DNA of 64,000 nt. It comes from a virus (taxonomy: Duplodnaviria > Caudoviricetes). The notes beneath the pieces were generated by a model that saw only the letters and a program-made list of their open reading frames with translations, was not told where the DNA came from and searched no databases. Positions 1 to 64,000 of this stretch are shown in pieces. The number at the start of each line of letters is the position of its first letter. Position 1 is the first letter of the stretch. The stretch covers positions 75,875 to 139,874 of the IMG/VR virus record IMGVR_UViG_3300026549_000043; one strand, 5' to 3'. The translations under genes were made by a program, and so were the position numbers.

Positions 1-1
1 T

Positions 2-88
2 GGTTTTATTCCTGGAAGAATAGTTACTGATAAATTATTGGCTTCTAATAAAAGAAATGCTCAAAAAAGAAGAAAAAAGATAAAATAA
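2..88 (+). CDS. 3' end of an upstream gene (GFIPGR...KRRKKIK), possibly a homing-endonuclease C-terminus
   Basis: Open frame 2-88 ends in TAA and is followed by a terminator. The GFxPGR motif plus basic tail resembles endonuclease C-termini (weak). Confidence 0.4.
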   Translation, partial: GFIPGRIVTDKLLASNKRNAQKRRKKIK

Positions 89-110
89 ACTACTGAGTAG
101 TTTATTTTTT
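82..110 (+). terminator. Intrinsic terminator
   Basis: aaaataaactac-tga-gtagtttatttt hairpin followed by a T-run. Confidence 0.65.
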
Positions 111-150
111 GTAAGTTTAATTATATAATATAAGTAGGAGATAATCTTAT

Positions 151-2163
151 ATGGTTGACATTTTAAAAGAATTACACGAAGATTTTATAACCTATGCTAA
201 AGAAGTAAATGAAAACAGGGCTTTCCCTGATGCTAGAGATGGACTGAAGCCATCAGCTAGAGCTTGTTTATGGGAAATGTTTATTCGTGGCTATACCTCA
301 AATAAACCACACGTTAAATCAGCTAAAGTAGATGGTGGTGTTATAGCTAATTGGCATCCACACGGAAGCGAATATTCTACTTTTGTAAGGATGTCTCAGC
401 CTTGGATAAATAATATTCCAGAAGTAGACTGGCACGGAGCAAATGGGTCTCAACTGGGTGGCCCAGAGCCAGCAGCAGCAAGATACACAGAATGTAGATT
501 ATCTACGGCGAGTGAGGATGGGTTCTTTACTAATATTAAGAAAAATACTATTGACATGATACCTAACTTTTCAGAGGATGATGAGTGGCCAATAGTATTC
601 CCAGCCATTTTTCCAAGATTATTCGTAAACGGTTCACAAGGAATTGGCTATACAATTGCTCAGGAGTGGGAACTTGGAAATTTAAAAGAATTCACTGAAA
701 AAGTTAAACAGTATTTAAAGAAAAAGAAAATAACTTGTGATGACATCTATCCAGATTACCCTACTGCTGGAATCATTATAAATAAGAAAGACATCCATAC
801 AATTTATGAGACTGGTAAAGGTTCTGTCGTTCTACGAGGTAAATCTGAAATAGATGGAAATCTTATTAAGATTACTTCATTACCTTATCAAGTATATGTA
901 GAACCTTTCATAGCGAGTATTAAGGACTTAGTTAATGAAGGCAAGCTTACAGGCATTGAAGACATCTATAATAAGTCTGACGACAATGGAATGTTAATTG
1001 AAATTGAATGTAGTGAAGATCCTAACTTAGTTCTTAATTCACTGTTTAAGTTAACCGATTTACAATATACGTTTAGTGCTAACCAGATGGCATTAGTTAA
1101 TGGGAAACCAGAACTTCTCACTTTGGAAGATTACATTAGAATCTATATAGAACATAATATAGAATGTATTAAAAGAGAGTATCAATTTGATTTAGATAAA
1201 GCCAACAGTAGAAAAGAAATAGTTGATGGTCTGGTTAAAGCTTTAGGAATGATTGACTCAATTATTAGTACTATAAAGAAGTCTAAGAGTTCTGAAGAGG
1301 CTAAGAAATCATTAGTCTCTCAAGGTTTTACTTCTAATCAAGCCCAGGCAATTGTTGATATGCGGCTTGGAAAGTTAGCTAACTTAGAACAGGACGAACT
1401 TAATAAAGAACAAAAAGAACTTATTAAGAAAGTATCCGATCTTACAAAGGTCATCAATTCAAGTAAAACCCAGGAAAAAGAATTCTTAAAACGATTAGAA
1501 GACTTTACTTCTAGGTATGGCTGGGAAAGAAGAACAGAAGTTACTGATATTGATTTTAAGACTGAAACCAAGAAGGTAAAAACTACCATTAAAAACACTG
1601 AACAAGTAATGGTTTTATTGAACAGCGATTCTGAATTAAAGAAAGTTTCTTTAACTGATTATCGAGAATTAAAAAATTCTAATATTGTAAAATCTATAAA
1701 GGTTGGCCTCAAAGATAAAATTATTTTAATTTCTAATCTAGGGAAGATGTATAAAATAGAAGTTAATAAAATTCCAAAAGGTAGCATGAAATCTTCAGGA
1801 AAATTAGTTAGTGAATTAATTACGTTAGAGCCAAATGAATTCATTATTGATATCTTTTCTGGGAAAGAAGAAGACCCATATTTATTCTTTATAACAGATA
1901 AGGCTAATGTAAAGAAAGTTAATTCAGAAGAGATTTTTGGTATTAGTAAAAAATCTGGTACTCCAGTTTTCAAATTAAAGGAAGAATCATTATTAGAAGT
2001 ATTCTTAGTTAACGATAATTCAGTTATTAATTTAATAACTTCAAAGCCAAAAGAGTATCAAATTAAAGTTAGTGATTTTAATACTAAATCTAGAAAGGCT
2101 TCAGGAGTTAGAAGTATAAAATTAAAATCCTATACTCTCATGGAAACTTCTTTGCTAAATTAA
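151..2163 (+). CDS. gyrA: Type IIA topoisomerase (gyrase/topo IV) subunit A
   Basis: RAFPDARDGLKP, HPHG, catalytic AAARYTE and QAQAIVDMRL motifs; short beta-pinwheel-like C-terminus; RBS aggag upstream. Confidence 0.92.
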   Translation: MVDILKELHEDFITYAKEVNENRAFPDARDGLKPSARACLWEMFIRGYTSNKPHVKSAKVDGGVIANWHPHGSEYSTFVRMSQPWINNIPEVDWHGANGSQLGGPEPAAARYTECRLSTASEDGFFTNIKKNTIDMIPNFSEDDEWPIVFPAIFPRLFVNGSQGIGYTIAQEWELGNLKEFTEKVKQYLKKKKITCDDIYPDYPTAGIIINKKDIHTIYETGKGSVVLRGKSEIDGNLIKITSLPYQVYVEPFIASIKDLVNEGKLTGIEDIYNKSDDNGMLIEIECSEDPNLVLNSLFKLTDLQYTFSANQMALVNGKPELLTLEDYIRIYIEHNIECIKREYQFDLDKANSRKEIVDGLVKALGMIDSIISTIKKSKSSEEAKKSLVSQGFTSNQAQAIVDMRLGKLANLEQDELNKEQKELIKKVSDLTKVINSSKTQEKEFLKRLEDFTSRYGWERRTEVTDIDFKTETKKVKTTIKNTEQVMVLLNSDSELKKVSLTDYRELKNSNIVKSIKVGLKDKIILISNLGKMYKIEVNKIPKGSMKSSGKLVSELITLEPNEFIIDIFSGKEEDPYLFFITDKANVKKVNSEEIFGISKKSGTPVFKLKEESLLEVFLVNDNSVINLITSKPKEYQIKVSDFNTKSRKASGVRSIKLKSYTLMETSLLN

Positions 2164-2168
2164 ATATA
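2154..2168 (+). promoter_or_regulatory. Putative phage late promoter, GCTAAATTWAWWWTA motif
   Basis: GCTAAATTAAATATA about 20 nt upstream of the 2189 start; one of 10 similarly placed copies. Confidence 0.7.
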
Positions 2169-2188
2169 GAGAAAGGTTAGAAGAAAAA

Positions 2189-3289
2189 ATGAATAATTAT
2201 TATAAAGTTTATTCTGAATTAAAGAAGTTGTCTTTATTAGAAGACCTTAAAAATAAGCTAACTGAGGAAATTATTTTACCTAATGTTATTAGTTCACCTT
2301 ATGAAAAAAGAGCTAGAGTCCTTTCAAATGGGCATAAATATACTTTAGGTCCTTTAAATTCTGGTGATATTAATAAACTAGTAACTAGATTTAAAAATAA
2401 AATTAGAGAGTTTTCCAGAGACCCAGAAAAAACAACTGAAGAAAAGATTGCTGAATTTCGTAGAATAATTAATTCTCCATTAGATTCTAATTCTCCAGGT
2501 AGTACTCCAGCAGGGAAATTCTACCATAATGCATTAAATAGTTTTGGTGGATATCCTGGAGGAGTAAATAGTCATTTATTCATCTCACCTGGAGATTATC
2601 CTGAATTTGATAAGTATTTTTTAAGTTTAATTAGAGACGCTATTGAAAAATTAGAAAATAATCAAATTAATCCAGCTACTGCTAAATTTACATTAACTCC
2701 AGAAGAAGAAGCTACTTCAAACAGACTTATTTCCTATTTTGATAATAATGGATTTACTAATGTTTTAGGACCTATTAAATCAAAAAAGCATCCTGGTTTC
2801 TATATTTATACGGCCAGGAAAGATATTGATAAAGATATCTTAGACTATGGAAATGAAGATTATTTTGAAATTGGTGATAATTTTGAAAGAATTAGTTCAG
2901 GTGATAAACTAAATTATAGGAGTTTAGTTTACATAAAAGAAATAGCTGATATTTTAGGGGTTAAGCCATTTGCTATGACTGATGACTGGCAACCATTAAT
3001 TTCAACTGATGCTGACTCATTGGACATTGATAAACCTGATAGAAGTTATTTTACCATTAGAGTTGAAGCTCCTTTAACAGCTGAGGGTGTTTCAAAAATT
3101 ACCAAATCTTTAAAGAAAAATATTGAAGATTACGAAGAACCATTAGGTGATTTTAAAATTAAAAAGACAGACTATTATGATTACCTAAAGTATAAGGATA
3201 ATCTTGGTAAAGAAAATAATGGCCAGTACATTTCTTCTTCAGATTTTACTCCAATGGAATATATGAGAGAAAAAGAAAACAATAAATAA
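2189..3289 (+). CDS. Hypothetical protein, probable internal head protein
   Basis: 366 aa, follows the GCTAAATT motif; N-terminal ...SLLED-LKNKLTEE resembles prohead-protease L-x-E sites. Confidence 0.6.
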   Translation: MNNYYKVYSELKKLSLLEDLKNKLTEEIILPNVISSPYEKRARVLSNGHKYTLGPLNSGDINKLVTRFKNKIREFSRDPEKTTEEKIAEFRRIINSPLDSNSPGSTPAGKFYHNALNSFGGYPGGVNSHLFISPGDYPEFDKYFLSLIRDAIEKLENNQINPATAKFTLTPEEEATSNRLISYFDNNGFTNVLGPIKSKKHPGFYIYTARKDIDKDILDYGNEDYFEIGDNFERISSGDKLNYRSLVYIKEIADILGVKPFAMTDDWQPLISTDADSLDIDKPDRSYFTIRVEAPLTAEGVSKITKSLKKNIEDYEEPLGDFKIKKTDYYDYLKYKDNLGKENNGQYISSSDFTPMEYMREKENNK

Positions 3290-3315
3290 TAGAATAAAGG
3301 ATATAGGTGATATAA

Positions 3316-3405
3316 ATGAAAACAACTAGAGAAGAATACAATAAGGCTCTAGCTGAATTTAATGCCAAGTATGTTAATACTGACAAAGATTTATTAGAGG
3401 ATTAA
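3316..3405 (+). CDS. 29-aa peptide MKTTREEYNKALAEFNAKYVNTDKDLLED
   Basis: RBS aggtga upstream; similar to the internal segment EKYNKELSECETK...RLLED of the 4765 protein. Confidence 0.45.
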   Translation: MKTTREEYNKALAEFNAKYVNTDKDLLED

Positions 3406-3413
3406 TTAGAATT

Positions 3414-3884
3414 ATGCCATTTATTAAAAGATTAAACAAACACCAACTACATTTTGAAGACCTAGTTCTATTAGGGCCAGAAGGGTTAGAAGAATTAAAT
3501 GATAAAATAGAGGGTACTATCGAAACTTTAGAAAATAATTCAGAAAGGATTAATCTTACTACTAAGATTGATGGTTGTTTAGCTCCTGAAACACTAGTAG
3601 CTACAACAGAGGGTGATACTGCTTTTAGTAAGATAATATCTGACTATAATAAAGGTAAGGTATATTATGGTTATGGAGTTAATGATTCAACTGGAGAAAT
3701 TATACCAGTTGAACTTAAAATGCCAAGAGTTAAAAACGGTAATAAAAATTGGTGCACAATAGAATTTAATAATGGTGGTTATTTAACTGCTACAGTAGAC
3801 CACCCAATAAAAGTTGATGATGATTATGTTGAAGCCGGTAAGCTGGAAGTGACTACAAAAATAGAGGGTATCGATCATTTTTAG
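3414..3884 (+). CDS. DUF6267-like N-extein (54 aa, ending TTKIDG) fused to split-intein N-fragment (3576-3881)
   Basis: HFEDLV...TTKIDG, then intein block A CLAPETLV and block B TATVDHP; ends at TAG with no C-terminal HN. Confidence 0.88.
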   Translation: MPFIKRLNKHQLHFEDLVLLGPEGLEELNDKIEGTIETLENNSERINLTTKIDGCLAPETLVATTEGDTAFSKIISDYNKGKVYYGYGVNDSTGEIIPVELKMPRVKNGNKNWCTIEFNNGGYLTATVDHPIKVDDDYVEAGKLEVTTKIEGIDHF

Positions 3885-3894
3885 TTTTATTGTT

Positions 3895-3909
3895 GCTAAA
3901 TTAATTATA
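3895..3909 (+). promoter_or_regulatory. GCTAAATT promoter motif upstream of the HNH gene
   Basis: GCTAAATTAATTATA, then RBS aaggagg and ATG at 3927. Confidence 0.7.
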
Positions 3910-3926
3910 AAATTAAGGAGGCAAAT

Positions 3927-4787
3927 ATGGCTAATAATAATAAATCTTTAACCACCCGTAAATTAGAATATGATAAAATTGTTGAATTTAGAAAATTACA
4001 TAGTATCGACTATCTAAATAATATAGCTAAGTTAATGGGTTATACAACAATATCAGAGGTATTTGATGATGGTTGGCCTATAACAGAACTAAAAAAATAT
4101 AGTGATGAAGCCAGTAAATTAACTTGAGGGGCTGATATTCCAAATAGATATTGAAAATTTATGTGTAGAGAAGTTTGTAATGAATATTTAACTGAAAAAT
4201 ATGGGTCACCTAAAGATTACTTCAATACAGAAGTTTTTATTAAACGGAGAGTAACAAATATAGGTAACACTATGGAAACTAGGTATGGGTATAGAAATCC
4301 TGGCCAATCACCTGAACACCGTGAACTTATGAAAAAGGGAAGTAATTGTAAAAATCCCTTTTCATCTGACTCTTTTAAATATAATTCATATATTCGTGGT
4401 AAAACGGTATTGCCAGAAGATAAAATAGCATATGATGAATATAGAAAAAAGGTTGATAAGCTCACAGATATAAATAAACAAAATTTACCTTTTACAGGTA
4501 TATGCTATTATACAGAATTACCTATTTTTAAATATGATGGTAATAAAACAATTAATAGAAATGATTGGAATATGGCTACAATAGATCATAAAATTTCTGT
4601 TATAGCTGGTTTTTTAAGAGGTATTTCTCCTGAAATTATTTCTAGTGTAGATAATTTATGTTGATGCTCAAAGTATTTTAATAGTTTCAAGGGTTCCAAA
4701 TGTGAAGATGAAATTAGGCTGTCAGGTCTGATCGAACGATTTAAGGAGGTTATTAAAAAATACTATGCAAGTAGTGAAGGTGACTAA
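3927..4787 (+). CDS. Free-standing HNH homing endonuclease (286 aa with TGA=Trp)
   Basis: Reading TGA at 4125, 4152 and 4662 as Trp joins two track ORFs and completes IDHKIS...DNLC(W)CSKYFNSFKG. It sits between the two intein halves. Confidence 0.85.
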
Positions 4788-7700
4788 ATTAAAGACAAAA
4801 TTTCCCCAGTGTGATCTCACAACTGATACAGAAAACTTTTATGTAAAAGTTGGTGACAAATACATTTTAGTACATAATTCCCCAGCTTTAATAGTATGGC
4901 ATGAATATCCAGGCTACCCAAATGATTCAGTAGCTCTAAAGGGTTTTCTTTCTGGACCACAAAATGCTATTTCTACTCCAGAACAAGTAGATGCTAAGTA
5001 TGGTGATAGACCAGGAATGTCTCAGATGTTGAAGTATGGATTACAAATAGCCAAAGAGATTCCTTCTGGTGAAGCTTGGCAGGGTGATTGCTTGTTTGTA
5101 AAAGATACCAAGAGGGAAGAAGAAATTAATGGTAAAGATTACATTACATTCCAGCCTAATAAGATTATCTATGCTTTTTCTGAAGATAATCCTGGGTATG
5201 AAAAAGTAAAGAATGCAGATTTTGGAATTGCTTTCCATACTATTTATACAGGTGAAGATAAGCATCAATCTTTTAAAGTAGATCCTTCAAAATTAAATGT
5301 TCCAGATAATATTTATATTATGTCTCCAACCTTAAATAGACCAAAAGATGTAAAGGTATTTAATTTGGATGGGGTTAAATCTCAATTTGATAAACTTCAG
5401 AATTTAGAACAAAAATTATTATCCAGTTTTGAATACGAAGATTTAGTTAATAATCAGGTATTCATGAAATACTGGAATACTTTTGAAAATGCTAATTTAG
5501 CTGATAAAAAATCTGTTACTATTAATGAAAATACTTTTATTAATGATTTAAAAGAATACATCAAAGATAAGAGAACAAAAGAATTTGAAACCCAGGTTGG
5601 TAAATTAAAGACTGATGCTGGGAAAGAAAAAGCTAAAACTAAGTATGAACAAGATTTAGAAGACTTACGAGAATTAATTGATCACAATAAAGATTTACTT
5701 ACTACACTAGTACAGACTCTTAATTGTGCTGCTACAATTAAAATGTTATTATGGCAAGGATTTAAACAAACACAATTTGACTATAATACTTTCTATCGTT
5801 CTAGAACTAAAGGTTATATTCCAGGTGAAATGGAAGGTGTAGCCATGAGTGACCAAGACGGTAATATTGTTAAGATCGTAGACCGTAGTACTTTTAGTTC
5901 TTATAATCGTGATCCCGATATCCTAGCGGGGTTCGATCACCCTGAAAATCTTACCGAAGAACAATCTTGTTTTATTGAAAAATATAATAAAGAATTAAGT
6001 GAATGTGAGACTAAACAACTTTGGGAAAGATTTGGTAGATTATTAGAAGATGACCAAAGAACTGTTGTATTAGCTTTCGGGAGACTTAATCCCCCTACCT
6101 GGGGTCATCGTAAATTAGTAGATAAGATGGCATCACTAGCTCAGAGTGAAAAGGCAAAGTTATTCTTAAGTCATACACAGGATAAGAAAAAGAACCCTTT
6201 AAGCTATGAAGATAAAATTCATTTTGCCAAAGAAGCTTTTGAACCTCAGATAGATGTCGTTAAGTCAGATGCAAGGACAATCATTGAAGTCTTAACCGAT
6301 CTTTATAAAGAAGGGGTAAAGAACATCATCTATGTTGGTGGAGAAGATCGTATTGGTGGAAAAGAAGATGTCTCTGACTTGATCCTAAGATATAATGGCC
6401 AACCAGATAAGCAAGGTAACATTCTATACGATTTTGATTCAATTCAATTTAAGAACGCTGGATCTAGATCAGATGACTCAGATGACTTTGTAGAAAGAGC
6501 TTCAGCAAGCTTAGCAAGAAAGTATGCCCAGGAGGGTGACTTTAAACACTTTAGTGAAATAGTCCCATTCAGTGATGCTGATGCCAAAGAACTTTATAAA
6601 AAGGTTAGATCTGGATTGGGTCTTAGTGATGAAATATTAACCGAAGCCAATTTTAGTTACCCAGATATCCTTAAAACAAACCATAGCTATTATCTTGATG
6701 TAGTCGATGATTTTTTAAGTGATGGTGTTGTTGGTGCTGATAATAATATATATAAGATAAAACCTACTCAAGATGCAGAAGAAGTTAAAAACGAATTAAT
6801 TTCTATTAAAGAATTAGTTGGTAAAAATAACCAAGAATTTAATAAAAAGTTTAAGGATATAACTGGTGTTGAATGGACTAAAATTTATAAGGGTAAATAT
6901 TCTGGTCATACAAATGGACAATCATCAGGTGAAGCAGCCGAGGCAGTAGTATCTTATTTATATAATAATCCGGGAAAGGATCTCCCAGATGGAGTAGAGA
7001 TCTCTGATAAATGGATTACCTCTTCTAAAAATATTGCTAATTTTTTAGAAAATATTTGGCCACATGAAAATTATTTTGCTATCCATGTTAATGGTAATGA
7101 TTTAGAACCTATTGGAGAATATAAGAATATTGGTAAATTATTTAAATCTAAAAAAGAAGCTGCCTCTGTTTTAGGATTAAAAAATGAACTAGATGATTTA
7201 TATGTAGGTGGAAAAGATACCTGGAATAAAGCTGATATTTTATTAGTTAAAAAAGGTGCTCCTATATTAAAGTACTTTGAAAATATTAAAAATAGCTCTG
7301 ATTATAATGAAAGGATAAATCAACTAGCTTCAGGGGATTCACCTTTATTAATCCCAGTGTCATTAAAGGGTGTTTCAAATAGAACAAACTTAACTGTTGT
7401 CCCAGAAGGATTTGATGCTGGTGAAGTCTTACATGCTAAAGATATAAAAGTAGTATTCCCAATAAAACCATTAGAGCCTGAAACTAATAATTGTAGTTGT
7501 TGGTTAATAGATAATCTGGGTAGAAGAATACAATTTAGAAGACAAACAGATACTGAAGATAATCTTAGTGTTGAAGTGTCATTGAATAAAGATTCTCGTG
7601 GAGGTAAGGGTATTACCAGATTGAAGAAAGAACTAGGATTGTCTAATAATGAATGGTATAAAACTCCTATAACTTCTGAGAATGAATTATATAGCAAACT

Positions 7701-7914
7701 TAGAAACCTAGGTGAATTATCAAAACCTAGTGATAATTTTATAAACGGTAATACTTCAGGTGAATACGCTTGGTATAATAGAACTTGTTTTAGAGGAATT
7801 ACTTCTTTATTTGAAGAATATCAAAATAAATTTGGTGGCAGTAATTTAGAATTTTTTGATTGGATATATGAAAATAGTACCATTGGTACCAGTGGATTTT
7901 ATTTAGTTTATTAA
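4765..7914 (+). CDS. Split-intein C-fragment (38 aa, ...ILVHN) plus C-extein: DUF6267-like domain, HIGH-type cytidylyltransferase/NMNAT-like domain and an unknown C-terminal domain
   Basis: MQVVKVTK...CDLT...NFYV...VHN/S; QGDCLF, TFQPN, GIAFHT, EGVAMSD..GNIVKIVDR; FGRLNPPTWGH; VGGEDR. Confidence 0.85.
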   Translation: MQVVKVTKLKTKFPQCDLTTDTENFYVKVGDKYILVHNSPALIVWHEYPGYPNDSVALKGFLSGPQNAISTPEQVDAKYGDRPGMSQMLKYGLQIAKEIPSGEAWQGDCLFVKDTKREEEINGKDYITFQPNKIIYAFSEDNPGYEKVKNADFGIAFHTIYTGEDKHQSFKVDPSKLNVPDNIYIMSPTLNRPKDVKVFNLDGVKSQFDKLQNLEQKLLSSFEYEDLVNNQVFMKYWNTFENANLADKKSVTINENTFINDLKEYIKDKRTKEFETQVGKLKTDAGKEKAKTKYEQDLEDLRELIDHNKDLLTTLVQTLNCAATIKMLLWQGFKQTQFDYNTFYRSRTKGYIPGEMEGVAMSDQDGNIVKIVDRSTFSSYNRDPDILAGFDHPENLTEEQSCFIEKYNKELSECETKQLWERFGRLLEDDQRTVVLAFGRLNPPTWGHRKLVDKMASLAQSEKAKLFLSHTQDKKKNPLSYEDKIHFAKEAFEPQIDVVKSDARTIIEVLTDLYKEGVKNIIYVGGEDRIGGKEDVSDLILRYNGQPDKQGNILYDFDSIQFKNAGSRSDDSDDFVERASASLARKYAQEGDFKHFSEIVPFSDADAKELYKKVRSGLGLSDEILTEANFSYPDILKTNHSYYLDVVDDFLSDGVVGADNNIYKIKPTQDAEEVKNELISIKELVGKNNQEFNKKFKDITGVEWTKIYKGKYSGHTNGQSSGEAAEAVVSYLYNNPGKDLPDGVEISDKWITSSKNIANFLENIWPHENYFAIHVNGNDLEPIGEYKNIGKLFKSKKEAASVLGLKNELDDLYVGGKDTWNKADILLVKKGAPILKYFENIKNSSDYNERINQLASGDSPLLIPVSLKGVSNRTNLTVVPEGFDAGEVLHAKDIKVVFPIKPLEPETNNCSCWLIDNLGRRIQFRRQTDTEDNLSVEVSLNKDSRGGKGITRLKKELGLSNNEWYKTPITSENELYSKLRNLGELSKPSDNFINGNTSGEYAWYNRTCFRGITSLFEEYQNKFGGSNLEFFDWIYENSTIGTSGFYLVY

Positions 7915-8117
7915 TGAAAAAAGATTATTATATTATTCATAGGATTTTATCTAATAATTGGGGATCCAATACTTTAAAAATCATAGGTTATTTTTATTCT
8001 ACTGAAGATTTAATTAAAAAGAAGGTTTCTCAATTAAATCAAAAAATTCCAAAAAGACAATCAAATTATTATAAATATGGTTATATAAAAATTTCTGAAA
8101 TAGCTGAAGAATTATAA
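7914..8117 (+). CDS. Hypothetical protein
   Basis: 67 aa, coupled to the upstream gene by a TAATG overlap. Confidence 0.5.
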   Translation: MKKDYYIIHRILSNNWGSNTLKIIGYFYSTEDLIKKKVSQLNQKIPKRQSNYYKYGYIKISEIAEEL

Positions 8118-8124
8118 GCTTTTT

Positions 8125-8139
8125 GCTAAATTAATTGTA
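8125..8139 (+). promoter_or_regulatory. GCTAAATT promoter motif
   Basis: GCTAAATTAATTGTA in the intergenic region. Confidence 0.55.
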
Positions 8140-8215
8140 TATTATATTACAGGTATATAAATATAGAGTTAGAGAGGACTAACTAAAAATTTAAATCATT
8201 AGGAGGGTTTAAAAA

Positions 8216-8494
8216 ATGAAGAAATTATTTTATAGTGAAATTTTAAAGAAGTATTATAATACCGAAGAAGAATGTCTTGAAGCTGAAAAGGAATATAACG
8301 AAAAGCATAAGGCTGAGTTATTGGCTAAAGAAGAAAAGACTGCTGCAGCAAAGGAAATTGAAGAAGCCTATAAAAAGTATATCAATTTAAGGTCTGACTT
8401 CATTAAGCGGTATGGGAGCTATCACCTGACCTTAACTGACAAGGATCTTCCAACTAGTTCACTATTTGATCTTTTTGATAGATTCTGGTTCTAA
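8216..8494 (+). CDS. Hypothetical phage protein
   Basis: 92 aa with a strong RBS (aggaggg). Confidence 0.7.
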   Translation: MKKLFYSEILKKYYNTEEECLEAEKEYNEKHKAELLAKEEKTAAAKEIEEAYKKYINLRSDFIKRYGSYHLTLTDKDLPTSSLFDLFDRFWF

Positions 8495-8614
8495 AAAAAA
8501 AATACCTGTAACTTTAATTAGAAGTTTATTTCTGTATATATTAAATCACACAGTATTTACTAATAACTTCTAAGTAAACAAGTTCTCCTCATTTCTATAT
8601 GTTTACTTGTTAAT

Positions 8615-8643
8615 GAGCTACTGCTAGGTAGCTCTTTTTTTTT
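8615..8643 (+). terminator. Intrinsic terminator
   Basis: gagctac-tgctag-gtagctc followed by 9 T. Confidence 0.8.
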
Positions 8644-8667
8644 AGTTTATTATTATTCTATCTAGTA

Positions 8668-8696
8668 ATATAATAATAATGTAAATAAAAAGGTGA
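8668..8696 (+). promoter_or_regulatory. Sigma70-like (TATAAT) promoter-RBS cassette
   Basis: atataataataatgtaaataaaa (23 nt) is identical to 26070-26092; followed by RBS aggtg. Confidence 0.6.
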
Positions 8697-8700
8697 TACT

Positions 8701-8835
8701 ATGAAAAAGAAAAAATCTTCTGTTAGAGATATTTGGATACCAGAAACTTGGAGATATAATGGTTCTGGTTACCAGAAGAATAAAAAGAAAGTCATAGATC
8801 GTAAAAAGAAATATAGAGGAGGAAATTATGAATAA
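8701..8835 (+). CDS. 44-aa highly basic peptide
   Basis: MKKKKSSVRDIWIPETWRYNGSGYQKNKKKVIDRKKKYRGGNYE; has an RBS and overlaps the next start. Confidence 0.6.
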   Translation: MKKKKSSVRDIWIPETWRYNGSGYQKNKKKVIDRKKKYRGGNYE

Positions 8836-9301
8836 AACCCATGCTCAGATCAGAGAAGAATCAAGAAAGATAGAAGATAAATGGTTTGATGAATGGAATG
8901 CATTAGGTGGGCCAGAAAGTGGTAAAAGACCTGACTGGTATTATGAGGATAAAATCCATGACCTTTATACTGAATGGCGTCAGTCATTAGAAGTAGGTGA
9001 CAGAGTTCACATCTGTTGTTACTCTGATATTGAACCAGCTACTGTCATTAAGAGAACGAAGTCTTCTGTTACTGTTAGATATGATGATGCCGACTTAGAT
9101 CCTAATTGGAAGCCTGAATTTATTCCTGGTGGATTTAGTGCAATCTGTACAAATGACTCTGACCAGAAGTGGATTATTAAAGAAGATTTAAATGGTAGAA
9201 CTGAAACCTTTAGATGGTCTAAGAGATATGGCCGTTTTAAGAATACTTCAAATGAATTCTGTGAACCAGAATGGTATAAATATTATGACTATAATTTCTA
9301 A
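8828..9301 (+). CDS. Hypothetical phage protein
   Basis: 157 aa, RBS gaggagg; all its many Trp codons are TGG. Confidence 0.75.
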   Translation: MNKTHAQIREESRKIEDKWFDEWNALGGPESGKRPDWYYEDKIHDLYTEWRQSLEVGDRVHICCYSDIEPATVIKRTKSSVTVRYDDADLDPNWKPEFIPGGFSAICTNDSDQKWIIKEDLNGRTETFRWSKRYGRFKNTSNEFCEPEWYKYYDYNF

Positions 9302-9311
9302 GGAGTAAAAC

Positions 9312-9494
9312 ATGGAAAAAGTTAAAAGAATATGTCCTAGATGTGAAGAAGAATATGATGATTTTCCATCAATTTCTAGAAGAGATAATAAAACAAAAAT
9401 ATGTCCTATGTGTGGTATGGTTGAAGCCTTTGAAGATTATTTTAAAGTAAGATATATTGATAAAATTTATTGGGAGGAAAATAATGAAAGCTAA
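9312..9494 (+). CDS. Small zinc-finger protein
   Basis: CPRC...SRRDNKTKICPMCG. Confidence 0.7.
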   Translation: MEKVKRICPRCEEEYDDFPSISRRDNKTKICPMCGMVEAFEDYFKVRYIDKIYWEENNES

Positions 9495-9726
9495 CCTTGA
9501 AAACTATACTGGAAAAATTATAGAAAAGCCATTAGAAGCCATAAAAGAAAAATGTTTAGATTGTTCAGTATATGATGAAGTTGAAGTTAAGTTATGTTCA
9601 TGTACTGGATGTTCTTTGTGGCCTTTTAGATTTGGTACTAACCCATATCATAAGAAAAGAAATTTAACCGATGATCAAAGAAAAGCTGCTGCGGAAAGGA
9701 TAAATAATGTCAGGAAAAAGAGATAA
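9484..9726 (+). CDS. Conserved phage Cys-rich hypothetical protein
   Basis: PLEAIKEKCLDCS...CSLWPFRFG.NP; RBS gggagg favours the ATG at 9484. Confidence 0.7.
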   Translation: MKANLENYTGKIIEKPLEAIKEKCLDCSVYDEVEVKLCSCTGCSLWPFRFGTNPYHKKRNLTDDQRKAAAERINNVRKKR

Positions 9727-10069
9727 GGTAAAAGATTCTGAAAGAGAGTCTATTATTGTACCTAATTTAAATAGATGCTTCGTGTGTGGAACTGATAAGG
9801 ATATACATCTACATGAGGTATTTTTTGGCAGTTCGAACCGTAAAAAATCCAAGGAAGATAAAATGCTAATTCCATTATGTGGAATTCATCATAACCTATC
9901 TTCACAAGGAATTCATTATAATAAAGTTTTAGATAATAAGGTAAAGAAGCAGGCTGAAAAAATTTGGATAAAAACTTATTGTGATGAAAATCTTTCTAAA
10001 GATGAAAAGATTGGTTTATTTATTAGCCGTTATGGAGTGAATTATCTGGATGAGGATGAAATATGATAA
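9707..10069 (+). CDS. HNH-like zinc-binding nuclease (Ref/recombination-enhancement-like)
   Basis: CFVCG...HLHEVFFG..NRKKS...LIPLCGIHH; ends in tandem TGA-TAA. Confidence 0.65.
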
Positions 10070-10308
10070 AAAGCAAAGAAAAAATAAAGGCTAAGAAAAA
10101 AGAACAAGCTAGGCGAAGAAGGAAAAATTATAAATCTTCTCTTTATATAGGAGAATCTGTTGAATTAATTACTGGAGATCTAACTAGATATCCAGCCTGT
10201 TATTGTTCTCACTATAAAGGATTTTTAACTTTTAATATGATGAAATTACATCGATGTGAAGCTAGAAATTGTAGCCACATCCATAAGAATATTGAAGACT
10301 ATTTATAA
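10063..10308 (+). CDS. Hypothetical basic Cys/His protein
   Basis: 81 aa with an ATGA overlap. Confidence 0.55.
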   Translation: MIKSKEKIKAKKKEQARRRRKNYKSSLYIGESVELITGDLTRYPACYCSHYKGFLTFNMMKLHRCEARNCSHIHKNIEDYL

Positions 10309-10343
10309 TTTGTATATTATTTACAAAGAAAGGAAAAGATTAA

Positions 10344-10982
10344 ATGAAGGTTTATTTAGCTGGGTCTATTTTTTATTTTGGAGATGAACTTCGTAATAAA
10401 GAATGGGCTAAAAGAATTAGAGACCAATTTCCTGGGATTGATCTTTATTCACCAATAGAAAATACTGATATTAATGGAGTCGAGGGTAAACTTAAATTCG
10501 CTGGATCTAGATTAATCGCTGATGGTGATAATCAAAGATTAGACCATACTGATGTATTAGTAGCATGTATTGATGGAGATGTTATTCCAGCAGGTACTAG
10601 TGCTGAAATTGGGGTTATGAGAGAAAAGATTAGACGTGGAGACCATAAGTATATTATTGGTATTTGTACGGATAATAGGGAATGTTCTAGAACTCATAGC
10701 TTAGAAAAAGATAATGGTGCGGCGTCAGAAATTTGTGAACAGCAATACTCATATCAAAATTTATATGTAGTTGGTTTAATTAAAGAAAGTGGAATCTTAG
10801 TAAATAATATTGAAGATGCCATTAAATTTATGAAAAAAATAGCCCCAGAATATTCTCAGGAATTTGTTGATGATGTCTGGAATAATAAGGAAATCTTAAG
10901 ATACTTGAGCGAGGATTCTTCTTTCTGGGAAGAAGATGAATTGGTTAAAGAATACTCAAACAGTCATAAAGGAGAGATCTAA
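10344..10982 (+). CDS. Nucleoside 2-deoxyribosyltransferase family protein
   Basis: KVYLAGSIF, YSP, D..RL..TDVLVA.IDG...GTSAEIG motifs. Confidence 0.85.
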   Translation: MKVYLAGSIFYFGDELRNKEWAKRIRDQFPGIDLYSPIENTDINGVEGKLKFAGSRLIADGDNQRLDHTDVLVACIDGDVIPAGTSAEIGVMREKIRRGDHKYIIGICTDNRECSRTHSLEKDNGAASEICEQQYSYQNLYVVGLIKESGILVNNIEDAIKFMKKIAPEYSQEFVDDVWNNKEILRYLSEDSSFWEEDELVKEYSNSHKGEI

Positions 10983-10985
10983 TTT

Positions 10986-12233
10986 ATGGATAAATTAATA
11001 TATAGAATTGAGGACTCACCAAAAAGTATTAAAGAATATTTATTATATGGTGCTCAGCAATGTTTATCAATTCTTACTGCTACAATTTTAATTTCTACTA
11101 TTTGTGGCACTAATGTTTCAGCTGGTTTTGTTGGTGCCGGCGTAGCTACTATTACTTTCTTAATTCTAACGGGATTCAAAGCCCCGTTATTCTTTAGTAA
11201 TAGTGGATCTACTTGTGCAGCCGTTATTACTGCCTTGGCAATTGGACATGACTATACAGGGGTTATTCTAGGCGGTATTACAGTATGTTTAATGAATACT
11301 GTAGCTGCTTTAATTACTAAAAGAGTCGGGTCTGATTGGGTAAATAAATTATTACCTCCTGTAGTATCGGGAAATATTGTAACCATTATTGGTTTAAATC
11401 TAGCTGGATTTTGTGCTACTTATGTTGGGATGGGTAATGAAGGAGAATTAATCAGAGTCTTTATTGCCTTCTGTACTATGTTAATTACTGTTTTAACTAT
11501 GCATTATTCCAAGGGTATGCTAAAAACTCTACCATTTTTAATTGGAGCTCTAGGCGGTTATTTGTTATCATTAATTTTTGGGTTAGTAGATTTTTCAGTC
11601 TTTAATAATTTAAAATTAATTACCTTGCCTGATTTTGCTTTTCTGCATGTAGATTTTAAGGAGTTTGACTGGTTAACTTTACCTACTATTATAATAACCT
11701 TTGGAGCAGTTAACCTAGCTAACCTAGGTGAACATATTTCTGATATATTAGCCGTTAGTAGTATTGTAGATGAAGATTTAACTAAATCCGTAGGGTTACA
11801 TAAAACTTTCTTCGGTGATGGTGTGGCTGATTTAGTCGGTACCCTTATTGGTGGTCAGCCGACTACTACATATTCAGAATCTTTATCTACTATTGCTGTA
11901 TCTAAAGTAGCATCCACTAAAGTTATTTTAGTAGCAGCTTTAATGACTATCTTATTAGGATTCTTTGGTCCATTACAGGTATTTATTTTAAGTATTCCTA
12001 ATTGTGTATTCGGTGGGATAGCTTTAGTAGCTTATGGAATGATTGCTGCTAGCGGAATTAAAATCTTAAATACAGTTAATTATAATCACCAAAAGAATGT
12101 CATAATTACAGCTGCTATGCTTACCATTGGTGTTTCAGGTGTAGCGTTTAATATAGGACAATTTACTCTAGGTACTATTGCTTTATCAATGATATCTGGG
12201 TTAATTATAAATTTATTACTTAAAGATGTATAG
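10986..12233 (+). CDS. NCS2 uracil/xanthine permease (UraA-like)
   Basis: Multi-pass hydrophobic protein with PPVVSG..VTIIGL, PTTTYSES and GGIALVAYGMIA signatures. Confidence 0.9.
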   Translation: MDKLIYRIEDSPKSIKEYLLYGAQQCLSILTATILISTICGTNVSAGFVGAGVATITFLILTGFKAPLFFSNSGSTCAAVITALAIGHDYTGVILGGITVCLMNTVAALITKRVGSDWVNKLLPPVVSGNIVTIIGLNLAGFCATYVGMGNEGELIRVFIAFCTMLITVLTMHYSKGMLKTLPFLIGALGGYLLSLIFGLVDFSVFNNLKLITLPDFAFLHVDFKEFDWLTLPTIIITFGAVNLANLGEHISDILAVSSIVDEDLTKSVGLHKTFFGDGVADLVGTLIGGQPTTTYSESLSTIAVSKVASTKVILVAALMTILLGFFGPLQVFILSIPNCVFGGIALVAYGMIAASGIKILNTVNYNHQKNVIITAAMLTIGVSGVAFNIGQFTLGTIALSMISGLIINLLLKDV

Positions 12234-12256
12234 TATTTTTAAGAAAAGAGGTAAAC

Positions 12257-13486
12257 ATGAAGAAAATTATTTCTAAACTTTTGGTAGCCCTTTTATTGGT
12301 TACCTCATTTACTGGATGTAGTGGAGAAAAAACTCCTGAACCTGAGAACCAGCCTAAGAAGATTGGTATTATTTTAGTTGGTGATGAAAATGAGGGTTAC
12401 ACATATGCCCATATGGTTGGAATTAAGGAAGCCATGAAGGCTGCAAGTTTAGAAGATAGCCAGGTAATTTGGAAATATTCAGTTGGTGAAACTCAGGACT
12501 GTTACGACCAGGCAGTAGACCTTGTTGAACAGGGTTGTACAGCCGTATTCTCTAACTCTTACGGCCATCAGCAGTTCATGCAGCAGGCTGCTTCAGAGTA
12601 TCCAGATGTACAGTTCGTAGCCGCAACTGGTGATACAGCTGCTCTCAGCGGACTGAGCAATTTCTCAAACGCATTCACAAAAGTTTATGAATCACGTTAC
12701 GTATCAGGCATCGTTGCCGGTATGAAGCTGGCTGAACTTGAAGCTGCCGGACAGATTCCTGCAGAAAGCTACAAGGATGGCAAGGTTCTTATTGGTTATA
12801 TTGGTGCCTATCCTTATGCAGAAGTTGTTTCAGGCTTCACAGCATTCTTCTTAGGCGTTAAGTCAGTATTCGAAAACGTTACAATGGAAGTCATCTACAC
12901 CAACTCATGGTTTGATATCGTAGCCGAGGGTGAAACAGCTAATACCATGATGGCTGACCACTGTGTTATCATTGGCCAGCACGCTGACTCAACAGGTGCT
13001 CCAGCTGCAATCGAAGTAGCACAGAAGAATGGAACAGTTGCTTATTCAGTTGGTTATAATGTTGATATGTTAGAAGTAGCACCAAACGCTGCCTTAACTT
13101 CAGCTACAAATAACTGGGGTGTTTACTACACATATGCATTCAAGCAGGTTGTAGAAGGCAAGAAGATCGATACAAACTGGGCTCAGGGTTATGAATCTGA
13201 CGCAGTTGCCATCACAAAGTTAGGTCCTAACTGTGCTCCTGGCACACAGGAAGCTGTTGACAAGGCAATCGCTGAAATCAAGGCTGGCACATTACATGTA
13301 TTCGATACAAGCACATGGACAGTAAACGGCGAACACTTATCAGAATTAAAGATCGACTTAACAGGCGACTTTGATACAGATGATGCAGAAGACAAGAACG
13401 CTATCTACAATGGCTACTTCCATGAATCAGAATTCAGAAGCGCTCCATCATTCAGCGTAATCATCGACGGAATATTCGAAAAGTAA
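12257..13486 (+). CDS. BMP-family (PnrA/TmpC-like) nucleoside-binding lipoprotein
   Basis: Lipobox FTGC; GYTYAH, NSYGH, YTNSWFD and QHADS motifs. Confidence 0.88.
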   Translation: MKKIISKLLVALLLVTSFTGCSGEKTPEPENQPKKIGIILVGDENEGYTYAHMVGIKEAMKAASLEDSQVIWKYSVGETQDCYDQAVDLVEQGCTAVFSNSYGHQQFMQQAASEYPDVQFVAATGDTAALSGLSNFSNAFTKVYESRYVSGIVAGMKLAELEAAGQIPAESYKDGKVLIGYIGAYPYAEVVSGFTAFFLGVKSVFENVTMEVIYTNSWFDIVAEGETANTMMADHCVIIGQHADSTGAPAAIEVAQKNGTVAYSVGYNVDMLEVAPNAALTSATNNWGVYYTYAFKQVVEGKKIDTNWAQGYESDAVAITKLGPNCAPGTQEAVDKAIAEIKAGTLHVFDTSTWTVNGEHLSELKIDLTGDFDTDDAEDKNAIYNGYFHESEFRSAPSFSVIIDGIFEK

Positions 13487-13512
13487 TCAGTAATAAATTT
13501 TTATTTAATAAT

Positions 13513-13539
13513 AAAAGAAAGCTTAGGCTTTCTTTTTTT
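13513..13539 (+). terminator. Intrinsic terminator
   Basis: aaaagaaagc-ttag-gctttctttt plus T-run. Confidence 0.75.
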
Positions 13540-13606
13540 GAATTTAAGTTAGTTTACTATATAATATTTTTTGTATATAATAATTGTATATAAATAGGAG
13601 GAAACT

Positions 13607-13804
13607 ATGAATAAGGACACATTATTAGACTTTGGGATAGCCCTGCTTATGACAGTTATTCATATTGGATTAGTAGTATTTACCTTATGGTTAATAGCTA
13701 GACTTTTACATGAAGATTTTCCGCATTATTTAGAAATAGCCGGTTTAGGAATGTGGGGATATTCAGTATTTAAGTCATATATGAGGAAGGATAATAGAAT
13801 TTAA
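13607..13804 (+). CDS. Small two-TM membrane protein
   Basis: Two hydrophobic stretches; RBS aggagg; TATAAT boxes upstream. Confidence 0.65.
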   Translation: MNKDTLLDFGIALLMTVIHIGLVVFTLWLIARLLHEDFPHYLEIAGLGMWGYSVFKSYMRKDNRI

Positions 13805-14826
13805 TGAGTAATTTAGAAAAGGCCTTAGCTGAAATAAATAAGAAGTTTGGGAAGAATTCAGTAATGGTATTAGGAGATAAGGATCCTAATAAAGTTAATT
13901 GTATTTCTACTGGCTCTTTACAGTTAGATAAAATCTTAGGTGGAGGCATTGCTATAGGAAGAGTAGCTGAAATCTATGGAGTAGAAGGTGCCGGTAAAAC
14001 TTCATTATGTTTACAGTTAGTAGCTCAGTGCCAGGCTCGTGGAGATTCTGTCGCCTACGTAGATGTTGAAAACGCTGTGGATTTAAATTATGCTAAAACT
14101 TTAGGAGTTGATGTTTCTCATTTAATTTTTTCTCAGCCATCATCTGCTGAACAGGCTTTAGATATTGTTGAAGCCTTAGTAAAATCTAATGAAGTAAAAT
14201 TAGTAATTATTGATTCAGTTGCTGCTCTAGCCCCGCAGGCAGAATTAGATGGTGAAATGGGTGATGCAACAATAGGGCTCACGGCCAGACTCATGGGAAA
14301 AGCACTCAGAAAAATCACTGCTGCAGTTAATCAGGCTAACTGTGCTGTAGTATTTATTAACCAGTTAAGATCTAATATTGGTGGATATGGTAACCCTGAT
14401 ACTACTACTGGTGGCAGAGCTCTTAAATATGCTGCTTCACAAAGAATTGAAATGCGTAAGACAACTGCTATTAAAGAGGGTGCTAATGTAGTTGGTAATA
14501 TGGTAAAAATTAAAATTGTTAAAAATAAAATTTGTCCTCCAATGCAGGTTGTAGAATTACCTTTAATTTTTGGTAAAGGTTTTAGCCCTGAAGATGAAGT
14601 TATTGATTTAGCCATTGAATTCGAATTTATTCAGAGGTCGGGTGCTTGGTTTACTACCCATGATGGTGAACGATTACAAGGTAAATCCAATGTTAAGAGT
14701 TATTATGAACAGCATCCTGAATTAACTGAAGAATTGACTAAGATGGTTAAAGATAAGCTAGCTGGAGTTGAAATAGAGCCTGAATATCAAATAGACCCAG
14801 ATACTGGTGAAGTATTAGAATTCTAA
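13804..14826 (+). CDS. recA: RecA recombinase
   Basis: ISTGSLQLD, GVEGAGKT (Walker A), IIDSVAAL, FINQLR, GGRALKY. Confidence 0.97.
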   Translation: MSNLEKALAEINKKFGKNSVMVLGDKDPNKVNCISTGSLQLDKILGGGIAIGRVAEIYGVEGAGKTSLCLQLVAQCQARGDSVAYVDVENAVDLNYAKTLGVDVSHLIFSQPSSAEQALDIVEALVKSNEVKLVIIDSVAALAPQAELDGEMGDATIGLTARLMGKALRKITAAVNQANCAVVFINQLRSNIGGYGNPDTTTGGRALKYAASQRIEMRKTTAIKEGANVVGNMVKIKIVKNKICPPMQVVELPLIFGKGFSPEDEVIDLAIEFEFIQRSGAWFTTHDGERLQGKSNVKSYYEQHPELTEELTKMVKDKLAGVEIEPEYQIDPDTGEVLEF

Positions 14827-14935
14827 TTAAATTAATTAAAAATAATTAATAAAAATTTTACCTGATTAACACATCAAGTAAATAAAAAACTATACAAAAT
14901 ATTGATAAAATTAACAGAAATAATGAGGTAAAAAC

Positions 14936-15157
14936 ATGAATTTAACAGAAGTTAACAGTAGTAATATTAACAAGGTTGGATATGACGATAATAACTTATT
15001 AGTTGAATATAAATCCGGAGTACTATATAAATATTTAAATGTACCAAAAAAGTTATATGAAGAACTTTTAAATTCAGAATCCAAGGGCAGATTTATGAAT
15101 TCTAATATTAAGGGGAACTTCGAATATTCAAAAATTGAAAGGATCCCTAAAATCTAG
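14936..15157 (+). CDS. KTSC domain protein
   Basis: V.SSNI..VGYD...L.VEY.SG.LY.Y..VP...Y..LL.SESKGRF. Confidence 0.88.
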   Translation: MNLTEVNSSNINKVGYDDNNLLVEYKSGVLYKYLNVPKKLYEELLNSESKGRFMNSNIKGNFEYSKIERIPKI

Positions 15158-15265
15158 GGATCCTGGATTTTGCACGATCCCCTCCTGGATTTTGCACGAG
15201 GGGGTCATGGATTTTGCACGACAATAATATAGATATAATATAGATATATTAAAGATAGATATAGG
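15141..15265. repeat. Iteron-like array (3 x TGGATTTTGCACGA at a 22-bp period) plus AT-rich ATAGATAT repeats; candidate replication origin
   Basis: Exact 14-mers at 15164, 15186 and 15208; preceded by the inverted repeat ggatcccta/tagggatcc and followed by AT-rich repeats. Confidence 0.7.
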
Positions 15266-15303
15266 GAAATTAAAAAATAGATCTTAACCCTTTTTAGATA
15301 TCT

Positions 15304-15318
15304 GCTAAATTAAATATA
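15304..15318 (+). promoter_or_regulatory. GCTAAATT promoter motif
   Basis: GCTAAATTAAATATA, then RBS aggag and ATG at 15336. Confidence 0.7.
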
Positions 15319-15335
15319 TTGTAGGAGACTTTTAA

Positions 15336-18300
15336 ATGAATAATATTTTAACTGAGGCCATCGGCGAAGATGGTTTAAACTTCAGAGATATTTATAATAA
15401 TTTAATGGAATCAACACATAATTTTACTGAAGAATCTGGTGATTTTAAATTTGATTCTAGTTTCGAAGCTAGCTTAGCTGAGAATATTTTAAAGGATAAA
15501 TATTCAGAAGTTGAAATTAAACCATTAGACATGGATGACGAAAATGAATTATTTTATACAGTACTTTATAAAGATCCTATTATTAAAGAGGATTATAAAG
15601 ATTTAGATTTTCAAGATAATAAAAATCCTGAGGGTACTCCATTAGGTAGTTTTGGTGAATCATTACTTTCTGAAGGACAGAAACCAGCCCATTGGGCAGT
15701 TATTAAATCTTCAGGTGGTAGAGGTAAAAATGGTTGGATAACTAATATCTCTGTTGAGGCTATTCCAAGTGAAATTAAAGACATGAATAGCCTTAAAGGA
15801 TTTAGTACTTGGGGACCTAATAATCAACATGTATCAAATAGATATAAGGCTGATTCTCTAGGTATATTTTCAACCAAAAAAGAGGCTCTAGAAAAAGTAA
15901 AAGAATTATTACGTAAAGAGCCTAACTATAGAGCCTTTGGAACCAACGCTGAAGAAGTAGAATTACTCGAAAAAATTATTAAGTTTGGCTCTAAATGGCA
16001 GGTGCAATCTGAGAAAGGTAAAAATATGGGAACTTATAATACTAAAAAAGAAGCCGAAGACAGATTAAAACAGGTAGAATATTTTAAACATATAAATGAA
16101 GGTATTTTTAGTAATATTGGTAAAACCGCAAAAATAGCTATGTTAGCTAAATGGGTTTCTAATCATGCTGATAAGGTTCAATATTGCTCTAAAAGGGATC
16201 AAGATCGCATATTAGAATTATTTAATGATATTAAACAGTATTCTAAGAATATTGACATTTTTGATAATACTGAATTTGAAGATGGCGCTGTTGAAGATAT
16301 TTTAGGCAAAATTGAAGACTGCTATGAAGATATAAAGGATATTATTAAAAATTCACAAATACATGAAAGTTTTGATTCTGATACTGTAGAAATTTCTTCA
16401 AAAATAAAAAATATTAATAATAAGATTATTTCACTTTTAAATGGAAGTGATTTAATAAATGAAGACCGTAAGTCAGATATTGAATCTACCCTTTTAGATG
16501 GTGAACCTACTTTCGCTGAATATATGGAAGATAATTATGGCATTGATATCTATGATGATGAAATTGCCGAGAACCCTGATGTAGAAGATCATTACTTAAA
16601 TGAGTATGAAAGCTATTTAGATCATTTATATGATTTAGATGATGAAAGTAATTATGATGCAGCCCACGCTGCTGAGTGGATGGAAAGATATCCTCATGGT
16701 TACTATAATAATGAGAATGACTATTGCGTTGATGATGAAGATGGTAGCCCAGATATTGATTTTGAAGAAGACGATGTTGACCCAGATCAATTCTTACAGG
16801 CTTACGAGTTAACTAAAGACATGGACGAAGATGAAGCTTGGGAATCTATTTCTCAAAGATTCGATAAGGAAAAAGATCTTGGATTCTGGGGACCAGATGA
16901 AGCTGAAAGAGGTAAACATGAGGTATTTGATTACTGGAAAGAAATTTCTTTAAAGGAAGACTTTGATCCAGAAGATCTTGTTATTGAATGTCCTCAATGT
17001 TTAAATGATTTAACTTTTGTTGGCTATCAGGGTGATTTAATTGAATTTAAATGTGATAGCTGTGAAAATTATTTCTATATGGATCCTAATACTAAAGAAT
17101 TACTTTCACCTACTGAACTAGATAAAAGATATTTAACCGAATCTACCAATGATCTTTATTATTTTAAGATTACAGGCCCAGTAAGAAAGCAGCGTGGGTG
17201 GTCTCCTGATGATGAACCTACAGTCTTTGTAACTGGAATCTGTGATGAATTAAAGGGTAGCAGAGGTTTTAGAGATGGTACTCACGAATTCCGTGAAAGT
17301 GATTTAGAACGTGTTGGAGCTAAGGTCGGTGATACCGTAGCCTGTCATGTTGATTGGGAAACAGATTATGATGGTCATCTAGAGTTAGAAGTAGACGTAG
17401 TCAAAAAAGTAGATGAAGTTTTAAAAGAAGCTAAGAATAAGAATTATAGAGTAGAGCTTTATTATTATGACAATAATAAACCTGACGATGTAATTTATTT
17501 CGAAAATACAAAAGCAGCTTATAATTTCTGTAATAATAAAATTTCAGATAATGCAGATTATGATGATGGCCTTACTGGTATTTTAGTATTTAATGAGGCT
17601 AAAGATAAATTATTAAATACCTGGCAAAATGGTAGCCGAGGATGGGAAAATAAATCTAAGGCATTAACTGAAGAAGTAAACTTACAGCCTGGAGACGTTA
17701 AGTGGTCTTGGTGGCTTCATAGATATTTAATTTATAAGGGGTTTGATAAATTTTCAAATAAATATGAGTTTGAGGACTTTGGAGATGATTTATTTGACCT
17801 TACGGCAGAAGAAGTTTCAAAATTAAAGGATAAATATGTTAGTAAAAATGAATCTTTAGATGAAGCAAAGACTCAAGAGTATGAGTATACACTTTATAAC
17901 ACGTTTTCAAAGAATTCGTTCCATAAGAAAGTAAAGTGCTCTTCTAAAGAAGAAGCAAAGAAGATCGCTGATGATGAGTTAAAGAAACTCCAAAAGAATG
18001 GACACTTTAAAGACTTTGTTGTTAAAGGTGTAAAAGAGCTACAAGAGTCTTTAGATGAAGCCAAAAACGATACACTTAATGCTGACATCTGAGATGAAAA
18101 TAATGAATTAAGACCTGAAGTTAGAGAAAAATTAAATTTAATTGTAGAAAAATTTAAAGATAATTTATCTGAAGATGGCGTAGATCTAGATATATCAGAT
18201 ATTATTATAGTAGGATCTAACGCTAATTATAATTATACTGACAAATCAGATATTGATTTACATATTATAGCTAACTTAGATATTTATAAAGATAAAGAAG

Positions 18301-18455
18301 ATTTAGCAAAAATTGTGTATAATGCTTATAGGCGTTTGTTTAATGATAAATTCGACCCTACCATAAGAGGGCATGAGGTTGAGTTGTTTGTAGAGTCGAA
18401 TGAGGATGATAATGATAATAATATTCCTGATGAGGTAGAAAATAACGAAGAATAG
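15336..18455 (+). CDS. 1039-aa acidic multi-domain head polyprotein ending in the N-terminal half of a Pol-beta-like nucleotidyltransferase
   Basis: TGA at 18090 as Trp gives LNADI(W)DENNELRPEVREKL...VGSNANYNY...SDIDLHI...HEVELFVE. Many L/I-x-E sites and a CPQC/CDSC zinc ribbon. Confidence 0.75.
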
Positions 18456-18471
18456 CAATAAGGAGAAGGAT

Positions 18472-19224
18472 ATGAAGGTTAATAAAATTACCAAAAATAT
18501 TTCTGAATCAACATCTAATTCAAACGGAATTTATTCTTTAAATACTGGGTGGGTAAAGAAACCAGTAAAGGATGATATTCCAGAAGTAGATTTAGAACCT
18601 GATTTAACTGAGTGAAGAGACAGGGCCAAGAGCTGTAATTCTTTAGAAGATATAAATAGTTTTATAGATGATATTTATATCTTAAGACAGAATTCCATTA
18701 TGAATGATGGAGAATATGGAAAAGGGAACTTGATTTTTAAAGAAATTAGAAATGAAGGCATATTACAAGAATTGAAAGATAAAAAGGTTAATTTAGAAAA
18801 TAACGAAATGAGTATAAAAGAAGGATTAAAAGATTTTTCTAATGATGTAATTGAAAAACTACTTACTAAATATTCAGATTGTTCAAAGGATGAATTAGAT
18901 GATGTCTGGGATGAGATCGTAAGAGATTATAACGATACTGATTTAGCTGATGAAGTATGTGAATTATTAGATATTAGACTTGATGATTTATATAGTGAAT
19001 CATTAAAACCTATAAAAGAAGAACCATTAGATTATAATGAAAGTGATATTTTTAAACAAAAAAATGAAGCCTGTATCAAAGAATATAGGCAGTGAGCTGG
19101 ATTATCTGATGATGAATTAATCACTGAGGATAAAATAAATGAATGAGCTTTAAACCGTGTAAGCTGTAATAATAATTATGATTATAATGATTTAAAAGAA
19201 GTATTATGCGGTAATAATAAATAA
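18472..19224 (+). CDS. C-terminal half of the phage nucleotidyltransferase plus extra domains (250 aa, TGA=Trp)
   Basis: RBS aggagaagg; TGAs at 18613, 19093, 19144; SNGIYSL..GWVKEP...LRQNSIMNDGEYGKGNLIFKEIRN. Confidence 0.7.
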
Positions 19225-19249
19225 GGAAAGATTGGGGAAATAGAATATT

Positions 19250-20326
19250 ATGAAATTAAAGGTTAAGAGACCAAAGAAATTGGTAGAATCAACTATTAAT
19301 GAAGCTACCCTAGAAGATACTATTAACGCTGCTGAAAAACAAATTGAAAACCCAGAAGTAGCTAGTTATAATTCTACTGGCCAGATTGAACAGGCTTTAG
19401 ATAGAGCCCTCAAGGTTGCTGAGAGAATGAAAAGAACTGGTGGTAATAACTATACTAATGTTTTACTTATTGGTGGTGCTGGTACTGGTAAAACTTCAGC
19501 AGTAAGAGACTGAGCTGCAGCTCATAATATCAACTTAGTTATGCAAAACACTTCAACAATGGATGAAACAGACCTTACAGGTGTAGTAGCTAGAAGTGCT
19601 GAAGGAAACTCAACGGTTAAATTAAGATCCGACGTTTTAAGAGGATTGAATGAACCTAGATCAGTATTATTTTTAGATGAATATAATAGAGGTAGAAGCT
19701 CAGTTAGAGGAACATTATTAACTTTAATTAATGACCATTTAATTGATACTGGTACAGACCAGGAATCAAATATTAAGGGATTATCTGGTAAATTAGAATT
19801 AAAGAATATGTTATTTACCATTGCTGCTATTAACCCGGCTTCAGGTGAATATACTACAGATGAATTAGACCCTGCCGAAATTTCTCGTTTTAGAAGAATT
19901 GAAGTTAAGGCTGATAAAAAACATCTATTAAATAATGTTTTAATTCCAAAGCTTACAAAACAGGCAGAAAATGGTACTGAAGAAGACCAGGAAATTATTG
20001 CCGGACAGATTAACCTAGCAACTAAGCTTTTATCTGATAAATCATTCCAGTTTGATAATGAAGAAGAAGAAAGACTTGGTTATCAGAAATTCGGAAGAGA
20101 TTATACTCCATTAAGTCCAAGATCATTTACTAACTTATTACAGGCTACAGATGGTACTAAGGAAGATTTCTTGTATTTATATAATGATTATTGTAACCCA
20201 ATGAAAAAGATGACAATGGAAACAATCTTATCTGATTATGAAGATATAGATGATAAAGCTAATTCTGTATTTAAAAAGAGAGAGAAATCAGCCGAAGAAA
20301 AATTAGACGATTTTCTAAATATGTAG
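19250..20326 (+). CDS. MoxR/dynein-like AAA+ ATPase (358 aa, TGA=Trp)
   Basis: Walker A GGAGTGKT lies before TGA 19511; Walker B LFLDEYNR, AAINP and LDPAEISRF follow in the same frame. Confidence 0.88.
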
Positions 20327-20344
20327 TAAGGTAGGTGTTAACTT

Positions 20345-20941
20345 ATGGCAATGACCGAACGTGAGCGCCTAGGTAGAGATGTACTTATAAGATCATTAAG
20401 TAAACATGGATATGTAACTTATGGTAAATTATTAAGTAATTTCCATTTAAATTTTACTCATGACCCATCAGTTTTAGGTTATATGGAACCAAAGGCTGGA
20501 AGGATAGTTGTTAACTCAAGCCTTGATATGGATCAAGTAGAAGTAATCATTAGACATGAAATTTTACACTTTTATTTAAACCATGCAGATAGAAGTTTGA
20601 AGAAGTTGGCATCATTAAAAGGAATTGATCCAAATAATATTGATGATATGACAGTCAAAGAATTAGAAAAAGAAATCTATGGTGATGCCGAGCAAACAGC
20701 TAACTGGGCAGCAGATTTTGATATTTCTAATCAAGGGTATACTGATAAAGATAAACAAATTATTAGAACCTTACATGGTTTAGTTACTGAAGACCACCAT
20801 TCAGATTGGGTTGATTTGTCTATGGAAGAGATGTATGAAAAACTATTAAACGAAAGAAAAAATAAACAAAAGATAGTTTATGGTGCTTTCTTTAATCCAA
20901 CTACATTTATAAGTCAGGATGGTAAAATATATGGCAAATAG
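20345..20941 (+). CDS. HEXXH metallopeptidase-like domain (DUF2201 N-terminal type)
   Basis: IIRHEILH...H and NWAADFDI; adjacent to the AAA and VWA genes. Confidence 0.75.
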   Translation: MAMTERERLGRDVLIRSLSKHGYVTYGKLLSNFHLNFTHDPSVLGYMEPKAGRIVVNSSLDMDQVEVIIRHEILHFYLNHADRSLKKLASLKGIDPNNIDDMTVKELEKEIYGDAEQTANWAADFDISNQGYTDKDKQIIRTLHGLVTEDHHSDWVDLSMEEMYEKLLNERKNKQKIVYGAFFNPTTFISQDGKIYGK

Positions 20942-21587
20942 ATTAGTAGAAAAAAGAGTTCATGGAAGATTTGTAAATGGAGTATTTGTTGATCATGACG
21001 GAAATCCAATTCCATTAGAACTTTCAAATATTGGATCTCAAGGGGGTAGTAATTCTCCAAGCAATAATAATCCTGATAATAATATCCCAGTTGATTCTGA
21101 CGAAAATACTTTAGGTAATTCTAATTACCAGTCTTCTGAGGGTGAGTCTAATGATGGAGATGAATCATCTCAAGATTCAAATAATAATCCTAGTAATGGT
21201 TCTAATTCTCAAAAACCAGGCCAGTCCTCTACAAATGGTAGTCAGCCATCTGAAGAAGAATCTGATTCTAATGATTCGAATTCTTCAAGCAGTAATTCAT
21301 CTTCAGATGATTCAAGTGAGGATGAAGGTGATTCAAGTAGTAGTCAATCTGATAATAGTAAATCAGGTGATGATTCAACCAATGATTCAAGTGGATCTAG
21401 TTCTAGTCAAGAAAATTCTTCTAGCGACCAATCTGATGATGACGATGACCAATCAGATGATGGATCTAACATGATGCCAAACATGAGTGAAAAAGAATCA
21501 CCTGATCCAAATGCCATTTATGTAGATCTTAATACTAATTTCCGTTATAAATGGAATGGAGAGGAGTTTGAGAAACTTGAAGACTAA
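20931..21587 (+). CDS. Ser/Asp/Asn-rich disordered linker protein with short structured ends
   Basis: Long low-complexity core; overlaps both neighbouring genes. Confidence 0.7.
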   Translation: MANRLVEKRVHGRFVNGVFVDHDGNPIPLELSNIGSQGGSNSPSNNNPDNNIPVDSDENTLGNSNYQSSEGESNDGDESSQDSNNNPSNGSNSQKPGQSSTNGSQPSEEESDSNDSNSSSSNSSSDDSSEDEGDSSSSQSDNSKSGDDSTNDSSGSSSSQENSSSDQSDDDDDQSDDGSNMMPNMSEKESPDPNAIYVDLNTNFRYKWNGEEFEKLED

Positions 21588-22470
21588 TTTGTTAGAAGAA
21601 TTAAACGTATACATCGATGATGATACAGGCGATGAATACGTCTATGATGGTAATAGGTTAATAAAAATAAAAGTTGGTTCACCTAAGGGTATTGGTGACA
21701 AAGGTGATGAAGATATCCAAGCTCAGGAAGAAATAGAAAGAGCTAAGGAAGCAGCTGAAGGCGGAGTACTAGAAACTAAGGATGAATTAGAAGCTAGAGT
21801 TAAAAAATTAGAAGACGCTTTAAATGATGAAGAAGTTGCTAAAGAAATTACCAATGAGACAAATGAACATGTTGCTAGAGAAAAGATCAAAAAAGAACTA
21901 GACCGTTCAGAAAGAGAATTAAAACAATTTAGAAATGATCCAATTGTTCAATTTGAAGGATCATTAAATCATTTTATTAGGAAACAAATAAAATTAGCTT
22001 CTGAACAAACCTACTCTAGATTAAATAAAAGATATGAAGGAACTGGGTTAATCAGGAAGGGCGTAAAGAAATTTGAAAGCCCTGAAATACCTTTAGTAAA
22101 TGTTTATTTTGATAGATCTGGTTCTTGGGATGAAGATAAAACTAAAGTAGGTAGACAGGCTTTAGCTACTTTAGAAAAATATATCAGAACTGGAAAATTA
22201 AAGGTAGCCATAAAATATTTTAATGATAAGGTATTTGATACTTATATCCCAAACGGAATGGGAGGTACTTATGGCTCACCAATTCTGGCTGACATTTTAG
22301 CTACTAAACCAGATAACGTTATTGTTATGACTGACTCAGACATCAGTGATTGTCAGGAATTTGTTCAAGTACCAGGTGTTGTTTGGTATTTATTTAAAGG
22401 TGGAGTTTCTGAAAATTTAAGAAGCCATTTAACTGGTAAAGTAGCAACAGAATCTTATAATTTAGATTAA
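21577..22470 (+). CDS. VWA-like domain protein
   Basis: MIDAS motif DRSGS, GGT, VIVMTD; RBS gaggag favours the TTG start at 21577 (MKTNLLEE). Confidence 0.8.
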   Translation: MKTNLLEELNVYIDDDTGDEYVYDGNRLIKIKVGSPKGIGDKGDEDIQAQEEIERAKEAAEGGVLETKDELEARVKKLEDALNDEEVAKEITNETNEHVAREKIKKELDRSERELKQFRNDPIVQFEGSLNHFIRKQIKLASEQTYSRLNKRYEGTGLIRKGVKKFESPEIPLVNVYFDRSGSWDEDKTKVGRQALATLEKYIRTGKLKVAIKYFNDKVFDTYIPNGMGGTYGSPILADILATKPDNVIVMTDSDISDCQEFVQVPGVVWYLFKGGVSENLRSHLTGKVATESYNLD

Positions 22471-22481
22471 GAGGTAATTAG

Positions 22482-23009
22482 ATGGAATTAGATAAAAATT
22501 ATGTAAAAACTGAAATACTAACAATTCCAGGTTTAAGAGAAAAAATTAGAGAAAATAAATATGACGAAGTATTTGATCTATGTAAAAGTACAGCTAAAAA
22601 AAGACAGCTAGCTGCCTCATTATACTTCGCCAAGGTTGATTTTCTAAAGTATATGACTAGAATACCAGATAGTTTGTTTAGAGAAATGGAAAATATGACT
22701 AGTATCACTATTCCAGGTAATATAAAAGAGATCGGTGATTTAGCCTTTTTTGGAACAGGACTTGAAGAAGTTAAATTTGAAGAAGGTCTCGAAAAAATTG
22801 GTAAGGGAGCCTTTTCTCAGACAAAAATTAAAGAGGTACATTTACCAAAATCTGTTAAAGAACTAGGCCAAAGTGCTCTAGGTAAGGCTGTAGTATATTG
22901 TTTTTTAACTTCAGATAAAGTTATGGGACCTGAATTTAATTTTGGCCAGTTTACAGCAAATGATGTAATAAACCAGGAAACTGGGGAATTAGTTAAGGAA
23001 CGTCGCTAA
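22482..23009 (+). CDS. BspA-type leucine-rich repeat protein
   Basis: ITIPGNIKEIGDLAF, FEEGLEKIGKGAF and LPKSVKELG repeats. Confidence 0.8.
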   Translation: MELDKNYVKTEILTIPGLREKIRENKYDEVFDLCKSTAKKRQLAASLYFAKVDFLKYMTRIPDSLFREMENMTSITIPGNIKEIGDLAFFGTGLEEVKFEEGLEKIGKGAFSQTKIKEVHLPKSVKELGQSALGKAVVYCFLTSDKVMGPEFNFGQFTANDVINQETGELVKERR

Positions 23010-23019
23010 ATTTATATAT
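23005..23019 (+). promoter_or_regulatory. GCTAAATT promoter motif
   Basis: GCTAAATTTATATAT, then RBS gaggt and ATG at 23038. Confidence 0.65.
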
Positions 23020-23037
23020 AATATAAAGAGGTAAAAC

Positions 23038-24954
23038 ATGAATAAAGAAGTTTTAAAAATGTTTTTAAACGAGGATTTAAATACTGAGGAATTAAACGAA
23101 GCTTTACCTAAGGCATTGGCCAACGCTTATAAGAATTCAGGTTTAGATCTCAAACAGAGAAAGAATATGAATCCTTATAATATAGTTGACAAGATAGATT
23201 TTCAGAATGCTCAGTATGATGAAATATCCCCTGATGAAGGAAAAGAAGTTTGGAAGGATGACCCTCAATCATTGATTCTAGTAATTACTGGAGCTGATGG
23301 TAATGATCATGCCGTAAAATTCAGAAAAGATGGCAAGGTAGATATTGACCCAAATTATGGTAACTATAGATTTGATTTACCAAGAGATAAGGCCTATGTT
23401 AAGAGAGATGGTACTAGAGTAGTAGATGTATTTAAGGCAAAGATCAATCATCTTTTGAGTATAGCTAAAAAGATCTATAAATCAAATGAACATTTGGTTA
23501 AAAAAGATCAAGACTTACTTGATACTAGAAAACAAAATCCAGAATCTCCTAGAAATACTGATTTAGATAAACGTAATATTATTTCTGATGCACAAGATGC
23601 AGGAAGAAAATCTCTAGTTTTATTAAATAAATTAAAGGATCCATATGGTGTTTTTGGAAGAAATAGAGCTCTTAAATTAATCCCAGATGAAATTAAATAT
23701 GACGAGGATACTGGAAAATCAACTTGGGTATCAAGCTATGGTGGAACTCATTCTGCTGATGAGTGGAAGTCTATGTTTATAGACTATTTCAACAGATGGG
23801 GATCAGCAGATTACGATACTTTTAATACATGGTTGGCTTATTTATTAGCTGTCCAAAAAGGTGATAGAACCTATCGTAACCCTACCGAAAAAGAAATCAA
23901 AGACTGGTATAATCTTAGTGATAACTGGAGAAAAGATGCTAAAGCTAAAATTAGATATCTAGATGCAGAACGTGCTCTAAGAGAACCTAAGGATAGAGTA
24001 ACTAAGGCTATCCACGATGCTAAACAGCTAGAATATCAATTAAAGAATTCTCAAAGTAATAAAGATTCATTTATTTCTCCAGAAAGAAGAGCTAGCAGAG
24101 AAGCTGATATTACTTGGTATATTAATAGATATAAATCACGTTTAATGGATATCCTAAAAGAATTAGAAGAATATGAAATGAGACTTGATGATTTAGATGC
24201 TGAAGATGCTAAGAAGGTTAAAGAGTTTGATGATGAAATAGCTGATTTAACTAAAAAGATCGCTGATGCAAAACAGGAGTATACAAACACTATGAATAAT
24301 GGGGCTTATACAAATTCTGCTTTCGGTAGAAAGGTACCAGAAAGTTTACAGGAAGAAAAATCATTAGATGAATTGGTTGATATCCTTGCTAACAGACGTA
24401 GCCAGAATGAAGATCTAACTGAAGATTTCACTGATGATGAAAGAAAGTTAGCTTTAGCTGAATATTTAAATATTGATCCAGAAGAAGTAGATGAATTAGA
24501 TAGATTTGATTTTGATACACCAGAAGGTGAATATTTAGTTCTCACCGAAGAGGAAGGCTATGACAGGGCTATGGATGAGGTAAAGATGACCTTAGATGAT
24601 TTAGGTTTAGAGGCCTTTACTCCTAATTTCCAGAAAGAAATTTTAGATAATTATATTAAGGATGATGTCATTGATTCTTTCATCGATGATGAAATTGAAT
24701 ATTTCGAAACACAAGAAAATGATCCAGAACAGTTAGAATATCTTAGAAGCTTAGATACAAAGGAATCTAAATTAGATTATATTAGAGATATCTTTGGAGA
24801 CTTATCCGATTTTATCGATAGTAGAGAAGCCTTAGATGAAGATGAAGTAGCAAGAGCTGCCGTTGATACTGATGGAGTTGCTCATTTCATCGCTTATTAC
24901 GATGGTGAGGAAAATGAATTAGGTAATGGCTATTTTGCTTACCGTATAAATTAA
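23038..24954 (+). CDS. Large hypothetical protein, probable internal head protein
   Basis: 638 aa; FLNED/LNEA and ESLQEE/LTED sites; coiled coil. Confidence 0.6.
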   Translation: MNKEVLKMFLNEDLNTEELNEALPKALANAYKNSGLDLKQRKNMNPYNIVDKIDFQNAQYDEISPDEGKEVWKDDPQSLILVITGADGNDHAVKFRKDGKVDIDPNYGNYRFDLPRDKAYVKRDGTRVVDVFKAKINHLLSIAKKIYKSNEHLVKKDQDLLDTRKQNPESPRNTDLDKRNIISDAQDAGRKSLVLLNKLKDPYGVFGRNRALKLIPDEIKYDEDTGKSTWVSSYGGTHSADEWKSMFIDYFNRWGSADYDTFNTWLAYLLAVQKGDRTYRNPTEKEIKDWYNLSDNWRKDAKAKIRYLDAERALREPKDRVTKAIHDAKQLEYQLKNSQSNKDSFISPERRASREADITWYINRYKSRLMDILKELEEYEMRLDDLDAEDAKKVKEFDDEIADLTKKIADAKQEYTNTMNNGAYTNSAFGRKVPESLQEEKSLDELVDILANRRSQNEDLTEDFTDDERKLALAEYLNIDPEEVDELDRFDFDTPEGEYLVLTEEEGYDRAMDEVKMTLDDLGLEAFTPNFQKEILDNYIKDDVIDSFIDDEIEYFETQENDPEQLEYLRSLDTKESKLDYIRDIFGDLSDFIDSREALDEDEVARAAVDTDGVAHFIAYYDGEENELGNGYFAYRIN

Positions 24955-24969
24955 GGAGAATTAAATATT

Positions 24970-25305
24970 ATGATTATTAATGGAATTGATGTTACCCCAA
25001 TTATTACAGCTATCATCGAAGTATTAGCCGGAGTAGTAATTACTTTAATTTCTACTAAAGTTATCCCTTATATCCATTCAAAGGTAGATCAGGAACAGCT
25101 TGAGTTTATTAAATCAGTAGTTAAAATTGCAGTTAAGGCTGCTGAGCAATTATTTGAAAAGGCTCAGGGTGCTGAAAAACTTGAATATGCCATGAATATG
25201 GTTTTATCTGCTTTAAAAGAAAAGGGTATTGAAATTAATAAGGATTTATTAAGAAGTTATATCGAGGCTGCAGTTTTAGAATTACATAGAGCTTTGGAGG
25301 ATTAA
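24970..25305 (+). CDS. Holin, LL-H-like
   Basis: N-terminal TM helix; AVKAAEQL...GAEKLEYA...IEAAV. Confidence 0.7.
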   Translation: MIINGIDVTPIITAIIEVLAGVVITLISTKVIPYIHSKVDQEQLEFIKSVVKIAVKAAEQLFEKAQGAEKLEYAMNMVLSALKEKGIEINKDLLRSYIEAAVLELHRALED

Positions 25306-25307
25306 TA

Positions 25308-26027
25308 ATGGACATTGATATTATTAATCAAGCCTGGCCTTATGTAAAAAATTACATGGACTGATATTTAAATCCTGAACTAAATACACCTGTTTCAGAA
25401 CAGGCTGAAGAAGAAGGAAAATCATTCAATGAAGTAGTAAGATATAATTTATTTGAGGATCCAGATACCTGGACAGATCCTGAAGTGGGAATAATTTATA
25501 CTGGATGGTATGAAGACCCAGATTTATATGAATACCTATCTTATTATGATGAAGATGATCCTGGTTATAGTGAATTAATTGATAGCTTAGTATCTAGGGC
25601 TAAAGACTATGTTTCTAATATTCTAGATGGTAAAGATACGAATGAAGAAATTATAACAGAAGCTAAATCAAAAAACCCAGAAGAATTAGAAATAGAGACC
25701 GAAACAATTAAATCAGATCTTGAAGACTTTGGCCCTGAAGGATTTTATGCTGTATCATTTGATAGATTCTCAAGAGAATTCCCAGAATTTACAAATACAG
25801 TAGTAAAAACTTTCTTATTAGATATGGGCATCTTAAATGAAGATGAATTAAATAACATTGATAATTTAGGTGATGAAGATGGTAATTATTGGAGTACTGG
25901 CCGATTGATTTTCCCTTCAGACTGAGAAGCTTTAATCGATGGAGCTGAAAGATTATATACTTTTAGGAAAGATAAAGGAATTCAGTGGGAAAAAATTTAT
26001 AAATCTCATTATAAACCACAAAATTAA
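25308..26027 (+). CDS. Acidic hypothetical protein (239 aa, TGA=Trp)
   Basis: RBS ggagg and ATG 25308; TGAs at 25362 and 25923; the frame ends at TAA just before a terminator. Confidence 0.65.
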
Positions 26028-26033
26028 TAAATT

Positions 26034-26066
26034 TAAAGAACTGTAGTTTACAGTTCTTTTATTTTT
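26034..26066 (+). terminator. Intrinsic terminator
   Basis: aaagaactgta-gtt-tacagttcttt plus T-rich tail. Confidence 0.75.
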
Positions 26067-26104
26067 AGTATATAATAATAATGTAAATAAAAGAGGTAGA
26101 ACTT

Positions 26105-26218
26105 ATGATAAAAGAAATTAAAAATAAAATTATGGCTTGTATTATATTATCTTTTACTGATTTATTATTACTAGTTTATTTATATATTTATATTACAACA
26201 CGAGTATTAAACCATTAA
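26105..26218 (+). CDS. 37-aa single-TM peptide in its own transcription unit
   Basis: MIKEIKNKIMACILLSFTDLLLLVYLYIYITTRVLNH; promoter cassette at 26070-26092, RBS gaggt, terminator at 26252-26281. Confidence 0.55.
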   Translation: MIKEIKNKIMACIILSFTDLLLLVYLYIYITTRVLNH

Positions 26219-26251
26219 TAGGGTTTAAACATAAAAATTTCCTCTCTTTTT

Positions 26252-26281
26252 AAAAATAGTAAACATAAGTTTACTATTTTT
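26252..26281 (+). terminator. Intrinsic terminator
   Basis: aaaaatagtaaac-ataa-gtttactattttt. Confidence 0.7.
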
Positions 26282-26305
26282 ATTGCTTTTGTATAATATC
26301 TTGTA

Positions 26306-26320
26306 GCTAAATTAATATAT
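26306..26320 (+). promoter_or_regulatory. GCTAAATT promoter motif
   Basis: GCTAAATTAATATAT upstream of the 26349 start. Confidence 0.65.
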
Positions 26321-26348
26321 AATCAATAGGAATATAAGGAGGCTTAAT

Positions 26349-27167
26349 ATGGCTAATAATATATCAGAGGAAATGGTATTACCTCTAGAAGATGGTGAAG
26401 ATCTTTTACCTGACGCAACAAAAATAGCTGATGATTCTAAGAAAGAAGATAATAAAATTCTTAAAAAAGCAGAAGACGCTGTTGAAGAAATCAATGAACC
26501 AAAGGGAGTAGATACTCCAGAAGAAGTTGAATTAAAAGTTATTCAGGAAAGCTTAATCCTTAGAGAAGATTTAGATGACGGCGAATATTTTGATTTAGTC
26601 CATGATTTATATCATGCTATGTTACCAGTCTGCAAAAAATATGCTAGATATACTGATGCTAACTATGAAGATTTTGAAAGAGCTATCTCTGAAGCATCTG
26701 AAAGATTAATCGAAGATGAATCTGATCTATGGGAATCTTTAGATGAAGACGTAAATAATCATAACTTAAAAAATGATGTTTATAATTCTCTGTCAGATGT
26801 AGCTTATAATTATGAAGTTGAGAAAGAAGTCCCAGTAACTAAAAATGATTTTAAGGAAGCTACTGATTATTTTATTGATAAGTTTTTTGAATCAGTAGAT
26901 GAATCAGCAGATACTAATGACGTTTTGGAAGAAGATTTTAAATTAATTAAACCTTTATCTGATTATCAACCTTGGTCAGGTGCTATTCAGACATGGTCAT
27001 TAATTAAAGATGCAAATAAGTTAGATGAACTTGATTCATTATTAGAAGAAGTTTACCCTGAGGGTTTAGATGAAACTGAACTTAATGATTTATTATGGTT
27101 TGAACCTGAGTGGATTCTTGAATCACTTGGGATAAGTGATGAGGATATGTATAGTAATGAAGACTAA
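26349..27167 (+). CDS. Acidic hypothetical protein, probable internal head protein
   Basis: NISEE, IQES, WESLDE and FESVDES sites; C-terminal PWSGA...LNDLLWFE domain. Confidence 0.6.
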   Translation: MANNISEEMVLPLEDGEDLLPDATKIADDSKKEDNKILKKAEDAVEEINEPKGVDTPEEVELKVIQESLILREDLDDGEYFDLVHDLYHAMLPVCKKYARYTDANYEDFERAISEASERLIEDESDLWESLDEDVNNHNLKNDVYNSLSDVAYNYEVEKEVPVTKNDFKEATDYFIDKFFESVDESADTNDVLEEDFKLIKPLSDYQPWSGAIQTWSLIKDANKLDELDSLLEEVYPEGLDETELNDLLWFEPEWILESLGISDEDMYSNED

Positions 27168-27456
27168 ACTTATATTAAAAGAAGATGACAATCAGGTTGA
27201 AGAAATCCCTGAAGAGAAGTTAGTAGAATTAAATATTACATCATTTGTTACTGATTTAATTAAAAATAAATGGGAACAGGTAGATAATATAAATGGTATT
27301 TTAGTAACTACTCCTAAGGATAATTTCGAATTAATTGATACCTTAAAAAGTATCATTGATGATGAATACGTTCACATTGGTCAATTGGAAAAGATCATCC
27401 AAGGCATCAACCCAGAGGCTGTGGCTCTGGATTCAGAGGATGTAGAAATCAAATAA
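27157..27456 (+). CDS. Hypothetical protein (ferritin-like helical motif)
   Basis: MKTKLILKED start after RBS gagga; SIIDDEYVHIGQLE. Confidence 0.55.
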   Translation: MKTKLILKEDDNQVEEIPEEKLVELNITSFVTDLIKNKWEQVDNINGILVTTPKDNFELIDTLKSIIDDEYVHIGQLEKIIQGINPEAVALDSEDVEIK

Positions 27457-27491
27457 TAAAAATCCTACATCCATAAAGAGAGGTATTAATT

Positions 27492-27974
27492 ATGGATTTT
27501 AAACAGATAACAATAGGAGATATTTTAATCTTTTTAGGGGTAATTGCTGCTTTCTATTCATTTTATAAAATGATAAAAGAACTAAGGAAGCCTAGAGAAG
27601 AAAAAGAAAAAAAGATCGGAAATGATCTCAAGGAGCACAAAGAAATATTAACCAAGCATGAGGTTGTGTTAGAGGAACATACTGTAAAACTAAATAAGAT
27701 AGATGACTCATTAAATACTATATCTGAAGATATTAAAGAATCATCTGAATATACTAAAGAAAGCGATGACCTAATTAAAACGGCATTGTGCGCAATGCAA
27801 AGACAATCATTATTAAATGCATGTGAAAAGTACATTAAAAATGGCTTTGCTACTTTAGAACAGAAGGAAACGGTATCTTCTCAATATGAATCATATCACA
27901 ATCTAGGCGGTAATAGCTTTATGACAAAATTATATGAACAGGTAATGGAATTACCTATTAGTAAGGGTGAATAA
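27492..27974 (+). CDS. Membrane-anchored coiled-coil phage protein (holin-associated type)
   Basis: N-terminal TM helix, coiled coil, YESYHNLGGN motif. Confidence 0.6.
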   Translation: MDFKQITIGDILIFLGVIAAFYSFYKMIKELRKPREEKEKKIGNDLKEHKEILTKHEVVLEEHTVKLNKIDDSLNTISEDIKESSEYTKESDDLIKTALCAMQRQSLLNACEKYIKNGFATLEQKETVSSQYESYHNLGGNSFMTKLYEQVMELPISKGE

Positions 27975-28346
27975 ATGGCTAACTATATTGTTTGAAAAAA
28001 TAATGTAATTTCAATGGTTAGGGGAGATAACTTTTCTAATACTTTTGATTTGAATAAATATTTAGATAGTCATATCTTAGAACAATTGAGTTTAAATGGA
28101 GGAACTCTATATTTTGGATTAATGTATCCAAATTCTCATTTTGAAGATTCTATTATTATTAAAGAGTATGTCCTAGAAGAATCTAGCGAAGATTATGAAG
28201 TAACCATCTTATTATCTCCAGATGATACTGAATTATTAATTCCAGGTACTTATTATTATACTCTTAAATTAGAAATTCAAGGTGGTTCAGAACCTAGTCA
28301 GGTTTATACATTAATACCTAAAACTAAATTTTTAATTATCGATTAA
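27975..28346 (+). CDS. BppU-like baseplate/fibre-attachment protein (TGA=Trp)
   Basis: MANYIV(W)KNNVISMVRGD parallels the neighbour's MVTVKNNNIVMTRGD; LSPDDTELLIPGTYYY. Confidence 0.6.
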
Positions 28347-28361
28347 TTAAAGGAGGGTACA

Positions 28362-28850
28362 ATGGTAACTGTAAAAAATAATAACATAGTTATGACCAGA
28401 GGAGACTCTTTAAATTTAAAGGTTGCTATTATAAAAAGAAAGTCTGTATCAGGTGCAGGGCCATCTGATAGGCCTACTCCAATTCCTAGCGGAAAAGAAA
28501 TAATAGAGCCAGGTTCTACTGATTTAGAAAATTGTGAAGTTAAATTTGCTATGAGTAGATTTTTTCCTGGCCAGGTAAAATATAAACTTTTATTAACAAA
28601 GGATATTCCAACTTCTACTTTAGGTTTAATTTTAGACCCAAAGGATACTAAGGATATTCCTCTAGGAATATATAATTATGATGTAAAGTTAAAAACTCCT
28701 AAGCCAATTTCTGAACAGGAAGACTCAGAAGATTTATGGTATATTGACACCTTTATTTCTGGCACAATCCAATTAATAGGTGAGTGCGAAGGAGAAGAAG
28801 GTGTAGTTAACGACTATATTCATGAGGATGGCGTAAATGGCAATATCTAA
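28362..28850 (+). CDS. BppU-like structural protein
   Basis: MTRGDSL...LDPKDTKDIPLGIYNYDV; paralogue of the upstream gene. Confidence 0.6.
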   Translation: MVTVKNNNIVMTRGDSLNLKVAIIKRKSVSGAGPSDRPTPIPSGKEIIEPGSTDLENCEVKFAMSRFFPGQVKYKLLLTKDIPTSTLGLILDPKDTKDIPLGIYNYDVKLKTPKPISEQEDSEDLWYIDTFISGTIQLIGECEGEEGVVNDYIHEDGVNGNI

Positions 28851-31146
28851 TAGAATAAATAAATCAGAATTATCTGGATTTTTAATAAGGGATGAATTAA
28901 TAACCACGGGTGACTTAGTTAGTGATAACTTAGGTACCGGTGGGCTTTTGACTGTTGGAGATCGTGGAATTGATGGATTTTCTCCCATTATAAAAGTTAC
29001 CCAGATAGAATCTAGTGAAGGTAAACTTGGTTATATTTTAAATATTACTGACATTAATAATCCTTATGAAGGTAATAATTACGAAATTTGAAATGGTACC
29101 GGGATATCTGATGTATCATTAGATGACGAATATCATTTAGTTATTAATTTTGATGATGGTACTCAATGGATTTCTCCTTTAAGTATTAGAGGCCCACAAG
29201 GCGAGCAGGGAATTCAAGGTGAACAAGGTATTCAAGGTGAAAAGGGTGACAAAGGAGATCCATTCACCTATGAGGATTTTACTCCTGAACAACTAGAAGG
29301 TCTAAGAGGACCGCAGGGTATCCAAGGTGAAACTGGACCTGTAGGCCCGCAAGGACCTCAGGGTATCCAAGGAGAAACTGGTCCAGTAGGACCTCAGGGC
29401 CCTAAGGGAGATACTGGTGATACAGGCCCTAAGGGAGATACTGGTGAAACTGGTCCACAAGGTCCTAAGGGAGACAAAGGTGATCCGTTCACTTATTCAG
29501 ATTTTACACCTGAGCAATTAGAAGGCTTGAGAGGACCACAAGGTCCTAAGGGAGATAAAGGCGATACCGGAGAAACAGGACCGCAAGGACCGCAAGGTGA
29601 ACCTTTTACTTATGATGATTTTACACCTGAGCAATTAGAATCTCTTAGAGGTCCTCAAGGTATACAAGGTGAAAAAGGTGACCCATTTACTTATTCAGAC
29701 TTTACACCAGAACAGTTAGAATCACTTAGAGGTCCTCAAGGTCCACAAGGTATACAAGGTCCACAAGGTATACAGGGTATTCAAGGTGAAACTGGCCCTA
29801 CAGGTAATGGAATTCAAGATATAAATTATTATTATGCAGTATCTGAAACTCAGGTAGCTCCACCAGCAGCTGAGATTACCAGTACAACAATACCAACTCT
29901 AAGTAATACTGATAAATATCTTTGGGCTAAGGAAGTTATTTCTTATACTAATTCAACAACTAAAACTTTAGTTCTGTTATTAGCTATTTACGGAGACCAA
30001 GGTATTCAGGGTATTCAAGGACCACAGGGCATTCAAGGTATTCAGGGCGAAACCGGTCCACAAGGACCTAAGGGCGACCCATTTACTTATGAAGATTTTA
30101 CTCCACAGCAGTTAGAAGATTTAACTGGTCCTCAAGGGCCTAAGGGCGAAACCGGTCCACAGGGACCTAAAGGTGATGCCTTTACTTACGAAGACTTTAC
30201 TCCACAGCAACTTGAAGATTTAACTGGTCCGCAAGGCCCAGAAGGACCACAAGGACCTGAAGGCCCACAGGGTCCTCAAGGCGAAAAGGGTGAAAGAGGC
30301 GAACCTGGAAGGTCTGGAAGCTATGAAGCTGGTAATTATATTGATATTACTGGAGAAGTTATTTCAGCTATTCCAATGTATGAAGCTGGAGATAATATTA
30401 CTATTACTGCTGACTCAACTTCATCTGAAATCCCTAATATTTATAGAGAAATATCTTATATCCAAGGTGATGGCACTCAATATATAATTACAGGGGTACA
30501 ATATGATCCTAATAGTAATTATGAATTATCAACTACAATTAGAACCTCAGCTTCTCAGACAACTGCTACATCTTCTGGATGAAGTAATGGTGGAGCAGTC
30601 TGCTTTGATTTAAAAAATGGTAATTTATTTTATTCTAATGGAGACGGCAGTACTACTAATATTGCTGCTGCTACAAAAACAAAGGTTACCATTTCAATAG
30701 ATAACACAAATAATACTTCTGATTATAACTATATACCTGAAGGGGTTAGTGTTTATTCTGATTCTAGAAGTAATTCAGGATTATTACCTACTACTAACTA
30801 TCCATTATTAGCTTACACCGATTCCAATGGAATAGCTGGTCAAATGAGTGGTTCAATTTATAGATTCACAGCTAAAAAGGACGGAGTATTAATTGGAGAC
30901 TATGTACCAGTACAAAGGATCTCTGATAATGAAGTAGGTTTATACGATATAATAAATAATGTATTTTATATTAATTCAGGTACCGGAAAGTTTACTGCCA
31001 GAGAGTTAGTAGCTCCAACATATACTATTTCTTCAACAGATACAACTTATTCAGCTGGAAATGGTATTACTATTTCAAATCAGAATGTCATATCTATTAA
31101 AGAAGTATTATTATTAGATTGCGGTACAAGTGTTATAAATATGTAA
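28837..31146 (+). CDS. Collagen-like (Gly-X-Y) fibre protein, 769 aa with TGA=Trp
   Basis: TGAs at 29089 and 30580 join three track ORFs; GPQG runs are interrupted by repeated [15 protein letters not shown] units; C-terminal DYVPVQR...GLYD domain. Confidence 0.85.
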
Positions 31147-31159
31147 GGAGAGTGAATAA

Positions 31160-31468
31160 GTGGACACCGTAAATGTTAGAATAAAACAAAAACATGATAC
31201 TAAAGCTAACTGGGCTTTGGTTGAGGGTACCTTTATTCCGATGAAAGGTGAAATCATCGTCTATGATGATTATGCAGTGGCTACTTATGAAGAAGCTGGC
31301 CAAACAAAAACAATAGACGTTCCAGGTATAAAGGTTGGAACAGGAAATGCTTATTTAGGTGATTTAGAGTTTATTACTATAACACCACAAGAAAGAGCAT
31401 TTTGGAATAATAAATTAAATTTAATCGACACTATAGTTGATGAAAAATTAGTTTTTACAAGGAATTAA
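31160..31468 (+). CDS. Fibre protein with hyaluronidase/Mtd-N-like N-terminal motif
   Basis: RIKQKHDTKANW....PMKGEI....IKVGTG...DL.F. Confidence 0.65.
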   Translation: MDTVNVRIKQKHDTKANWALVEGTFIPMKGEIIVYDDYAVATYEEAGQTKTIDVPGIKVGTGNAYLGDLEFITITPQERAFWNNKLNLIDTIVDEKLVFTRN

Positions 31469-31483
31469 GGAAGGGATTAAGTT

Positions 31484-32416
31484 ATGCCTGATATTAGTAA
31501 AGTTCAATTACCGTCCGGTGGTATATATAACATAAAAGACTCAACTGCCAGAGAAATGATTTCTGCTGGTGTAAAATTTGTAGTTGCTTGGGATGGAACC
31601 GGTACTCCAGATGTAACCAAAATCCCAGCAGGTGTAGTAGTACATTATTCTGGTGGAACTGCTACAGGTTCTATGGCTGCCAACAATGCTGAACCTGGTG
31701 CTTTCTACCTAGTTAAATCGTCAACTTCTACTTCTGAAGGTCCACTGGACGTATACGATGAATACGTCCCAGTAGGAGAAGTTGGAAGTAAGACTTGGGA
31801 AAAAATTGGTGATACTCAGGTAGATTTATCCAACGTTGTTACTAACGTAGTAATGAATAAGCAAACCGATATGGTATTGGGTGAATCTACTACATTTGCT
31901 TTATCCAGTGGAAGTGTTACTTTTGGAACTCCTTCTACCGATACATTTGTTAAATCTGTAAGTGCTGAAACAAATAAAAATTTAGTGACTACAACTGTCC
32001 CAAACGTTACTGGAAATACTTCAGTAACTATCCCAAACGTAACAAGTGCTGGCTCAGCCTCAACTTGGACATTTACTATGGGTAGTGGAGATGATTCTGA
32101 GACATTAATTATTAGTGGAGCAAATAGTGTTGCTCCTACTTTAGGTAACTCATTAACAGCTACTAATACTACTTTAGGAACAGCCATAACTGTAGCAACA
32201 GGAGCTACTTCAACAACAGGTACAGGTGATGCTGTTGTAACGGGAGTTACAATTGGTTCTAGTGCTAGTGCTGTAACGGCTTTACCAACTGCTTCAGTAG
32301 GAACTGGAATTACGGTTGGTACAAATGATAAGGTCAATGTCCTTAAGAATAACACAGCCTTAGATGTTACTTGGGGTGGTGGGGCTGCAGTTAATGCCGG
32401 AAGTAATGAATTCTAA
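31484..32416 (+). CDS. Thr/Ser/Gly-rich fibre protein
   Basis: MPDISKVQLPSGGIYNIKD N-terminus; YDEY...WEKIGDTQVDLS. Confidence 0.65.
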   Translation: MPDISKVQLPSGGIYNIKDSTAREMISAGVKFVVAWDGTGTPDVTKIPAGVVVHYSGGTATGSMAANNAEPGAFYLVKSSTSTSEGPLDVYDEYVPVGEVGSKTWEKIGDTQVDLSNVVTNVVMNKQTDMVLGESTTFALSSGSVTFGTPSTDTFVKSVSAETNKNLVTTTVPNVTGNTSVTIPNVTSAGSASTWTFTMGSGDDSETLIISGANSVAPTLGNSLTATNTTLGTAITVATGATSTTGTGDAVVTGVTIGSSASAVTALPTASVGTGITVGTNDKVNVLKNNTALDVTWGGGAAVNAGSNEF

Positions 32417-32440
32417 AGATAAATTGGAGATAGTAGAAAG

Positions 32441-32932
32441 ATGCCAGAAGATACAAAATATATAGTAAACCAAAGTCAACTTACTGCTATTGGTACAGCT
32501 ATTAGAGAGAAATTAAATGAGCAAACTACTTATACTGTAGATGAAATGCCTGGGAAGATTGAAGATATTTCAGGTGGCGGAGGTGTAAGTATACCTTTTG
32601 ATATCTGCAATATCACCATAGTTAATAACACGTCATCACCAATTATGTTTATGGTTGTCCCTCAACTAAGAAATAGTGCCCTAATCGTAAAGGATACAAC
32701 AATTGAACCTATTATCGTTGAAGCTAATTCAGAATATCAAATGGTGCTTCCGTTTGTATGGGTTAGTGACCCTGACACGCCAGAAATAATGATATTTTTC
32801 CAAAACCGGATGAATTTCTCTAACGCTGTCAACTGTTCATATGTGGCGGGTGAATCTGATCAACCTGGTGCTATTACCCGAACAACAAACGGAAATGCAA
32901 GCATAACACTGAGTGTTCCAACGGAGGTATAA
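32441..32932 (+). CDS. Fibre-tip protein
   Basis: LTAIGTAIREK...EMPGKIEDI N-terminal motif shared with 33382 and 41008. Confidence 0.6.
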   Translation: MPEDTKYIVNQSQLTAIGTAIREKLNEQTTYTVDEMPGKIEDISGGGGVSIPFDICNITIVNNTSSPIMFMVVPQLRNSALIVKDTTIEPIIVEANSEYQMVLPFVWVSDPDTPEIMIFFQNRMNFSNAVNCSYVAGESDQPGAITRTTNGNASITLSVPTEV

Positions 32933-32995
32933 ACATGCCTTTAGAACAATTCTTACCTAAAGAGGTGAAATATACAAAGAAATGGAGGTAAATTT

Positions 32996-33382
32996 ATGCC
33001 AGATGTATCAAAAGTAAAATTGCCAAATGGTAATACATATAATATAAAAGATACCATCAGTGGTTATACTACCAATGAAGGTACGATAACTAGTGTATCA
33101 GCAGATGGTACACTAGTATCAAATGCCGGGGCTGCAAACATTCCTGCTGCAACTACAAGTGCCCCTGGCGTGATGACTGCAGCAGACAAAACTAAATTAA
33201 CTAATATTGAAGCTGGAGCCCAAAAGAATGTTCAATCAGATTGGGCTCAAACAGACAATACACAAGATGATTATATTAAGAATAAACCTACAATTGCTAA
33301 TACTTTAGTTACAGCCAATGCAACTAATAGAACCTTGTTTATTACAACAGAAATTGTAGATGGAGATGTGGTGAGTTACTAA
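32996..33382 (+). CDS. Short fibre adaptor protein
   Basis: MPDVSKVKLPNGNTYNIKD; GVMTAADKTKL..IEAGAQKNVQSDW...YIKNKP. Confidence 0.65.
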   Translation: MPDVSKVKLPNGNTYNIKDTISGYTTNEGTITSVSADGTLVSNAGAANIPAATTSAPGVMTAADKTKLTNIEAGAQKNVQSDWAQTDNTQDDYIKNKPTIANTLVTANATNRTLFITTEIVDGDVVSY

Positions 33383-35373
33383 TGCCAGATATTTTAGATG
33401 AACATATTGTTATAACAGATCCAATTAATTATTCTAATATTGCTGCGTCTATAAGAAGGAAAAATGGTGAATCAACTTTATATAAACCATCCGAGATGTC
33501 TGCAGCAATTGATGCTTTAAATGTTTCAGGAGTAATTAATTTACAAAATAAGACTGTAAATCCAACTACATCTTCTCAGCAGGTATCAGCAGATAGTGGG
33601 TATGATGGCTTAGATACTGTAACAGTTACTGCAATTCAAACAGAAGAAAAAACAACAAGCAGTAATGGTGAAGTAACTCCTACTTCAGGTAAATACTTAA
33701 CCAAGGTTACAGTTAATGTACCATCTTCTGTAAATAATCAAAATAAAACAGTAACTCCTACAGAATCTAGACAAAATATAGTTGCCGATTCTGGGTATAC
33801 AGGTTTAGGGTTGGTTACAGTAAATGCAATACCAGCTCAATATATAATTCCTACTGGCACATTAGAAGTAACTGAAAATGGTACTTATGATGTTACTGAA
33901 TATGCAGATGTTGATGTAGATGTTTCTTCAGGTTCTACTATAAATAACCAAAATAAAACAGTTAGTCCAACGGAGTCTCAACAACAAGTTACTTATGATT
34001 CTGGCTATACCGGATTAGGCACTGTAACAGTTAATGCAATTTCAAGTACTTATGTAGGTTCTGGTATTGATAGAAGAGATGACACTGATTTAACAGTCAG
34101 TGGTGATACTATAACTGTACCCTCTGGTTACTATGAAAATCAGGCCAGTAAATCGATAAGTTCAGGTGGTGTGTCTCCTGTAGCAAGGAAAGGTGATGTA
34201 ACCAATAATAGCATCACTGTTAGTTCTTATGCAGATACCACATCAGGTTTTATTGGTACTGGTAGATATCCTGGTACTTCAGTTACAGTTAGTGCTAGCG
34301 AGTTGGTTAGTGGAACCTTATCTATAACTAGTAATGGTACACAAAATGTTACAAACTATGCATCTGTAAATGTTCAAGTACCAACTGGCTCAACAATAAA
34401 TAATCAGGATAAATCAGTTAGTCCGACTGAAAGTGAACAAGAAGTAACCTATGATTCGGGTTATACAGGATTGGGTACTGTAACAGTAGGAGCAATTAGT
34501 TCTACATATGTTGGTAGTGGAATTACCAGAAGAGATGATACAGATCTTACTGCTTCAGGTGCAACAGTAACTGTACCTTCAGGTTATTATGAAAGTCAAG
34601 AAACTAAATCAATTTCTTCTGGCTCAGCTACAGCTCCATCATCAATAAGTGGGACAACTGCTTCTGTATCAACAGGTACAAATACATTAACTTTAACAAA
34701 ATCTGTTTCTGTAACGCCTGTAGTTTCTGCTGGTTATATAAGTTCAGGTACAGCAACAAACTCAAATGTTTCATTAACAGCTTCCATTCCAATAAATCCA
34801 ACAACTACAGTTAATGGTGCGACAGTTACAATCCCTACAGGTTATTATACGAAACAAACTACCAAAAGTGTTTCTTCTGGTAGTGCAACTGGTCCAACTA
34901 GTATATCAAGTTCTAGTGCAACGGTTACAACAGGAACTAATACTTTAACTTTAACTAAAACAGGAGTTTCTACAACTCCAACTGTTAGTGCTGGCTATAT
35001 ATCTAGTGCAACATCAAGTACAGCAACCGTTGCGTTAACAGCAAATGTTACAACAAAGTCTGCACAAACTTATACTCCAGGGACAACAAATCAAACAATT
35101 GCTTCAGGAACATATTTAACTGGAACACAAACTATAGCAGGTGATGCTGATTTGGTAGCCAGTAATATTAAAGCTGGGGTTAGTATTTTTAATGTAACAG
35201 GTACATTTACAAGTGATGCTACAGCTACTGCTGCAGATATTCTTAACGGTGAAACAGCTTATGTAAATGGTAGAGAAGTTGAAGGAACTTTGATTGTAAA
35301 TAAGTATTATACTGGTTCAAGTACACCATCAAGCTCTTTGGGTAATGATGGAGATATATATTTACAAAGCTAG
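33382..35373 (+). CDS. Long repetitive fibre protein
   Basis: Four (N)Q[ND]K[TS]VxPTxSxQxVxxDSGYxGLxxVTV repeats; TSDATA.AADIL.G.TAYVNG. Confidence 0.75.
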   Translation: MPDILDEHIVITDPINYSNIAASIRRKNGESTLYKPSEMSAAIDALNVSGVINLQNKTVNPTTSSQQVSADSGYDGLDTVTVTAIQTEEKTTSSNGEVTPTSGKYLTKVTVNVPSSVNNQNKTVTPTESRQNIVADSGYTGLGLVTVNAIPAQYIIPTGTLEVTENGTYDVTEYADVDVDVSSGSTINNQNKTVSPTESQQQVTYDSGYTGLGTVTVNAISSTYVGSGIDRRDDTDLTVSGDTITVPSGYYENQASKSISSGGVSPVARKGDVTNNSITVSSYADTTSGFIGTGRYPGTSVTVSASELVSGTLSITSNGTQNVTNYASVNVQVPTGSTINNQDKSVSPTESEQEVTYDSGYTGLGTVTVGAISSTYVGSGITRRDDTDLTASGATVTVPSGYYESQETKSISSGSATAPSSISGTTASVSTGTNTLTLTKSVSVTPVVSAGYISSGTATNSNVSLTASIPINPTTTVNGATVTIPTGYYTKQTTKSVSSGSATGPTSISSSSATVTTGTNTLTLTKTGVSTTPTVSAGYISSATSSTATVALTANVTTKSAQTYTPGTTNQTIASGTYLTGTQTIAGDADLVASNIKAGVSIFNVTGTFTSDATATAADILNGETAYVNGREVEGTLIVNKYYTGSSTPSSSLGNDGDIYLQS

Positions 35374-35385
35374 AGGTAATAAATA

Positions 35386-37731
35386 ATGCCAACAATAAGA
35401 TTAACTCCTAGTACATATTATTCTACAAGTACAACTTACTTACAAGTAACAAATGCAAGTAATATGTATGATGATACTGATAGTACTAATTATGCTCAAA
35501 TTTATAACTCTAGAACTTCAACAACTTCTTATTATATTTATTTAAGAGGATTTAACTTTAGTGATGTTCCTGCTAATGCTAATGTAAGTTCCTTTACTAT
35601 TAAATTAAAAGGTAACTACAGTGGTGGTTACTCTCAAAATATGTACCTATATAATGGTACATCTACTTCTGTAGGTAGTGCTGATTCTTTAAGTACTACG
35701 GTTACTACTTATACCTTTACTTGTAGCGCCTCTTGGGAAGACTTAGTAAGTTATGGTTCTAACTTTGGTATTAGAATTAACTGTAGAAGAGGTTCAAGAA
35801 ATACTGCAGCATATTACTATATTTATGGTGCAGAGATTGAAGTAAACTATACTATGCCAGATCCAAGAACTGTTACATCAGTATTGGTTTCTGGTGATGG
35901 TACAATTTCTCCTTCAGGAACAACAAATACTTATAAAGATGAAGAGTTTACTTTAACCATTACTCCAACAAATAAAAGTGATGAAGTTTTAGTTACTCAA
36001 GATGGAGTAGATGTTTCTGGTGACTTGGTTGCTCATGGTACAAGAAATACTGTAACTTTAACAGCAAATAATGTTACAACCAGCGGTATACAGAGTGGTA
36101 GTAGCTATGCTCAATATGCAGTTGGTCATACAGCAGAGGACCCATACTCTAGTTCAAATAATATGTATGCATCACAAAGTTCAACTGGTTATGCTGCATA
36201 TTCATTTGATTTTAGTGATATTCCTAGTAATGCCACCATAGAAAATGTTGAAGTTAGGGCATATGGTCATAGAGAAAGTAGTACTATAAGTTCTACTTAT
36301 GTTTCACAATGTGTTCTTTATCAAGGAAGTACAGCTATAAGTGAAGAAGTAGATTTTCCATCAACAAGTAATAGTATGATTACTCTTACTCCAACTAATA
36401 TGCCAACAAGAAGTGATTTAAGTAATATTACTTTAAGGCATTATGTTGGATATTATGGTGGCTTGGTATTAGGTATTTCTTTTGAAGTAACTTACTCAAC
36501 AGGTACAGGTGTAGATCATTATACATATACCTTTACTGTTGTAAATAATACAGTTTTAGAAGTTACCATTGGGGCCGAAACTCCATATATCCCACCAGAG
36601 GAAGATCCAACTAAAACTTATTACTCTTTGACTATTTCTAGTATTAATGCTTCTACTTCTCCTGCTAATGGAACTGAAAGAATTGAAGCAGGAACAACTC
36701 AAACAATAACCATTTCACCTACAGAACCAAAGTTAACTTTGGCATTGGATAATGGGGTAGATATATCAAGCCAATTAGGCGGTGGACCGGGTGCAAGTTA
36801 TACTGTTACTGAAAAGGTATCAGGAGCTGCTTATGGTTTTGAATTAAATGAATCAACCGGTTATTATGTATCTACAAATACAGGTGTTAATAAGTCGGCT
36901 TCTGTAGCAAGATTAAATCTAACTGTTACTACAGAATGTTTAGTAACCATTGAATATATAAATTATGCAGAAGCTAATTATGACTATGGTTTGTTTGGCA
37001 AGTTAGATACGACTGTGGCAACAGATGGACTCACTGCAAGCAGTAGTAGTAGTTCACCTAGTGACAGTACAAGTAATTATCAATTAGCTATGTGTTCTAA
37101 CAGTGCATCTCCACAAACCATCACTTATACTGTACCAGCAGGTAATCATTATATTGATATTAAATATGGTAAAGATGATAGTGGTGCTAGTGGAAATGAT
37201 AATTTACAATGGAAAGTTTTAAGTATTGAACCTACTTCAGGTAGTAGTGATTATACTTATACTTTAACTAATATTGGTCAAAAACACAGTTTAATATTTG
37301 TTTTTGGTGATGTACAATATTATTTCATTACTTCTTCAGGATCTGGGTGTAGATTATTCCCAGATGGTCAACAGGTATTTTTACCTGGAGATAATTATAA
37401 ATTAAATATTGTTCCAAATGATATTTCTTCTGTTGTAACTGCAACAGATAATGGTACTAGTGTTACTAGTAGCTTAGAAAAATTAGAGGGTGAAGATAAA
37501 CAAGGTAATCCTGTAGTAAGTTATACTTACAGATTATCTAATATTAGTGCAGCACATACTATTGTAATTCAAGCTGGCACAAGTTCTATTAATATTTATA
37601 TAAAAACTAATGGTTCTTGGGTGGCTTATTCAAAAGTATATAAAAAAATTAGTGGTCAATGGGTGGAACAACCATCTACTGATTGGGACACAGTATTTAG
37701 TACAACTGCTAATTATGTGAAAGAAAATTAA
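35386..37731 (+). CDS. Multi-domain beta-rich fibre/receptor-binding protein
   Basis: Duplicated FxFSD[VI]PxNA domains; three DxGxD[VI]S...YTY Ig-like modules; C-terminal IYIKTNGSW...VYKKISGQW. Confidence 0.65.
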   Translation: MPTIRLTPSTYYSTSTTYLQVTNASNMYDDTDSTNYAQIYNSRTSTTSYYIYLRGFNFSDVPANANVSSFTIKLKGNYSGGYSQNMYLYNGTSTSVGSADSLSTTVTTYTFTCSASWEDLVSYGSNFGIRINCRRGSRNTAAYYYIYGAEIEVNYTMPDPRTVTSVLVSGDGTISPSGTTNTYKDEEFTLTITPTNKSDEVLVTQDGVDVSGDLVAHGTRNTVTLTANNVTTSGIQSGSSYAQYAVGHTAEDPYSSSNNMYASQSSTGYAAYSFDFSDIPSNATIENVEVRAYGHRESSTISSTYVSQCVLYQGSTAISEEVDFPSTSNSMITLTPTNMPTRSDLSNITLRHYVGYYGGLVLGISFEVTYSTGTGVDHYTYTFTVVNNTVLEVTIGAETPYIPPEEDPTKTYYSLTISSINASTSPANGTERIEAGTTQTITISPTEPKLTLALDNGVDISSQLGGGPGASYTVTEKVSGAAYGFELNESTGYYVSTNTGVNKSASVARLNLTVTTECLVTIEYINYAEANYDYGLFGKLDTTVATDGLTASSSSSSPSDSTSNYQLAMCSNSASPQTITYTVPAGNHYIDIKYGKDDSGASGNDNLQWKVLSIEPTSGSSDYTYTLTNIGQKHSLIFVFGDVQYYFITSSGSGCRLFPDGQQVFLPGDNYKLNIVPNDISSVVTATDNGTSVTSSLEKLEGEDKQGNPVVSYTYRLSNISAAHTIVIQAGTSSINIYIKTNGSWVAYSKVYKKISGQWVEQPSTDWDTVFSTTANYVKEN

Positions 37732-37745
37732 TAAAGGAGAATACA

Positions 37746-38888
37746 ATGTTTTATGGAAAGAACATTGGAGTTATACCTCTGACTGATGCTGCAGGTATAA
37801 CTAAAGTATTCACTTGGCCTACTCATAAAGGACTTGACATTGGTTGGAGTGAGCGGAAGTGGATTAACTGTCCCGTTTTACGGTGGCAGGATGGTGTAGT
37901 TGTTCAAAGAGGATATGGTTCTGAAGTTGGTAACTATATTGTTGTTGAACATTACTATGATGATACTAATACAAAAAGGTGGACAGGTTATATTCATCTT
38001 GATGCCTTTCCAACAGTAAAAGTTGGAGATAAAGTTACTCTTGGGAAACAAATGGGTAATGCAACTCGTGGAAATACAGGAAATAGCCATGGGGCACATT
38101 TACATATCTATCTTACTAAAGAAGTTTCTCAAAAAACTCCATATACTTGGGACACTATGTTAGCCAACAGTATTGATCCAAAACCTTATTTATATTGGAG
38201 TAAAGAGTTTAATTATAATTTTATTTCTACTGCATGGACAAAGGAGTTAAAGATGATAACATTTCCAACACCTGTTGAACGTAATGAAAAAGTTAATCAG
38301 GTTAATATTAAATCAGATACAAGAAATTTAAGAACAAAACCATCACTAAATTCAGAAACTTACTCTGAATATTGTAAAAAAGGTATTTACAATGTCTATG
38401 ATATTAAAGTTGCAGACAATTATACTTGGGGGTTAATTGGTACAATAGAAGGTAATAATTTTTGGGTTGCTATGATGGATGGTGAATATCTTCCTAAAAA
38501 GGAAATTAAATATCCTGAACCAATAAAAAGAGATACAACAGTACATCAAGTTGAAATCAAATCAGATACTCGTAGACTTAGAAGACAACCTTCTTTACAA
38601 GGAGAAGAATATGATGAACTTTGTAAAAAAGGTATCTATAATGTTCTCAAATCTCAAACAGCAGACAACTATAACTGGGCATTAATTGCTGTTATTGATG
38701 AAAATGAATTTTGGGTAGCAGTAATGGCAGGGGAAGATTTATCTGTAACTGATTATAAAAAATTATATGAAGAAGAACTTGAAAAGAATAAAGTATTAAA
38801 TTCTAAATTAAATAATATCATTACTGAATTTAAAAATTTAAAGAGTAGTGTTAGTAAATTAGAAACAATATTAGAGAAAAATCAATAG
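37746..38888 (+). CDS. M23 peptidase (peptidoglycan hydrolase) with two SH3-like repeats
   Basis: HKGLD, GNYIVVEH, YIHL and GNTGNSHGAHLH motifs; duplicated C-terminal repeat. Confidence 0.85.
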   Translation: MFYGKNIGVIPLTDAAGITKVFTWPTHKGLDIGWSERKWINCPVLRWQDGVVVQRGYGSEVGNYIVVEHYYDDTNTKRWTGYIHLDAFPTVKVGDKVTLGKQMGNATRGNTGNSHGAHLHIYLTKEVSQKTPYTWDTMLANSIDPKPYLYWSKEFNYNFISTAWTKELKMITFPTPVERNEKVNQVNIKSDTRNLRTKPSLNSETYSEYCKKGIYNVYDIKVADNYTWGLIGTIEGNNFWVAMMDGEYLPKKEIKYPEPIKRDTTVHQVEIKSDTRRLRRQPSLQGEEYDELCKKGIYNVLKSQTADNYNWALIAVIDENEFWVAVMAGEDLSVTDYKKLYEEELEKNKVLNSKLNNIITEFKNLKSSVSKLETILEKNQ

Positions 38889-38914
38889 AAATAGATTGAT
38901 TTGTATGATTATAG

Positions 38915-38929
38915 GCTAAATTTATATAT
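38915..38929 (+). promoter_or_regulatory. GCTAAATT promoter motif
   Basis: GCTAAATTTATATAT upstream of the 38954 start. Confidence 0.65.
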
Positions 38930-38953
38930 AGATATTAAGAAAGGAAGTTAGAA

Positions 38954-39934
38954 ATGCCAGATACTAATATTATTGAAAAAATAGATCTTAATGGTGTAGA
39001 ATATCAAATTAAAGATAACATTAGTGGATATACTACAAACACTGGTACTGTAACTTCTGTTAGTGCAGGCACTGGTTTAACTGGTGGTCCTGTTACTACT
39101 TCAGGTTCATTATCATTAGACACAACAAGGGCTTTAACAGCTGCAGATATTATTACAGGAACTAACACAGACAATAAATTAGTTTCTGCAAAAACTTTAT
39201 CTGATGTCTTGAGTGGTCTTGGTGGTGGAACTGTTACAAGTGTAGACATTACAGATGGTGGTGGTTTAACTGTTTCTGGCGGTCCAATTACTTCTGCTGG
39301 TTCTATTACAGTTGGACACACTAATGAAGTAACCCCACAGACTACTCAGGCTGTCTACCCAATTAAAATAGATGCCCAGGGACACATTTCAGAATATGGC
39401 AGTGCTGTAACTATTCCAACGGTCCCTTCTGCTGGTACTACTGCAACTGCAGTTGGCACAACTTCATCAGGTGGTAGTGCAACAACTTGGTCAAGGTCAG
39501 ACCATGTTCATAATATTACGGGGACTACTATTACTTCTGCTTTGGGGTATACCCCTTATGATAGTAATAATCCTGATGGGTATATAACCGGTGGGGTTAA
39601 CTCATCATCAACAGTTACAATCGTTCCTACTACTAATACAACTTATAGAGTTACTTCTAGGGGAAGTGTAACAAGCGGAAGTGCTGCAAGATTCACTCAG
39701 GGTAGTGATAGTTTTACCGCACCATCTTTAACTTTTACAGCAGATGATGCAAACAGTAATTTAAACATTGGTTGGTCTGCTGGTAGTTTTACTCAAGGCA
39801 GTGATAGTTTCACTGCTAATACACCTACTTCGGTTACATTACCGGGTACATCATCAACTACGATTACAGTATTAACAGGAATCACTAGTGCAACAGCTGC
39901 TGCACAGACCTTTACCGGTAGCACTGGGTCATAA
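38954..39934 (+). CDS. Fibre protein
   Basis: GTVTSV.AGTGLTGG repeats and WSRSDHVH; N-terminal region homologous to 44092. Confidence 0.7.
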   Translation: MPDTNIIEKIDLNGVEYQIKDNISGYTTNTGTVTSVSAGTGLTGGPVTTSGSLSLDTTRALTAADIITGTNTDNKLVSAKTLSDVLSGLGGGTVTSVDITDGGGLTVSGGPITSAGSITVGHTNEVTPQTTQAVYPIKIDAQGHISEYGSAVTIPTVPSAGTTATAVGTTSSGGSATTWSRSDHVHNITGTTITSALGYTPYDSNNPDGYITGGVNSSSTVTIVPTTNTTYRVTSRGSVTSGSAARFTQGSDSFTAPSLTFTADDANSNLNIGWSAGSFTQGSDSFTANTPTSVTLPGTSSTTITVLTGITSATAAAQTFTGSTGS

Positions 39935-39963
39935 AGGTAAGGAGCTATATAGAGGTGATATAG

Positions 39964-41004
39964 ATGGCAACACATAATATAAATAAAATAACAGTACCAA
40001 ATGGTGATGTATATAATTTATTAGATAGCGGTAGAAGTGATTTTGTAACTAAGTCTGGATTATTAACTTCTACTGGTACTTCTACTAATAATACAATGAC
40101 TCAGGCTGCAATTACTAATGCAGTTACAAGTGCAACTCCTTATATAATCACCTGGAATTATAATGATGAGGATGGACCAACAGTAAATATATCAGAAGTT
40201 ACTGAGGCCATAACTAATAATAGGCCAATTTTTCTTGTACTTTTAGATTCTGAAGATTGGAATAATGCAGTTTATAGATTAGTAGATTATGGCTCTGAAT
40301 CTTATGGATTACATTCTTTAGCCTTTACTCGAAGTGTGGCCTTAGATGGCTATTATTCTGTTGAGGGAAGACATTGGACAAGAACAAGTTCCAGCTCAAC
40401 AGGTGAATGGACTTACTATGGGACTGACCTTAAATACCTGGGGCATTCTCCAATTACCGTTACTGATAATTATATTTATCATGATGATTCAGGAGTAACT
40501 GCTCAAACAACACAAGCTCTTTACCCATTTACAGTAAATGCAACAGGACATATTACAGGAGTAGGTAGTGCAATAACAAGTATGACTCCTACAAGTCATA
40601 CCCATGGTAATATTACTAATGCTGGTGATATTACTACTAATGCTGCTATTGCTAGTGGAGATAGATTAGTTATTAATGATGAAAGTGCAAGTAAATTAAC
40701 TAATTCTTCTATTACCTTTGGTACAAGTACAACACAATTCTTAGCCAATAATGGTACTTGGCAAACACCAGTAGGTGGAGTTACAGATGTTCAGGTAAAT
40801 GGTACATCTGTATTAAGTAGTGGTGTCGCTAATCTAGTAACAAATACTGCTTATAATGCATCAACAAATAAAATAGCAACAATGGCAGATGTTGATGTAA
40901 TGACAATAACATATAGTTTAATTTCAGGAACAGATTATGAAATGAATATTTCTACTGTTTTAGCACCTAATTATGCAAATACAATTTTAGGAGAGGAGTA
41001 CTAA
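39964..41004 (+). CDS. Fibre protein
   Basis: TVNATGHIT, SHTHGNITN, FLANNGTW and VTDVQVNG motifs. Confidence 0.7.
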   Translation: MATHNINKITVPNGDVYNLLDSGRSDFVTKSGLLTSTGTSTNNTMTQAAITNAVTSATPYIITWNYNDEDGPTVNISEVTEAITNNRPIFLVLLDSEDWNNAVYRLVDYGSESYGLHSLAFTRSVALDGYYSVEGRHWTRTSSSSTGEWTYYGTDLKYLGHSPITVTDNYIYHDDSGVTAQTTQALYPFTVNATGHITGVGSAITSMTPTSHTHGNITNAGDITTNAAIASGDRLVINDESASKLTNSSITFGTSTTQFLANNGTWQTPVGGVTDVQVNGTSVLSSGVANLVTNTAYNASTNKIATMADVDVMTITYSLISGTDYEMNISTVLAPNYANTILGEEY

Positions 41005-41007
41005 AAT

Positions 41008-41854
41008 ATGGCATTATCACATAGTACAGTAACAGATCTTTTTACTGATATTGCGTCAACCATAAGAAGTAAAACTGGAAGTAATTCACCTATAGTTGCA
41101 GATGCTTTTCCTACTGCTATTAATGCTATAGATGTTATGACTGATATTGATAGAGCAAATTTAGGCATTTTTAAAGGACAATATGATTGTATAAATTTAT
41201 CTAATACTATGTCTGTTCCATCTACTGGATGGACTTGTTCAGTAACACAGGAGTGGTGTGATTCATTCTCTACTATTGCATCAGCTACATTCTTAAATCG
41301 TCAGTTTAAAAATGGCTCTTGGACATTTACAAATGTTTCTGAAATTAATACTTTAGGCTTTCGTAATATTGGTTATAATGTGGGCGGCTATGGAGTAGTT
41401 GATTTTAATTTTCCTTCTTGTATAACTATTGGAGTTGATGCCTTTTCAAGTAGTAGTATATTTACAATTAAGTCTTCCTAATTGTCAAACTATTAGTAAT
41501 TATGCATTTGCAAGTTGTACTGCATTAACTACAGTAAGTTTTCCAGTCTGTACTGGCATTGGTAGTTCTGCCTTTCAATATTGTTCTAAATTAACTTCAG
41601 CCAATTTTCCGGTTTGTACATATATTGGTAGTTTTGCATTTAGAAATTGTTACAACCTACTTTCTTTATATTTAATGGGAAGTAGTCTATGTTCATTAGC
41701 TGGAACAAATGCATTTAACTCAACCCCAATAAGCAACTACACTACTTCAACTGGGGGAGTATATGGAAGTATTTATGTACCTGCTTCTCTTTATTCTTCT
41801 TATATAACTTCAACAAATTGGGTAGCTTATTCATCCAGGTTTGTAGGAGTATAA
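41008..41854 (+). pseudogene. LRR fibre-tip gene interrupted by a frameshift near 41460-41472
   Basis: The LRR pattern FPSCITIGVDAF continues as LSLPNCQTISNYAF in another frame; the C-terminus matches 44369 and 45357. Confidence 0.7.
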
Positions 41855-41891
41855 AATATTGTATAGTATATTTTAAGAGGAGAACACAAGA

Positions 41892-42875
41892 ATGAAATTA
41901 CAAATTTTAATTCCACAATACAAAGAAACAGATGAAGTAGTAAAACCATTATTAGACAGTATTATGATTCAACAAAGTGTAGATTTAAAAGATGTTGGGG
42001 TAATCATTGTTAATGATGGTAGTGATGTTTATTTATCTAATGAATTTTTAAATTCCTATCCTTATAAGATAGATTATTACTTAGCAGAACATCAGGGTGT
42101 ATCAGCAACAAGAAATGCTTGTTTAGATTATGCAACAGCAGATTATGTAATGTTTTGTGATGCAGATGATATGTTCTATCATGCCTGTGGTTTATATGTT
42201 ATTTTTAGGGAAATGAATATGCCTGGTGGATTTGATGCTTTGGTATCAGCATTTTTAGAGGAAACAAGAAACCCAGAAAACAAGGAAGAAGTTGTATACA
42301 TTACTAGAGAGATGGACAGTACATTTGTTCATGGTAAAGTATATAGAAGAAAATACTTATTAGATAATAAAATCAGATTTAATCCTAAGTTAACTATTCA
42401 TGAAGATAGCTATTTCAATTGTCTTGCACAAAAGATGACAACTAATGCTAAATATTCTCCATTACCTTTCTATTTATGGAAATGGAGAGATGACAGTGTT
42501 TGTAGACATGATCCAAAATATATTTTAAAAACATATAATAATATGCTTGATTCAAATACTGCATTAGTACAAGAATTTATTAAGAGAGGAAGAATTTCTG
42601 ATGCTCAATTCTATGTAACATTTATGATTTATGATGCTTACTTCACTATGAATAAAGATGAGTGGATTAATCAGGAAAATTTAGGATATAGAAAAGCAAC
42701 AGAAAGAAGATTCAAAGAATATTATGTGACTTTTAAAGAATATTTTGAAACAATAGATAAACAAGTAAAAGCCCAGATTGTTATGAGTGTAAAGAATAGA
42801 ATGTTCCAAGAAGGTTTACTTATGGAAACAATTACTTTTGATAACTGGATTGAACATGTAGTGAAGGAGTATTAA
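41892..42875 (+). CDS. Glycosyltransferase family 2
   Basis: ILIPQY, IIVNDGSD, GVSATRN, YVMFCDADD, HED motifs. Confidence 0.9.
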   Translation: MKLQILIPQYKETDEVVKPLLDSIMIQQSVDLKDVGVIIVNDGSDVYLSNEFLNSYPYKIDYYLAEHQGVSATRNACLDYATADYVMFCDADDMFYHACGLYVIFREMNMPGGFDALVSAFLEETRNPENKEEVVYITREMDSTFVHGKVYRRKYLLDNKIRFNPKLTIHEDSYFNCLAQKMTTNAKYSPLPFYLWKWRDDSVCRHDPKYILKTYNNMLDSNTALVQEFIKRGRISDAQFYVTFMIYDAYFTMNKDEWINQENLGYRKATERRFKEYYVTFKEYFETIDKQVKAQIVMSVKNRMFQEGLLMETITFDNWIEHVVKEY

Positions 42876-42879
42876 AAAT

Positions 42880-43116
42880 ATGCCAATTGTAGTAGAATAT
42901 GAAAGAGATTTAGTACATCATTATTCAGATGCTGGATATATGATTAGAAACACAACAACTGGTGGTGTCTACCCAGATGCTTGGGACTTAGCTGAATTCA
43001 ATTATGAATATGTTGAAACTGACGAAAAGATTCCTACTGAAGAAGACGGTGAATCTGAAAGCCCAGAAGAAAGAGAATACGCTGAGGCCGGCAGAATAAT
43101 GTTAGGAGATGAATAA
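42880..43116 (+). CDS. Small tail-fibre-associated protein
   Basis: HYSDAGYMI...TG..YPDA.D...YVETD; C-terminal EYAEAGRIMLGDE. Confidence 0.6.
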   Translation: MPIVVEYERDLVHHYSDAGYMIRNTTTGGVYPDAWDLAEFNYEYVETDEKIPTEEDGESESPEEREYAEAGRIMLGDE

Positions 43117-43118
43117 AG

Positions 43119-43562
43119 ATGGCAATCGAAATTAAAAATTTTAAATCTAACGTTGGAGTAGTAATCCCAAGAGCTTATTTAAGATTAACAACCATTGAAT
43201 ATCAACCAGTAATTAGATCATTATTCTTTAAAGCTTCTGTTTTTCCTTCTCCTGATGAAAACGTTAAGCCAATTGAAGAAGATGTACAATTAGTTAGTTT
43301 CGTTGAATTTGATTATGACGGTTCTGATCTTGTAGACCACATTGAAAATTTATTACAAGAAAAAATGGATACTGTTGCAGATAAGACTCTTGAAGAATGT
43401 CAGAAGCATAATAGTTTATTAGATTTTACTATCCCTAGTACAGAAGAAGACTGGTTATCAGTCTGGGATTATGATTTTAAGAGATTTATTTCAACTGAAG
43501 ATGAACCATCTTTAGATGATGAATATATCCAGGCTGCAAAGATATTTTTAGGAGAGGAATAA
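43119..43562 (+). CDS. Hypothetical protein
   Basis: C-terminal EYIQAAKIFLGEE resembles that of the upstream gene. Confidence 0.55.
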   Translation: MAIEIKNFKSNVGVVIPRAYLRLTTIEYQPVIRSLFFKASVFPSPDENVKPIEEDVQLVSFVEFDYDGSDLVDHIENLLQEKMDTVADKTLEECQKHNSLLDFTIPSTEEDWLSVWDYDFKRFISTEDEPSLDDEYIQAAKIFLGEE

Positions 43563-43563
43563 T

Positions 43564-43962
43564 ATGAGTACAATTATTGAAAAAGCTAGATATTTAAGAA
43601 CAAAAATAGAACAGTTAGCAGAAACATTACCTGATGCGGAAGCTTTAGATTATACTGCGTTATTTAAAAATTGGGTAGCAGGTACAGATTATGCTGTGGG
43701 AGATAGGGTTAAATATGAAGACTTATTATATAAGTGTGTTCAGGCTCATACCTCACAAAGTGACTGGATGCCTGATGTAACTCCAGCTTTATGGGCAAGA
43801 GTTAGTATTGATGAGTGGCCTGAGTGGATCCAACCGACTGGAGCACAGGATGCTTATATGTCTGGGGACAAAGTTTCTCATAATGAAAAGCATTGGGTTT
43901 CAACTGCAGATAATAACGTTTGAGAGCCCGGTGTCTATGGCTGAAATGAGGTAACCGAATAA
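43564..43962 (+). CDS. CBM5/12-like carbohydrate-binding protein (132 aa, TGA=Trp)
   Basis: YAVGDRVKY...YKCVQAHTSQ.DW.P...PALW; ends NV(W)EPGVYG(W) using TGAs at 43921 and 43942. Confidence 0.85.
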
Positions 43963-43964
43963 AG

Positions 43965-44111
43965 ATGGATAAATATAATTTAACAGAGGAACAAATTTTA
44001 AATTATATTTTAATTAATAGAACAGAAGATTTTCCAATGGAACAAACATTGGAAGATTTCTATAGGAAAGTGAGAGAGTGGTGGGATAATTATGCCGAAT
44101 ACTATAAGTAA
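43965..44111 (+). CDS. 48-aa hypothetical protein
   Basis: Fills the gap between two genes; RBS gaggt upstream. Confidence 0.45.
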   Translation: MDKYNLTEEQILNYILINRTEDFPMEQTLEDFYRKVREWWDNYAEYYK

Positions 44112-44364
44112 AATTAATGGGTACAGTTTGAAGGATAATGTAAGTGGGTATACTACAAATACTGGTACCGTAACAGGTGTAACTGCAGGTACTGGTTTAA
44201 GTGGTGGTACAATTAGTACTTCAGGCACCCTTTCATTAGACACTACCAGAGCACTCACACAGGCAGAAATTGAGGCTGGAACAAACACAGAAAATAAATT
44301 AGTATCAGCTAAGACTTTGGCTGATAGTGTTAGTGGGAGCATTACTTTAAGAAAATGGAGTTAA
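44092..44364 (+). CDS. Short fibre adaptor, truncated paralogue of 38954
   Basis: KDNVSGYTTNTGTVT...LSLDTTRALT...GTNTENKLVSAKTL shared with 38954. Confidence 0.7.
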   Translation: MPNTISKINGYSLKDNVSGYTTNTGTVTGVTAGTGLSGGTISTSGTLSLDTTRALTQAEIEAGTNTENKLVSAKTLADSVSGSITLRKWS

Positions 44365-44368
44365 TCTT

Positions 44369-45352
44369 ATGGGATTAAGATTAGGATCAACAAGAATACC
44401 AGGAATAACTTTATATGAAGAAGGGAAAGCATACCCTAAAGGATTAGTAAATATTGATGCAGATGTATCAAGTACTTTTGATGTAACAAATTATGCATTT
44501 GCTAAGGTTACTAATATTCCAAAACCTGTAGATTATTTTGCTCAATATGCTACTGATACTTTAGTTAGTTATAGCAACAGTAATGTTACTAGTTTACCTG
44601 TTTATGCTTTTTATGGTAGAAGTAATCTAAAAGAAATTAATTTCCCTAATTGTACAACTATTGGAACCGGTGCATTTACATATTGTACCGGGTTAACCTC
44701 AGTAAGTTTCCAAGCTTGTACAACTATTGGTACTTCTGCATTTACATATTGTTCTTCCTTAACTACAGCCAATTTCCCAGCTTGTACAACTATTGGTAAT
44801 TCTGCTTTTGCCACGTGTTCATCCTTATCTTCAATTAGCTTTCCTTTGTGTAGTGTAATAGGTAGCTACGGATTTTATGGGTGTATCTCTCTTGCTGAAG
44901 CCAATTTTCCTTCTTGTATAAAAATATCTGATCTAGCCTTTAATAATGATACATCTTTAATCAGGGTAAGTTTTCCAAATTGTACTACTATTGGTACTTA
45001 TGTCTTCACCAGTTGTCACTCTCTATCTGATGTATATCTACCAGTTTGTACATCTATTGGTCAGTACACTTTTGGTTTTTGTAGTCAACTATCAATGATC
45101 AGTTTCCCGAGTTGTACCTATATTGATCTTGATGCGTTTGAAGGGTGTTTTAACTTGTTATCGTTATATTTAATGGGTAGTAGTTTATGTTATTTAGCCT
45201 CTACAAATGCGTTTATCTCAACTCCAATAAGTAACTACACCACATCAACAGGTGGAGTACATGGATCAATCTACGTGCCGGCTAGTTTACTGGCCTCTTA
45301 TCAATCAGCTACTAACTGGGTTAATTTCTCATCAAGATTTGTAGGAGTATAA
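44369..45352 (+). CDS. Cys-rich BspA-like LRR protein
   Basis: About nine 22-aa FPxCTxIGxxAFxxCxxL repeats plus a conserved C-terminal cap. Confidence 0.85.
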   Translation: MGLRLGSTRIPGITLYEEGKAYPKGLVNIDADVSSTFDVTNYAFAKVTNIPKPVDYFAQYATDTLVSYSNSNVTSLPVYAFYGRSNLKEINFPNCTTIGTGAFTYCTGLTSVSFQACTTIGTSAFTYCSSLTTANFPACTTIGNSAFATCSSLSSISFPLCSVIGSYGFYGCISLAEANFPSCIKISDLAFNNDTSLIRVSFPNCTTIGTYVFTSCHSLSDVYLPVCTSIGQYTFGFCSQLSMISFPSCTYIDLDAFEGCFNLLSLYLMGSSLCYLASTNAFISTPISNYTTSTGGVHGSIYVPASLLASYQSATNWVNFSSRFVGV

Positions 45353-45356
45353 TATT

Positions 45357-46259
45357 ATGGGAATAAATATTAGTTCAAATTATATACCAGCAATTAATAT
45401 AAATACAGGTATATCTGTTTCAGGAACTTTATCTGTAAATAGTAATTCTCTTTATGATGTTACAAATTATCAAACAGTAAATATAACCGGGGCCGAAGAT
45501 CTTTTAAAAACAAGATTAAATACACCTTCACAAATTACCAGTTATAGTAATGATAACTTAACCTATCTAGCTCCTGCGACGTTTTATTCAACGGGGATTA
45601 CAGCGGTAGATCTCACTGCTTGTACAAGTATTGGTAGTTATACATTTTATCAATGTTCATCATTAACTACAGCTAATTTTCCAAGTTGTACAACCATTGG
45701 TAACTACGCATTTTCAGGCTGTTACTTATTATCTACCGTAAGTTTCCCAGCCTGTACAAGCATGGGTAATTATGCCGTATTTTATAGCTGTCGATCCTTG
45801 ACCTCAGTTGATTTTCCTGTTTGTATAAACGTTGGCGTTTCAGCCTTTCGAGGCTGTTCATCCTTAACTACAGCTAATTTTCCAAGTTGTACAAGGATTG
45901 GTAACTACGCATTTTCAGGCTGTTACTTATTATCTACCGTAAGTTTCCCAGCCTGTACATACATTACTAACTATGCCTTTGCCTATTGTTACTTATTATC
46001 CTCAGTAAGTTTCCCAAGTTGTACAAGGATTGGTAGTGCTGCATTTAGAAATTGTTACCATCTACTTTCATTATACTTACTAGGCAGCAGTTTGTGCTCA
46101 TTGGGTAATGCTAATGCTTTTTCTTCTACACCAATCTCTGGATATACCACATCAACCGGCGGGGTATATGGTTCAATCTATGTACCTGCATCATTATATA
46201 ATTCCTATATAGTGTCAACAAATTGAGTAAACTACTCTTCAAGGTTTGTTAGTGTATAA
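45357..46259 (+). CDS. Cys-rich BspA-like LRR protein (TGA=Trp)
   Basis: Same repeats; ends TN(W)VNYSSRFVSV where both paralogues have TN-TGG-V. Confidence 0.85.
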
Positions 46260-46283
46260 TATCATAAAAGGAGGAAATATTTA

Positions 46284-46838
46284 ATGCCAACAACAGATAC
46301 AAAAATAAAATCTCCTATAGTTAATGTATTAACTAAGGCACAATATAATTCAATATCTTCTCCAAGTTCAGAAGAATTTTACTTAATAACTGATGATACA
46401 AATATTGTTGCAGGAAATGGTATTGAAGTCACTACTAGTAGTAATGGGGAAACATTAGTTTCTTTAAAGGAATCTACCTTATGGACAGGTATTCTTAAAG
46501 GTGGTAATACCCTATCACTTGACGTAAGTAATTATGACCACTTGAGAGTATATGCCAAGTTATTTGCTGTAATTGCTATATATGAGATAGATTTAACAAC
46601 GATTAATAATATTGTGCAGATAGACGGTTATAGATATGGTAATGGAACAGTTGTTTCTGAGTTTACGGCAGATGGTACTTTGGAATACTTAATATCACAG
46701 AGCCTTGTATCAACAGATAAGAAAACCTTCTATCATTATCATTGTGGTTATTCATCATTAAGCGGATCTTATACTTCAAAAGATAACGATAGTGCTGGTA
46801 ATTACTATGTTTATAAAATTGATGGTATACGAGGATAA
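46284..46838 (+). CDS. Fibre-associated protein
   Basis: NVLTKAQYNSI....EFYLI N-terminal motif typical of fibre proteins. Confidence 0.55.
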   Translation: MPTTDTKIKSPIVNVLTKAQYNSISSPSSEEFYLITDDTNIVAGNGIEVTTSSNGETLVSLKESTLWTGILKGGNTLSLDVSNYDHLRVYAKLFAVIAIYEIDLTTINNIVQIDGYRYGNGTVVSEFTADGTLEYLISQSLVSTDKKTFYHYHCGYSSLSGSYTSKDNDSAGNYYVYKIDGIRG

Positions 46839-46908
46839 AAATTTAATTTAACTATATGAAATAAATACTATTAATTTTAATTAATATATAAAGAAAGGAA
46901 CGTGTTAA

Positions 46909-48090
46909 ATGACAGTTCAGATTTATGAAAAAGACTTTCCTATTTATTCATTAGATTTTATAAAATCTAATAAACATTGGATTTCAGCCTATGGTGGATT
47001 TAATGGATTATCTCCTTATTATGCTGAAGATTCAAGAACAGGCCTTACTATACCTAACTGTGTACCAATGGTATATGGTTATTGGCATTGTATGGGTGAA
47101 TGCACAACGCCAAAGGAATTAAAATTATCTCCATATAATGCTAATTCTTTCTTTGGTTACCCAGATGGTTATGAAAGAAGCGAGACTGTACCGAAGGTAG
47201 GAGCTATCATTTGTTGGAAGGGTGGCTCTGATGGTTATGGTCATGTAGCAATTGTTACTAAGGTTAGAGAGAATTCAAATGGAACATATACTATTAATAC
47301 CTTAAATAGTGCTTACAAATCAACTATTTATTATGAAAGAGAATTAACGACACCATTTAATTTTAGAAGTTATGTTTGTCAGGGATTTATCTATTGCCCA
47401 TTTATTATTCCAGATCCGGCTCCACAGCCAACACCAAGTGATAAGTTCGAAATTGGTGATGATGTAGTTGTTGATGGACCTTTATATAAGAGCTCTAATG
47501 CTACAGTAGAAGCTGGATATGCTGATGATGTAATTACTAAGGTTACTAGAAAGAATCCTGGATCAGCCCACCCTTATAATACCACAGGTGATTTAGGTTG
47601 GTGTGATGAAAGTTCATTAACTAAATATGTAGCTCCTACTCCTACACCAGATCCAGAACCAACTCCTGAGCCAACCCCTGAACCAGAGCCAGCTCCAACT
47701 TATAAATATAAAGTTGGGGATAGAGTTATCATTACAGGAGACTTATATAGAGCTAGTTATAGTGAAGAACCAGCTGGTTATATTAAGGATAAGGTTACTA
47801 CAATTACTCGTTTGGCTGAAGGTGCTCCACATCCATATAATACCACAGGTGATTTAGGTTGGATGGATGAAGACTCTATTAAACCATACGAAGAAGATGT
47901 ATTAAAAGTTGGAGATAAGGTAGAGCCTATCACAAATAAACAATATAATGGTAGATATGCTGTCCGTTGGGATGAATACTATTATATTACAGAGTTACAG
48001 GGTGATAGAGCTGTATTATCTGCTAAGCGTGGTAATAAAATGGTAGTATGGTGTGCCATGAATGTTAATAATTTAAGGAAGGTTGACTAA
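46909..48090 (+). CDS. CHAP-domain endolysin with repeated cell-wall-binding domains
   Basis: PNCV, PKVGAIICW, GHVAIV; PEPT linker; duplicated HPYNTTGDLGW domain. Confidence 0.85.
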   Translation: MTVQIYEKDFPIYSLDFIKSNKHWISAYGGFNGLSPYYAEDSRTGLTIPNCVPMVYGYWHCMGECTTPKELKLSPYNANSFFGYPDGYERSETVPKVGAIICWKGGSDGYGHVAIVTKVRENSNGTYTINTLNSAYKSTIYYERELTTPFNFRSYVCQGFIYCPFIIPDPAPQPTPSDKFEIGDDVVVDGPLYKSSNATVEAGYADDVITKVTRKNPGSAHPYNTTGDLGWCDESSLTKYVAPTPTPDPEPTPEPTPEPEPAPTYKYKVGDRVIITGDLYRASYSEEPAGYIKDKVTTITRLAEGAPHPYNTTGDLGWMDEDSIKPYEEDVLKVGDKVEPITNKQYNGRYAVRWDEYYYITELQGDRAVLSAKRGNKMVVWCAMNVNNLRKVD

Positions 48091-48091
48091 A

Positions 48092-48382
48092 ATGAACATG
48101 GATGAATTTATTATTTTACCGATAGCTATTGGTGTAATGATTTGTACTGAAGTTATTAAAAAGATAGCTTTCAAGGATGAAGATTTAAGAGATAGATTCG
48201 TACCATTGGTAGCTATTGTTTTAGGTGTATTATTTAATACTTGGTATAACCAGTGGCAGTTTGATTATACTGTGTTCTTAAATGGCTTAGCTAGTGGCTT
48301 TGCTGGAATTGGTACATTCTCAGCATTAAATTCTACTTTTAAGGAACCTATAGCTAAATTAAAAGCTAAGAGCTCAATTTAA
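48092..48382 (+). CDS. Holin
   Basis: Three hydrophobic segments, FVPLVAIVLGVL and GLASGFAGIG; follows the endolysin. Tandem Met codons leave the exact start uncertain. Confidence 0.75.
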   Translation: MNMDEFIILPIAIGVMICTEVIKKIAFKDEDLRDRFVPLVAIVLGVLFNTWYNQWQFDYTVFLNGLASGFAGIGTFSALNSTFKEPIAKLKAKSSI

Positions 48383-48414
48383 TTTTATAATATTTTCTAA
48401 GGTCTTACCCTACT

Positions 48415-48429
48415 GCTAAATTTATTATA
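48415..48429 (+). promoter_or_regulatory. GCTAAATT promoter motif enclosed by a 12-bp inverted repeat
   Basis: taaggtcttacc (48398-48409) and ggtaagacctta (48433-48444) flank GCTAAATTTATTATA. Confidence 0.65.
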
Positions 48430-48450
48430 TAAGGTAAGACCTTATTTTGA

Positions 48451-49266
48451 ATGAGAGGTGTTCTTATGTTAGATCATGGTCTTGGATGTATTTGTAGTCC
48501 TACTGATGTTAGAGATTATAAATTAGCTAGGTCATCAGTTTCTTCAGTAGAGTTGCCTGAATCTTTTGAATGTGAAAAAAGAAGTAGAGTTAAAGATCAG
48601 AGGTCAGTTGGATCTTGTGTAGCTCATGCTGCTAGCTCAATATTAGAATATCATTATTCTCCTAATAATAGATTATCTACTAATTTTATTTATGGAATAC
48701 ATTATAAATTATTCGGGTCAGAAGGTCCTGGAGTTAGTCTAAGGGAAGCTTGTAAGATTATTTCTAAATATGGTGACCCTGAATTAAAATATTGTCCAGG
48801 TAATACTGAAGTAGAAAAAGTTTATGATTTAGCAGAAGAGTGTTTTGATAATCCTGAGGCTATGGAAAACGCCTCTAAATATAAAATAGATAATTATGTA
48901 AAATTATTAAGTGATAAAGATATTAAATATTCTATTTTTAATTACGGACCGGTATTAGCTGCTATAGAATGATTTGATTATAATGGCTGTGATTTTAAAG
49001 GTAAGCTAATAAAAAATGGTATATCTGAAGGTTACCATGCTATTATTATATATGGGTGAAATAAGGATGGATGGCTATGTCAAAATTCATGGGGTATAAC
49101 TTGAGGAAAGTCCGGATATTTTATTCTCCCTTATGATTATAAAATAAGAGAAAGTTATTCATTTGTGCCATCTTCATCTTTTGAAGAATTAGAAGTCCCA
49201 AAAAGAAATTCTTTCTTAGATGTATTTTATAAGATTATTAATTGGATTTTAAATTTTTGGGGGTAA
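48451..49266 (+). CDS. Papain-like C1 cysteine peptidase (TGA=Trp)
   Basis: DQRSVGSCVAHA. The catalytic HAIIIYG(W) and QNSWGIT(W)GKSGY appear only if TGA at 48970, 49057 and 49102 is read through. Confidence 0.88.
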
Positions 49267-49268
49267 AA

Positions 49269-49913
49269 GTGAAGATTTGTATTGGAATTATTAGTTATTT
49301 ACCAGATAACCAAGACATCAAATTAAAACGTTTATCAAAGTTAAATAATTTAATTTCAAGCTGTGATAGGCTTTTTAAATTACCAATAATTATCATTTCT
49401 CAAAATTGAAATGAAGTTAAATTAAATAAATTAAATGATTCAAAGTTAATTATATATAACTATAAAAACCCATTAGGTATTACTAAGGCTAGAAAAGAAT
49501 TAAGGAAAAAATTTTTGTCTTCTGAATATGACTATCTAATAATGTTAGACGACGATAGTGAATTAACTGGTACCCCTGAAGGTGCTCAGGGATATTTAGA
49601 TCAAATTTATGAACACCCAGATATGTATGGAGTTTTTAAATCAATGTTATTAAAATTATTTGCTATATCAAGGACGGTTTATCAATTAGTTGATTTTCCT
49701 GATTTAGAAGCCGGAAAAGGTGAATTTTTTGAAGATATGTATTTAATAATGTCTCTGAATAAAAAATATCCAGATAAAAAATTTATTTTTAAAAGATATG
49801 GAATAAATGAAAGTTCGAATTCTTCAAGTGACCCATTATCTACTTGGTATCATAAACAATTCATAAAAAGAAATATGGGTGATAGAACTCGTGAACTAGT
49901 GAGGAATCTTTAA
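49269..49913 (+). CDS. GT-A fold glycosyltransferase-like protein (TGA=Trp)
   Basis: GTG start; LGITKARKELR...YDYLIMLDDD, FFED; TGA at 49407. Confidence 0.75.
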
Positions 49914-49914
49914 G

Positions 49915-50574
49915 ATGTTAAGAAAGTGTATTGGAATAATAAGTTATTTCCCTGATGATTTAAAAGAGATACGGGAATCAGATTTAAATAATTTATTAAG
50001 AGATTGTTCTACTTATTTCCCATGAGTTGATGTTATTATTGTAGCTCAAAATTATAAAGGGTACATCCCTAAGTCTAATAAAAATAGAATAATTTTATAT
50101 TCTTATAAAGATAAACTGGGAATCACTGGTGCTAGAAAAAAGTTAAGAGAAATATTTATTAATTCTGAGTATGATTATCTAATAATGATGGATGACGACA
50201 ATCAAATACTTGGAAATACTAATAATAATCTATTAGAAGTTTTAGAGAATAACCCAGATAAATTTATTTGTTTCAATTGAGATTTTGGGCAATTATATTT
50301 ATTTACCATTTCAAAATCACTTTTTAAAAAAGTTGAATACCCAGAGTTAACTGCAGAGAATGGAGAAATCTTCGAAGACTTGTATTTATCTCAGATATGT
50401 AAAGCTTTATGCCCTAATTATATCGATTCTAAAGAAATAAATATTACTAGTAAAACTAGTGGTGATAAAAGTACTTGGTGGAATAATTCTTATAACTTAA
50501 AAAGAATGGTAGCTAATACTTATAAATTAATTGATAGTGATTTAAAAAATAAATATGGAACAATTAAAAAATAG
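49915..50574 (+). CDS. GT-A fold glycosyltransferase-like protein, tandem paralogue (TGA=Trp)
   Basis: CIGIISY.P, LGITGARKKLR...YDYLIMMDDD, IFED; TGAs at 50023 and 50278. Confidence 0.75.
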
Positions 50575-50592
50575 AAGTCAGCTTCTATTTTT
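50567..50592 (+). terminator. Intrinsic terminator
   Basis: aaaaatagaag-tcag-cttctattttt. Confidence 0.7.
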
Positions 50593-50596
50593 ATTA

Positions 50597-50611
50597 GCTA
50601 AATTAAATATA
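50597..50611 (+). promoter_or_regulatory. GCTAAATT promoter motif
   Basis: GCTAAATTAAATATA, RBS aggagg, ATG at 50632. Confidence 0.7.
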
Positions 50612-50631
50612 TATAGGTTAGGAGGAAAGAT

Positions 50632-51825
50632 ATGGCTGTTGATAAAATAGATACAAAGGGATTAATCCCAACGACTAATTCATCTACTAATCAAGTAAAT
50701 AGTCAAATATTTACTACTAACCAAAATGCTAGTATGAATGTGGCTGAATCTGGAGGAACCTTTTCTTTTCTTTATGATCCAAGTATTTCTGAGCCTATTT
50801 TAGATATAAAAAATGATGATGATAATCTTTATGTAACTAAAATATCTAACTATAATAATTTTTATTATAAACGTGGTTATCATTATAAAAATAACGCTTT
50901 CCCAAGTGGTGGCTATAGTACAGCTATGAATATGTATTCTGATAACTGAGATAGAAGTTGGTATTCTAAACAAGGTTATAATAATGCCTCTAAATTTGAT
51001 AATTATACTGTCTTAGCTAATTGTGTAGGGTGGGCCAACGCTAGAGTATTAGAAGTTTGAAATAGAGCTTTAAAGAATGGATATATAAAATATGATGCTA
51101 GTAAGCAGGGTTATTTTTTAAAGAATGGTTCTCCAATTACTGGTAGAGTTTATGATAATGTAACAGGTAATGGCCCTACACCACCAGCTTGTAATGCCGT
51201 CAATTTTTATAAATATTGGCCAACGGCTACTGGATGGTCTAAGGGGTCTGAGCCAAAGGTAGGAGCTTTAATTGTTTGAGGAGCTCATTATAGTACTTCT
51301 GGTAACCCTGGACATGTAGCTTTTGTAGAAAAGGTAGAAGATAATGGCGATATAATTATTTCAGAATCTTCTGCTGCTAATAGTGGTATACATTGGCTGG
51401 TTCAGTTATATAAATTGAAAAAAAGTAATGGCTATACTAGATACTACGATCATGTCTTAGTAGGATTCTGTTATTCACCTGTATGTGAATTAGCTAGTAG
51501 TAATGGATATAGAACTGTTACGGAATTCGGTGGTATTATCGAACCTACACCTGAACAAATAGAAGCTTACAATAAGGCTGTTGAAAATATTTCAGGATTA
51601 ACCGTCGAAGTTGAATTTGATCCCAACGATAAAGTTGAAATTGTATGGTTAGGTAGTAAAGATCCTAATGGAGATTTTAGTATAAAAAGCAGAGTTAATA
51701 ATATGGGTGTAATTGGTATAGTCGGTAACAAAATAAATGGAGCTAAATTCCCATATCCGGTTAGACCAATTAACAGTAATTATATAATAGGCTATTACCG
51801 ATGAGAAGATTTAAAACGTGTATAA
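50632..51825 (+). CDS. Second CHAP-domain hydrolase (397 aa, four TGA=Trp)
   Basis: ANCVGW...PKVGALIV(W)G...GHVAFVE...ISES; TGAs at 50947, 51058, 51277, 51802. Confidence 0.82.
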
Positions 51826-51842
51826 TATAATGAGGTTAATAG

Positions 51843-53858
51843 ATGGCAATTAATAAAGATATAATTTTATTAGATACAGATAAAACCAAGTTATACCCAC
51901 TGGCACATAAGGATAGCGGCAATAATGTTATTGTAGATACTTATGTAAAAAAGGCCGGAGATATTATGACTGGTCCTTTAATTATAGAAGGCACTGCGGC
52001 CAGTAATCCACTGATTGTTAGAGGGATTAGCGGCTCTGATGGTAATGGAAATCTAGGTGATTTATTTCTTAATCGAAATGGAGGAGTTACTTACTTTGGT
52101 ACCTCTGGTGGGGGATATATTTCAGAAGATGGTAAATCATATTCAGGAAATGCTGCTACAGCTACTAAGGCTACTCAAGATGGTGATGGCAATACCATTT
52201 CTACGACGTATGTCAAAGAAGCTGGAGATACCATGACCGGCAGCTTATCATTTAGTAACGCCAATATTGGGGTACAAAGAGTAGGCCGTAGTATGTCTTG
52301 GCATAAAGGTAGAGATGGTGCTTTAGTAAAGACCACATCTATAGTTGGATATAGCCCTACAACTTCAACAAAAACTAATAATGGCTCCTGGGAAATTGGG
52401 GCCTATGATAATTCAAGTTATACTGATGATTTAGTATTTTCATATGTAAAAGATACTGATTACACTAATAATACCAATGCTCATACTGAAATAAAATTCT
52501 TGGAAAACGGTAGTATTGTGGCTAACCTCCAGGGAAATGTTACTGGTAATGTAACTGGAAATGTTACAGGTTCTTCATCTTTAAATGTTTTGAAGGCTGG
52601 GGATACCATGTCCGGTAATCTGTTTTTTGCTAATACTAATAACACAACTACTACTGGTTCTACTCCTTTGGGAATTTATGGCTCAGTAGGAGATAATGAT
52701 GGCTGAAGAATCGTTGGTTTAGGTAGTTCTAATGCTGGTTCATTAGAAATAGCTACTGATGATGACGGTAACGAACCTATTTATGTTAGACAATATAGCG
52801 GAGGCGGAAGTTCAGCTGGTTTTGTAACTATAGCTAGAACTTTAACTTTATTAGATGGTAATGGCAATACTACTATACCTGGAAGTTTACACCTAACTAG
52901 TAATAACGATGCTGCTGGTGGTTCTTTGGGTAGTCCACCACTAATTATAGGTACATCTACCGCACAACATATAGAAATAGATAATAATGAAATATTATCT
53001 AAATCAAATGGTACTACGCCTTCCACTTTGTATTTACAGGATAGTACCGGTGGTGTAGTAGTAGCAGGTTCAGGTGGGTTAAATGTTAATAATGGTAATT
53101 TAGCAGTTTCAGGAACTATTACTTCTACAGGTGCAATTTCAGCTACTGCAGGCAGTATCTGGGCAGGTACTGACGGAAACACGGCGGCAGAGAGAGACCT
53201 TGGTGTACAATCTGGTGCAGGGAGAATTTATTTATATTCGGCTGCAGCCACAAATGGTGCCAGGGGTATTTGGTTAACAGCACATGGTACTGATACTAGT
53301 GGTAAGAATGTTTTATCAGTTGATACCAATAATAATACTACTTTTTATGGTACTTTAAGTGGTACAGCTACTAATGCTACAAATATTAAGATAGCTAGTG
53401 GTACAAATGATAAAAGATATTTGGTTGGGGTTACAGATTACGCTTCTACAAATCAGGCGCCATATATTAGTGCTGAGAATAAATGTTATATGCAAAGTGG
53501 ATATTTGTATTCGAATGGCATAATAGTAAATAGTGTGACAACGGCCACTGGTGTTGTAACTAGATCTAGTGGGTGTACTTTAAAGTCTAGTACCATTAAT
53601 ATAGCTGGTAAAGTAGCACAGCTAAATGTTGTTTTAACAGGACCTAGTGGTTCACAAACTGATGGAACAATAATATTTGTTGGAACCATATCAAATACCG
53701 CATATCGGCCAAAAGCCTCAGCTAGAGGATGCGATACATATGGTACTTCATCTTTGATTGGATGGATCACTACTGGCGGAGAAGTAAATATTCGTGTTAT
53801 GGATGCCGGGACATATAACACTACGCTTGAAATGGCGTTTACCTATATAATTCCATAA
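51843..53858 (+). CDS. Tail fibre protein (671 aa, TGA=Trp)
   Basis: YVKKAGDxMTG repeats and GNVTGNVTG; TGA at 52704 within DG(W)RIVG...EIATDDDGNEPIYVRQY. Confidence 0.8.
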
Positions 53859-53884
53859 AATTAATTTAAGGAAGTGAGTAGACA

Positions 53885-55867
53885 ATGTCTAACATAGAGT
53901 TAAAAAATTTAACAGAGCAAGAAAGAAAAGCTGTATTAGAAATATTAAAAGAATATTCAGATACAGGTAATTCAACTAGTTTGTCTTCTTTGATGTATGA
54001 AGACTGGGATGAAATACCTGTAGATATTACTACTTTTCTTCATAATAGAAAATATTTAGGAAATGCCTTATATGACCAGGAGGGTAAATTTACTTTATTT
54101 CCCTATTGGGAAGAAAAATTAAAAGACATTTTTCCTACTAATACTACTACAAAATATAACACTATTATATTTACTGGGGCAATTGGTTTAGGTAAATCTA
54201 CCATAGCAGTAATTTGTTTGTTATATTTACTATATAGATTACTTTGTTTAAAGGATCCATATTTATATTATGGAATGCAACCTATTGATAAAATAACCAT
54301 TTCTTTAATGAATATCACTATTGAAAACGCTAAGGGTGTTGCCTTAGATAAGATGAATCAAATGATTTTATCTAGTGAGTGATTTATGAATCATGGCGAA
54401 ATGGCGGGTATTTCAAATTTAGAATATAGGCCTGATAAACATATTGAATTAATAGTTGGTTCTAGTAATAACCAGGTTATTGGTAGAGCACTATATGCAA
54501 ACTTCGTAGATGAAGTAAACTGGGGATTAACCAACGATGTAGAGAAATTAAAGAAAAAGCAATTACAATTAATTTCTCAGATTGATGCCCGTATGAAATC
54601 AAGATTTATGAGAGGTACTTATTTACCTACTCTTAATATTATCGCTTCATCAAAGAACAGCGACCAATCTTTTTTGGAATCATTTATAGAAACAAAAAAG
54701 AAAAATGAATCTACAAATACTTTAATAGTAGATGAACCTCAATGGGTAGTAGATTCAAGAAAAGATAGCAAGGAACATTTCTTCGTAGCTATTGGAAATA
54801 AGTTTTTAGCTAACGAATTGATTCCGTTAAATTCTCCAAAAGAATTAATAAGTGAATACCGGGCTAAGGGGTATAATATATTAGAAGTACCTATTGGTTA
54901 TTATGAAAACTTTAAAGAAAATATAGATGGTGCCTTAACAGATATTGCCGGTATTGCTACTGCCTCTAGTTTAAAATATATCTCAGGTATTAGATGGAAT
55001 GAAATAAAAACTGATTCCTATAAAAATCCATTTACCAAAGAAATTATTGAGGTAGGAAATGCTAAAGATGATGTTTCTCAATATCAAGACTATTTTGATT
55101 TAACTAAAGTACCTTCTACTTTAAAATCAAAACCATTATATATTCACCTTGACATGTCTATGTCAGGAGATAAAACTGGTATTGCCGGTGTATATGTGGT
55201 AGGAAAAAGTCCAAAGGTAGAAGGAGAATCTAGTTCAAAAGAAATGTTCTATCAAGTAGCTTTTAATGTATCAGTAAAGGCTCCTAAGGGATATGAAATA
55301 TCTTTTGACAAAAATAGAACTTTTATTAGGTGGTTAAAGCAACAAGGTTTCAGAGTTAGAGGAATAAGCTCAGACTCATTCCAAAGTGCCCAGATCCAAC
55401 AGCAGTTAAATGCTGACGGGTTTAATTCTATTATCGTTTCAGTTGATAGATTAGATCCTACAAGTAAACAATGTTTACCTTACGCCTATTTAAAATCAAC
55501 GATTTATGATAGAAGATTAATAGTTTATAAAGATTGTGATTTCTTGACTGAAGAAGTTCTTGGATTAGAAAGAGAATCTGATGGCCATATTAATCACCCT
55601 GAAGGTGGTACTAAGGGTAGTAAGGACGCCATCGATGCGGTGTGTGGTGCTTTATGGAATGCTTCTCAGCATGCTGATGAATATAGCTATGAATATGGCG
55701 AAAACGCAAATATGGTAGCAGATTTTAATGATTATTTAATGAGCCCAACAGAATCATTTCAAAATAGTTTATTAAATTTAAATGATTCTAAAAATAGACC
55801 AGTAATAGATTTCGGAATGGGTGATGCCGTTGATTATCTCCCATCTGATGGTATAATATTATTTTAA
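53885..55867 (+). CDS. terL: Terminase large subunit (660 aa, TGA=Trp)
   Basis: Walker A GAIGLGKS, then SSE(W)F at TGA 54380, Walker B FVDEVN, nuclease HLDMS..GD.TG and SKDAIDAVCG. Confidence 0.9.
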
Positions 55868-55881
55868 TGGAGGTTATATAA

Positions 55882-57738
55882 ATGCCTAATAATAATGATG
55901 AAACTTTCAATAATATAGATTATAAAAATAAAGCTGTAGCGGTACCACTACCAGATAGAATTAATGATATTGATACTAAAAATACTTTATATAAAAATAT
56001 TATTGATGCAGCTGACAATAATACTTTAGATCTTAGTGATATTAACTCATTTACTTCAATATCTCAATCTAGAGATGAAGTCTATAACTTAATTGATGAG
56101 ATGGCCCAAGACCCAATAATTTCAGTAGCTTTAGATATTTATACCTCTGATGCTTGTGAACCTAATGAACAGGGAAAAATCGTATGGGCAGAAGCTGAAG
56201 ATGAAAGAGTACTTGGAGAAATTGAACACTTATTAGATTATATGAGTGTTGATAAAAATATCTTCGGGTGGATGTATTCATTAATTAAATATGGTGATTT
56301 ATATTTAAGACTTTATAGAGACTCAGAATATAACTCAGATATATTCAAAAAATCAGAAGTATTAAATGAAGATGTAATCTTAAAAGCCTATAAGCAAAAT
56401 GATCACTTCGCTGAATATATGGAAATCGTTAAAAATCCAGCCGAGGTATTTGATTTACAAAGATTCGGTAAAACTGTTGGTTATATTAGATCTCATATAC
56501 AGACTAGATCTCCTAACTCAGATGATATAACTACTCAATATACTAATTTATTTAAGTATAACTTCAATAGAGGAGACGTAGATTTATATCCGGCCACAGA
56601 TTTAGTTCATGCTTGTTTAGAAGATAATTCTAGCCGTACATCCGAAGAAGTAACTATTTTTAATTCTGACTCAAGTGAAGGAGACGGTATTAGCTATTCA
56701 GTTAAGCGTGGCCAGTCGATCTTGTATAATATTTTTAAGATCTGAAGAGAATTATCTTTATTAGAAAATTCAGTATTATTAAATAGAATTACCAAGTCAT
56801 CAATTATTAGAACTGTTTCTGTTGAAGTTGGTGATATGGAAAAGAATGATGTCCAGAAGTTATTACAGAGAATTAAACAGATGATTGAACAGAAATCAGC
56901 TATTAATGTTAATAACTCATATAATGATTATACCAACCCAGGTCCGATAGAAAATGTTATTTATATTCCAACCCATGATGGTAAGGGTGCTATTACTACA
57001 GGGCAAATTGGTGGCGATGTTAATGTCGGAGATCTAGTAGATTTAGATTATTTCAAAAATAAATTATATGGAGCATTAGGAATTCCAAAACAATACTTAG
57101 GTGATACAGATGATGCTACAGGATTTAATGGCGGTACAGCATTATCTCTTACTTCTAGTAGATATGCTAAGACTGTTAAGAGAGTCCAGAATGCAATGAT
57201 CCAGGCTTTAACTGATGCAATTAATTTAATGTTATTTGATAAAGGGTTAACAAATTATATTAATGAATTTAGATTAAAAATGCAGGCACCTACAACTCAG
57301 GAAGAAAAAGACCGTAAAGAAAATTTATCAAGTTCTATTTCAAATATCAGAGAAATTATGAGCTTGGTAGATATGATTGAAGACCCAATTACAAAATTAA
57401 ATATTTTAAAATCATTATTATCAAATACTATCTCAGATATTAATGTAATTACAGCAATCCAGGATGAAATTGAAAGATTGACTTCTGAAGCTGAGGGCGA
57501 AGAACCTGGTGAAGATGAGATGTCTGAGGAATCTGGTGGCAGTGATGAATTTGACTTCGACTTTGGTGGTGAAGAATCTTTACCTACACCAGAAGAATCA
57601 GGTAGTGCTGAAATGGAAATTCCAGAAGAACCAGCTGAAAGCTTTGAAACAGGAGATGGTGAATTATTAACTGAACAATCAGATAATAATTTACCTAACT
57701 GGTCAGAGTTAGGTATGTCATATACTGACACTTTCTAA
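55882..57738 (+). CDS. T4 gp20-like portal protein (618 aa, TGA=Trp)
   Basis: LIKYGD.Y; GQSILYNIFKI(W)RELSLLENSVLLNRITKS across TGA 56743; DLDYFKNKLYGALGIPK. Confidence 0.88.
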
Positions 57739-57782
57739 AAAAAAAAAGAAACTAAGTTGATTTTATCAAATAGGAGGTAAAC

Positions 57783-58253
57783 ATGATTTCTAAAAGTGAT
57801 ATTATTTTACTTTTAACAGAATTACAACAGGATGGAGTAGATGTAACTAAAGAAATCTCTACCCTATATAAAACAGAAAATATCCCGCTCGATACATTAA
57901 AGAAAATAAATAATTCTAAGCCATTATCAGTAATTAAATTTTATGATAAGATTAGGCAGTCTTATAATAAAAAGCATTCAAAGATGTACATTAATATTAT
58001 GAGATCTGATGAAAATGCTATGCAGGACGCTAAAACCATTTTAACTACATTATCTGGATTATTAAATCAGATATTACAATTTGATTGTGATGATAGACCA
58101 ATGTTTTTAAAACATGTTAGAGCTGATGAAATTACCAAGGCTTTGGAAATATATTTTAAAACCTTTAATATAGAACCAGCTTTTAGATTATTAAAATTAA
58201 TTAAGGCTGACGTATATGTAATGGAATTAATTTCAGGACATAGAAAAAATTAA
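57783..58253 (+). CDS. Hypothetical head-module protein
   Basis: 156 aa between portal and protease; RBS aggagg. Confidence 0.7.
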   Translation: MISKSDIILLLTELQQDGVDVTKEISTLYKTENIPLDTLKKINNSKPLSVIKFYDKIRQSYNKKHSKMYINIMRSDENAMQDAKTILTTLSGLLNQILQFDCDDRPMFLKHVRADEITKALEIYFKTFNIEPAFRLLKLIKADVYVMELISGHRKN

Positions 58254-58274
58254 TGGAAAATCTATTATGTCAAT

Positions 58275-58289
58275 GCTAAATTAAATATA
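58275..58289 (+). promoter_or_regulatory. GCTAAATT promoter motif
   Basis: GCTAAATTAAATATA upstream of the protease and capsid genes. Confidence 0.7.
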
Positions 58290-58327
58290 ATATTATAGGA
58301 TATCTTTACGCTGTAAGGAGGAAAATA

Positions 58328-60139
58328 ATGATTAATAAATTAAATGAAAATACCATTTTAAAGTTTAAAAACCTTTCTCCAGAAGAAAAAGAAAAGAAAG
58401 GGATTTTAGGTAGATTATATGGTAAAGTAGCAGATTTTACCAATGGTACTAGAAATGGTAGAAAATACAGTGAACAACTATGGGAAAACCTTTTAAATTC
58501 TGATCTTATTAAAGAAAGATTTGCTAACGGTGGAATCTTTGGTCAATTATGTCACCCAGAATATGAAGAGGTTGACATGGAAAAGATTGCTTGTGTTATG
58601 CCTGAACCTCCAGTAAAAGATAAAGATGGTCAATTGGTAGCTTACGTAGATATCCTAGATACTCCATGCGGAAGAATTGCTTACCAATTAGCTAAGTATG
58701 GATATAAGTTAGGTATTTCAAGCAGAGGTACTGGTGATTTGATTACTGGTCCAGATGGCGAAGAAGAAGTAGATCCAGATACTTATCAATTAAATGCTTT
58801 TGATTTGGTTGAAATCCCTGCTGTTGAAAGTGCTAGACTTTCATTTGTTGAATCTTTAGATAAAAAGAGATATAATAAAACTTTAAGACAAAGTTTAACT
58901 GAATCATTAAATAAAGCTACTCCAGAAGATCGTAAGTTGATGGAAGAATCTTTAAATGATTTAGGTATTGATTTAAATGAAAGTGCTTCACAGGAATTAA
59001 ATAAATATTATCAAGAGTGGAAAGATAAAAATCCAGGCGTTGATTTTGAATCATTATTATCAGAATATGAGAAGGAATCAGGAAAATTATTAAGTGATAT
59101 TATGTACTCTGAAAATGATTACAATAATTTTGTTACCTGGGCTGAAGAAGAAAAAGGTACTCATATAAAAGGTTTAGATGAATCTTTTGATCCTAGAGGA
59201 TATTCTAAAGTAATTAAAGCCATTGGAGATGGAATTGAAAATGATGATAATTTAGATGATTTAAGAGATTATCTACAAAACATTATTGGATATTGCCGTT
59301 CAATTGCTGATGATTATGGTATATTAGTTGAGAATGTGAACAACGACAAAGTTGTTTCAGATACAGACAAGGATGAAGAAGTTGTTGATAACAAATCTGA
59401 TATGGAATTAGTTGCTGAATTCCAGGAATCCTTATTAAAGATTAAAAAATTAGAAGAAGATAATTTGTCACTTCAGGAACAATTATCAGTTGGTAATGCC
59501 AAGGAAATTAAATTAAATGAAGATCTATCTAGATATAAGGAATCTACGATTAGGCTAAGTGATGCAGTAAAGGAACTTAAACCTGTAAAGGAAGAAGTTT
59601 CTAAATTAGAAGAATCACTAAAAGAAAAAGACAAAATTATTTCTACTAATAAATCTAGAATCAATTCCTTAGTTGAATCTAGAAAGAAAGCTCAGTCAGA
59701 GATTGATTCTTTGAAGGAATCTAATGAGGAACTGAATAAGAAAAATTCTTCATTAAATGAGGAGCTTGATAATTCTATTAAAAAATATGAAGTCATGTCT
59801 AAGCAACTAGATAGCTCTAAAAATTTAATAGAAAAATATAAACGTAGTTATAAATCATTAAAAGAAAACTACCTTGAGATCAAGGCTACAAGCTATGGTC
59901 TCAGAAAAGAAGAAGTATTAAAGAAGTTAGATGAATCATATCGAATTAAAGATATTGATGCTGTATGTGAAGAGTTATCACAATTTAAAACCAATATTAG
60001 TAAATTACCATTTAGATTAACTGAGAATACTAAGTTTTCAGTTAAGCCATCTGAAAATGAATATATAAAGGGTAATAGAAATAACTTCGATGATGATTAT
60101 GTAACAAGTTCTTTATTACATCTTGCCGATATAAAATAA
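58328..60139 (+). CDS. T4 gp21-like prohead protease fused to a coiled-coil scaffold
   Basis: NGRKYS, GQLCHP, LDTPCG, LGISSRGTG, FDLV..P; long heptad-rich C-terminus with many LxES sites. Confidence 0.88.
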   Translation: MINKLNENTILKFKNLSPEEKEKKGILGRLYGKVADFTNGTRNGRKYSEQLWENLLNSDLIKERFANGGIFGQLCHPEYEEVDMEKIACVMPEPPVKDKDGQLVAYVDILDTPCGRIAYQLAKYGYKLGISSRGTGDLITGPDGEEEVDPDTYQLNAFDLVEIPAVESARLSFVESLDKKRYNKTLRQSLTESLNKATPEDRKLMEESLNDLGIDLNESASQELNKYYQEWKDKNPGVDFESLLSEYEKESGKLLSDIMYSENDYNNFVTWAEEEKGTHIKGLDESFDPRGYSKVIKAIGDGIENDDNLDDLRDYLQNIIGYCRSIADDYGILVENVNNDKVVSDTDKDEEVVDNKSDMELVAEFQESLLKIKKLEEDNLSLQEQLSVGNAKEIKLNEDLSRYKESTIRLSDAVKELKPVKEEVSKLEESLKEKDKIISTNKSRINSLVESRKKAQSEIDSLKESNEELNKKNSSLNEELDNSIKKYEVMSKQLDSSKNLIEKYKRSYKSLKENYLEIKATSYGLRKEEVLKKLDESYRIKDIDAVCEELSQFKTNISKLPFRLTENTKFSVKPSENEYIKGNRNNFDDDYVTSSLLHLADIK

Positions 60140-60161
60140 AATGAAAGAGGTAAATATTTAA

Positions 60162-60379
60162 ATGGCAACAAATTTATTAGAAAGCTATAAGGGCAGATTA
60201 GCCATTTCTGAAAAGTATTATGCTCAGCAGAATGCTGGTGCTAGAATGTCTAATCAGAAGAAGTTATTAACTGCCGCTTGCTTAAACAATACTGCACAGT
60301 TTATTAATGAAGCATTTGCTAACAGTGTAGGTACTCAGAGAGCTGACTTAGGTAAGTTCAAGCAGTTCTGTATGGATAT
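60162..60379 (+). CDS. Major capsid protein (gp23-like), exon 1
   Basis: MATNLLES...FCMD; the exon end GGATAT pairs with intron GTATCC through a terminal U-G wobble. Confidence 0.85.
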
Positions 60380-60449
60380 AAATTAGGTTGTATCCTTAGT
60401 AAATATAAAAATTAGTTTACCCTTTTATTGAATATGTTTATAATATAAT

Positions 60450-60538
60450 TATAGTTGGGGACAGCAGGTTGCAAACTGTTTCTAGATACCCTATTATTTA
60501 GATTACCCAATTTATATATAAATCTATAGGGAGATAAT
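60450..60538 (+). ncRNA. Structured leader RNA (3-way junction plus RBS pseudoknot), copy 1
   Basis: Four helices, with compensatory changes relative to 61840-61930. Confidence 0.7.
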
Positions 60539-61441
60539 ATGAAAAAACATAGACTTAGTTTAAAACAGGCCTTAGATAGAGTAAATAAAGAAGAATTTGA
60601 AATATCTTATAGAAAAATAGAAAATACTTTATCAGATATTAGTAAATTATTTAATATCTCAGTTAGTATGGTTAAACGATTGGCTGAATATTGGGATATA
60701 TCCTGGAGCAAAGAAGAAATTTCTGCCCGGAAAAAATATAATTCAAGTAAATATGACCATCAAAAGTCTAATTTATTAAGATTAGAAACTAACCTTAATA
60801 GATATGGTACATATAATCCACGGACAATTTTACATCCTGATAGTTATTCTTACGATAAAAATAAAATAGATTTACAACAAAATAAATATAAAGAAACTTG
60901 TAAATCTAAATATGGTACACCATACTATTCACAAACAGATAAATTTAAAAATGGAATGGTTAATTCTTTTAAGAAAACCATGCTCTTAAAGTATGGTGTT
61001 GATCATTTCATGAAAGTACCAGAACTTAAAAATAGAATAATACAGGCTGGTCGAGGAAGCTATTATTATAAAGATTTATATTTTAAATCTTCTTGGGAAT
61101 TAGCTTTTTATATTTTCCATTTAGATAATGGAGATAACATCATTCACAGTAAATTTATTAAACCTTTTAAATATATTTATAATTCTGTTGAGCATAGTTA
61201 TTTCCCGGATTTTATATTAAATGGTGATTATATTGAAATAAAAGGTTGGCAATTCTTAGATAATAATGGAAATTTAATAAATCCTTATAATCATAATTTA
61301 GATGGATTGTCTAGGGCTAAACAAGAATGTATGATAGCTAATAATGTTAAATTACTAACTCAAGATGATATTCAATATTCTATTGATTATATTATTGATC
61401 AATATGGACCTGATTTTTTAAAAAATTGTAAACTAAAATAA
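60539..61441 (+). CDS. Intron-encoded PD-(D/E)XK-type homing endonuclease
   Basis: T...KYG repeats; FKSSWE...YFPDF......IEIKG. Confidence 0.8.
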   Translation: MKKHRLSLKQALDRVNKEEFEISYRKIENTLSDISKLFNISVSMVKRLAEYWDISWSKEEISARKKYNSSKYDHQKSNLLRLETNLNRYGTYNPRTILHPDSYSYDKNKIDLQQNKYKETCKSKYGTPYYSQTDKFKNGMVNSFKKTMLLKYGVDHFMKVPELKNRIIQAGRGSYYYKDLYFKSSWELAFYIFHLDNGDNIIHSKFIKPFKYIYNSVEHSYFPDFILNGDYIEIKGWQFLDNNGNLINPYNHNLDGLSRAKQECMIANNVKLLTQDDIQYSIDYIIDQYGPDFLKNCKLK

Positions 61442-61728
61442 AAATTACTAATAAAAACCCCATTAATTTCTGGAAAACCTTATAGTTGTGGTTAAGGCTA
61501 TAAGACAATCAGAAGCCAAGCTATATAAATTATATAGAAGGTTCAACGACTATCGAAAATATATCCTTTGAGAAATCCATTGGAGAATAAATGAGTAGAG
61601 TACATCTTAGTAAGATGGAAAGATGGGGATGCCAGGTAGAGATAAAGTTTACTTGGTATATAATATAGTCTGAACTATATAGTGATATATAGAGAATAAT
61701 TGGAAACGAATTATTCGTAACATATTTG

Positions 61729-61753
61729 TACTACATTAACCATGCCAAACCTT
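61729..61753 (+). CDS. Major capsid protein, 25-nt exon 2 ((I)TTLTMPNL)
   Basis: Lies between the terminal G of intron 1 and the CCTT/GAGG P1 of intron 2; supplies the gp23 PNL motif. Confidence 0.82.
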
Positions 61754-61839
61754 TAAACAGTAGAGGCATTAATTAGTGATAATTAATGGAAAGCATTTAA
61801 TTTCTAATAAAGTTTACATAGCCAAATATATAATATAAA

Positions 61840-61930
61840 ATAAATAAGTGGGACAGTAGGTTCGAAACTATTTCTAATTACCGCATTAATTAGATTACCA
61901 CTATTTATACATTACTATGCGGGGTAAATT
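61840..61930 (+). ncRNA. Structured leader RNA, copy 2
   Basis: Same fold as 60450-60538; loop CCGCAT pairs with ATGCGG at the RBS. Confidence 0.7.
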
Positions 61931-62668
61931 ATGATTATATATAAAATAACAAATTTAGTAAACAATAAAATTTATATTGGTCAAACTAGAAATTCATTAA
62001 ATTCTAGATGAAGCTGTCACATTAGAGATAGCAAATACGCTTCAACCGGTATTGATTCAGCTATCAGAAAATATGGAAAAGAAAATTTCAAGGTTGAGGT
62101 ATTAGACGATACCGCTTCTTCACTGGAAGAATTAAATAATTTAGAAATATATTATATAAAGTTATATAATTCTACTAATAATAAAATAGGTTATAACCAA
62201 ACTACTGGTGGCGGTGGAATCTCAGGCTATACTCATAACGAAGAATCCAAGTATAGATGTGGATCTTCATTTAGAGGTAAAAAAAGAATTAAAACAGTTG
62301 ATCAAGTAGATAAGTGACGTATAACATTTTATAAGAATAATAATCATATAAAGAGTGAAGAATTCTGTCGTAAACAAAGTGAAAATTTAAAATTAGCTTA
62401 TGCATCGGGTAGAAGAAAACCAAATGGAAAAGGAGTCGGCGGTAGAAAGCCAATGTCTGAAGAAGAAAAAATAAGAAATAGCGTTACTCAAAGTGGAGCC
62501 AAAAAGATGTTTCATAAAAAATTGGAAATTATTACACTTGTTTATAAAGATGAAATATCTGACAGATTATCCGAGGAATTTGAATTTTGTACAAAATCAA
62601 ATAACTTTATATGAAAAGATTATAAATATGTAAAACGTAAAGAATTTAAAATGCTAAAACCCTTTTAA
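61931..62668 (+). CDS. Intron-encoded GIY-YIG homing endonuclease (245 aa, TGA=Trp; absent from the ORF track)
   Basis: MIIYKITNLVNNKIYIGQT...R(W)..H...AIRKYG.ENF...E..YI...GYN...GG; TGAs at 62009, 62315, 62612. Confidence 0.9.
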
Positions 62669-62933
62669 TTTCTGGAAACTCTTATATATCATAATGTCAG
62701 TATATAAGACAATCAGAAGCCAAGCTATATAAATTATATAGAAGGTTCAACGACTATCGAAATGGTAACCTAAAAGAAAAATTTAGGTGAGAACAAAGTA
62801 GAGTAGAACTAAAGTTAGTTCGAAATGGAGGGAGTCATAGCGAGGTTGGCAACAAGCTATGATTGTGATATAGTCTAATCTATATGGTGACATATAGAAA
62901 ACAAATGGAAACGATTTGTTTGTAATATAAATG

Positions 62934-64000
62934 GTTGTTAATGACATTTTCATGGTTAAGCCAATGACTTCATTCAGTGGCTACCTCACATACATGGAAT
63001 TCGCCCTTGGTACAGAAAAGGGCGGTGCCGGTGGAATTGCTGAGGCAGATCCATTCAAGAATGCTATGGCTGCTTACCGTGGTGAAGAATACCAGGCTAA
63101 TAATATTGTTAATTCAGCTATTACTGGTCTTGGTGTAATGGATGAGAACCGTGCTCGTTACACAGGTGCTGTTGTCGTTGAATCAGTTGCTGCTGGTGAA
63201 GTTAAGCCTTCATGGACACCTGTTCTTGGTGACGTTGAATTCTTAGCTGAAGGTGGAACAGATTGGGCAAAGTTAGAAGCTGATTCCGAAGGTAAGTTAA
63301 CTGTTGATGCTGCTGGTAAGATTCGTTACCACTATGATAATGAATACATTCCACAGGATAAGCTTCCAACATTAGTTGGCCGCATGAAGGGTATTAACTT
63401 AACAGCTAAGGCTCGTAGAATTGCTGTTTACTATTCACAGTTTGCTGCATTCCAGAGCAAGCAGGACTATGGCATGGACTTCGAAGCTACAATCGCTCAG
63501 CAGGCTCAGGCTGAATTACAGTACGAAATCGATGGTGAAGCTGTATTATTAGTCAAGGAAGCTGCCAAGGGTGTTACTGGTTTAACATGGGTTGATGAAG
63601 AGTTAGATACAATCTCTTACTCAATGAAGGCTGAAGGCTTTGCTAGAGTACTCGAACAGGCTAAGGCTGAGGTTTATAAGAAGACTGGCCGTTGGATGCC
63701 TAACTGGATGTTAGTTGGACCAGAGGTTATGCCTATCTTATCATTCGTCAAGGGATTCCAGCCAGCTGCTAATGCTGTAGTAAATGGACCATACGTTGCT
63801 GGTACTGTTGCTGGCTTAAAGGTTATCGTTTCTCCAATGCTCGGCAAGGAATGCTTACTTGGTGTCTTAGGTGCTGATGGCAAGACAGCTACAGGCGTTT
63901 ACGCTCCATATCTTCCTATAGTACCAACTCAGTTATTAGGTTTTGCTGATGGTACTATGTCTCAGGGTTTCTCTACAATGTATGACATGAGAATTTTAAA
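62934..64000 (+). CDS. Major capsid protein (gp23-like), exon 3; runs off the window end
   Basis: VVNDIFMVKPMTSFSG, LTAKARRI, ELQYEIDGE, GVYAPYLP; strongly biased high-expression codons. Confidence 0.9.

What the first reader, a model, noticed from the sequence alone, without database searches (positions are those of the whole stretch)
3927..62668. TGA is read as Trp, mainly in late, virion and mobile genes, including terminase and portal
Seen: 32 in-frame TGAs in 17 genes, each restoring a continuous protein. Internal controls support Trp. TN-TGA-V at 46224 aligns with TN-TGG-V in two paralogues. CHAP PKVGALIV-TGA aligns with PKVGAIIC-TGG. NV*EPGVYG*, papain QNSWGIT*G and GIY-YIG R*xxH are conserved Trp positions. 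gyrA, recA, the permease cluster and the 8.7-10.3 kb genes use only TGG. Terminase and portal each contain one TGA. Established: stop-codon-recoded phages are known, often with recoding biased to late genes. Inference: the CHAP and M23 hydrolases imply a walled host that probably uses code 11, so UGA read-through could gate DNA packaging until a phage suppressor is made. The capsid, protease, holins, main endolysin and M23 peptidase contain no TGA, so any gate acts on packaging rather than lysis.
Basis: partly seen in the sequence, partly recalled or inferred. Interest (0 to 1): 0.88.

Follow-up and report, generated by a model that had tools for sequence, protein, structure and literature searches.

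The report
Phage reading TGA as tryptophan
This roughly 140-kb rumen or gut phage reads the stop codon TGA as tryptophan in about a quarter of its genes, a known habit of some gut phages, and it carries its own unusual UGA-reading tRNA just outside the window.

Summary
The window holds 32 in-frame TGAs in 17 ORFs, and each one joins two pieces into a continuous protein. Where relatives align well, TGA falls on Trp: terminase 54380 is TGG in 7 of 7 relatives, and portal 56743 is an invariant W in 38 homologues.

Across the whole 139,874-bp contig, TGA supplies about 13% of Trp codons. Its use is patchy rather than late-specific: virion modules run at 12-15%, the small-gene region at 11% and the core replication block at 4%. 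Virion modules versus the rest give p = 0.15. Only nuclease (homing-endonuclease-like) ORFs are clearly enriched, at 33-54%. A gate on packaging is not supported.

The genome has no release-factor or TrpRS gene. It does encode a covariation-supported 98-nt tRNA(UCA) with a long variable arm, 28 kb upstream of the window and next to tRNA-Trp(CCA). Sibling phages use TAG with a tRNA(CUA), or use the standard code.

This matches published stop-codon-recoded gut phages (Borges et al., the 'Agate' type). Other first readers of this scan flagged the same recoding and the same tRNA on this genome.

One new lead emerged. The variable-arm loop of these suppressor tRNAs copies the anticodon loop of tRNA-Trp in the UCA tRNAs, and of tRNA-Gln in the CUA tRNAs.

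The parts
3927..4787 (+). Endonuclease VII-like free-standing nuclease ORF with TGAs at 4125, 4152 and 4662
   Evidence: Table-4 ORF. Matches phrog_1035 endonuclease VII, E 3e-5. 3 TGA against 2 TGG.
15336..18455 (+). 1039-aa protein with a TGA at 18090 (codon 919)
   Evidence: The phrog_36119 match covers residues 904-1024 and so spans the TGA. There are 120 open codons downstream.
18472..19224 (+). 250-aa protein with TGAs at 18613, 19093 and 19144
   Evidence: The phrog_36119 match covers residues 7-113 and spans codon 48.
19250..20326 (+). AAA_5 ATPase with a TGA at 19511 (codon 88)
   Evidence: The Pfam AAA_5 match covers residues 70-214 and spans the TGA.
25308..26027 (+). 239-aa ORF of unknown function with TGAs at 25362 and 25923
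   Evidence: Continuity of the table-4 ORF only. No family match and no informative relatives.
27975..28346 (+). 123-aa ORF with a TGA at 27993 (codon 7)
   Evidence: Weak. The TGA aligns to TGA in L006/L007 at 27% identity. It may instead lie upstream of the true start.
28837..31146 (+). Collagen-repeat (fibre-like) protein with TGAs at 29089 and 30580
   Evidence: Pfam Collagen, E 5e-31, on the read-through protein. There are 684 and 187 open codons downstream of the two TGAs.
43564..43962 (+). Double CBM5/12 protein with TGAs at 43921 and 43942
   Evidence: Both TGAs fall on the Trp positions that are TGG in the first repeat of the same protein.
45357..46259 (+). BspA-type LRR protein with a TGA at 46224
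   Evidence: The C-terminus beyond the TGA is homologous to that of the paralogue 44369-45352, which has TGG at this site.
48451..49266 (+). Papain-family (C1) peptidase with TGAs at 48970, 49057 and 49102
   Evidence: The Pfam Peptidase_C1 match covers residues 36-227 and spans all three TGAs. The motif QNSWGITwG is present.
49242..49913 (+). 223-aa glycosyltransferase-like ORF with a TGA at 49407
   Evidence: Relatives have TGG 4 times, TGA twice and TAT twice at this site.
49915..50574 (+). GT2-like ORF with TGAs at 50023 and 50278
   Evidence: ORF continuity only. Alignments to relatives are gapped at these sites.
50632..51825 (+). CHAP-domain protein with TGAs at 50947, 51058, 51277 and 51802
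   Evidence: 51058 is TGG in L006/L007. 51277 aligns with the TGG of the CHAP paralogue 46909-48090. 51802 lies 6 codons from the end and aligns with Arg in relatives, so it is ambiguous.
51843..53858 (+). Tail-fibre-like protein with a TGA at 52704 (codon 288)
   Evidence: TGG in L001, at 89% identity. The phrog_10316 match covers residues 272-364 and spans the TGA.
53885..55867 (+). Terminase large subunit with a TGA at 54380 (codon 166)
   Evidence: tblastn alignments to phage terminases run from residue 4 to 638. The site is TGG in 7 of 7 related loci.
55882..57738 (+). T4-type portal protein with a TGA at 56743 (codon 288)
   Evidence: The Pfam Portal_T4 match covers residues 65-522. W288 is invariant in 38 homologues.
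61931..62668 (+). GIY-YIG endonuclease in the capsid-gene intron region, with TGAs at 62009, 62315 and 62612
   Evidence: Pfam GIY-YIG. The R-w-x-x-H motif is present. 3 TGA against 0 TGG. A group I intron core lies at 62620-62897.

Best explanation
The contig is a T4-portal-type myovirus from ruminant or pig gut metagenomes. It has reassigned TGA from stop to tryptophan for its own genes while infecting a walled, standard-code host, probably Bacillota.

Decoding is most likely done by a phage-encoded 98-nt tRNA with anticodon UCA, at contig 47366-47463, about 28.4 kb upstream of the window. This tRNA has A1-U72, G73 and an encoded CCA, like the tRNA-Trp(CCA) gene 3 nt downstream of it. It would be charged by the host TrpRS and compete with host RF2 (inferred).

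TGA has almost vanished as a terminator: all ORFs can end in TAA or TAG. It supplies about 13% of Trp codons, in a patchy pattern. It is rich in nuclease and homing-endonuclease ORFs. It is present in the tail-fibre, lysis, terminase and portal genes and in many small or metabolic genes. It is absent from the core replication block, the gyrA-recA block and a 12.7-kb tail/baseplate block.

Shown here: the in-frame TGAs, their Trp identity, the tRNA gene and its conserved fold.

Inferred: Trp charging, competition with RF2, and any role in timing.

This is the phenomenon described for stop-codon-recoded gut phages, and it closely fits the 'Agate' clade as described.
For: - TGA is sense and is Trp.
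- The +4 base after internal TGAs resembles that after TGG (p = 0.27) and differs from that after real stops.
- tRNA(UCA): the Rfam tRNA-Sec model scores 39 bits, E 1e-5, and the MFE fold is a cloverleaf.
- In 4 own-type homologues 100% of 112 pair cells are paired, and 11 of 28 pairs show compensatory change, spread over all five helices. Slid controls give at most 46% paired.
- L016 was found by synteny and not by the search pattern, and it keeps the CU-UCA-AA loop.
- All 10 fetched contigs over 4 kb that carry this tRNA family have higher coding density under code 4 than under code 11, by 0.09-0.21.
- Sibling phage L018 has a tRNA(CUA) at the same locus, and its coding density is 0.90 with TAG as sense against 0.70 under code 11. 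Other relatives fit code 11.
- There is no RF-1/PCRF or TrpRS domain in the contig.
- CHAP, M23 and papain-like hydrolases are present.
- The nearest cultured relatives infect Streptococcus, Listeria and Bacillus. The best bacterial matches of the permease gene are Erysipelotrichaceae and other Bacillota.
- Borges et al. (bioRxiv 10.1101/2021.08.26.457843) describe the Agate clade with the same features. These are 127-154 kb genomes from cattle, pig and tortoise gut with Firmicutes hosts. Codes 11, 4 and 15 occur in one clade, intron endonuclease and tail genes are TGA-rich, replication genes use the standard code, and TGA stops are depleted.
Against: - Nothing here shows that the tRNA is expressed or charged with Trp. 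A long variable arm plus G73 is also what SerRS recognises (PMC5389517; PMC9976931).
- 13 TGAs lie within 12 codons of an ORF end, against 4.4 expected. Some may therefore still act as leaky stops backed up by TAA or TAG, although their +4 context looks like that of sense codons.
- The record is rated 83% complete, so code-change genes could lie in a missing part.
- The host is not identified. The bacterial matches are only 32-36% identical.
- Membership of the Agate clade could not be tested by sequence.
Confidence: 0.85

Rival explanations
1. Temporal gate. Early genes are read in the host's code. The suppressor tRNA appears later, and only then can terminase and portal be made. UGA would therefore time DNA packaging specifically, and not lysis.
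For: - Terminase and portal each need one read-through.
- The core replication block (contig 26.5-42.2 kb) and the gyrA-recA block have no TGA.
- The general idea is the published hypothesis for recoded phages.
Against: - There is no significant late bias: odds ratio 1.6, p = 0.15, and p = 0.71 against the small-gene region.
- Domain-internal TGAs occur in a peptide deformylase, a metallophosphatase, a resolvase and an AAA ATPase.
- A 12.7-kb virion block, the capsid, the protease and the sheath have none.
- Lysis-type enzymes (the second CHAP protein and the papain-like peptidase) are recoded too.
- A sigma-70-like site sits directly upstream of the tRNA block (not above chance). If real, it would allow early tRNA expression.
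Confidence: 0.25
2. The host itself uses code 4 (a Mollicutes-like bacterium), and the phage simply shares its host's code.
For: TGA is Trp is the Mycoplasma/Spiroplasma code. The genome is AT-rich at 31% GC.
Against: - Only about 13% of Trp codons are TGA.
- The phage carries its own tRNA(UCA).
- It encodes CHAP, M23 and papain-like wall hydrolases, and relatives carry PG_binding_1.
- Close relatives use TAG recoding or the standard code.
- The nearest cultured relatives and the bacterial gene matches are walled Bacillota.
Confidence: 0.05
3. UGA is decoded as another residue. Serine is one option, because of the long variable arm and G73. The others are Sec, Cys or Gly.
For: - The tRNA resembles tRNA-Sec and allo-tRNA scaffolds, which SerRS charges.
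- aragorn labels it SeC.
Against: - Aligned residues in relatives are W, then Y and F, and never S, C or G.
- The sites are invariant Trp positions.
- All members keep A1-U72 and G73 (Trp identity marks in bacteria). They also keep C2-G71, which in E. coli tRNA-Leu is an antideterminant against SerRS (PMC9976931).
- The fold is 7/5, not 8/5.
- Code 25 (Gly) is excluded by the alignments.
Confidence: 0.06
4. The TGAs are real stops: split genes, pseudogenes, assembly errors or low-level programmed read-through without a dedicated tRNA.
For: - Default aragorn finds no tRNA(UCA).
- Some TGAs sit very near ORF ends.
Against: - 17 window ORFs, and about 42 across the contig, would all be broken at Trp positions, including essential single-copy genes.
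- Homologous sites in independent contigs carry TGG or TGA.
- There is no leaky +4 context.
- A conserved tRNA(UCA) is present.
Confidence: 0.02

Closest known systems
Stop-codon-recoded gut phages, especially the TGA-recoded 'Agate' clade (Borges et al. 2021/2022, bioRxiv 10.1101/2021.08.26.457843)
   Same: - Genome size class, and cattle, sheep or pig gut origin.
- TGA read as Trp in a presumably standard-code Firmicutes host.
- Codes 11, 4 and 15 among close relatives.
- A phage suppressor tRNA.
- TGA-rich intron endonuclease and tail or lysis-neighbourhood genes.
- Replication core in the standard code.
- TGA nearly unused as a stop.
   Different: - Clade membership was not tested by sequence.
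- Here the late-gene bias is not statistically significant.
- Several metabolic and small genes are also recoded.
TAG-recoded crAss-like and Lak phages (code 15; validated by metaproteomics, PMC9523058)
   Same: The same strategy: a stop codon turned into a sense codon by a phage suppressor tRNA in a standard-code host.
   Different: A different codon and amino acid (TAG to Gln) and different phage lineages and hosts (Bacteroidota). A TAG-using sibling of the present phage does exist (L018).
Genetic code 4 of Mycoplasma and Spiroplasma
   Same: UGA is read as Trp by a tRNA with anticodon UCA.
   Different: There the reassignment is cellular and TGA is the main Trp codon. Here it belongs to the phage, is used sparsely (13%), and uses a long-variable-arm tRNA.
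tRNA-Sec and allo-tRNAs (Mukai et al., PMC5389517)
   Same: UCA anticodon, an extended D stem with a 4-nt loop (own type), a long variable arm and G73. The tRNA is picked up by the tRNA-Sec covariance model.
   Different: - A 7/5 fold, not 8/5, 8/4 or 9/3.
- A1-U72 and C2-G71.
- It scores below the Rfam gathering threshold.
- The decoded sites are Trp positions.
- No SelA/SelB/SECIS context was seen, although this was not searched exhaustively.
Classical opal suppressors derived from tRNA-Trp (anticodon UCA, charged by TrpRS; cited in Borges et al.)
   Same: The UCA anticodon together with the Trp acceptor identity marks (A1-U72, G73).
   Different: The phage tRNA has an added variable-arm hairpin whose loop repeats the tRNA-Trp anticodon loop.

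Membership tests
Stop-codon-recoded phage, TGA to Trp (code 4 type) | In-frame TGAs in conserved genes that align with Trp in homologues | tested here: met
Stop-codon-recoded phage, TGA to Trp (code 4 type) | Gene calls improve under code 4 (higher coding density, no split genes) | tested here: met
   Coding density 0.885 rises to 0.936. TAG-as-sense control gives 0.889.
Stop-codon-recoded phage, TGA to Trp (code 4 type) | Phage-encoded suppressor tRNA matching the recoded stop codon | tested here: met
   tRNA(UCA) at contig 47366-47463. Expression and charging were not tested.
Stop-codon-recoded phage, TGA to Trp (code 4 type) | Host uses the standard code | tested here: inconclusive
   Indirect evidence only: wall hydrolases, sparse TGA use, siblings with other codes, and Bacillota affinities.
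Stop-codon-recoded phage, TGA to Trp (code 4 type) | Recoding concentrated in late (structural and lysis) genes | tested here: not met
   Odds ratio 1.6, p = 0.15. Use is patchy instead, with nuclease ORFs enriched and the replication core depleted. Published clades also vary in this respect.
'Agate' clade (Borges et al.) | Placement in the terminase phylogeny with named Agate genomes | not testable with these tools
   No Agate sequences are held. The GenBank phage collection has no close DNA or protein match.
Bacterial tRNA-Sec | 8/5 acceptor/T fold, a score above the Rfam gathering threshold, and use at Sec/Cys positions | tested here: not met
   The fold is 7/5. The score is 39.3 bits against a threshold of 47. 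The sites are Trp.
Code 25 (TGA read as Gly, Absconditabacteria phages) | TGA aligns with Gly | tested here: not met
   No Gly at any well-aligned site.

The most novel reading that the evidence does not exclude
The suppressor tRNAs of recoded phages may solve their charging problem with a second, decoy anticodon loop.

In every tRNA(UCA) of this family the variable-arm hairpin has the loop motif UCCAA(A). That covers 3 subtypes and 14 sequences, including one found by synteny. The motif is U33-A38 of the tRNA-Trp anticodon loop CUCCAAA. In one subtype all 7 stem pairs covary while the loop GUCCAAA is invariant.

In long-variable-arm tRNA(CUA)s from TAG-recoded phages the same hairpin reads YU-CUG-AR or UU-UUG-AG, which is the tRNA-Gln anticodon loop.

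The hairpin would let host TrpRS, or GlnRS/GluRS, both anticodon-dependent enzymes, accept a tRNA whose real anticodon reads a stop codon. I found no description of this in the searchable literature.

Alternatives are a remnant of an anticodon-arm duplication, or a target for another anticodon-loop-binding factor.
Probability: 0.35. Interest if true: 0.85.

Novelty: new member of a known kind. Interest (0 to 1): 0.45.

Why it matters
The recoding itself is ordinary for gut phages. It matters for annotation, because code 11 breaks 17 genes in this window, including terminase and portal.

Two points add something.

- **Pattern of use.** In this genome the published rule 'late genes only' does not hold. 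TGA use is patchy, strongest in mobile nucleases, and present in metabolic genes. This fits drift and module exchange in a genome that always has its suppressor at least as well as it fits a timing switch.

- **The suppressor tRNA.** It is non-canonical and default tRNA finders miss it. This helps explain why only about 35% of code-4 phages were reported to have one. Its variable arm carries a copy of the cognate anticodon loop. If that copy is what lets host synthetases charge stop-codon readers, it answers an open question about how phages change the code. It would also offer a design principle for engineered suppressor tRNAs.

Tried and rejected
- A DNA search of GenBank phages with the terminase-portal region found no match.
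- The search for related loci with window proteins 4765-7914 and 23038-24954 found no relatives in IMG/VR. TGAs in window 4-28 kb therefore could not be checked against relatives.
- An exact search for the 17-nt anticodon arm gave only three unrelated chance hits.
- Default aragorn finds no tRNA(UCA). Lowering its threshold floods the output with false calls, so the tRNA rests on Infernal, folding and covariation instead.
- RF-1, PCRF and class Ib synthetase domains are absent. One sub-threshold PCRF hit inside the portal gene is noise.
- Host search with the permease gene gave only 32-36% matches to Erysipelotrichaceae, Solobacterium, Clostridia and Lactobacillus. This is too weak to name a host.
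There is therefore no read-level or RNA evidence.
- Leaky-context read-through is rejected, because the +4 base after TGA resembles that after TGG.
- I considered Hirsh-type suppression by tRNA-Trp(CCA), which has the U11-A24 pair. From memory that pair is native to Bacillus-type tRNA-Trp, and a dedicated UCA tRNA exists, so I kept it only as a minor possible contribution.
- An Rfam E-value search of the GC-rich block around the tRNAs found no GOLLD, ROOL or other family.

Full report
**Context.** The window is the last 64 kb of a single 139,874-bp IMG/VR virus record (G000:C1:75875-139874). The record has 31% GC, nearly all genes on the + strand, is classed linear, and is rated 83% complete by CheckV. 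The portal, prohead protease, Gp23-type capsid, sheath, terminase and a full replication set show it to be a large myovirus. Thousands of metagenomic relatives exist, from sheep and cattle rumen, pig gut and similar samples. The nearest cultured phages infect Streptococcus, Listeria and Bacillus, at 28-34% portal identity.

**Observation.** Other 'odd' table-4 ORFs are artefacts. Examples are the 5' extensions at 4702 and 42981, minus-strand ORFs, and ORFs lying over the tRNA block.

The effect is specific to TGA. Coding density is 0.885 under code 11, 0.936 with TGA as sense and 0.889 with TAG as sense. ORFs stopped by TGA remain open for a median of 60 codons. After TAA the median is 10 codons, and after TAG it is 6.

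**Which amino acid.**
- Terminase TGA 54380 is TGG in all seven related loci, which are 74-90% identical.
- Portal TGA 56743 is an invariant Trp in 38 homologues. It is TGG in five loci and TGA in one.
- 52704 is TGG in L001.
- Across the whole contig, at well-aligned sites, relatives carry TGG 38 times, TGA 14, Tyr 9 and Phe 7, plus a few scattered others. Gly, Ser and Cys never appear.

- The BspA-LRR protein continues after 46224 with a C-terminus homologous to that of its paralogue, which has TGG there.
- The two CHAP domains align, PKVGALIV-TGA against PKVGAIIC-TGG.
- The second CBM5/12 repeat puts both of its TGAs on the Trp positions of the first repeat.
- The papain NSWG..WG motif and the GIY-YIG RW..H motif each carry a TGA at W.

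Profile matches run across the TGAs. The base after internal TGAs is distributed like the base after TGG (p = 0.27), and unlike the base after TAA or TAG stops. TGA as Trp is therefore established as far as sequence can establish it.

**Distribution.** I curated the table-4 ORFs of the whole contig and counted Trp codons. There are 60 internal TGAs, 13 more within 12 codons of an ORF end, and 408 TGG.

| Module | TGA share of Trp codons |
|---|---|
| Virion module 1 (contig 1-27 kb) | 14.9% |
| Core replication block (27-47 kb) | 3.8% |
| Small-gene region (49-76 kb) | 11.0% |
| Window 0-28 kb (gyrA ... recA ...) | 8.2% |
| Window 28-64 kb (fibres, lysis, packaging, head) | 12.1% |
| Nuclease ORFs | 54% |

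- Virion modules against everything else give an odds ratio of 1.6, p = 0.15. Against the small-gene region, p = 0.71. Against the replication core, p = 0.08.
- Nuclease ORFs are enriched. For the five ORFs first chosen, p = 2e-7. For the five with a family match only, p = 0.006.
- Use is clustered: fewer genes carry TGA than in random placement (p = 0.004). Long TGG-only runs cover contig 26.5-42.2 kb and 75.8-93.6 kb, and most of window 31-48 kb. The last run is really broken at 43.9 kb by the proven TGAs of the CBM protein.
- TGAs inside domain matches occur in a peptide deformylase, a metallophosphatase, a Holliday-junction resolvase and an AAA_5 ATPase.

A gate specific to packaging is not supported, because a CHAP protein and a papain-like peptidase are recoded as well.

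The 13 TGAs near ORF ends exceed the 4.4 expected. They may be residual leaky stops backed up by TAA or TAG. Alternatively, they may be places where a TGG-to-TGA change costs least. At least three of them (43921, 43942, 46224) are proven sense codons, and their +4 context looks like that of sense codons.

**Mechanism.** No release-factor or TrpRS domain is present. Default aragorn finds only tRNA-Trp(CCA) and tRNA-Gln(UUG), and Rfam adds a tRNA-Thr(UGU).

An E-value search then found a 94-nt match to the tRNA-Sec model at contig 47366-47459 (39.3 bits, below the threshold of 47, E 1e-5). Its anticodon loop is CU-UCA-AA. The 98-nt sequence, with its encoded G73-CCA, folds into a cloverleaf with:
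- a 7-bp acceptor stem;
- a 5-bp D stem with a 4-nt loop;
- a 5-bp anticodon stem;
- an 8-bp variable arm;
- a 5-bp T stem.

It ends 3 nt before tRNA-Trp(CCA). Other first readers flagged the same tRNA. I tested it independently.
- The closest relative, L015, has an aragorn-default tRNA(UCA) at the same place, downstream of the clamp loader.
- L016, found by synteny, keeps the UCA loop while all its stems change.
- A pattern that left the variable region free recovered 18 further loci from rumen-type metagenomes, giving 14 unique sequences in three subtypes.
- On four own-type sequences every one of 112 pair cells is paired. 11 of 28 pairs show compensatory change, spread over all five helices, while slid controls reach at most 46%.
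- All members keep A1 (rarely G1)-U72, C2-G71 and G73. G73, the first base pair and the anticodon are the bacterial Trp identity set. C2-G71 is a reported antideterminant against SerRS (PMC9976931).
- All ten longer contigs that carry this tRNA fit code 4 better than code 11.
- Sibling L018 has a tRNA(CUA) at the same locus and fits TAG as sense (0.90 against 0.70). Other relatives fit code 11.

Recoding is therefore a property of the phage lineage and not of the host. With the wall hydrolases and the sparse use of TGA, this makes a code-4 host unlikely.

An earlier report on another genome judged a similar 'UGA tRNA' to be a module of a large noncoding RNA. That caution applies here, because the tRNA sits in a conserved GC-rich noncoding block. 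Here, though, the genome needs a UGA reader, the anticodon tracks the recoded stop codon in siblings, and the full cloverleaf covaries.

**A new lead.** In all UCA tRNAs the loop of the variable-arm hairpin contains UCCAA(A). The variants are GUCCAA, UUCCAA, CUCCAAC, GUCCAAA and CUUCCAAAA. This is the anticodon loop of tRNA-Trp (CUCCAAA) from U33 onward.

In subtype B all seven variable-stem pairs change on both sides, with 100% pairing, while the loop GUCCAAA is invariant.

A matching scan for long-variable-region tRNA(CUA) gave 24 loci. In 17-18 of them the hairpin loop is YU-CUG-AR, the anticodon loop of tRNA-Gln(CUG), with covarying stems. L018 has UU-UUG-AG. These contigs fit TAG as sense.

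Among 69 unique long tRNAs in all fetched loci:

| tRNA group | Trp-type motif | Gln-type motif |
|---|---|---|
| UCA (10) | 9 | 0 |
| CUA (23) | 0 | 17 |
| Leu, Ser, Tyr, Ile, Val (36) | 1 | 0 |

I infer that the hairpin is a surrogate anticodon loop, and that anticodon-dependent host synthetases use it to charge stop-codon readers. This is unproven. I found no description of it in the searchable literature. Subscription journals are not covered by that search.

**Comparison with what is known.** Borges et al. describe TGA- and TAG-recoded gut phages infecting standard-code Firmicutes and Bacteroidetes. Their 'Agate' clade has these features:
- genomes of 154 +/- 27 kb, with a 127-kb TGA lineage from cattle, pig and tortoise;
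- codes 11, 4 and 15 among close relatives;
- suppressor tRNAs detected in only 35% of code-4 genomes;
- TGA stops nearly absent;
- a group I intron endonuclease and a tail gene most biased towards TGA;
- replication genes in the standard code.

The present phage fits this description in almost every respect. The finding is therefore a new member of a known kind, and possibly of that very clade, which I could not test. The protein collection already holds the 618-aa read-through portal of this contig, so at least one pipeline has already called it in code 4.

**Verdict.**
- Observation: confirmed.
- Trp, phage-specific recoding and a phage suppressor tRNA: supported.
- Late-gene restriction and a packaging gate: not supported.
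- Interest of the recoding itself: modest.
- The non-canonical suppressor tRNA and its anticodon-like variable loop are the part worth pursuing.

Noticed in passing
outside the window: contig 47366-47463 (L010:9366-9463, + strand), 28.4 kb before the window start: A 98-nt tRNA(UCA) with a long variable arm, A1-U72, G73 and an encoded CCA, 3 nt upstream of tRNA-Trp(CCA). Default aragorn misses it. The fold is supported by covariation in relatives.
   Followed up: yes
L094-L135 and L015, L016, L018 (related phage contigs): The variable-arm loop of phage tRNA(UCA) reads UCCAA(A), like the tRNA-Trp anticodon loop. The loop of long-arm tRNA(CUA) reads YUCUGAR or UUUUGAG, like the tRNA-Gln anticodon loop. 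Each motif is specific to its anticodon class, and both are almost absent from other long tRNAs: the Trp motif occurs in 1 of 36 and the Gln motif in 0 of 36.
   Followed up: partly
outside the window: contig about 47250-48730 (L010:9250-10730): A GC-rich (42-48%) ORF-free block of about 1.5 kb around and after the tRNAs. It is conserved at 82-97% nucleotide identity, in blocks, with relatives whose clamp-loader proteins are only 61-64% identical. It has no Rfam family apart from the tRNAs, so it is a candidate large structured RNA. An IF-1-like ORF follows at about contig 49040-49255.
   Followed up: partly
L018 (IMGVR_UViG_3300001598_001126) 11640-11727: A sibling phage (56% clamp-loader identity) has a tRNA(CUA) at the same locus. 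Its coding density is 0.90 with TAG as sense against 0.70 under code 11. The stop codon that is reassigned therefore switches within the lineage.
   Followed up: partly
window 60162-64000: The capsid gene appears split. A 74-aa ORF (60162-60386) is followed by a DUF7487 endonuclease ORF (60539-61441), the GIY-YIG ORF (61931-62668), an Rfam group I intron core (62620-62897) and then the Gp23-type ORF from 62931. The PHROG major-head profile is matched only from its position 76 onward.
   Followed up: partly
window 62854-64000 against contig 1-1168: The contig end repeats the contig start at 93.5% identity, in two blocks with an unaligned stretch between them. This points to a circularly permuted genome assembled from two strain variants, or to a diverged terminal repeat. 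IMG/VR classes the record as linear.
   Followed up: partly
window 15336-19224: PHROG family 36119 (247 positions) is matched in two halves. Positions 15-135 match the C-terminus of the 1039-aa ORF, and positions 130-245 match the N-terminus of the next ORF (18472-19224). This is a possible split or rearranged gene.
   Followed up: no
window 10344-13486 and contig 57380-58093: Host-like auxiliary genes are present: a nucleoside 2-deoxyribosyltransferase, a xanthine/uracil permease, a PnrA/Bmp-type nucleoside-binding lipoprotein, and a peptide deformylase that contains a TGA.
   Followed up: no

What the first reader, a model, noticed from the sequence alone, without database searches (positions are those of the whole stretch)
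20345..22470. Peptidase-linker-VWA protein cut into three genes with matching peptide pairs at each junction
Established: MoxR-associated DUF2201-type proteins are usually one chain of HEXXH domain, low-complexity linker and VWA domain. Seen: here they are three overlapping genes, and each break is flanked by two similar ~20-aa motifs. Junction 1: gene 1 ends KIVYGAFFNPTTFISQDGKIY and gene 2 begins KRVHGRFVNG-VFVDHDGNPI. Junction 2: gene 2 ends AIYVDLNTNFRYKWNGEEFEKL and gene 3 begins NVYIDDDTGDEYVYDGNRLIKI. The two pairs are unrelated to each other. Inference: two orthogonal pseudo-symmetric docking modules rebuild the chain non-covalently, with the disordered linker as a separate subunit. 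I do not recognise this arrangement as described.
Basis: partly seen in the sequence, partly recalled or inferred. Interest (0 to 1): 0.8.

Follow-up and report, generated by a model that had tools for sequence, protein, structure and literature searches.

The report
Phage cochaperone split with docking tags
A phage helper protein that is normally one chain (zinc protease, floppy linker, metal-binding adaptor) is encoded here as three separate genes. Each cut is flanked by a pair of small look-alike beta-strand tags that occur only in split versions of the protein, so they most likely hold the pieces together.

Summary
The window is part of a 139,874-bp phage genome with 31% G+C that reads TGA as Trp. 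It encodes a MoxR-type ATPase followed by three overlapping cistrons: g1, a HExxH peptidase (20345-20941); g2, an acidic low-complexity linker (20931-21587); and g3, a coiled coil plus VWA/MIDAS domain (21577-22470).

The peptides facing each other at each junction are similar beyond chance. The two pairs are not similar to each other.

The split is real and old. About 40 related metagenomic phage loci keep it, including phages that use three different genetic codes. Gaps and frame relations vary between loci, and almost every piece has its own Shine-Dalgarno site and start codon.

The decisive comparison is with unsplit relatives. The two tag types, A and B, are absent from 67 non-redundant single-chain orthologues. 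They sit at the extreme termini of 75 of 111 peptidase-only pieces and 39 of 56 VWA-only pieces. A tag at a C-terminus is always followed by a gene that starts with a tag. The tags evolve under purifying selection as strong as that on the catalytic domains.

Non-covalent docking is therefore the best reading, but binding was not shown. One AlphaFold read-through model is suggestive, and the other structure tests gave no answer. "Orthogonal" is only partly right, because two-piece relatives place an A tag opposite a B tag.

The parts
19250..20326 (+). MoxR-type AAA+ ATPase (358 aa with TGA=Trp at 19511-19513), the motor partner of the split protein
   Evidence: Pfam AAA_5 E 9.4e-6 on the C-terminal part; phrog_1297 ATPase E 4e-19; in-frame TGA. 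The same gene lies directly upstream in related loci.
20345..20941 (+). g1: zincin-like peptidase piece (198 aa), HEILH plus His five residues on
   Evidence: Weak Pfam DUF2201_N E 0.0027 and DUF6782 E 4e-4. Residues 1-173 are 54% identical to residues 1-178 of single-chain P0054. H71, E72, H75 and H80 are invariant in 38 relatives.
20870..20938 (+). Tag A1: last 23 residues of g1, predicted beta-strand motif
   Evidence: A-profile score 34.0. The same motif ends 75 of 111 peptidase-only homologues; in 59 of those 75 it ends within 2 residues of the C-terminus. It is absent from 67 fused homologues.
20931..21587 (+). g2: linker subunit (218 aa). Tag A2 at the N-terminus, about 160 aa of acidic Ser/Asn/Asp-rich low complexity, tag B1 at the C-terminus
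   Evidence: No Pfam or PHROG family. Start ATG 20931 has AGGA 12 nt upstream. g2-like proteins of 93-306 aa with both tags occur in relatives. Linker dN/dS 0.28-0.59.
20952..21020 (+). Tag A2: residues 8-30 of g2
   Evidence: A-profile score 35.9. MAFFT aligns it without gaps onto A1 of g1 homologues. hhalign A1 versus A2 E 1.6e-4.
21510..21584 (+). Tag B1: last 25 residues of g2. Its codons also carry the Shine-Dalgarno site GGAGAGGAG for g3
   Evidence: B-profile score 41.6; sequence. In the AlphaFold read-through model of orthologue L009, the B1 region has pLDDT about 90 with three strands.
21577..22470 (+). g3: short leader, tag B2, IGDKG box, charged helical region, then VWA domain with a DRSGS MIDAS motif
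   Evidence: Residues 39-296 are 38% identical to residues 225-520 of P0054. Weak Pfam DUF2201 E 0.029; phrog_1314 E 1e-10. The model of orthologue L009 matches VWA domains at Z up to 10.6, rmsd 3.0 over 127 residues. The Foldseek rows are I-domains and MIDAS domains. D, S, S of the MIDAS motif are invariant in 40 relatives.
21601..21675 (+). Tag B2: residues 9-33 of g3
   Evidence: B-profile score 35.0. The B motif starts within the first 17 residues of 39 of 56 VWA-only homologues. hhalign B1 versus B2 E 8.9e-6.
22482..23009 (+). BspA-type LRR_5 protein, a conserved neighbour and possibly a further component or client
   Evidence: Pfam LRR_5 E 1.5e-17. Present next to the module in L001, L002, L003, L005, L007 and L056.

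Best explanation
The locus encodes a phage MoxR ATPase and its peptidase-VWA cochaperone, with the cochaperone made as three polypeptides from translationally coupled cistrons. g1 carries the zinc peptidase, g2 is the acidic disordered tether, and g3 carries the helical region and the MIDAS-bearing VWA domain that couples to the ATPase.

Each piece ends or begins with a tag of about 22 residues predicted to form a three-stranded beta meander. I infer that A1 at the end of g1 pairs with its look-alike A2 at the start of g2, and that B1 at the end of g2 pairs with B2 at the start of g3. This would rebuild the order peptidase-tether-VWA without a covalent link.

Shown here: the split, its age, the separate translation signals, the restriction of the tags to split forms and to chain termini, their obligatory occurrence in adjacent pairs, and purifying selection on them.

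Inferred: that the tags bind each other, the 1:1 stoichiometry, and the role of the whole machine. The literature proposes virion-assembly chaperoning with proteolysis, or anti-defence.
For: 1. The split is conserved. Relatives at 49-71% identity show the same three genes and motifs. In a survey of 111 loci, 49 are split and 29 are fused. A TAG=Gln phage keeps the same three pieces.
2. The pieces are separate cistrons. Of 44 downstream pieces, 43 have a start codon with a Shine-Dalgarno-like site. Gaps range from -43 to +63 nt and all three frame relations occur.
3. The tags occur only where the chain is cut. The A motif is in 75 of 111 peptidase-only pieces, 0 of 67 fused forms and 0 of 56 VWA-only pieces. 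The B motif is in 39 of 56 VWA-only pieces, 0 of 67 fused forms and 0 of 111 peptidase-only pieces. Both sit at the extreme termini.
4. The tags come in adjacent pairs. Among non-redundant ORFs ending in a tag, the next gene begins with a tag in 44 cases (A then A 20, B then B 18, A then B 6). The 6 exceptions are fragmentary ORFs in TAG-recoded or partial loci.
5. Selection is strong. dN/dS over the 94 tag codons is 0.08-0.09, against 0.06-0.08 for the peptidase and 0.28-0.59 for the g2 linker.
6. AlphaFold2 was run on a natural in-frame read-through of the B1|B2 junction of orthologue L009. It gives two three-stranded meanders. B1 has pLDDT about 90 although only 2 alignment rows cover it; B2 has pLDDT 85-87.
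7. A B-like unit is a tandem repeat in large repeat proteins, including EPTP-repeat proteins. This suggests, but does not show, that the unit packs against copies of itself.
8. The catalytic HExxH and the MIDAS DxSxS motifs stay invariant in split forms, so the pieces are functional.
Against: There is no direct evidence of binding. Coordinates and predicted aligned error of the AlphaFold model were not available, so contact between B1 and B2 is inferred from confidence alone. The read-through mini-model of an A1|A2 junction was of low confidence (mean pLDDT 60, pTM 0.29).

Look-alike pairing is not universal. A faces B in two-piece relatives, A2 faces a different beta-rich domain in L039, and several helical junctions show no significant similarity. 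Specificity rules therefore remain unknown.

Part of the conservation at the 3' end of A1 and B1 could reflect the embedded ribosome-binding site of the next gene.
Confidence: 0.68

Rival explanations
1. The tags are real folded modules, but they do not bind each other. Each binds a third party, such as the MoxR hexamer, the LRR protein or a client, or several tags from many chains assemble into a larger ring-like beta structure.
For: B-like and A-like units occur as many-fold tandem repeats in large proteins. A tags can face B tags or a different domain. MoxR ATPases are known from the literature to work as hexamers, so multivalent assembly is conceivable.
Against: The tags are absent from all 67 fused orthologues, which work with the same ATPase and neighbours. 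They occur only at cut ends and always on both sides of a cut. That pattern is what re-joining predicts and is not expected for binding to a third party.
Confidence: 0.15
2. The look-alike peptides are neutral scars of the mutational route that split the gene (local tandem duplication, then a stop and a start between the copies), and the pieces associate, or act independently, without them.
For: MAFFT aligns the g2 N-termini, starting at the initiator Met, without gaps onto the end of the last peptidase helix plus A1 of g1. The start Met falls on the nearly invariant Met163. One fused lineage (L108/L109) carries both halves of the helical junction type in one chain.
Against: dN/dS on the tags is as low as on the catalytic domains, while the linker drifts. 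The motifs persist down to about 30-45% overall identity. No DNA-level repeat remains. A|B junctions are not duplicates of each other. A duplication origin is compatible with a docking function.
Confidence: 0.06
3. The three ORFs are joined during translation, by programmed +1 frameshifting or stop read-through, into one polypeptide.
For: Both junctions in the window are +1 frame changes with short overlaps. Some relatives have in-frame junctions separated by one stop codon (L016, L009, L023).
Against: Frame relations of 0, +1 and +2 and gaps from -43 to +63 nt occur among relatives. There is no conserved slippery site. Of 44 downstream pieces, 43 have their own Shine-Dalgarno-like site and start codon. 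The stops are TAA or TAG, also in phages that recode only TGA.
Confidence: 0.03
4. The paired tags are a very small split-intein-like element that splices the pieces covalently and removes itself.
For: The tags sit where split-intein halves would sit. Removing A1 plus A2, or B1 plus B2, would leave a chain resembling the fused orthologues. An earlier, unchecked note reports a split intein elsewhere in this genome.
Against: Each pair totals about 45 residues, whereas a HINT fold needs about 130 or more (established knowledge). The alignments show no conserved Cys/Ser at the first tag residue, no His-Asn at the end of the second tag, and no invariant nucleophile after it. Pfam finds no intein family.
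Confidence: 0.02

Closest known systems
MoxR AAA+ ATPase with vWA cochaperone fused to an N-terminal metallopeptidase, described in group 2.2 jumbo phages (Iyer et al. 2021, PMC7824862); Pfam DUF2201_N + DUF2201; phrog_1314
   Same: The gene pair, the domain order (HExxH peptidase, linker, VWA with MIDAS) and the adjacency to the ATPase. phrog_1314 covers g1 (profile positions 29-150) and g3 (161-377). Single-chain orthologues are 38-54% identical.
   Different: Here and in many related uncultured phages the cochaperone is cut into three genes (two in some relatives), and terminal tags are added that the single-chain forms lack. The paper describes only the fused form.
Phage MoxR ATPase bas54_0063 of coliphage Bas54, needed to overcome defence system DS-28 (HIDEN-SEQ, PMC13716836)
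   Same: A phage-encoded MoxR-type ATPase. This gives one experimentally supported role for such modules.
   Different: Homology to the window's ATPase was not tested. The best GenBank phage matches to the window's ATPase are only 26-34% identical, in Vibrio and Ralstonia jumbo phages. Nothing is known about a split partner there.
Docking domains of split polyketide synthases and non-ribosomal peptide synthetases (from my own knowledge, not tested here)
   Same: Short terminal peptides on consecutive polypeptides that restore the order of a multi-part enzyme non-covalently, with pair specificity.
   Different: Unrelated sequences and protein family. Here the facing tags look like each other and the context is a phage chaperone adaptor.
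Split inteins and 'genes in pieces' of phages
   Same: A gene is broken into adjacent cistrons whose products must act together, and the added elements sit exactly at the break.
   Different: The tags are far too small for an intein and lack its catalytic residues. No homing endonuclease gene lies between the pieces.
Beta-hairpin repeat units of EPTP-repeat and other repeat proteins
   Same: A B-like unit recurs as a tandem repeat in EPTP-repeat proteins (P0218, P0229) and in other large repeat proteins (P0214, P0226, P0219).
   Different: Pfam reports no repeat family on the tags themselves. The only rows are OCRE at E 0.015 and 4-fold beta flower at E 0.1, both below threshold. The tags are single units at chain ends, not arrays.

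Membership tests
MoxR-associated metallopeptidase-vWA cochaperone (DUF2201_N + DUF2201; phrog_1314) | N-terminal zincin-like domain with HExxH | tested here: met
   HEILH with a further invariant His and Arg. Pfam DUF2201_N scores only 17.8 bits, below the 23.2 cut-off. Homologues at 40-54% identity carry PF13203.
MoxR-associated metallopeptidase-vWA cochaperone (DUF2201_N + DUF2201; phrog_1314) | C-terminal VWA fold with MIDAS motif DxSxS | tested here: met
   DRSGS is present, and D, S, S are invariant in 40 relatives. The model of orthologue L009 aligns to VWA domains at Z up to 10.6. Pfam DUF2201 is only E 0.029.
MoxR-associated metallopeptidase-vWA cochaperone (DUF2201_N + DUF2201; phrog_1314) | Encoded next to a MoxR-type AAA+ ATPase | tested here: met
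   The ATPase gene at 19250-20326 ends 18 nt before g1. The order is the same in related loci.
MoxR-associated metallopeptidase-vWA cochaperone (DUF2201_N + DUF2201; phrog_1314) | Peptidase and VWA on one polypeptide | tested here: not met
   There are three cistrons with real stops in three frames, conserved in about 40 loci. This is a split variant of the family.
Split intein | HINT fold of about 130 residues or more, split into N and C parts, with Cys/Ser at position 1 and His-Asn plus Cys/Ser/Thr at the C-terminal junction | tested here: not met
   Each tag pair totals about 45 residues. The alignments show no conserved nucleophiles or His-Asn. Pfam finds no intein family.
Programmed ribosomal frameshift or read-through gene | Conserved frame relation and recoding signal at the junction, with no independent initiation | tested here: not met
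   Frame relations of 0, +1 and +2 and variable gaps occur. A Shine-Dalgarno-like site plus start codon is present in 43 of 44 downstream pieces.
Known beta-hairpin repeat families (CW_binding_1, EPTP, beta flower) | Significant match of the tag to the family profile | tested here: inconclusive
   Pfam at E up to 10 on the four tags gave nothing. The junction constructs gave only OCRE at 0.015 and Bflower at 0.1. phmmer does link the B unit to repeats in EPTP-repeat proteins.
Non-covalent docking-tag pair (functional class) | The two tags bind each other specifically | not testable with these tools
   Only indirect support is available: comparative pattern, selection, and the confident read-through model of the B1|B2 junction, for which contacts were not available.

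The most novel reading that the evidence does not exclude
The A and B units are a natural family of minimal (about 22-residue) self-complementing beta-meander tags that phages add when a gene is cut. Rather than pairing simply 1:1, tags from several chains might close into a ring-like or propeller-like beta assembly that matches the hexameric MoxR motor. If so, the split would set the stoichiometry of peptidase, tether and adaptor on the ATPase.
Probability: 0.1. Interest if true: 0.8.

Novelty: new variant of a known kind. Interest (0 to 1): 0.6.

Why it matters
Natural gene fission is usually thought to need pieces that already stick together. In this family, unsplit, two-piece and three-piece versions all coexist, and the split versions, and only they, carry small terminal tags under strong selection. 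That makes the family a clean natural system for asking how proteins survive being cut.

It may also yield very short heterodimerising tags, possibly mutually selective ones, for protein engineering.

The finding also separates the disordered tether of a MoxR cochaperone into its own gene, whose length varies from 93 to 306 residues. This makes the role of that tether directly testable. The biological role of the phage MoxR/peptidase-VWA machine itself remains open; virion assembly and anti-defence have both been proposed.

Tried and rejected
- Complex prediction of g1 with the first 50 residues of g2, using own alignments. No answer: ipSAE 0.00 in two runs, the partner's fold was uncertain, and no controls were run. 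This is not evidence either way.
- AlphaFold2 mini-construct of an A1|A2 junction (natural in-frame read-through of L042, 97 aa). Mean pLDDT 60, pTM 0.29, so it is uninformative.
- Coordinates of the models were not available in the script box, so contacts could not be measured.
- GenBank phage searches with g1 and g3 found no match.
- A region-limited homologue search with the g2 N-terminus found no candidates.
- Pfam on the isolated tags found nothing above noise. My recalled resemblance to choline-binding repeats was therefore not supported.
- I considered that one tag of each A pair has a long loop and the other a short loop. This was rejected because L046 and L055 carry two long-loop tags.
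- Sequence searches of the PDB with repeat proteins that carry B-like units gave only weak rows: designed propellers and a WW domain, E 0.009 to 0.5.
- VIA-align on the full L009 model tested only the VWA part. The fold of the tag region remains unsearched.
- Literature searches for DUF2201 with MoxR, and for gene fission with docking in phages, found no description of this arrangement.
Full report
**What is there.** The window is the right-hand 64 kb of a single 139,874-bp contig with 31% G+C. Nearly all genes lie on the + strand. They pack tightly only if TGA is read as Trp. For example, the MoxR-type ATPase gene at 19250-20326 has an in-frame TGA at 19511-19513, in the middle of its AAA+ domain.

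Three ORFs follow directly:
- g1, 20345-20941, 198 aa, with HEILH.
- g2, ATG 20931 to 21587, 218 aa. About 160 residues in its middle are Ser/Asn/Asp/Glu-rich low complexity.
- g3, TTG 21577 to 22470, 297 aa.

Their stops are TAG and TAA, so the TGA=Trp code does not change them. With these starts each junction overlaps by 11 nt, and each start has a Shine-Dalgarno-like site upstream. For g3 this is GGAGAGGAG, which lies inside the last codons of g2.

No terminator-like site on the + strand, and no excess of promoter-like sites, lies between 18400 and 25400. The ATPase, the three pieces and the following LRR_5 gene are therefore probably one transcription unit (inference).

**Family assignment.** Pfam sees g1 and g3 only weakly: DUF2201_N at E 0.0027 and DUF2201 at E 0.029, both below the curated cut-offs. 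The homologue searches are unambiguous, however.
- g3 has 97 relatives. Among them are single chains of 470-520 aa that carry PF13203 and are 40-47% identical.
- g1 has 111 relatives of 108-347 aa.
- Against the single-chain P0054, g1 residues 1-173 align to residues 1-178 (54% identity) and g3 residues 39-296 align to residues 225-520 (38% identity). Only a 46-aa low-complexity linker lies between these regions in P0054.
- phrog_1314, a 394-position profile, covers g1 and g3 in order.
- An AlphaFold2 model of an orthologous g3 matches VWA domains at Z up to 10.6 (Foldseek rows).
- The MIDAS motif DxSxS and the HExxH residues are invariant across split relatives.

This is the MoxR/vWA pair with a metallopeptidase-fused cochaperone that Iyer et al. 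described for group 2.2 jumbo phages (PMC7824862). Here the cochaperone is cut in three.

**The motif pairs.** The peptides facing each other at each junction are more alike than chance. The local alignment scores are 34 and 37, reached by 2 and 5 of 5000 shuffles. The four cross comparisons are not significant.

I call the motifs A1 (end of g1), A2 (start of g2), B1 (end of g2) and B2 (start of g3). Profiles built from relatives give A1 versus A2 E 1.6e-4, B1 versus B2 E 8.9e-6, and A versus B 0.07-0.8. There is no DNA-level repeat between the motif codons. The four sites are the only matches to the A and B profiles in the whole phage genome.

**The split is real and old.** Two IMG/VR relatives, with g3 71% and g1 49% identical to the window's, have the same three genes and the same motifs. 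I then collected 111 loci from viral and metagenome contigs and classified them with peptidase and VWA profiles. The result was 49 split loci, 29 fused loci and 31 loci where the contig ends after the peptidase piece.

Across non-redundant split loci:
- gaps range from -43 to +63 nt;
- the frame change is 0, +1 or +2;
- 43 of 44 downstream pieces have a start codon with a Shine-Dalgarno-like site.

This excludes sequencing error and a conserved frameshift. One group of loci looked shattered under my TGA=Trp reading. Read with TAG=Gln, it resolves into the same three pieces with the same tags. The arrangement therefore spans phages that use different genetic codes.

**Tags mark cuts.** This is the main result.
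- The A profile hits 75 of 111 peptidase-only pieces. In 59 of those it ends within 2 residues of the C-terminus.
- The B profile hits 39 of 56 VWA-only pieces, always starting within the first 17 residues.
- Neither profile hits any of 67 non-redundant fused orthologues; all scores there are negative.
- Neither profile hits the wrong kind of piece.
- In the loci, A and B matches occur only in this gene family.
- Every non-redundant ORF that ends in a tag and has readable downstream sequence is followed by a gene that starts with a tag: A then A 20 times, B then B 18 times, A then B 6 times, and never B then A. The 6 apparent exceptions are ORF fragments in TAG-recoded or partial loci.

**Selection.** Between the window and relatives 96% and 87% identical in g1, dN/dS over the 94 tag codons is 0.09 and 0.08. 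For the peptidase domain it is 0.08 and 0.06. For the g2 linker it is 0.28 and 0.59. The tags are therefore functional protein sequence and the linker is not sequence-constrained. The linker subunit also varies from 93 to 306 residues among relatives.

**Structure tests.**
- Some relatives have consecutive pieces in the same frame, separated by a single TAA. I could therefore fold natural read-through products without altering any other residue.
- For the B1|B2 junction of L009 (the g2 tail, then TAA read as Gln, then g3), AlphaFold2 gives three strands for B1 at pLDDT about 90, although only 2 alignment rows cover that part. A helix spanning the break follows. B2 then forms three strands at pLDDT 85-87. 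This fits two meanders packed together, but coordinates and predicted aligned error were not available, so contact is not demonstrated.
- For an A1|A2 junction (L042) the 97-aa model was poor, with mean pLDDT 60 and pTM 0.29.
- The complex predictor gave no answer.

- The tags are not a strictly orthogonal pair of pairs. In two-piece relatives the peptidase piece runs through the low-complexity stretch and ends in an A-type tag, while the VWA piece starts with a B-type tag (L005, L023, L024, L062, L069, L099). A local match between the second halves of A and B in L024 (22 of 3000 shuffles) hints that the two types are distantly related.
- In L039 the gene upstream of A2 ends in a different beta-rich domain.
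- Other relatives are cut at helical peptides. These are look-alikes in some loci (L007, 2 of 3000 shuffles; L074, 61 of 3000) and not in others.
- One fused lineage (L108/L109) carries both helical junction peptides within one chain. This shows that such a pseudo-repeat module can exist before a cut.

**Evolution.**
- On a tree of the peptidase domain, all beta-type splits fall in one well-supported clade (SH-aLRT 99). That clade holds 25 three-piece, 7 A|B two-piece, 1 helical two-piece and 7 fused forms. The other clade is mostly fused.
- The tree needs 13 state changes, so splitting or re-fusion happened repeatedly.
- Fused forms nested among split ones, such as L079/L081, have no tags. 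Whichever direction the change went, tags and cuts go together.
- MAFFT aligns the g2 N-termini, from the initiator Met onward, without gaps onto the last helix plus A1 of g1. This suggests A2 arose as a duplicate of the g1 tail. Such an origin is compatible with a docking function.

**Relatives of the tags.** phmmer with the 93-aa g2 of L003 against 1.84 billion representative proteins found 19 proteins at E up to 0.001. Some are g2-like adaptors of 97-278 aa with both tags. Others are large proteins in which a B-like unit recurs many times, including EPTP-repeat proteins. Pfam itself assigns no family to the tags, and PDB sequence searches gave only weak rows.

**Function of the whole machine.** This was not tested here. 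Iyer et al. propose virion-assembly chaperoning with proteolytic processing. A transposon screen found that a phage MoxR ATPase is needed against one defence system (PMC13716836). The window's ATPase is only 26-34% identical to the nearest GenBank phage genes.

**Verdict.** The docking interpretation is the best-supported reading on comparative and evolutionary grounds (confidence about 0.7), but binding is unproven and strict orthogonality is doubtful. I found no description of this arrangement in the searched literature.

Noticed in passing
window 19511-19513 and the whole window: The phage reads TGA as Trp. The MoxR gene and many other + strand genes are whole only under table 4, and the 139,874-bp genome has 31% G+C.
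   Followed up: partly
L056 3900-6400 (same as L014); also L015, L022, L058: Related phages appear to read TAG as Gln. Under that code L056 has the same three-piece split with the same tags, so the arrangement spans phages with different genetic codes.
   Followed up: partly
window 41008-41481 and 41429-41854: Two overlapping ORFs in different frames both carry repeats that look like BspA-type leucine-rich repeats. This is the highest-scoring adjacent-gene junction in the window (score 39), because repeat units face each other. It may be a repeat protein broken by a frameshift.
   Followed up: no
L108 and L109 (fused forms of 718-720 aa, TGA=Trp): These single-chain orthologues contain, about 30 residues apart, both helical peptides that in other relatives (L074, P0184, P0206) sit on either side of a two-piece cut. 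This looks like an uncut precursor-like state of the helical junction type.
   Followed up: partly
P0214, P0226, P0219, P0228, P0223, P0218, P0229: Large proteins from metagenomes carry a B-like unit as a many-fold tandem repeat. Two of them are EPTP-repeat proteins, and one of those also has a Peptidase_S74 (chaperone of endosialidase) domain.
   Followed up: partly
L044 4590-5252: A g2-like linker protein with two A-type units (residues 43-67 and 154-175) plus a terminal B unit.
   Followed up: no
L039 1195-2280; P0126, P0138: These peptidase pieces end in a different beta-rich domain of about 60 aa instead of tag A1. In L039 the next gene still starts with tag A2.
   Followed up: no
window 21558-21566 and the equivalent sites in relatives: The ribosome-binding site of the downstream piece is often written inside the conserved Gly/Glu or Asp/Gly codons of the upstream tag. 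Part of the DNA conservation there could serve translation initiation.
   Followed up: partly
phrog_1314: The PHROG family that covers both the peptidase and the VWA part is labelled 'HNH endonuclease'. That does not fit the domains found here and is probably a mislabel.
   Followed up: no
window 22482-23009 and neighbours in L001, L002, L003, L005, L007, L056: A small BspA-type LRR_5 protein is almost always encoded next to the module. It lies after g3 in most loci and before the peptidase in L005. It may be a further component or a client.
   Followed up: no

Follow-up and report, generated by a model that had tools for sequence, protein, structure and literature searches.

Group I introns that share one late gene, or that interrupt the major capsid gene, have been described in several phages. 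In Staphylococcus phage Twort, three group I introns lie in a single late gene, orf142, and exon skipping occurs (Landthaler and Shub 1999, PNAS 96:7005; summarised in PMC3073962). In crAss-like phages of the Delta and Zeta groups, group I introns divide the capsid gene into as many as five pieces, and in-frame TGA codons inside intron ORFs have been reported in the PolB gene (Yutin et al. 2021, PMC7886860). Mycobacteriophage LittleE carries an endonuclease-bearing intron in its major capsid gene; comparison with relatives lacking the intron defined it, and RT-PCR confirmed it (Pope et al. 2013, PMC3706429). The capsid gene of Bacillus phage SP-15 is annotated as a two-piece join around a T7 endonuclease I-type ORF (GenBank KT624200, SP15_032 to SP15_034). 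Thus, an earlier note on the DNA analysed here overstated the rarity of introns in a major capsid gene; such introns are published (PMC7886860, PMC3706429) and annotated in GenBank (KT624200), multi-intron capsid genes included. The gene described below is no new kind of element; capsid genes riddled with introns were known before from other phages.

The window is a stretch of 64,000 nt, positions 75,875 to 139,874 of IMG/VR record IMGVR_UViG_3300026549_000043. Taken as a whole, the evidence is best explained, with high confidence, by a roughly 140-kb uncultured T4-related phage of the cattle gut that reads TGA as Trp. A tRNA(UCA) adjoins tRNA-Trp in the same genome, and translation with code 4 merges many plus-strand ORFs in the window. 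At the end of the window lies a gp23-type major capsid gene that is very probably interrupted by a pair of paralogous mobile group I introns, both of the phage type (IA) and 25 nt apart; their splicing and homing we infer from the sequence.

Like Twort orf142, this is a late gene with several similar phage-type group I introns, between which an exon can be skipped, but here the gene is a gp23-type capsid gene, the two endonuclease genes differ, and skipping of the 25-nt exon destroys the frame. With the crAss-like phages, which recode TGA or TAG, the present phage shares its uncultured gut origin, stop-codon recoding and an intron-split capsid gene. The crAss-like phages, however, belong to another phage order, have another capsid family and have introns recognised from protein domains; neither a 25-nt exon nor paired paralogous ribozymes are described in that report (PMC7886860). 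The SP-15 capsid gene is likewise gp23-like, and endonuclease 1 shares a PDF...ExK motif with the SP-15 ORF (BLASTP E 0.011), whereas SP-15 is a Bacillus phage in culture that uses the standard code and has one intron, at a C-terminal site, and its capsid protein is about 28 % identical. The LittleE intron, also endonuclease-bearing, preceded by U and ending in G, differs in being a single intron in the HK97-type capsid gene of a siphovirus.

The td intron of T4 with I-TevI is alike in being a phage-type group I intron whose peripheral loop holds a GIY-YIG ORF, and the catalytic domains are detectably similar. Translation of I-TevI is delayed, and the structured leader predicted here over the ribosome-binding site recalls the td case. 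The differences are that the ORF of endonuclease 2 lies in P2.1 rather than P6, that the host gene is structural, and that TGA codons would add a second translational brake. In Agate phages, such a TGA brake on the translation of an intron endonuclease has been proposed (Borges et al., bioRxiv 10.1101/2021.08.26.457843).

Exons, junctions and alleles of the capsid gene

The features of the locus are listed in Table 1. Manual reading of the window sequence places the junctions exactly, to the base, where the earlier note had put them. The joined exons have no stop in frame and read FCMDITTLTMPNLVVNDIFMVKPM. Exon 1 ends in GGATAT (60374–60379), the last base being U in the transcript and the hexamer serving intron 1 as the 5′ strand of its P1; exon 2 opens with the third base of an Ile codon, after which it reads TTLTMPNL. 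Exon 3 alone matches Pfam PF07068, the T4 gp23-type major capsid protein, above the cut-off from profile position 21, and a close intron-less relative (L001) matches the same profile with 91.4 bits from position 3, continuously through both insertion sites. The G+C content is 36–44 % in the exons and 26–28 % in the introns. Skipping of exon 2 would shift the frame, as the earlier note had said, and the skipped frame stops about 66 codons beyond the junction. The T4-type late promoter sequences TATAAATA and TATAAAATA occur only slightly more often in the AT-rich window than in shuffles, with no clear placement before genes, and no promoter is proposed.

Table 1. Features of the twin-intron capsid locus (positions of the window)
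Feature	Position	Strand	Details
Capsid exon 1	60162–60379	+	218 nt; ORF start; tblastn to relatives covers residues 1–74
Group I intron 1	60380–61728	+	1349 nt; preceded by U, last base G; Rfam matches
Intron 1 internal guide sequence GTATCC	60390–60395	+	pairs with exon GGATAT; U.G wobble at splice site
Endonuclease-1 5′ leader	60452–60538	+	three-way junction RNA, then ribosome-binding site
Endonuclease 1, 300 aa, DUF7487	60539–61441	+	Pfam PF24308, 38.4 bits; phrog_15427 ‘endonuclease’
Intron 1 ribozyme core (P3 to P9.x and terminal G)	61445–61728	+	Rfam alignment, covariation
Identical 60-nt block, copy 1	61499–61558	+	equals 62703–62762
Capsid exon 2	61729–61753	+	25 nt, last base U
Group I intron 2	61754–62933	+	1180 nt; preceded by U, last base G; Rfam 57.1 bits
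Intron 2 internal guide GAGG	61763–61766	+	predicted to pair with exon CCTT (61750–61753)
Endonuclease-2 5′ leader	61844–61930	+	architecture as in 60452–60538
Endonuclease 2, 245 aa, GIY-YIG, I-TevI-like	61931–62668	+	Pfam PF01541, 33.1 bits; phrog_314, 5e-31
Intron 2 ribozyme core	62620–62933	+	Rfam alignment, covariation
Identical 60-nt block, copy 2	62703–62762	+	equals 61499–61558
Capsid exon 3	62934–64000	+	truncated by the record end; Pfam Gp23, 78.4 bits

Intron-less alleles, which the earlier note had named as a check, are present in relatives and support the junctions. A 180-nt probe spanning both predicted junctions aligns ungapped to L001 with 93.9 % identity, and is likewise contiguous in L004, L005–L007, L021 and L023. 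By tblastn the capsid protein is contiguous in 14 relatives; intron 1 is absent from L001, L004–L007, L010–L018 and L022, and intron 2 is absent from the intron-less relatives. Exon 2 is contiguous with flanking exon sequence in L001, L004, L005, L021 and L023. At both junctions L001 differs by synonymous changes, with ATC in place of ATT and TTA in place of CTT. Two records from other samples, L002 and L003, have the same two insertion sites and a 25-nt exon 2 that is 100 % identical. In L002 both introns are endonuclease-free, with lengths of 364 nt (intron 1) and 394 nt (intron 2). A pattern scan of IMG/VR for single-intron alleles found intron 2 in L002 and L003 only; a match of L030 to the intron-1 junction pattern in the IMG/VR scan was attributed to chance, that record having neither capsid gene nor intron core. 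Intron-less, ORF-less and ORF-bearing alleles are all present in public metagenomes.

Two other kinds of interruption, inteins and a fractured gene, were considered and rejected. Relative to the exons, all frames of the insertions contain stops, and no separate protein can come from a 25-nt exon.

Ribozymes and endonuclease cassettes

That both insertions are group I introns, as first read from the letters, is borne out by the Rfam covariance model RF00028 (curated cut-off 50 bits), by the splice-site bases and by covariation of the core. Intron 2 scores above the cut-off (at 62620–62897), whereas intron 1 of the window falls just below it with 38.8 bits (E 1e-7), or 49.3 bits in a second search; the ORF-less introns of L002 score 52.6 bits (intron 1 allele) and 57.3 bits. 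A cmscan with Rfam of L024 and L001 gave no match, yet another search scored a group I match at 78.7 bits at record positions 1251–1554, and L008 had no Rfam match although every core motif of the intron family is present.

RNAalifold on 14 members of the intron family recovered P3, P4, P5, P6, P8, P9 and two hairpins between P7 and P3′, with compensatory changes at 46 of the 63 predicted pairs; P7 is invariant in this alignment, and covariation is uninformative for it. The two covarying hairpins (alignment columns 179–199 and 218–271) follow P7, precede the 3′ strand of P3 and correspond to P7.1/P7.2, which places the introns in subgroup IA, the phage type. P1 also covaries: exon AGATAT and guide GTATCT in L008 stand against GGATAT and GTATCC in the window, a compensatory change. 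In intron 2 AACAGT (61756–61761), just upstream of the guide, could form a putative P10 with the first bases of exon 3, and the P10 pairing of intron 1 is weak (3 bp by eye).

Both endonuclease ORFs lie 5′ of P3, in agreement with the earlier note, which had placed them 5′ of the catalytic core and called them unrelated; their families, DUF7487 and GIY-YIG, are indeed different. The ORF of endonuclease 1 is in the P2 loop, its stop codon overlapping the 3′ strand of P2, and that of endonuclease 2 is in the P2.1 loop, its last ~15 codons overlapping the ribozyme. The endonuclease-1 leader is 82 % identical to 61850–61899, with only these two copies in the window, and both leaders fold alike; the ORF-less L002 introns are without a leader. 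Folding-energy z-scores of the leaders, −1.2 and −1.7, are weak alone, and only the shared architecture was counted.

Endonuclease 1 has a PD-(D/E)xK-type motif, SWE...PDF...EIKG, and 34 homologues share E187, P223-D224, E233 and K235 without exception. The C-terminal domain of its predicted model aligns with TnsA (Z 6.4), Bax1, I-Bth0305I (Z 5.1), Vsr and Hjc; PD-(D/E)xK nucleases make up nearly all of the fold matches, but with Z of only 5–7. Foldseek with endonuclease 1 returned nothing at E ≤ 0.001, and the score against Pfam Phage_endo_I (14.1 bits) is under the cut-off. These middling scores leave the nuclease fold of endonuclease 1 tentative. The uncharacterised family DUF7487 here occupies the place that a homing endonuclease takes in an intron.

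Endonuclease 2 exceeds the PF01541 cut-off of 22.6 bits, and its ORF is open solely with TGA read as Trp (code 4), holding 3 in-frame TGA codons. Residues 3–89 match the I-TevI catalytic domain (1mk0) with E 1e-4; IYKI, IYIG and R26 align with 1mk0, GYN87-89 matches, and TGA codon 27 corresponds to a Trp of I-TevI; no catalytic Glu was picked out.

Origin of the shared block and integrity of the allele

The identical core that the earlier note had seen is exactly 60 nt long. It spans the 3′ strands of P5 and P4, the whole of P6, J6/7, the 5′ strand of P7 and J7/3. Overall the two ribozyme cores are 66 % identical with many compensatory changes, and outside the block about 58 % (146 of 251 aligned positions). 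Purifying selection alone on the catalytic cores of anciently diverged introns could have kept such a block identical without gene conversion; all 14 family members share the J6/7-P7-J7/3 string CAACGACTATCGAAA unchanged, and the GACAATC and CCAAGC motifs are nearly invariant across the family. This reading is nonetheless rather unlikely, given that the block also includes the 3′ strand of P4 and the entire P6 hairpin, both of which differ and covary freely among other family members. P6 is hypervariable, varying freely in 12 related introns, and in intron 1 of L002 its loop is 18 nt longer on the same stem. The divergence of the cores outside the block also speaks against selection as the only cause. 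A local gene conversion, by contrast, fits better than a recent whole-intron duplication, because the identical block holds the freely varying P6 while the remaining cores are so diverged. Of the duplication or gene conversion that the earlier note had put forward, exchange or local conversion is thus the part that the sequence favours, and a recent duplication of the whole intron is the part that it disfavours.

A separate question is whether exon 3 of the window belongs to the same strain as the introns. The start of the record repeats window positions 62854–62933 exactly and then continues into another exon-3 allele, 84 % identical in DNA; the exon 3 of the window is closest to the intron-less L001 (91 % in DNA), while L003 combines the window's introns with the record-start allele (97 %). 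Exon 3 of the window may therefore be an assembly join of strain variants, in which case the twin-intron gene would be real but the junction of intron 2 and exon 3 chimeric, the sequence past 62934 deriving from another of two co-occurring strains. Such a chimera is conceivable, if on balance doubtful: homing with co-conversion naturally shuffles flanking exons, and a true recombinant is equally possible. The twin-intron finding stands either way, because L002 and L003 carry the twin introns independently. Decay was also weighed, in the form of one ribozyme, most likely intron 1, needing help from a protein or its neighbour, or of the whole allele being a dead capsid gene. The score of intron 1 below the Rfam gathering value and its weak P10 would fit such decay, but all core helices are intact and covarying, L003 matches the 304-nt ribozyme part at the 3′ end of intron 1 base for base, and in L002 a version with 93 % identity scores above the cut-off. 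Additionally, the capsid exons contain neither stops nor frameshifts, and no second capsid gene was seen in the examined parts of the record apart from the wrap-around allele at its start. Decay is thus highly improbable.

Proposed splicing, homing and the spacing of sites

In the late pre-mRNA the internal guides would pair with the upstream exon ends, GGAUAU with GUAUCC in intron 1 and CCUU with GAGG in intron 2. Each ribozyme would then cut after U and join the exons after its own terminal G, and removal of both introns would leave a single open capsid frame. Under this predicted in vivo splicing, the locus offers a base-resolved case in which a TGA-recoded, T4-related gut phage relies on two ribozymes, reacting in succession 25 nt apart, for its most strongly expressed late gene. 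A capsid gene of this kind will be missed or truncated by gene callers.

Each endonuclease cassette consists of the shared structured leader and an ORF, set in a peripheral loop (P2 or P2.1), and the leader probably hides the ribosome-binding site. Until the phage tRNA(UCA) becomes active, the TGA codons of the GIY-YIG gene should hold back translation of that gene. In mixed infections both nucleases would presumably cut intron-less capsid alleles, and the introns would be copied in by homing.

I-TevI-type GIY-YIG enzymes cut about 23–25 nt upstream of the intron insertion site. It is thus imaginable, though distinctly speculative and unlikely to be right, that the 25-nt spacing is non-accidental and that the putative endonuclease of intron 2 cuts where intron 1 sits. 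Intron 1 might then have been captured at the break, might shield its allele from the cut, or might hitch-hike on the cut. If so, the adjacent introns would be a co-operating or competing pair that shapes exchange of the capsid gene among co-infecting phages.

A hint of a ladder of sites comes from two relatives. L008 has a GIY-YIG intron followed by an ORF-less intron at site 1, with a micro-exon of about 24 nt between them (the upstream 5′ splice site being approximate), and in L019 an intron lies 6 nt from site 1. Within this clade, the N-terminal region of the capsid gene (residues about 48–82) is an intron hot-spot, and some relatives have four to six capsid introns.

Alleles of the interrupted capsid gene

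Hand reading of region 59800–64000 in the window sequence placed the start of the capsid ORF at 60162, with a stop met at 60384–60386. When 60379 is joined to 61729, and 61753 to 62934, the frame has no stops and reads ...FCMDITTLTMPNLVVNDIFMVKPM... The junctions proposed in the earlier note are exact. The last base is U in each upstream exon and G in each insert; G+C content is 26–28 % in the introns versus 36–44 % in the exons. To judge from sequence, it is very probable that two group I introns are spliced out at these junctions. Just upstream lies a gene whose product looks like a protease–scaffold fusion.

Exon 3, used to scan IMG/VR, retrieved 23 related loci, in which the junctions were tested with the spliced protein (tblastn) and with a 180-nt probe covering both of them (blastn). 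Intron-less alleles, proposed as a check in the earlier note, were found in L001 (protein identity 88 %; probe aligned ungapped at 93.9 %), L004–L007, L010–L018 and L022. Two further loci, L021 and L023, are contiguous at site 1 and site 2, the insertion points of introns 1 and 2. The Pfam Gp23 match in intron-less L001 runs from profile position 3 through both sites; that of exon 3 on its own begins at position 21. Compared with intron-bearing alleles, L001 has synonymous changes directly at both junctions.

Locus L003, from another sample, carries the same introns of 1349 and 1180 nt. Locus L002, from a third, is interrupted at these two sites as well and its 25-nt exon is identical, but its introns lack ORFs and measure just 364 and 394 nt (Rfam RF00028, 52.6 and 57.3 bits). 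An assembly artefact is therefore not the source of the twin-intron arrangement.

Features of the capsid region and TGA-dependent ORFs (window coordinates)
Feature	Position	Strand	Description
Upstream gene	58328–60139		603 aa; N-terminal prohead protease (S77 / phrog_207), long coiled-coil tail
Exon 1	60162–60379		
Intron 1	60380–61728		1349 nt
P1 guide, intron 1	60390–60395		GUAUCC with exon GGAUAU
Extra piece, intron 1	roughly 60422–61424		~997 nt; tip of long P2 hairpin
Cassette leader 1	60452–60538	+	5′ of ORF 1; core 60458–60507
ORF 1	60539–61441	+	300 aa; DUF7487 (PF24308, 38.4 bits); phrog_15427 'endonuclease'
60-nt block, intron 1	61499–61558		
Exon 2	61729–61753		25 nt
Intron 2	61754–62933		1180 nt
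P1 guide, intron 2	61763–61766		GAGG with exon CCUU
Extra piece, intron 2	roughly 61838–62623		~786 nt; tip of P2.1
Cassette leader 2	61844–61930	+	5′ of ORF 2; core 61850–61899
ORF 2	61931–62668	+	245 aa; GIY-YIG (PF01541; phrog_314 at 5e-31)
RF00028 match, intron 2	62620–62897		57.1 bits (cut-off 50)
60-nt block, intron 2	62703–62762		
Exon 3	62934–64000		
ORFs appearing or merging only with TGA = Trp	3927–4787, 18472–19224, 25308–26027, 28837–31146, 48451–51825, 51843–57738	+	large late-region genes among them

Ribozymes of the two introns

The covariance-model search suggested in the earlier note matched RF00028 in intron 2 and, at 38.8 bits (E 1e-7) or 49.3 bits by whole-record search against a cut-off of 50, in intron 1. 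A P1 pairing with a U.G wobble at the cut can be written for each intron from the sequence, and the homologous intron of the related locus L008 pairs guide GUAUCU with exon AGAUAU, a compensatory change. The 3′ ribozyme parts of 14 family members, drawn from capsid genes in the window and in five related contigs, were aligned; RNAalifold recovered P3, P4, P5, P6, P8, P9 and two hairpins between P7 and P3′, which are the IA-type P7.1 and P7.2. At 46 of the 63 predicted pairs pairing is kept despite changes on both sides, while P7, an invariant pseudoknot among the 14, is beyond the reach of a covariation count. The reading of both inserts as group I introns is backed by the profile matches, the P1 pairings and this covariation.

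The 60-nt stretch common to both introns, which had been ascribed to recent duplication or gene conversion, is exact and spans the 3′ strands of P5 and P4, P6, J6/7, the 5′ strand of P7 and J7/3. Recent duplication of the whole intron is unlikely: the 3′ ribozyme parts are identical at 206 of 311 positions (66 %), with compensatory differences in P3, P5, P8, P9, P9.x and the P7.1/P7.2 hairpins. One portion of the block, CAACGACTATCGAAA, does not vary anywhere in the intron family, so identity there calls for no further account. The P6 hairpin, by contrast, has one and the same sequence in introns 1 and 2 and another in every other family member (intron 1 of L002 has the same stem, with a loop 18 nt longer). 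Because P6 is variable elsewhere in the family, local gene conversion of the central block appears more likely than selection alone.

Endonuclease cassettes and TGA recoding

Relative to L002, each intron contains an extra piece, a cassette opening with a leader of ~90 nt. The leader cores are 82 % identical over 50 nt, and the two copies, the only ones in the window, fold into the same three-way junction. Absence of the leader from the ORF-less L002 introns suggests a portable expression or regulation module, travelling with the endonuclease gene and not with the ribozyme. Additionally, as judged by eye, CCCUAU/AUAGGG in leader 1 is swapped for CCGCAU/AUGCGG in leader 2 beside the ribosome-binding site, which suggests that the site may be masked by leader structure.

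The intron ORFs are unrelated to each other, as the earlier note had it, one belonging to DUF7487 and the other to GIY-YIG. In ORF 1, E187, P223-D224-F225, E233, K235 and G236 are invariant across 34 homologues, and T7 endonuclease I matches weakly at the PDF...ExKG motif. In its AlphaFold model (pLDDT 81.6; 81–98 across residues 111–300), alignments of the C-terminal domain are almost exclusively to PD-(D/E)xK nucleases, among them TnsA (Z 6.4), the homing endonuclease I-Bth0305I (Z 5.1), Bax1, Vsr and Hjc. As these scores are middling, a PD-(D/E)xK fold is probable rather than established. The product of ORF 2 matches the catalytic domain of I-TevI, and the ORF is open only if TGA encodes Trp; there are three such codons, of which codon 27 falls on a conserved Trp.

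Under code 4, many ORFs on the + strand of the window merge to give longer proteins, and TGA seems to be used as Trp in part of the phage's genes. Outside the window, at G000:C1:47366–47463 of the record, a 98-nt tRNA with anticodon UCA lies directly upstream of tRNA-Trp(CCA); ARAGORN called it SeC, and only at lowered stringency. The ORF merging and this tRNA agree with what Borges et al. (bioRxiv 10.1101/2021.08.26.457843) describe for gut phages that recode TGA; in Agate phages they noted an endonuclease of a group I intron that is rich in TGA, and they propose that these stops delay its synthesis.

Capsid introns in other phages and the record ends

The rarity claimed for capsid introns is overstated. 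Capsid genes of crAss-like Delta and Zeta phages are split by up to four group I insertions per gene, with recoding (PMC7886860); the capsid intron of mycobacteriophage LittleE is RT-PCR-confirmed, and lactococcal phage Tuc2009 is cited there as another case (PMC3706429). [quoted passage not shown] Given these precedents, the twin introns are a well-supported further case of a known type. Less common are an exon as short as 25 nt, paralogous ribozymes whose endonucleases come from two different families, a cassette leader shared by both introns, and a twin allele lacking the ORFs that coexists with this one.

Judged by the introns predicted in relatives, the capsid gene is an intron hot-spot. 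Another twin occurs in L008 (3559–5036), where a ~24-nt micro-exon separates an upstream GIY-YIG intron from an ORF-less one at site 1; in L019 one intron lies 6 nt upstream of that site. About four introns in L021 (1186–6384) and about five to six in L023 (2465–7305) interrupt single capsid genes at other sites.

The record is wrap-around: bases 1–80 are the same as window positions 62854–62933 and lead into another exon-3 allele, 84 % identical. In L003 the introns of the window are followed by that allele, so exon 3 as it stands in the window may be chimeric between strains or a natural recombinant. At the record start (L024, 1–1800) the capsid ORF stops at 1256, followed by a group I match at 1251–1554 (78.7 bits) and, at 1605–1778, a diverged second copy of the last 57 capsid codons (~80 % DNA identity). 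In E-value mode cmscan gave no group I match in L024 and L001, versus 78.7 bits by whole-record search of the same DNA; introns in such AT-rich sequence may escape because of how the filters behave. L001 and L003 share the layout of the L024 record start.

Follow-up and report, generated by a model that had tools for sequence, protein, structure and literature searches.

The window, a stretch of 64,000 nucleotides of a tailed-phage genome, ends in a gp23-type major capsid gene that is interrupted by two group I introns with closely similar cores (Table 1). When exons 1, 2 and 3 are joined, the product and the intron-less capsid protein of Bacillus phage vB_BceM-HSE3 align with no gap over either junction. 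By eye, the 5' region of intron 1 offers a putative intron P1, GGAUAU (60374-60379) with GUAUCC (60390-60395), and a putative intron P2, 60396-60402 with 61445-61451, which would close a loop containing the promoter, the leader and the ORF; in intron 2, P1 pairs CCUU (61750-61753) with GAGG (61763-61766). Each intron carries an endonuclease gene, and both of these genes are headed by the same small three-way-junction RNA, here called the leader. The preliminary description had called the two endonucleases unrelated, and their family assignments bear this out: ORF 1, with an HTH-like region at its N-terminal end, belongs to the DUF7487 family and ORF 2, which has in-frame TGA codons at 62009, 62315 and 62612 and lacks TGG, to the GIY-YIG family.

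Table 1. Features of the intron-containing capsid gene and of its two leader copies (MFE, minimum free energy; CM, covariance model; SD, Shine-Dalgarno)
Feature	Coordinates	Strand	Basis or details
gp23-type major capsid gene, exon 1	60162..60379	+	ORF
Group I intron 1	60380..61728	+	RF00028 match 61409-61692, 49.3 bits; boundaries from spliced reading frame
Sigma-70-like promoter 1	60416..60444	+	TTTACC, 17-nt spacer, TATAAT (60439-60444)
Leader copy 1, three-way junction	60454..60511	+	MFE fold; CM R1 78.3 bits; covariation
Copy 1 P1	60454-60459 / 60506-60511
Copy 1 J1/2	60460-60462		GAC
Copy 1 P2	60463-60467 / 60476-60480		loop GUUGCAAA
Copy 1 P3	60481-60488 / 60495-60502
Copy 1 L3	60489-60494		CCCUAU; partner AUAGGG 60526-60531
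Copy 1 pseudoknot 3' strand	60526..60533	+	AUAGGG (60526-60531) overlaps SD GGGAG; AUG 7 nt on
Copy 1 AUG	60539
Endonuclease-type ORF 1, 300 aa, DUF7487 family	60539..61441	+	Pfam PF24308, E 1.7e-09
Capsid exon 2, 25 nt, between both introns	61729..61753	+	spliced frame ..FCMDITTLTMPNLVVNDIF.. aligns gap-free to intron-less homologue
Group I intron 2	61754..62933	+	RF00028 match 62620-62897, 57.1 bits; boundaries from spliced reading frame
Sigma-70-like promoter 2	61813..61841	+	TTTACA, 17-nt spacer, TAAAAT (61836-61841)
Leader copy 2, three-way junction	61847..61902	+	MFE fold; CM R1 77.8 bits; covariation
Copy 2 P1	61847-61851 / 61898-61902
Copy 2 J1/2	61852-61854		GAC
Copy 2 P2	61855-61859 / 61868-61872		loop GUUCGAAA
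Copy 2 P3	61873-61880 / 61887-61894
Copy 2 L3	61881-61886		CCGCAU; partner AUGCGG 61917-61922
Copy 2 pseudoknot 3' strand	61917..61924	+	AUGCGG (61917-61922) overlaps G-rich SD; AUG 8 nt on
Copy 2 AUG	61931
GIY-YIG endonuclease ORF 2, 245 aa (TGA = Trp)	61931..62668	+	code 4 translation; Pfam PF01541, E 6.9e-08
Major capsid gene, exon 3	62934..64000	+	Pfam Gp23, E 6e-22; continues past window end

The preliminary description had proposed that 60450-60538 and 61840-61930 fold alike, and every helix it listed is present in its place; the MFE fold of either copy is the three-way junction. In both copies the order is P1, GAC, P2 with its loop, P3 with its 6-nt loop (L3), UUA and the 3' strand of P1. 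The folding-energy z-scores of copies 1 and 2 (-1.2 and -1.6) are weak when taken alone; the window has two matches to the core pattern that the copies share, where 0.01 would be expected. Pattern scans and covariance models applied to IMG/VR and metagenome contigs brought together about 70 distinct relatives of the leader. In an alignment of 59 distinct copies, 97.0% of the helix cells pair, compared with 67.7% after shuffling and with at most 55% when the partners are slid by 1-3 columns, and 16 of the 19 helix pairs vary on both sides. While the helices vary, the GAC and UUA strands, the top G-C pair of P1, the A-U and G.U pairs at the base of P2 and the U-A pair at the base of P3 are kept among these 59 copies, a conservation to be read with the reservation that the search patterns forced several of these positions as well as GGTT..AAAC in the P2 loop. 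The G.U pair of P2 is present in 56 of the 59 copies, and its near-constancy argues that the element acts as RNA, made from this strand. A pattern scan with the 3' half returned, among the matches listed, known copies and chance matches only. The GTDB species representative genomes likewise gave chance matches only, with no bacterial or prophage copy found, and blastn against the cultured phages of INPHARED, an insensitive test, gave no leader copy.

The pairing of L3 with the ribosome-binding site, also claimed from the two window copies, is a property of nearly every relative. L3 is an apical loop of 6-9 nt, joined to the SD strand by an A/U-rich linker of 11-24 nt; the SD-side strand, in which 3-5 nt of a GGAG-like core are included, ends 6-13 nt 5' of the AUG. 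All 20 of the first variants form 6-7 contiguous Watson-Crick L3:SD pairs, through 17 distinct helices, and in the same scripted test only 6% did so with the leaders of other copies and 4% with shuffled tails. Among the 59 copies, at least 6 Watson-Crick pairs form in 88%, compared with 14.5% under cross-pairing, a count made on the central P3 region because automatic loop calling fails with a GAA/AGUA internal loop, and the remaining copies mostly pair through G.U or a bulge. The internal loop in question is a feature of some P3 stems. A search for an alternative, anti-sequestor helix or for a decoy or "parking" site for L3 found no conserved one; second sites matching L3 are A/U-rich chance matches, except for a few over the start codon.

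Both copies stand close behind a sigma-70-like promoter: the start of P1 comes 8-10 nt after the -10 box of promoter 1, and 5 nt separate promoter 2 from P1. A -10 box with a score of at least 5/6 lies 2-11 nt 5' of P1 in 12 of 20 variants against a background of 16%; one locus (L160) has a perfect TTGACA-17-TATAAT, copies of T4-late style have TATAAATA, and the intron copies of the L015 group are without a recognisable promoter. The phages that bear the leader differ widely in promoter type, as they do in GC content. The genes that follow it code for GIY-YIG, LAGLIDADG_3, DUF7487 (also in G002, L198 and L232), HNH-like and DUF723-type nucleases, both within group I introns and free-standing. 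The preliminary description had the element travel with endonuclease genes; the association holds for at least five unrelated nuclease families, and it is not exclusive, since a few leaders precede small HTH_36 genes, which are flanked by terminase and portal genes and cannot be recognised as nucleases. The claimed independence from the group I core is illustrated by L149, where the leader heads a free-standing HNH-like ORF with a thioredoxin gene on one side and a phosphoesterase gene on the other, both complete and on the opposite strand. The copies of the L018 group and their ORFs are found on the 3' side of a structured stretch that resembles an intron, whereas the window copies lie 5' of the core. 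We considered the leader as a peripheral domain of the group I intron and rejected this on account of the free-standing L149 copy and the different placement in the L018 group.

The leader is absent from the Rfam catalogue: a scan of 60300-63000 of the window with Rfam 15, both at gathering thresholds and with E up to 10, matched nothing besides the two group I introns, apart from a chance snoR25 match, and in the other leader copies no match to the element was found. A tRNA or tRNA-like element was rejected, as ARAGORN found no tRNA in the window and RF00005 gave no match on the element. The closest analogue in design is the orphan motif int-alpA (RF02996), a three-way junction of similar size in which P1 surrounds two hairpins and the loop of the second hairpin (ACCUUCA-like) complements a GAAGG-type sequence just downstream. 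Membership in that family was rejected by reciprocal model tests despite the analogous design. RF02996 (gathering threshold 35.8 bits) gave no match in 60300-63000 of the window at E ≤ 10, and none at E ≤ 1 in the whole phage record or in 18 loci with diverse leader copies, while 15 loci with int-alpA matches of 34-76 bits gave no match (E ≤ 10) to R2, our model of the leader. The junction strands also differ (UA / GAAAA / CU in int-alpA; GAC / none / UUA in the leader), and int-alpA, which is located in GC-rich proteobacterial islands, has, unlike the leader, a P2 of 4 bp, capped by a tetraloop-like loop in which there is no palindrome. With this analogue at hand, the masking principle is not wholly unprecedented.

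The leader is best placed, we believe, beside the leaders that sequester the RBS of T-even homing endonucleases, as a new and more structured form of them. Such structures repress I-TevI, I-TevII, I-TevIII and mobE, and translation of I-TevI impairs splicing of the td intron (PMC3014915). As with the hairpins of I-TevI, I-TevII, I-TevIII and segB, and of mobE in Aeh1, a cis RNA helix hides the SD of an endonuclease gene, intron-borne or free-standing, and a dedicated promoter adjoins; in the case of I-TevI, splicing of the intron is known to be protected in this way. The T-even leaders are simple local hairpins without a sequence conserved across the family, whereas here a loop-to-SD pseudoknot is built on a conserved three-way junction. 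Furthermore, the late promoter of I-TevI lies inside the structure, allowing late transcripts to escape, whereas here no late promoter is embedded and the promoter stands upstream of the whole element; since read-through and promoter-started transcripts would both hold the entire element, the escape of late transcripts as in T4 does not apply. A dedicated structured RNA just 5' of an endonuclease ORF within a group I intron also recalls the lariat-capping ribozyme GIR1, which in twin-ribozyme group I introns immediately precedes the homing endonuclease ORF and governs its expression (PMC2219692). GIR1, however, is a catalytic RNA of ~190 nt in eukaryotic nuclear rDNA introns, whereas the leader has ~60 nt, looks non-catalytic, and occurs in phages and also outside introns.

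We propose, with some confidence, that the leader is a cis-acting translational brake on nuclease genes, exerted through the SD-masking pseudoknot. Each copy would stand at the head of an endonuclease transcript; with the promoter-like box a few bases upstream, P1 would lie at the RNA 5' end or no more than a few bases from it. As the -10 boxes lie upstream of P1, every transcript would contain the anti-SD loop. The conserved GAC and UUA strands would connect P1 to P2 and P3, which adjoin without a linker and hence are probably stacked, and the apical loop of P3 would present an anti-Shine-Dalgarno sequence matched to its own gene. The L3:SD pseudoknot would then conceal the ribosome-binding site from 30S subunits, and nuclease translation would be low and delayed. 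An excess of nuclease would be dangerous, and translation of an intron ORF would in addition disturb ribozyme folding and the splicing of the capsid mRNA. The fold, the L3:SD pairing, the association with nuclease genes and the promoter position are established here; a lowering of translation by this pairing, and when or how it would be relieved, are what we infer. A plain hairpin could mask an SD, so that the conserved junction and the self-complementary P2 loop described below imply a role beyond passive masking.

The P2 loops had been described as T-loop-like. This did not hold: copies found without sequence constraints have AGUCAUGA, CUUAUAAU, AUUAAUUAC, GUAGCUC or bare UUGCAA as their P2 loops, and the T-loop (a conserved five-nt core, U-N-N-N-A, whose U and A form a reverse-Hoogsteen pair) was rejected because what the unconstrained loops have in common is self-complementarity and not that core. 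Despite their differing sequences, almost all of them hold a self-complementary core (UUGCAA, UUCGAA, UUAUAA, UCAUGA in two separate phages, AUUAAU/UAAUUA; AGCU in two copies), compared with a chance of ~5% for a 6-nt palindrome in a random 8-nt loop of the same composition. In the 58 pattern-ascertained copies, the two central bases that the patterns left free are only GC or CG, while chance pattern matches have many other central dinucleotides. A second, downstream occurrence of the P2-loop hexamer is found in only 5 of these 58, namely the LAGLIDADG subgroup, where it is repeated in the linker, and one other copy; in that subgroup the repeat suggests cis pairing of the P2 hexamer with its linker copy. 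An arrangement of this kind is familiar from kissing-loop dimerisation sites such as the HIV-1 DIS, a 6-nt self-complementary loop sequence with different palindromes by lineage. The P2 loop of the leader, 6-9 nt long, similarly holds a 6-nt palindrome with 0-2 nt flanking it, though it sits in a phage mRNA and not in a packaged genome.

The self-complementarity hints at kissing-loop dimers. Let us assume that the P2 loops of two transcripts pair, and that the homodimer locks or modulates the SD-masked state according to mRNA concentration; the result would be a dose-dependent feedback on the nuclease or, alternatively, a long stacked helix on which an RNase could act. We regard this as possible, if on balance not probable. 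It would account for the palindromes in divergent, unconstrained loops and for the restriction of the central bases, and the rarity of the downstream hexamer leaves most copies without a partner in cis. On the other hand, 6-bp A/U-rich kisses are weak, one copy (L221:1191) appears to have a GACG tetraloop-type P2, the linker hexamer of the LAGLIDADG subgroup speaks for a cis interaction there, and the sequence conservation of the P2 loop largely reflects the patterns that forced GGTT..AAAC. A fuller version, which we consider doubtful, would make the leader a self-recognising riboregulator, in which mRNA pairs formed through the P2 loops lock the SD mask, or pass it on to an RNase, at high transcript levels only. 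If true, phages would have here a copy-number sensor made of RNA alone, which sets an upper limit to the dose of a selfish nuclease, and the differing palindromes of the two introns (UUGCAA and UUCGAA) would keep neighbouring cassettes orthogonal.

The conserved junction invites another reading, in which a ligand, or a phage or host protein, binds there and stabilises or frees the pseudoknot. Compact leaders that take the RBS into a pseudoknot or junction helix are well known in SAM-II, preQ1-II and SAM-III (SMK box), the last a three-way junction, and the retention of GAC, UUA and the helix-base pairs while helices are free to vary is what such a switch might leave behind. The leader occurs in phages of very different promoters and GC content, so that any binding partner would need to be universal. 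Those riboswitches, however, bind a known ligand at the pseudoknot and regulate metabolic genes, whereas the leader comes without an indicated ligand, no ligand logic suits nuclease genes, and its conserved core is, in the secondary structure, distant from the variable pseudoknot. Considering also the forced positions and the failure to find a conserved anti-sequestor helix or decoy site, we think a switch of this sort unlikely. Since 5'-terminal stems protect mRNAs from decay and the promoter boxes put the start of transcription at or beside the first P1 pair in most copies, P1 might mainly shield the mRNA from RNase J or RNase E/RppH, with SD pairing secondary; this is quite improbable, as it leaves unexplained both the tracking of each gene's SD by L3 (at least 17 different helices) and the promoter-less intron copies of the L015 group. 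An action at the level of DNA is harder still to credit. The P2 stem and its palindromic loop do make a near-palindrome of 16-18 bp at about +10 to +30, suitable as an operator just past the promoter, to which a dimeric protein might bind, and I-TevI autorepresses at an operator over its own promoter, according to work cited in PMC3014915. Yet the G.U pair kept in P2 would be a mismatch in DNA, P1, P3 and the pseudoknot are non-palindromic and covary strongly, and the downstream proteins are of unrelated families and offer no common autorepressor.

Returning to the translational brake, its interest lies in the fact that homing endonucleases need small, well-timed doses, and that translation of an intron ORF competes with ribozyme folding, with the major capsid gene at stake here. 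A compact, portable leader of this kind would serve mobile nuclease cassettes in general as a governor of their expression, and by analogy it may explain the orphan int-alpA motif. It also provides a small RNA part of natural origin for tuning translation and, with loop:SD pairs that vary between copies and a second loop that is palindromic, a mutable test system for the tolerance of selfish genes.

All the helices of the preliminary description lie at the coordinates given there in the two leader copies of the window, each a small RNA with helices P1, P2 and P3; minimum-free-energy folding returns the three-way junction for both copies, and the core pattern they share is found twice in the window where 0.01 occurrences would be expected. 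Because the single-sequence folding energies are unremarkable (z = -1.2 and -1.6), the case for the leader rests on comparison across copies. Relatives were collected by pattern scanning, four scans covering IMG/VR and one the metagenome contigs of JGI/ENA; the matches were filtered by covariance models built from leader copies (R1 and R2), and 20 phage records were then searched in full with the models. With the covariance-model search of phage metagenomes proposed at the outset included, this yielded about 70 distinct copies in all. Each genome with copies has one to seven, the window's own genome only two; species-representative bacterial genomes gave chance matches only. Among 59 distinct copies, 97.0% of helix cells hold a standard pair, compared with 67.7% in shuffles and 35-55% with partners slid, and 16 of 19 pairs, including all six of P1 and all eight of P3, have changed on both sides, bearing out the compensatory changes originally claimed. 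The base of P3 (UCUA/UAGA), seemingly invariant in the first 20 copies, covaries among the 59. At one position of P2, 56 of the 59 copies have a G.U pair, which indicates an RNA of this strand and speaks against a DNA palindrome. The leader is a genuine phage RNA, widespread and with strong covariation. A subgroup (L201, L244, L192, L213, L216, L219, L196, L200 and L253) has a longer P3 stem in which GAA faces AGUA (C-CUGAAAC ... GAGUAAGG), the sequence hallmark of an internal motif of the sarcin-ricin/loop-E type.

An Rfam check, also suggested in the preliminary description, found no match to the leader among the Rfam 15 families. The orphan motif int-alpA (RF02996) is likewise a three-way junction, and the loop of its second hairpin (ACCUUCA-like) has its complement in downstream GAAGG sequences; the leader differs from it in junction strands, P2 and genomic context. 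RF02996 matches neither the window, nor its genome, nor 18 copy-bearing loci, and R2 has no match among 15 true int-alpA loci. With this reciprocal failure, membership of the leader in int-alpA is unsupported, and what the two have in common is the design. The main text of the 2017 paper introducing int-alpA does not discuss the motif.

Pairing of the P3 loop (L3) with the ribosome-binding region, first seen in the window copies, recurs across the relatives. In 20 of the first 20 variants, 6-7 uninterrupted Watson-Crick pairs join L3 to a stretch overlapping the GGAG-like Shine-Dalgarno (SD) core, the paired stretch lying 11-24 nt 3' of P1 (median 17) and its 3' end 6-13 nt upstream of the AUG. 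These variants contain 17 different L3:SD helices, with three to four pair types at each of positions 3-7, whereas six pairs were reached in 6% of cases against the leaders of other copies and in 4% against shuffled tails. At least six Watson-Crick pairs are present in 88% of 59 copies versus 14.5% in the matching control, and most copies below six pair via G.U or a bulge; in L247, a copy of 63% G+C, the helix has 8 bp, one G.U included. SD complementarity is lost in a decayed copy (L009:10748), behind which stands only a short ORF of about 60 codons. Intact leaders with full L3:SD complementarity occur before endonuclease ORFs shortened by stops (L158:3430-3584(-), L150:870-1080, L004:1863-2047). 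A few copies (L240:2571-2670, L158, L157:5813-5913(-)) carry the L3-complementary sequence twice, at the SD and over the start codon (UUAUGG twice in L240; AUGAGAG then AUGAG in L157b).

The window, of 32% G+C, is the right-hand 64 kb of an uncultured virus record of 139,874 bp. Its major capsid gene is of the gp23 type (Pfam Gp23 match), with myoviruses of Bacillus and Listeria as closest cultured relatives (24-28% identity), and is split by two group I introns. The spliced frame (..FCMDITTLTMPNLVVNDIF..) runs gap-free over both junctions against the intron-less capsid protein of Bacillus phage vB_BceM-HSE3. Between its P1/P2 and its catalytic core, each intron holds a cassette made up of a promoter-like box, the leader and an ORF.

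Split capsid gene and intronic ORFs in the window
Feature	Position	Remarks
Capsid exon 1	end 60379	our reading of the split gene
Intron 1	60380-61728	our reading; RF00028 match 61409-61692
ORF 1	60539-61441	DUF7487-type protein
Exon 2, 25 nt	61729-61753	our reading
Intron 2	61754-62933	our reading; RF00028 match 62620-62897
ORF 2	61931-62668	GIY-YIG enzyme; open only with its three TGA codons read as Trp
Capsid exon 3	start 62934	our reading

The two introns, 25 nt apart, have closely similar cores and a different endonuclease family in each (60380-62933); related phages have at least three such introns in the capsid gene (G002/L181 at 3118-8035, also L157). All three Trp codons of ORF 2 are TGA (62009, 62315, 62612) with no TGG, unlike the capsid gene and ORF 1, which use TGG for Trp. 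Several further ORFs of this phage are open only under TGA=Trp, and some TGA-terminated table-11 ORFs grow longer under code 4. The tRNAs of the 140-kb record (83% complete) are tRNA-Trp(CCA) and tRNA-Gln(UUG) only, with no UCA suppressor.

A -10-like hexamer lies 2-11 nt upstream of P1 in 12 of 20 variants versus 16% of random positions; L160 has a perfect TTGACA-17-TATAAT before the leader, and phage G009 (224 kb) has seven copies, six of them behind a T4-late-type TATAAATA, which also precedes those of L148, L149 and L169. With such boxes upstream of P1, the leader would begin at the transcript 5' end or a few bases from it at most. The genes behind it belong to GIY-YIG, LAGLIDADG_3, DUF7487, HNH-like and DUF723/Hef-like families and to one family with no Pfam match. 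Many copies lie within introns that are homologues of the two in the window, and a single capsid gene often holds several (three in G002, more in L157). In the LAGLIDADG group a split gene contains a structured stretch resembling an intron, with leader and ORF on its 3' side; we infer that this stretch is an intron, RF00028 being silent on it. A 1.4-kb insert with intron-like motifs, undetected by RF00028, divides a structural-looking gene of L018 into two 201-aa halves (7786-9197(-)). The leader is separate from the group I core, as initially stated: the L149 cassette is free-standing, flanked by complete thioredoxin and phosphoesterase genes of the opposite strand. That it travels with endonuclease genes holds for the unrelated nuclease families downstream and fails as an exclusive rule, since in 45-55-kb phages it precedes an HTH_36 gene of ~100 aa; the nuclease link is strong, not absolute. 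At L212:10744-11148(-), TATAAATA, the leader and a 104-aa HTH_36 gene are wedged between the large terminase and portal genes, and L225, L199 and L239 have related genes; the L212 gene may be a moron or the leftover DNA-binding domain of a nuclease. L015 also has a RAGATH-18 RNA (RF03064, 60.1 bits) at 2714-2775(-), some 1.5 kb upstream of its leader.

The P2 loops GUUGCAAA and GUUCGAAA had been read as T-loop-like, a reading contradicted by the different loops of copies found by model alone: AUUGCAAG, AAUUCGAAA, UUGCAA, CUUAUAAU, AGUCAUGA (two phages), AUUAAUUAC and GUAGCUC (twice). Our search patterns forced GGTT..AAAC, so that the invariance of the loop is partly ascertainment; its two free central bases are GC or CG only in 58 copies, versus many dinucleotides in chance pattern matches. 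A 6-nt palindrome is present in eight of the ten loop types, as five different hexamers, where about 5% would be expected for random loops of the same composition; L221:1191 apparently has a tetraloop-type P2 instead. A self-complementary loop that lacks a cis partner is the mark of kissing-loop homodimers, and the hexamer is repeated nearby in only 5 of 58 copies, four of them a LAGLIDADG subgroup with the repeat in the linker. From the loop sequences we infer only that P2 might be a site of such dimerisation. In that subgroup (L015:1135-1165(-), L166:1964-1990, L228, L195) the P1-SD linker holds the P2-loop hexamer UUGCAA among differing neighbouring bases, and could possibly provide a second pairing in cis.

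The best-supported function of the leader would be that of a translational brake acting through SD sequestration. Regulation on this principle is well established at I-TevI, I-TevII, I-TevIII, segB and mobE, and at I-TevI it also shields splicing of the host intron (PMC3014915). In T4 the late promoter lies within the inhibitory hairpin, so that late transcripts escape; in contrast, the promoter of the leader lies upstream of the entire element, putting the mask on every transcript. Release of the mask, if it occurs, might come from pseudoknot breathing together with standby binding to the A/U-rich linker, from dimerisation, or from a ligand or protein acting on the conserved junction (GAC, UUA, and the A-U and G.U pairs at the base of P2); a conserved alternative helix or decoy site for the leader was looked for and not found. 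Most likely, the leader throttles translation of mobile nuclease genes. The element, which also carries a self-complementary loop, is a new structured form of a known regulatory principle.
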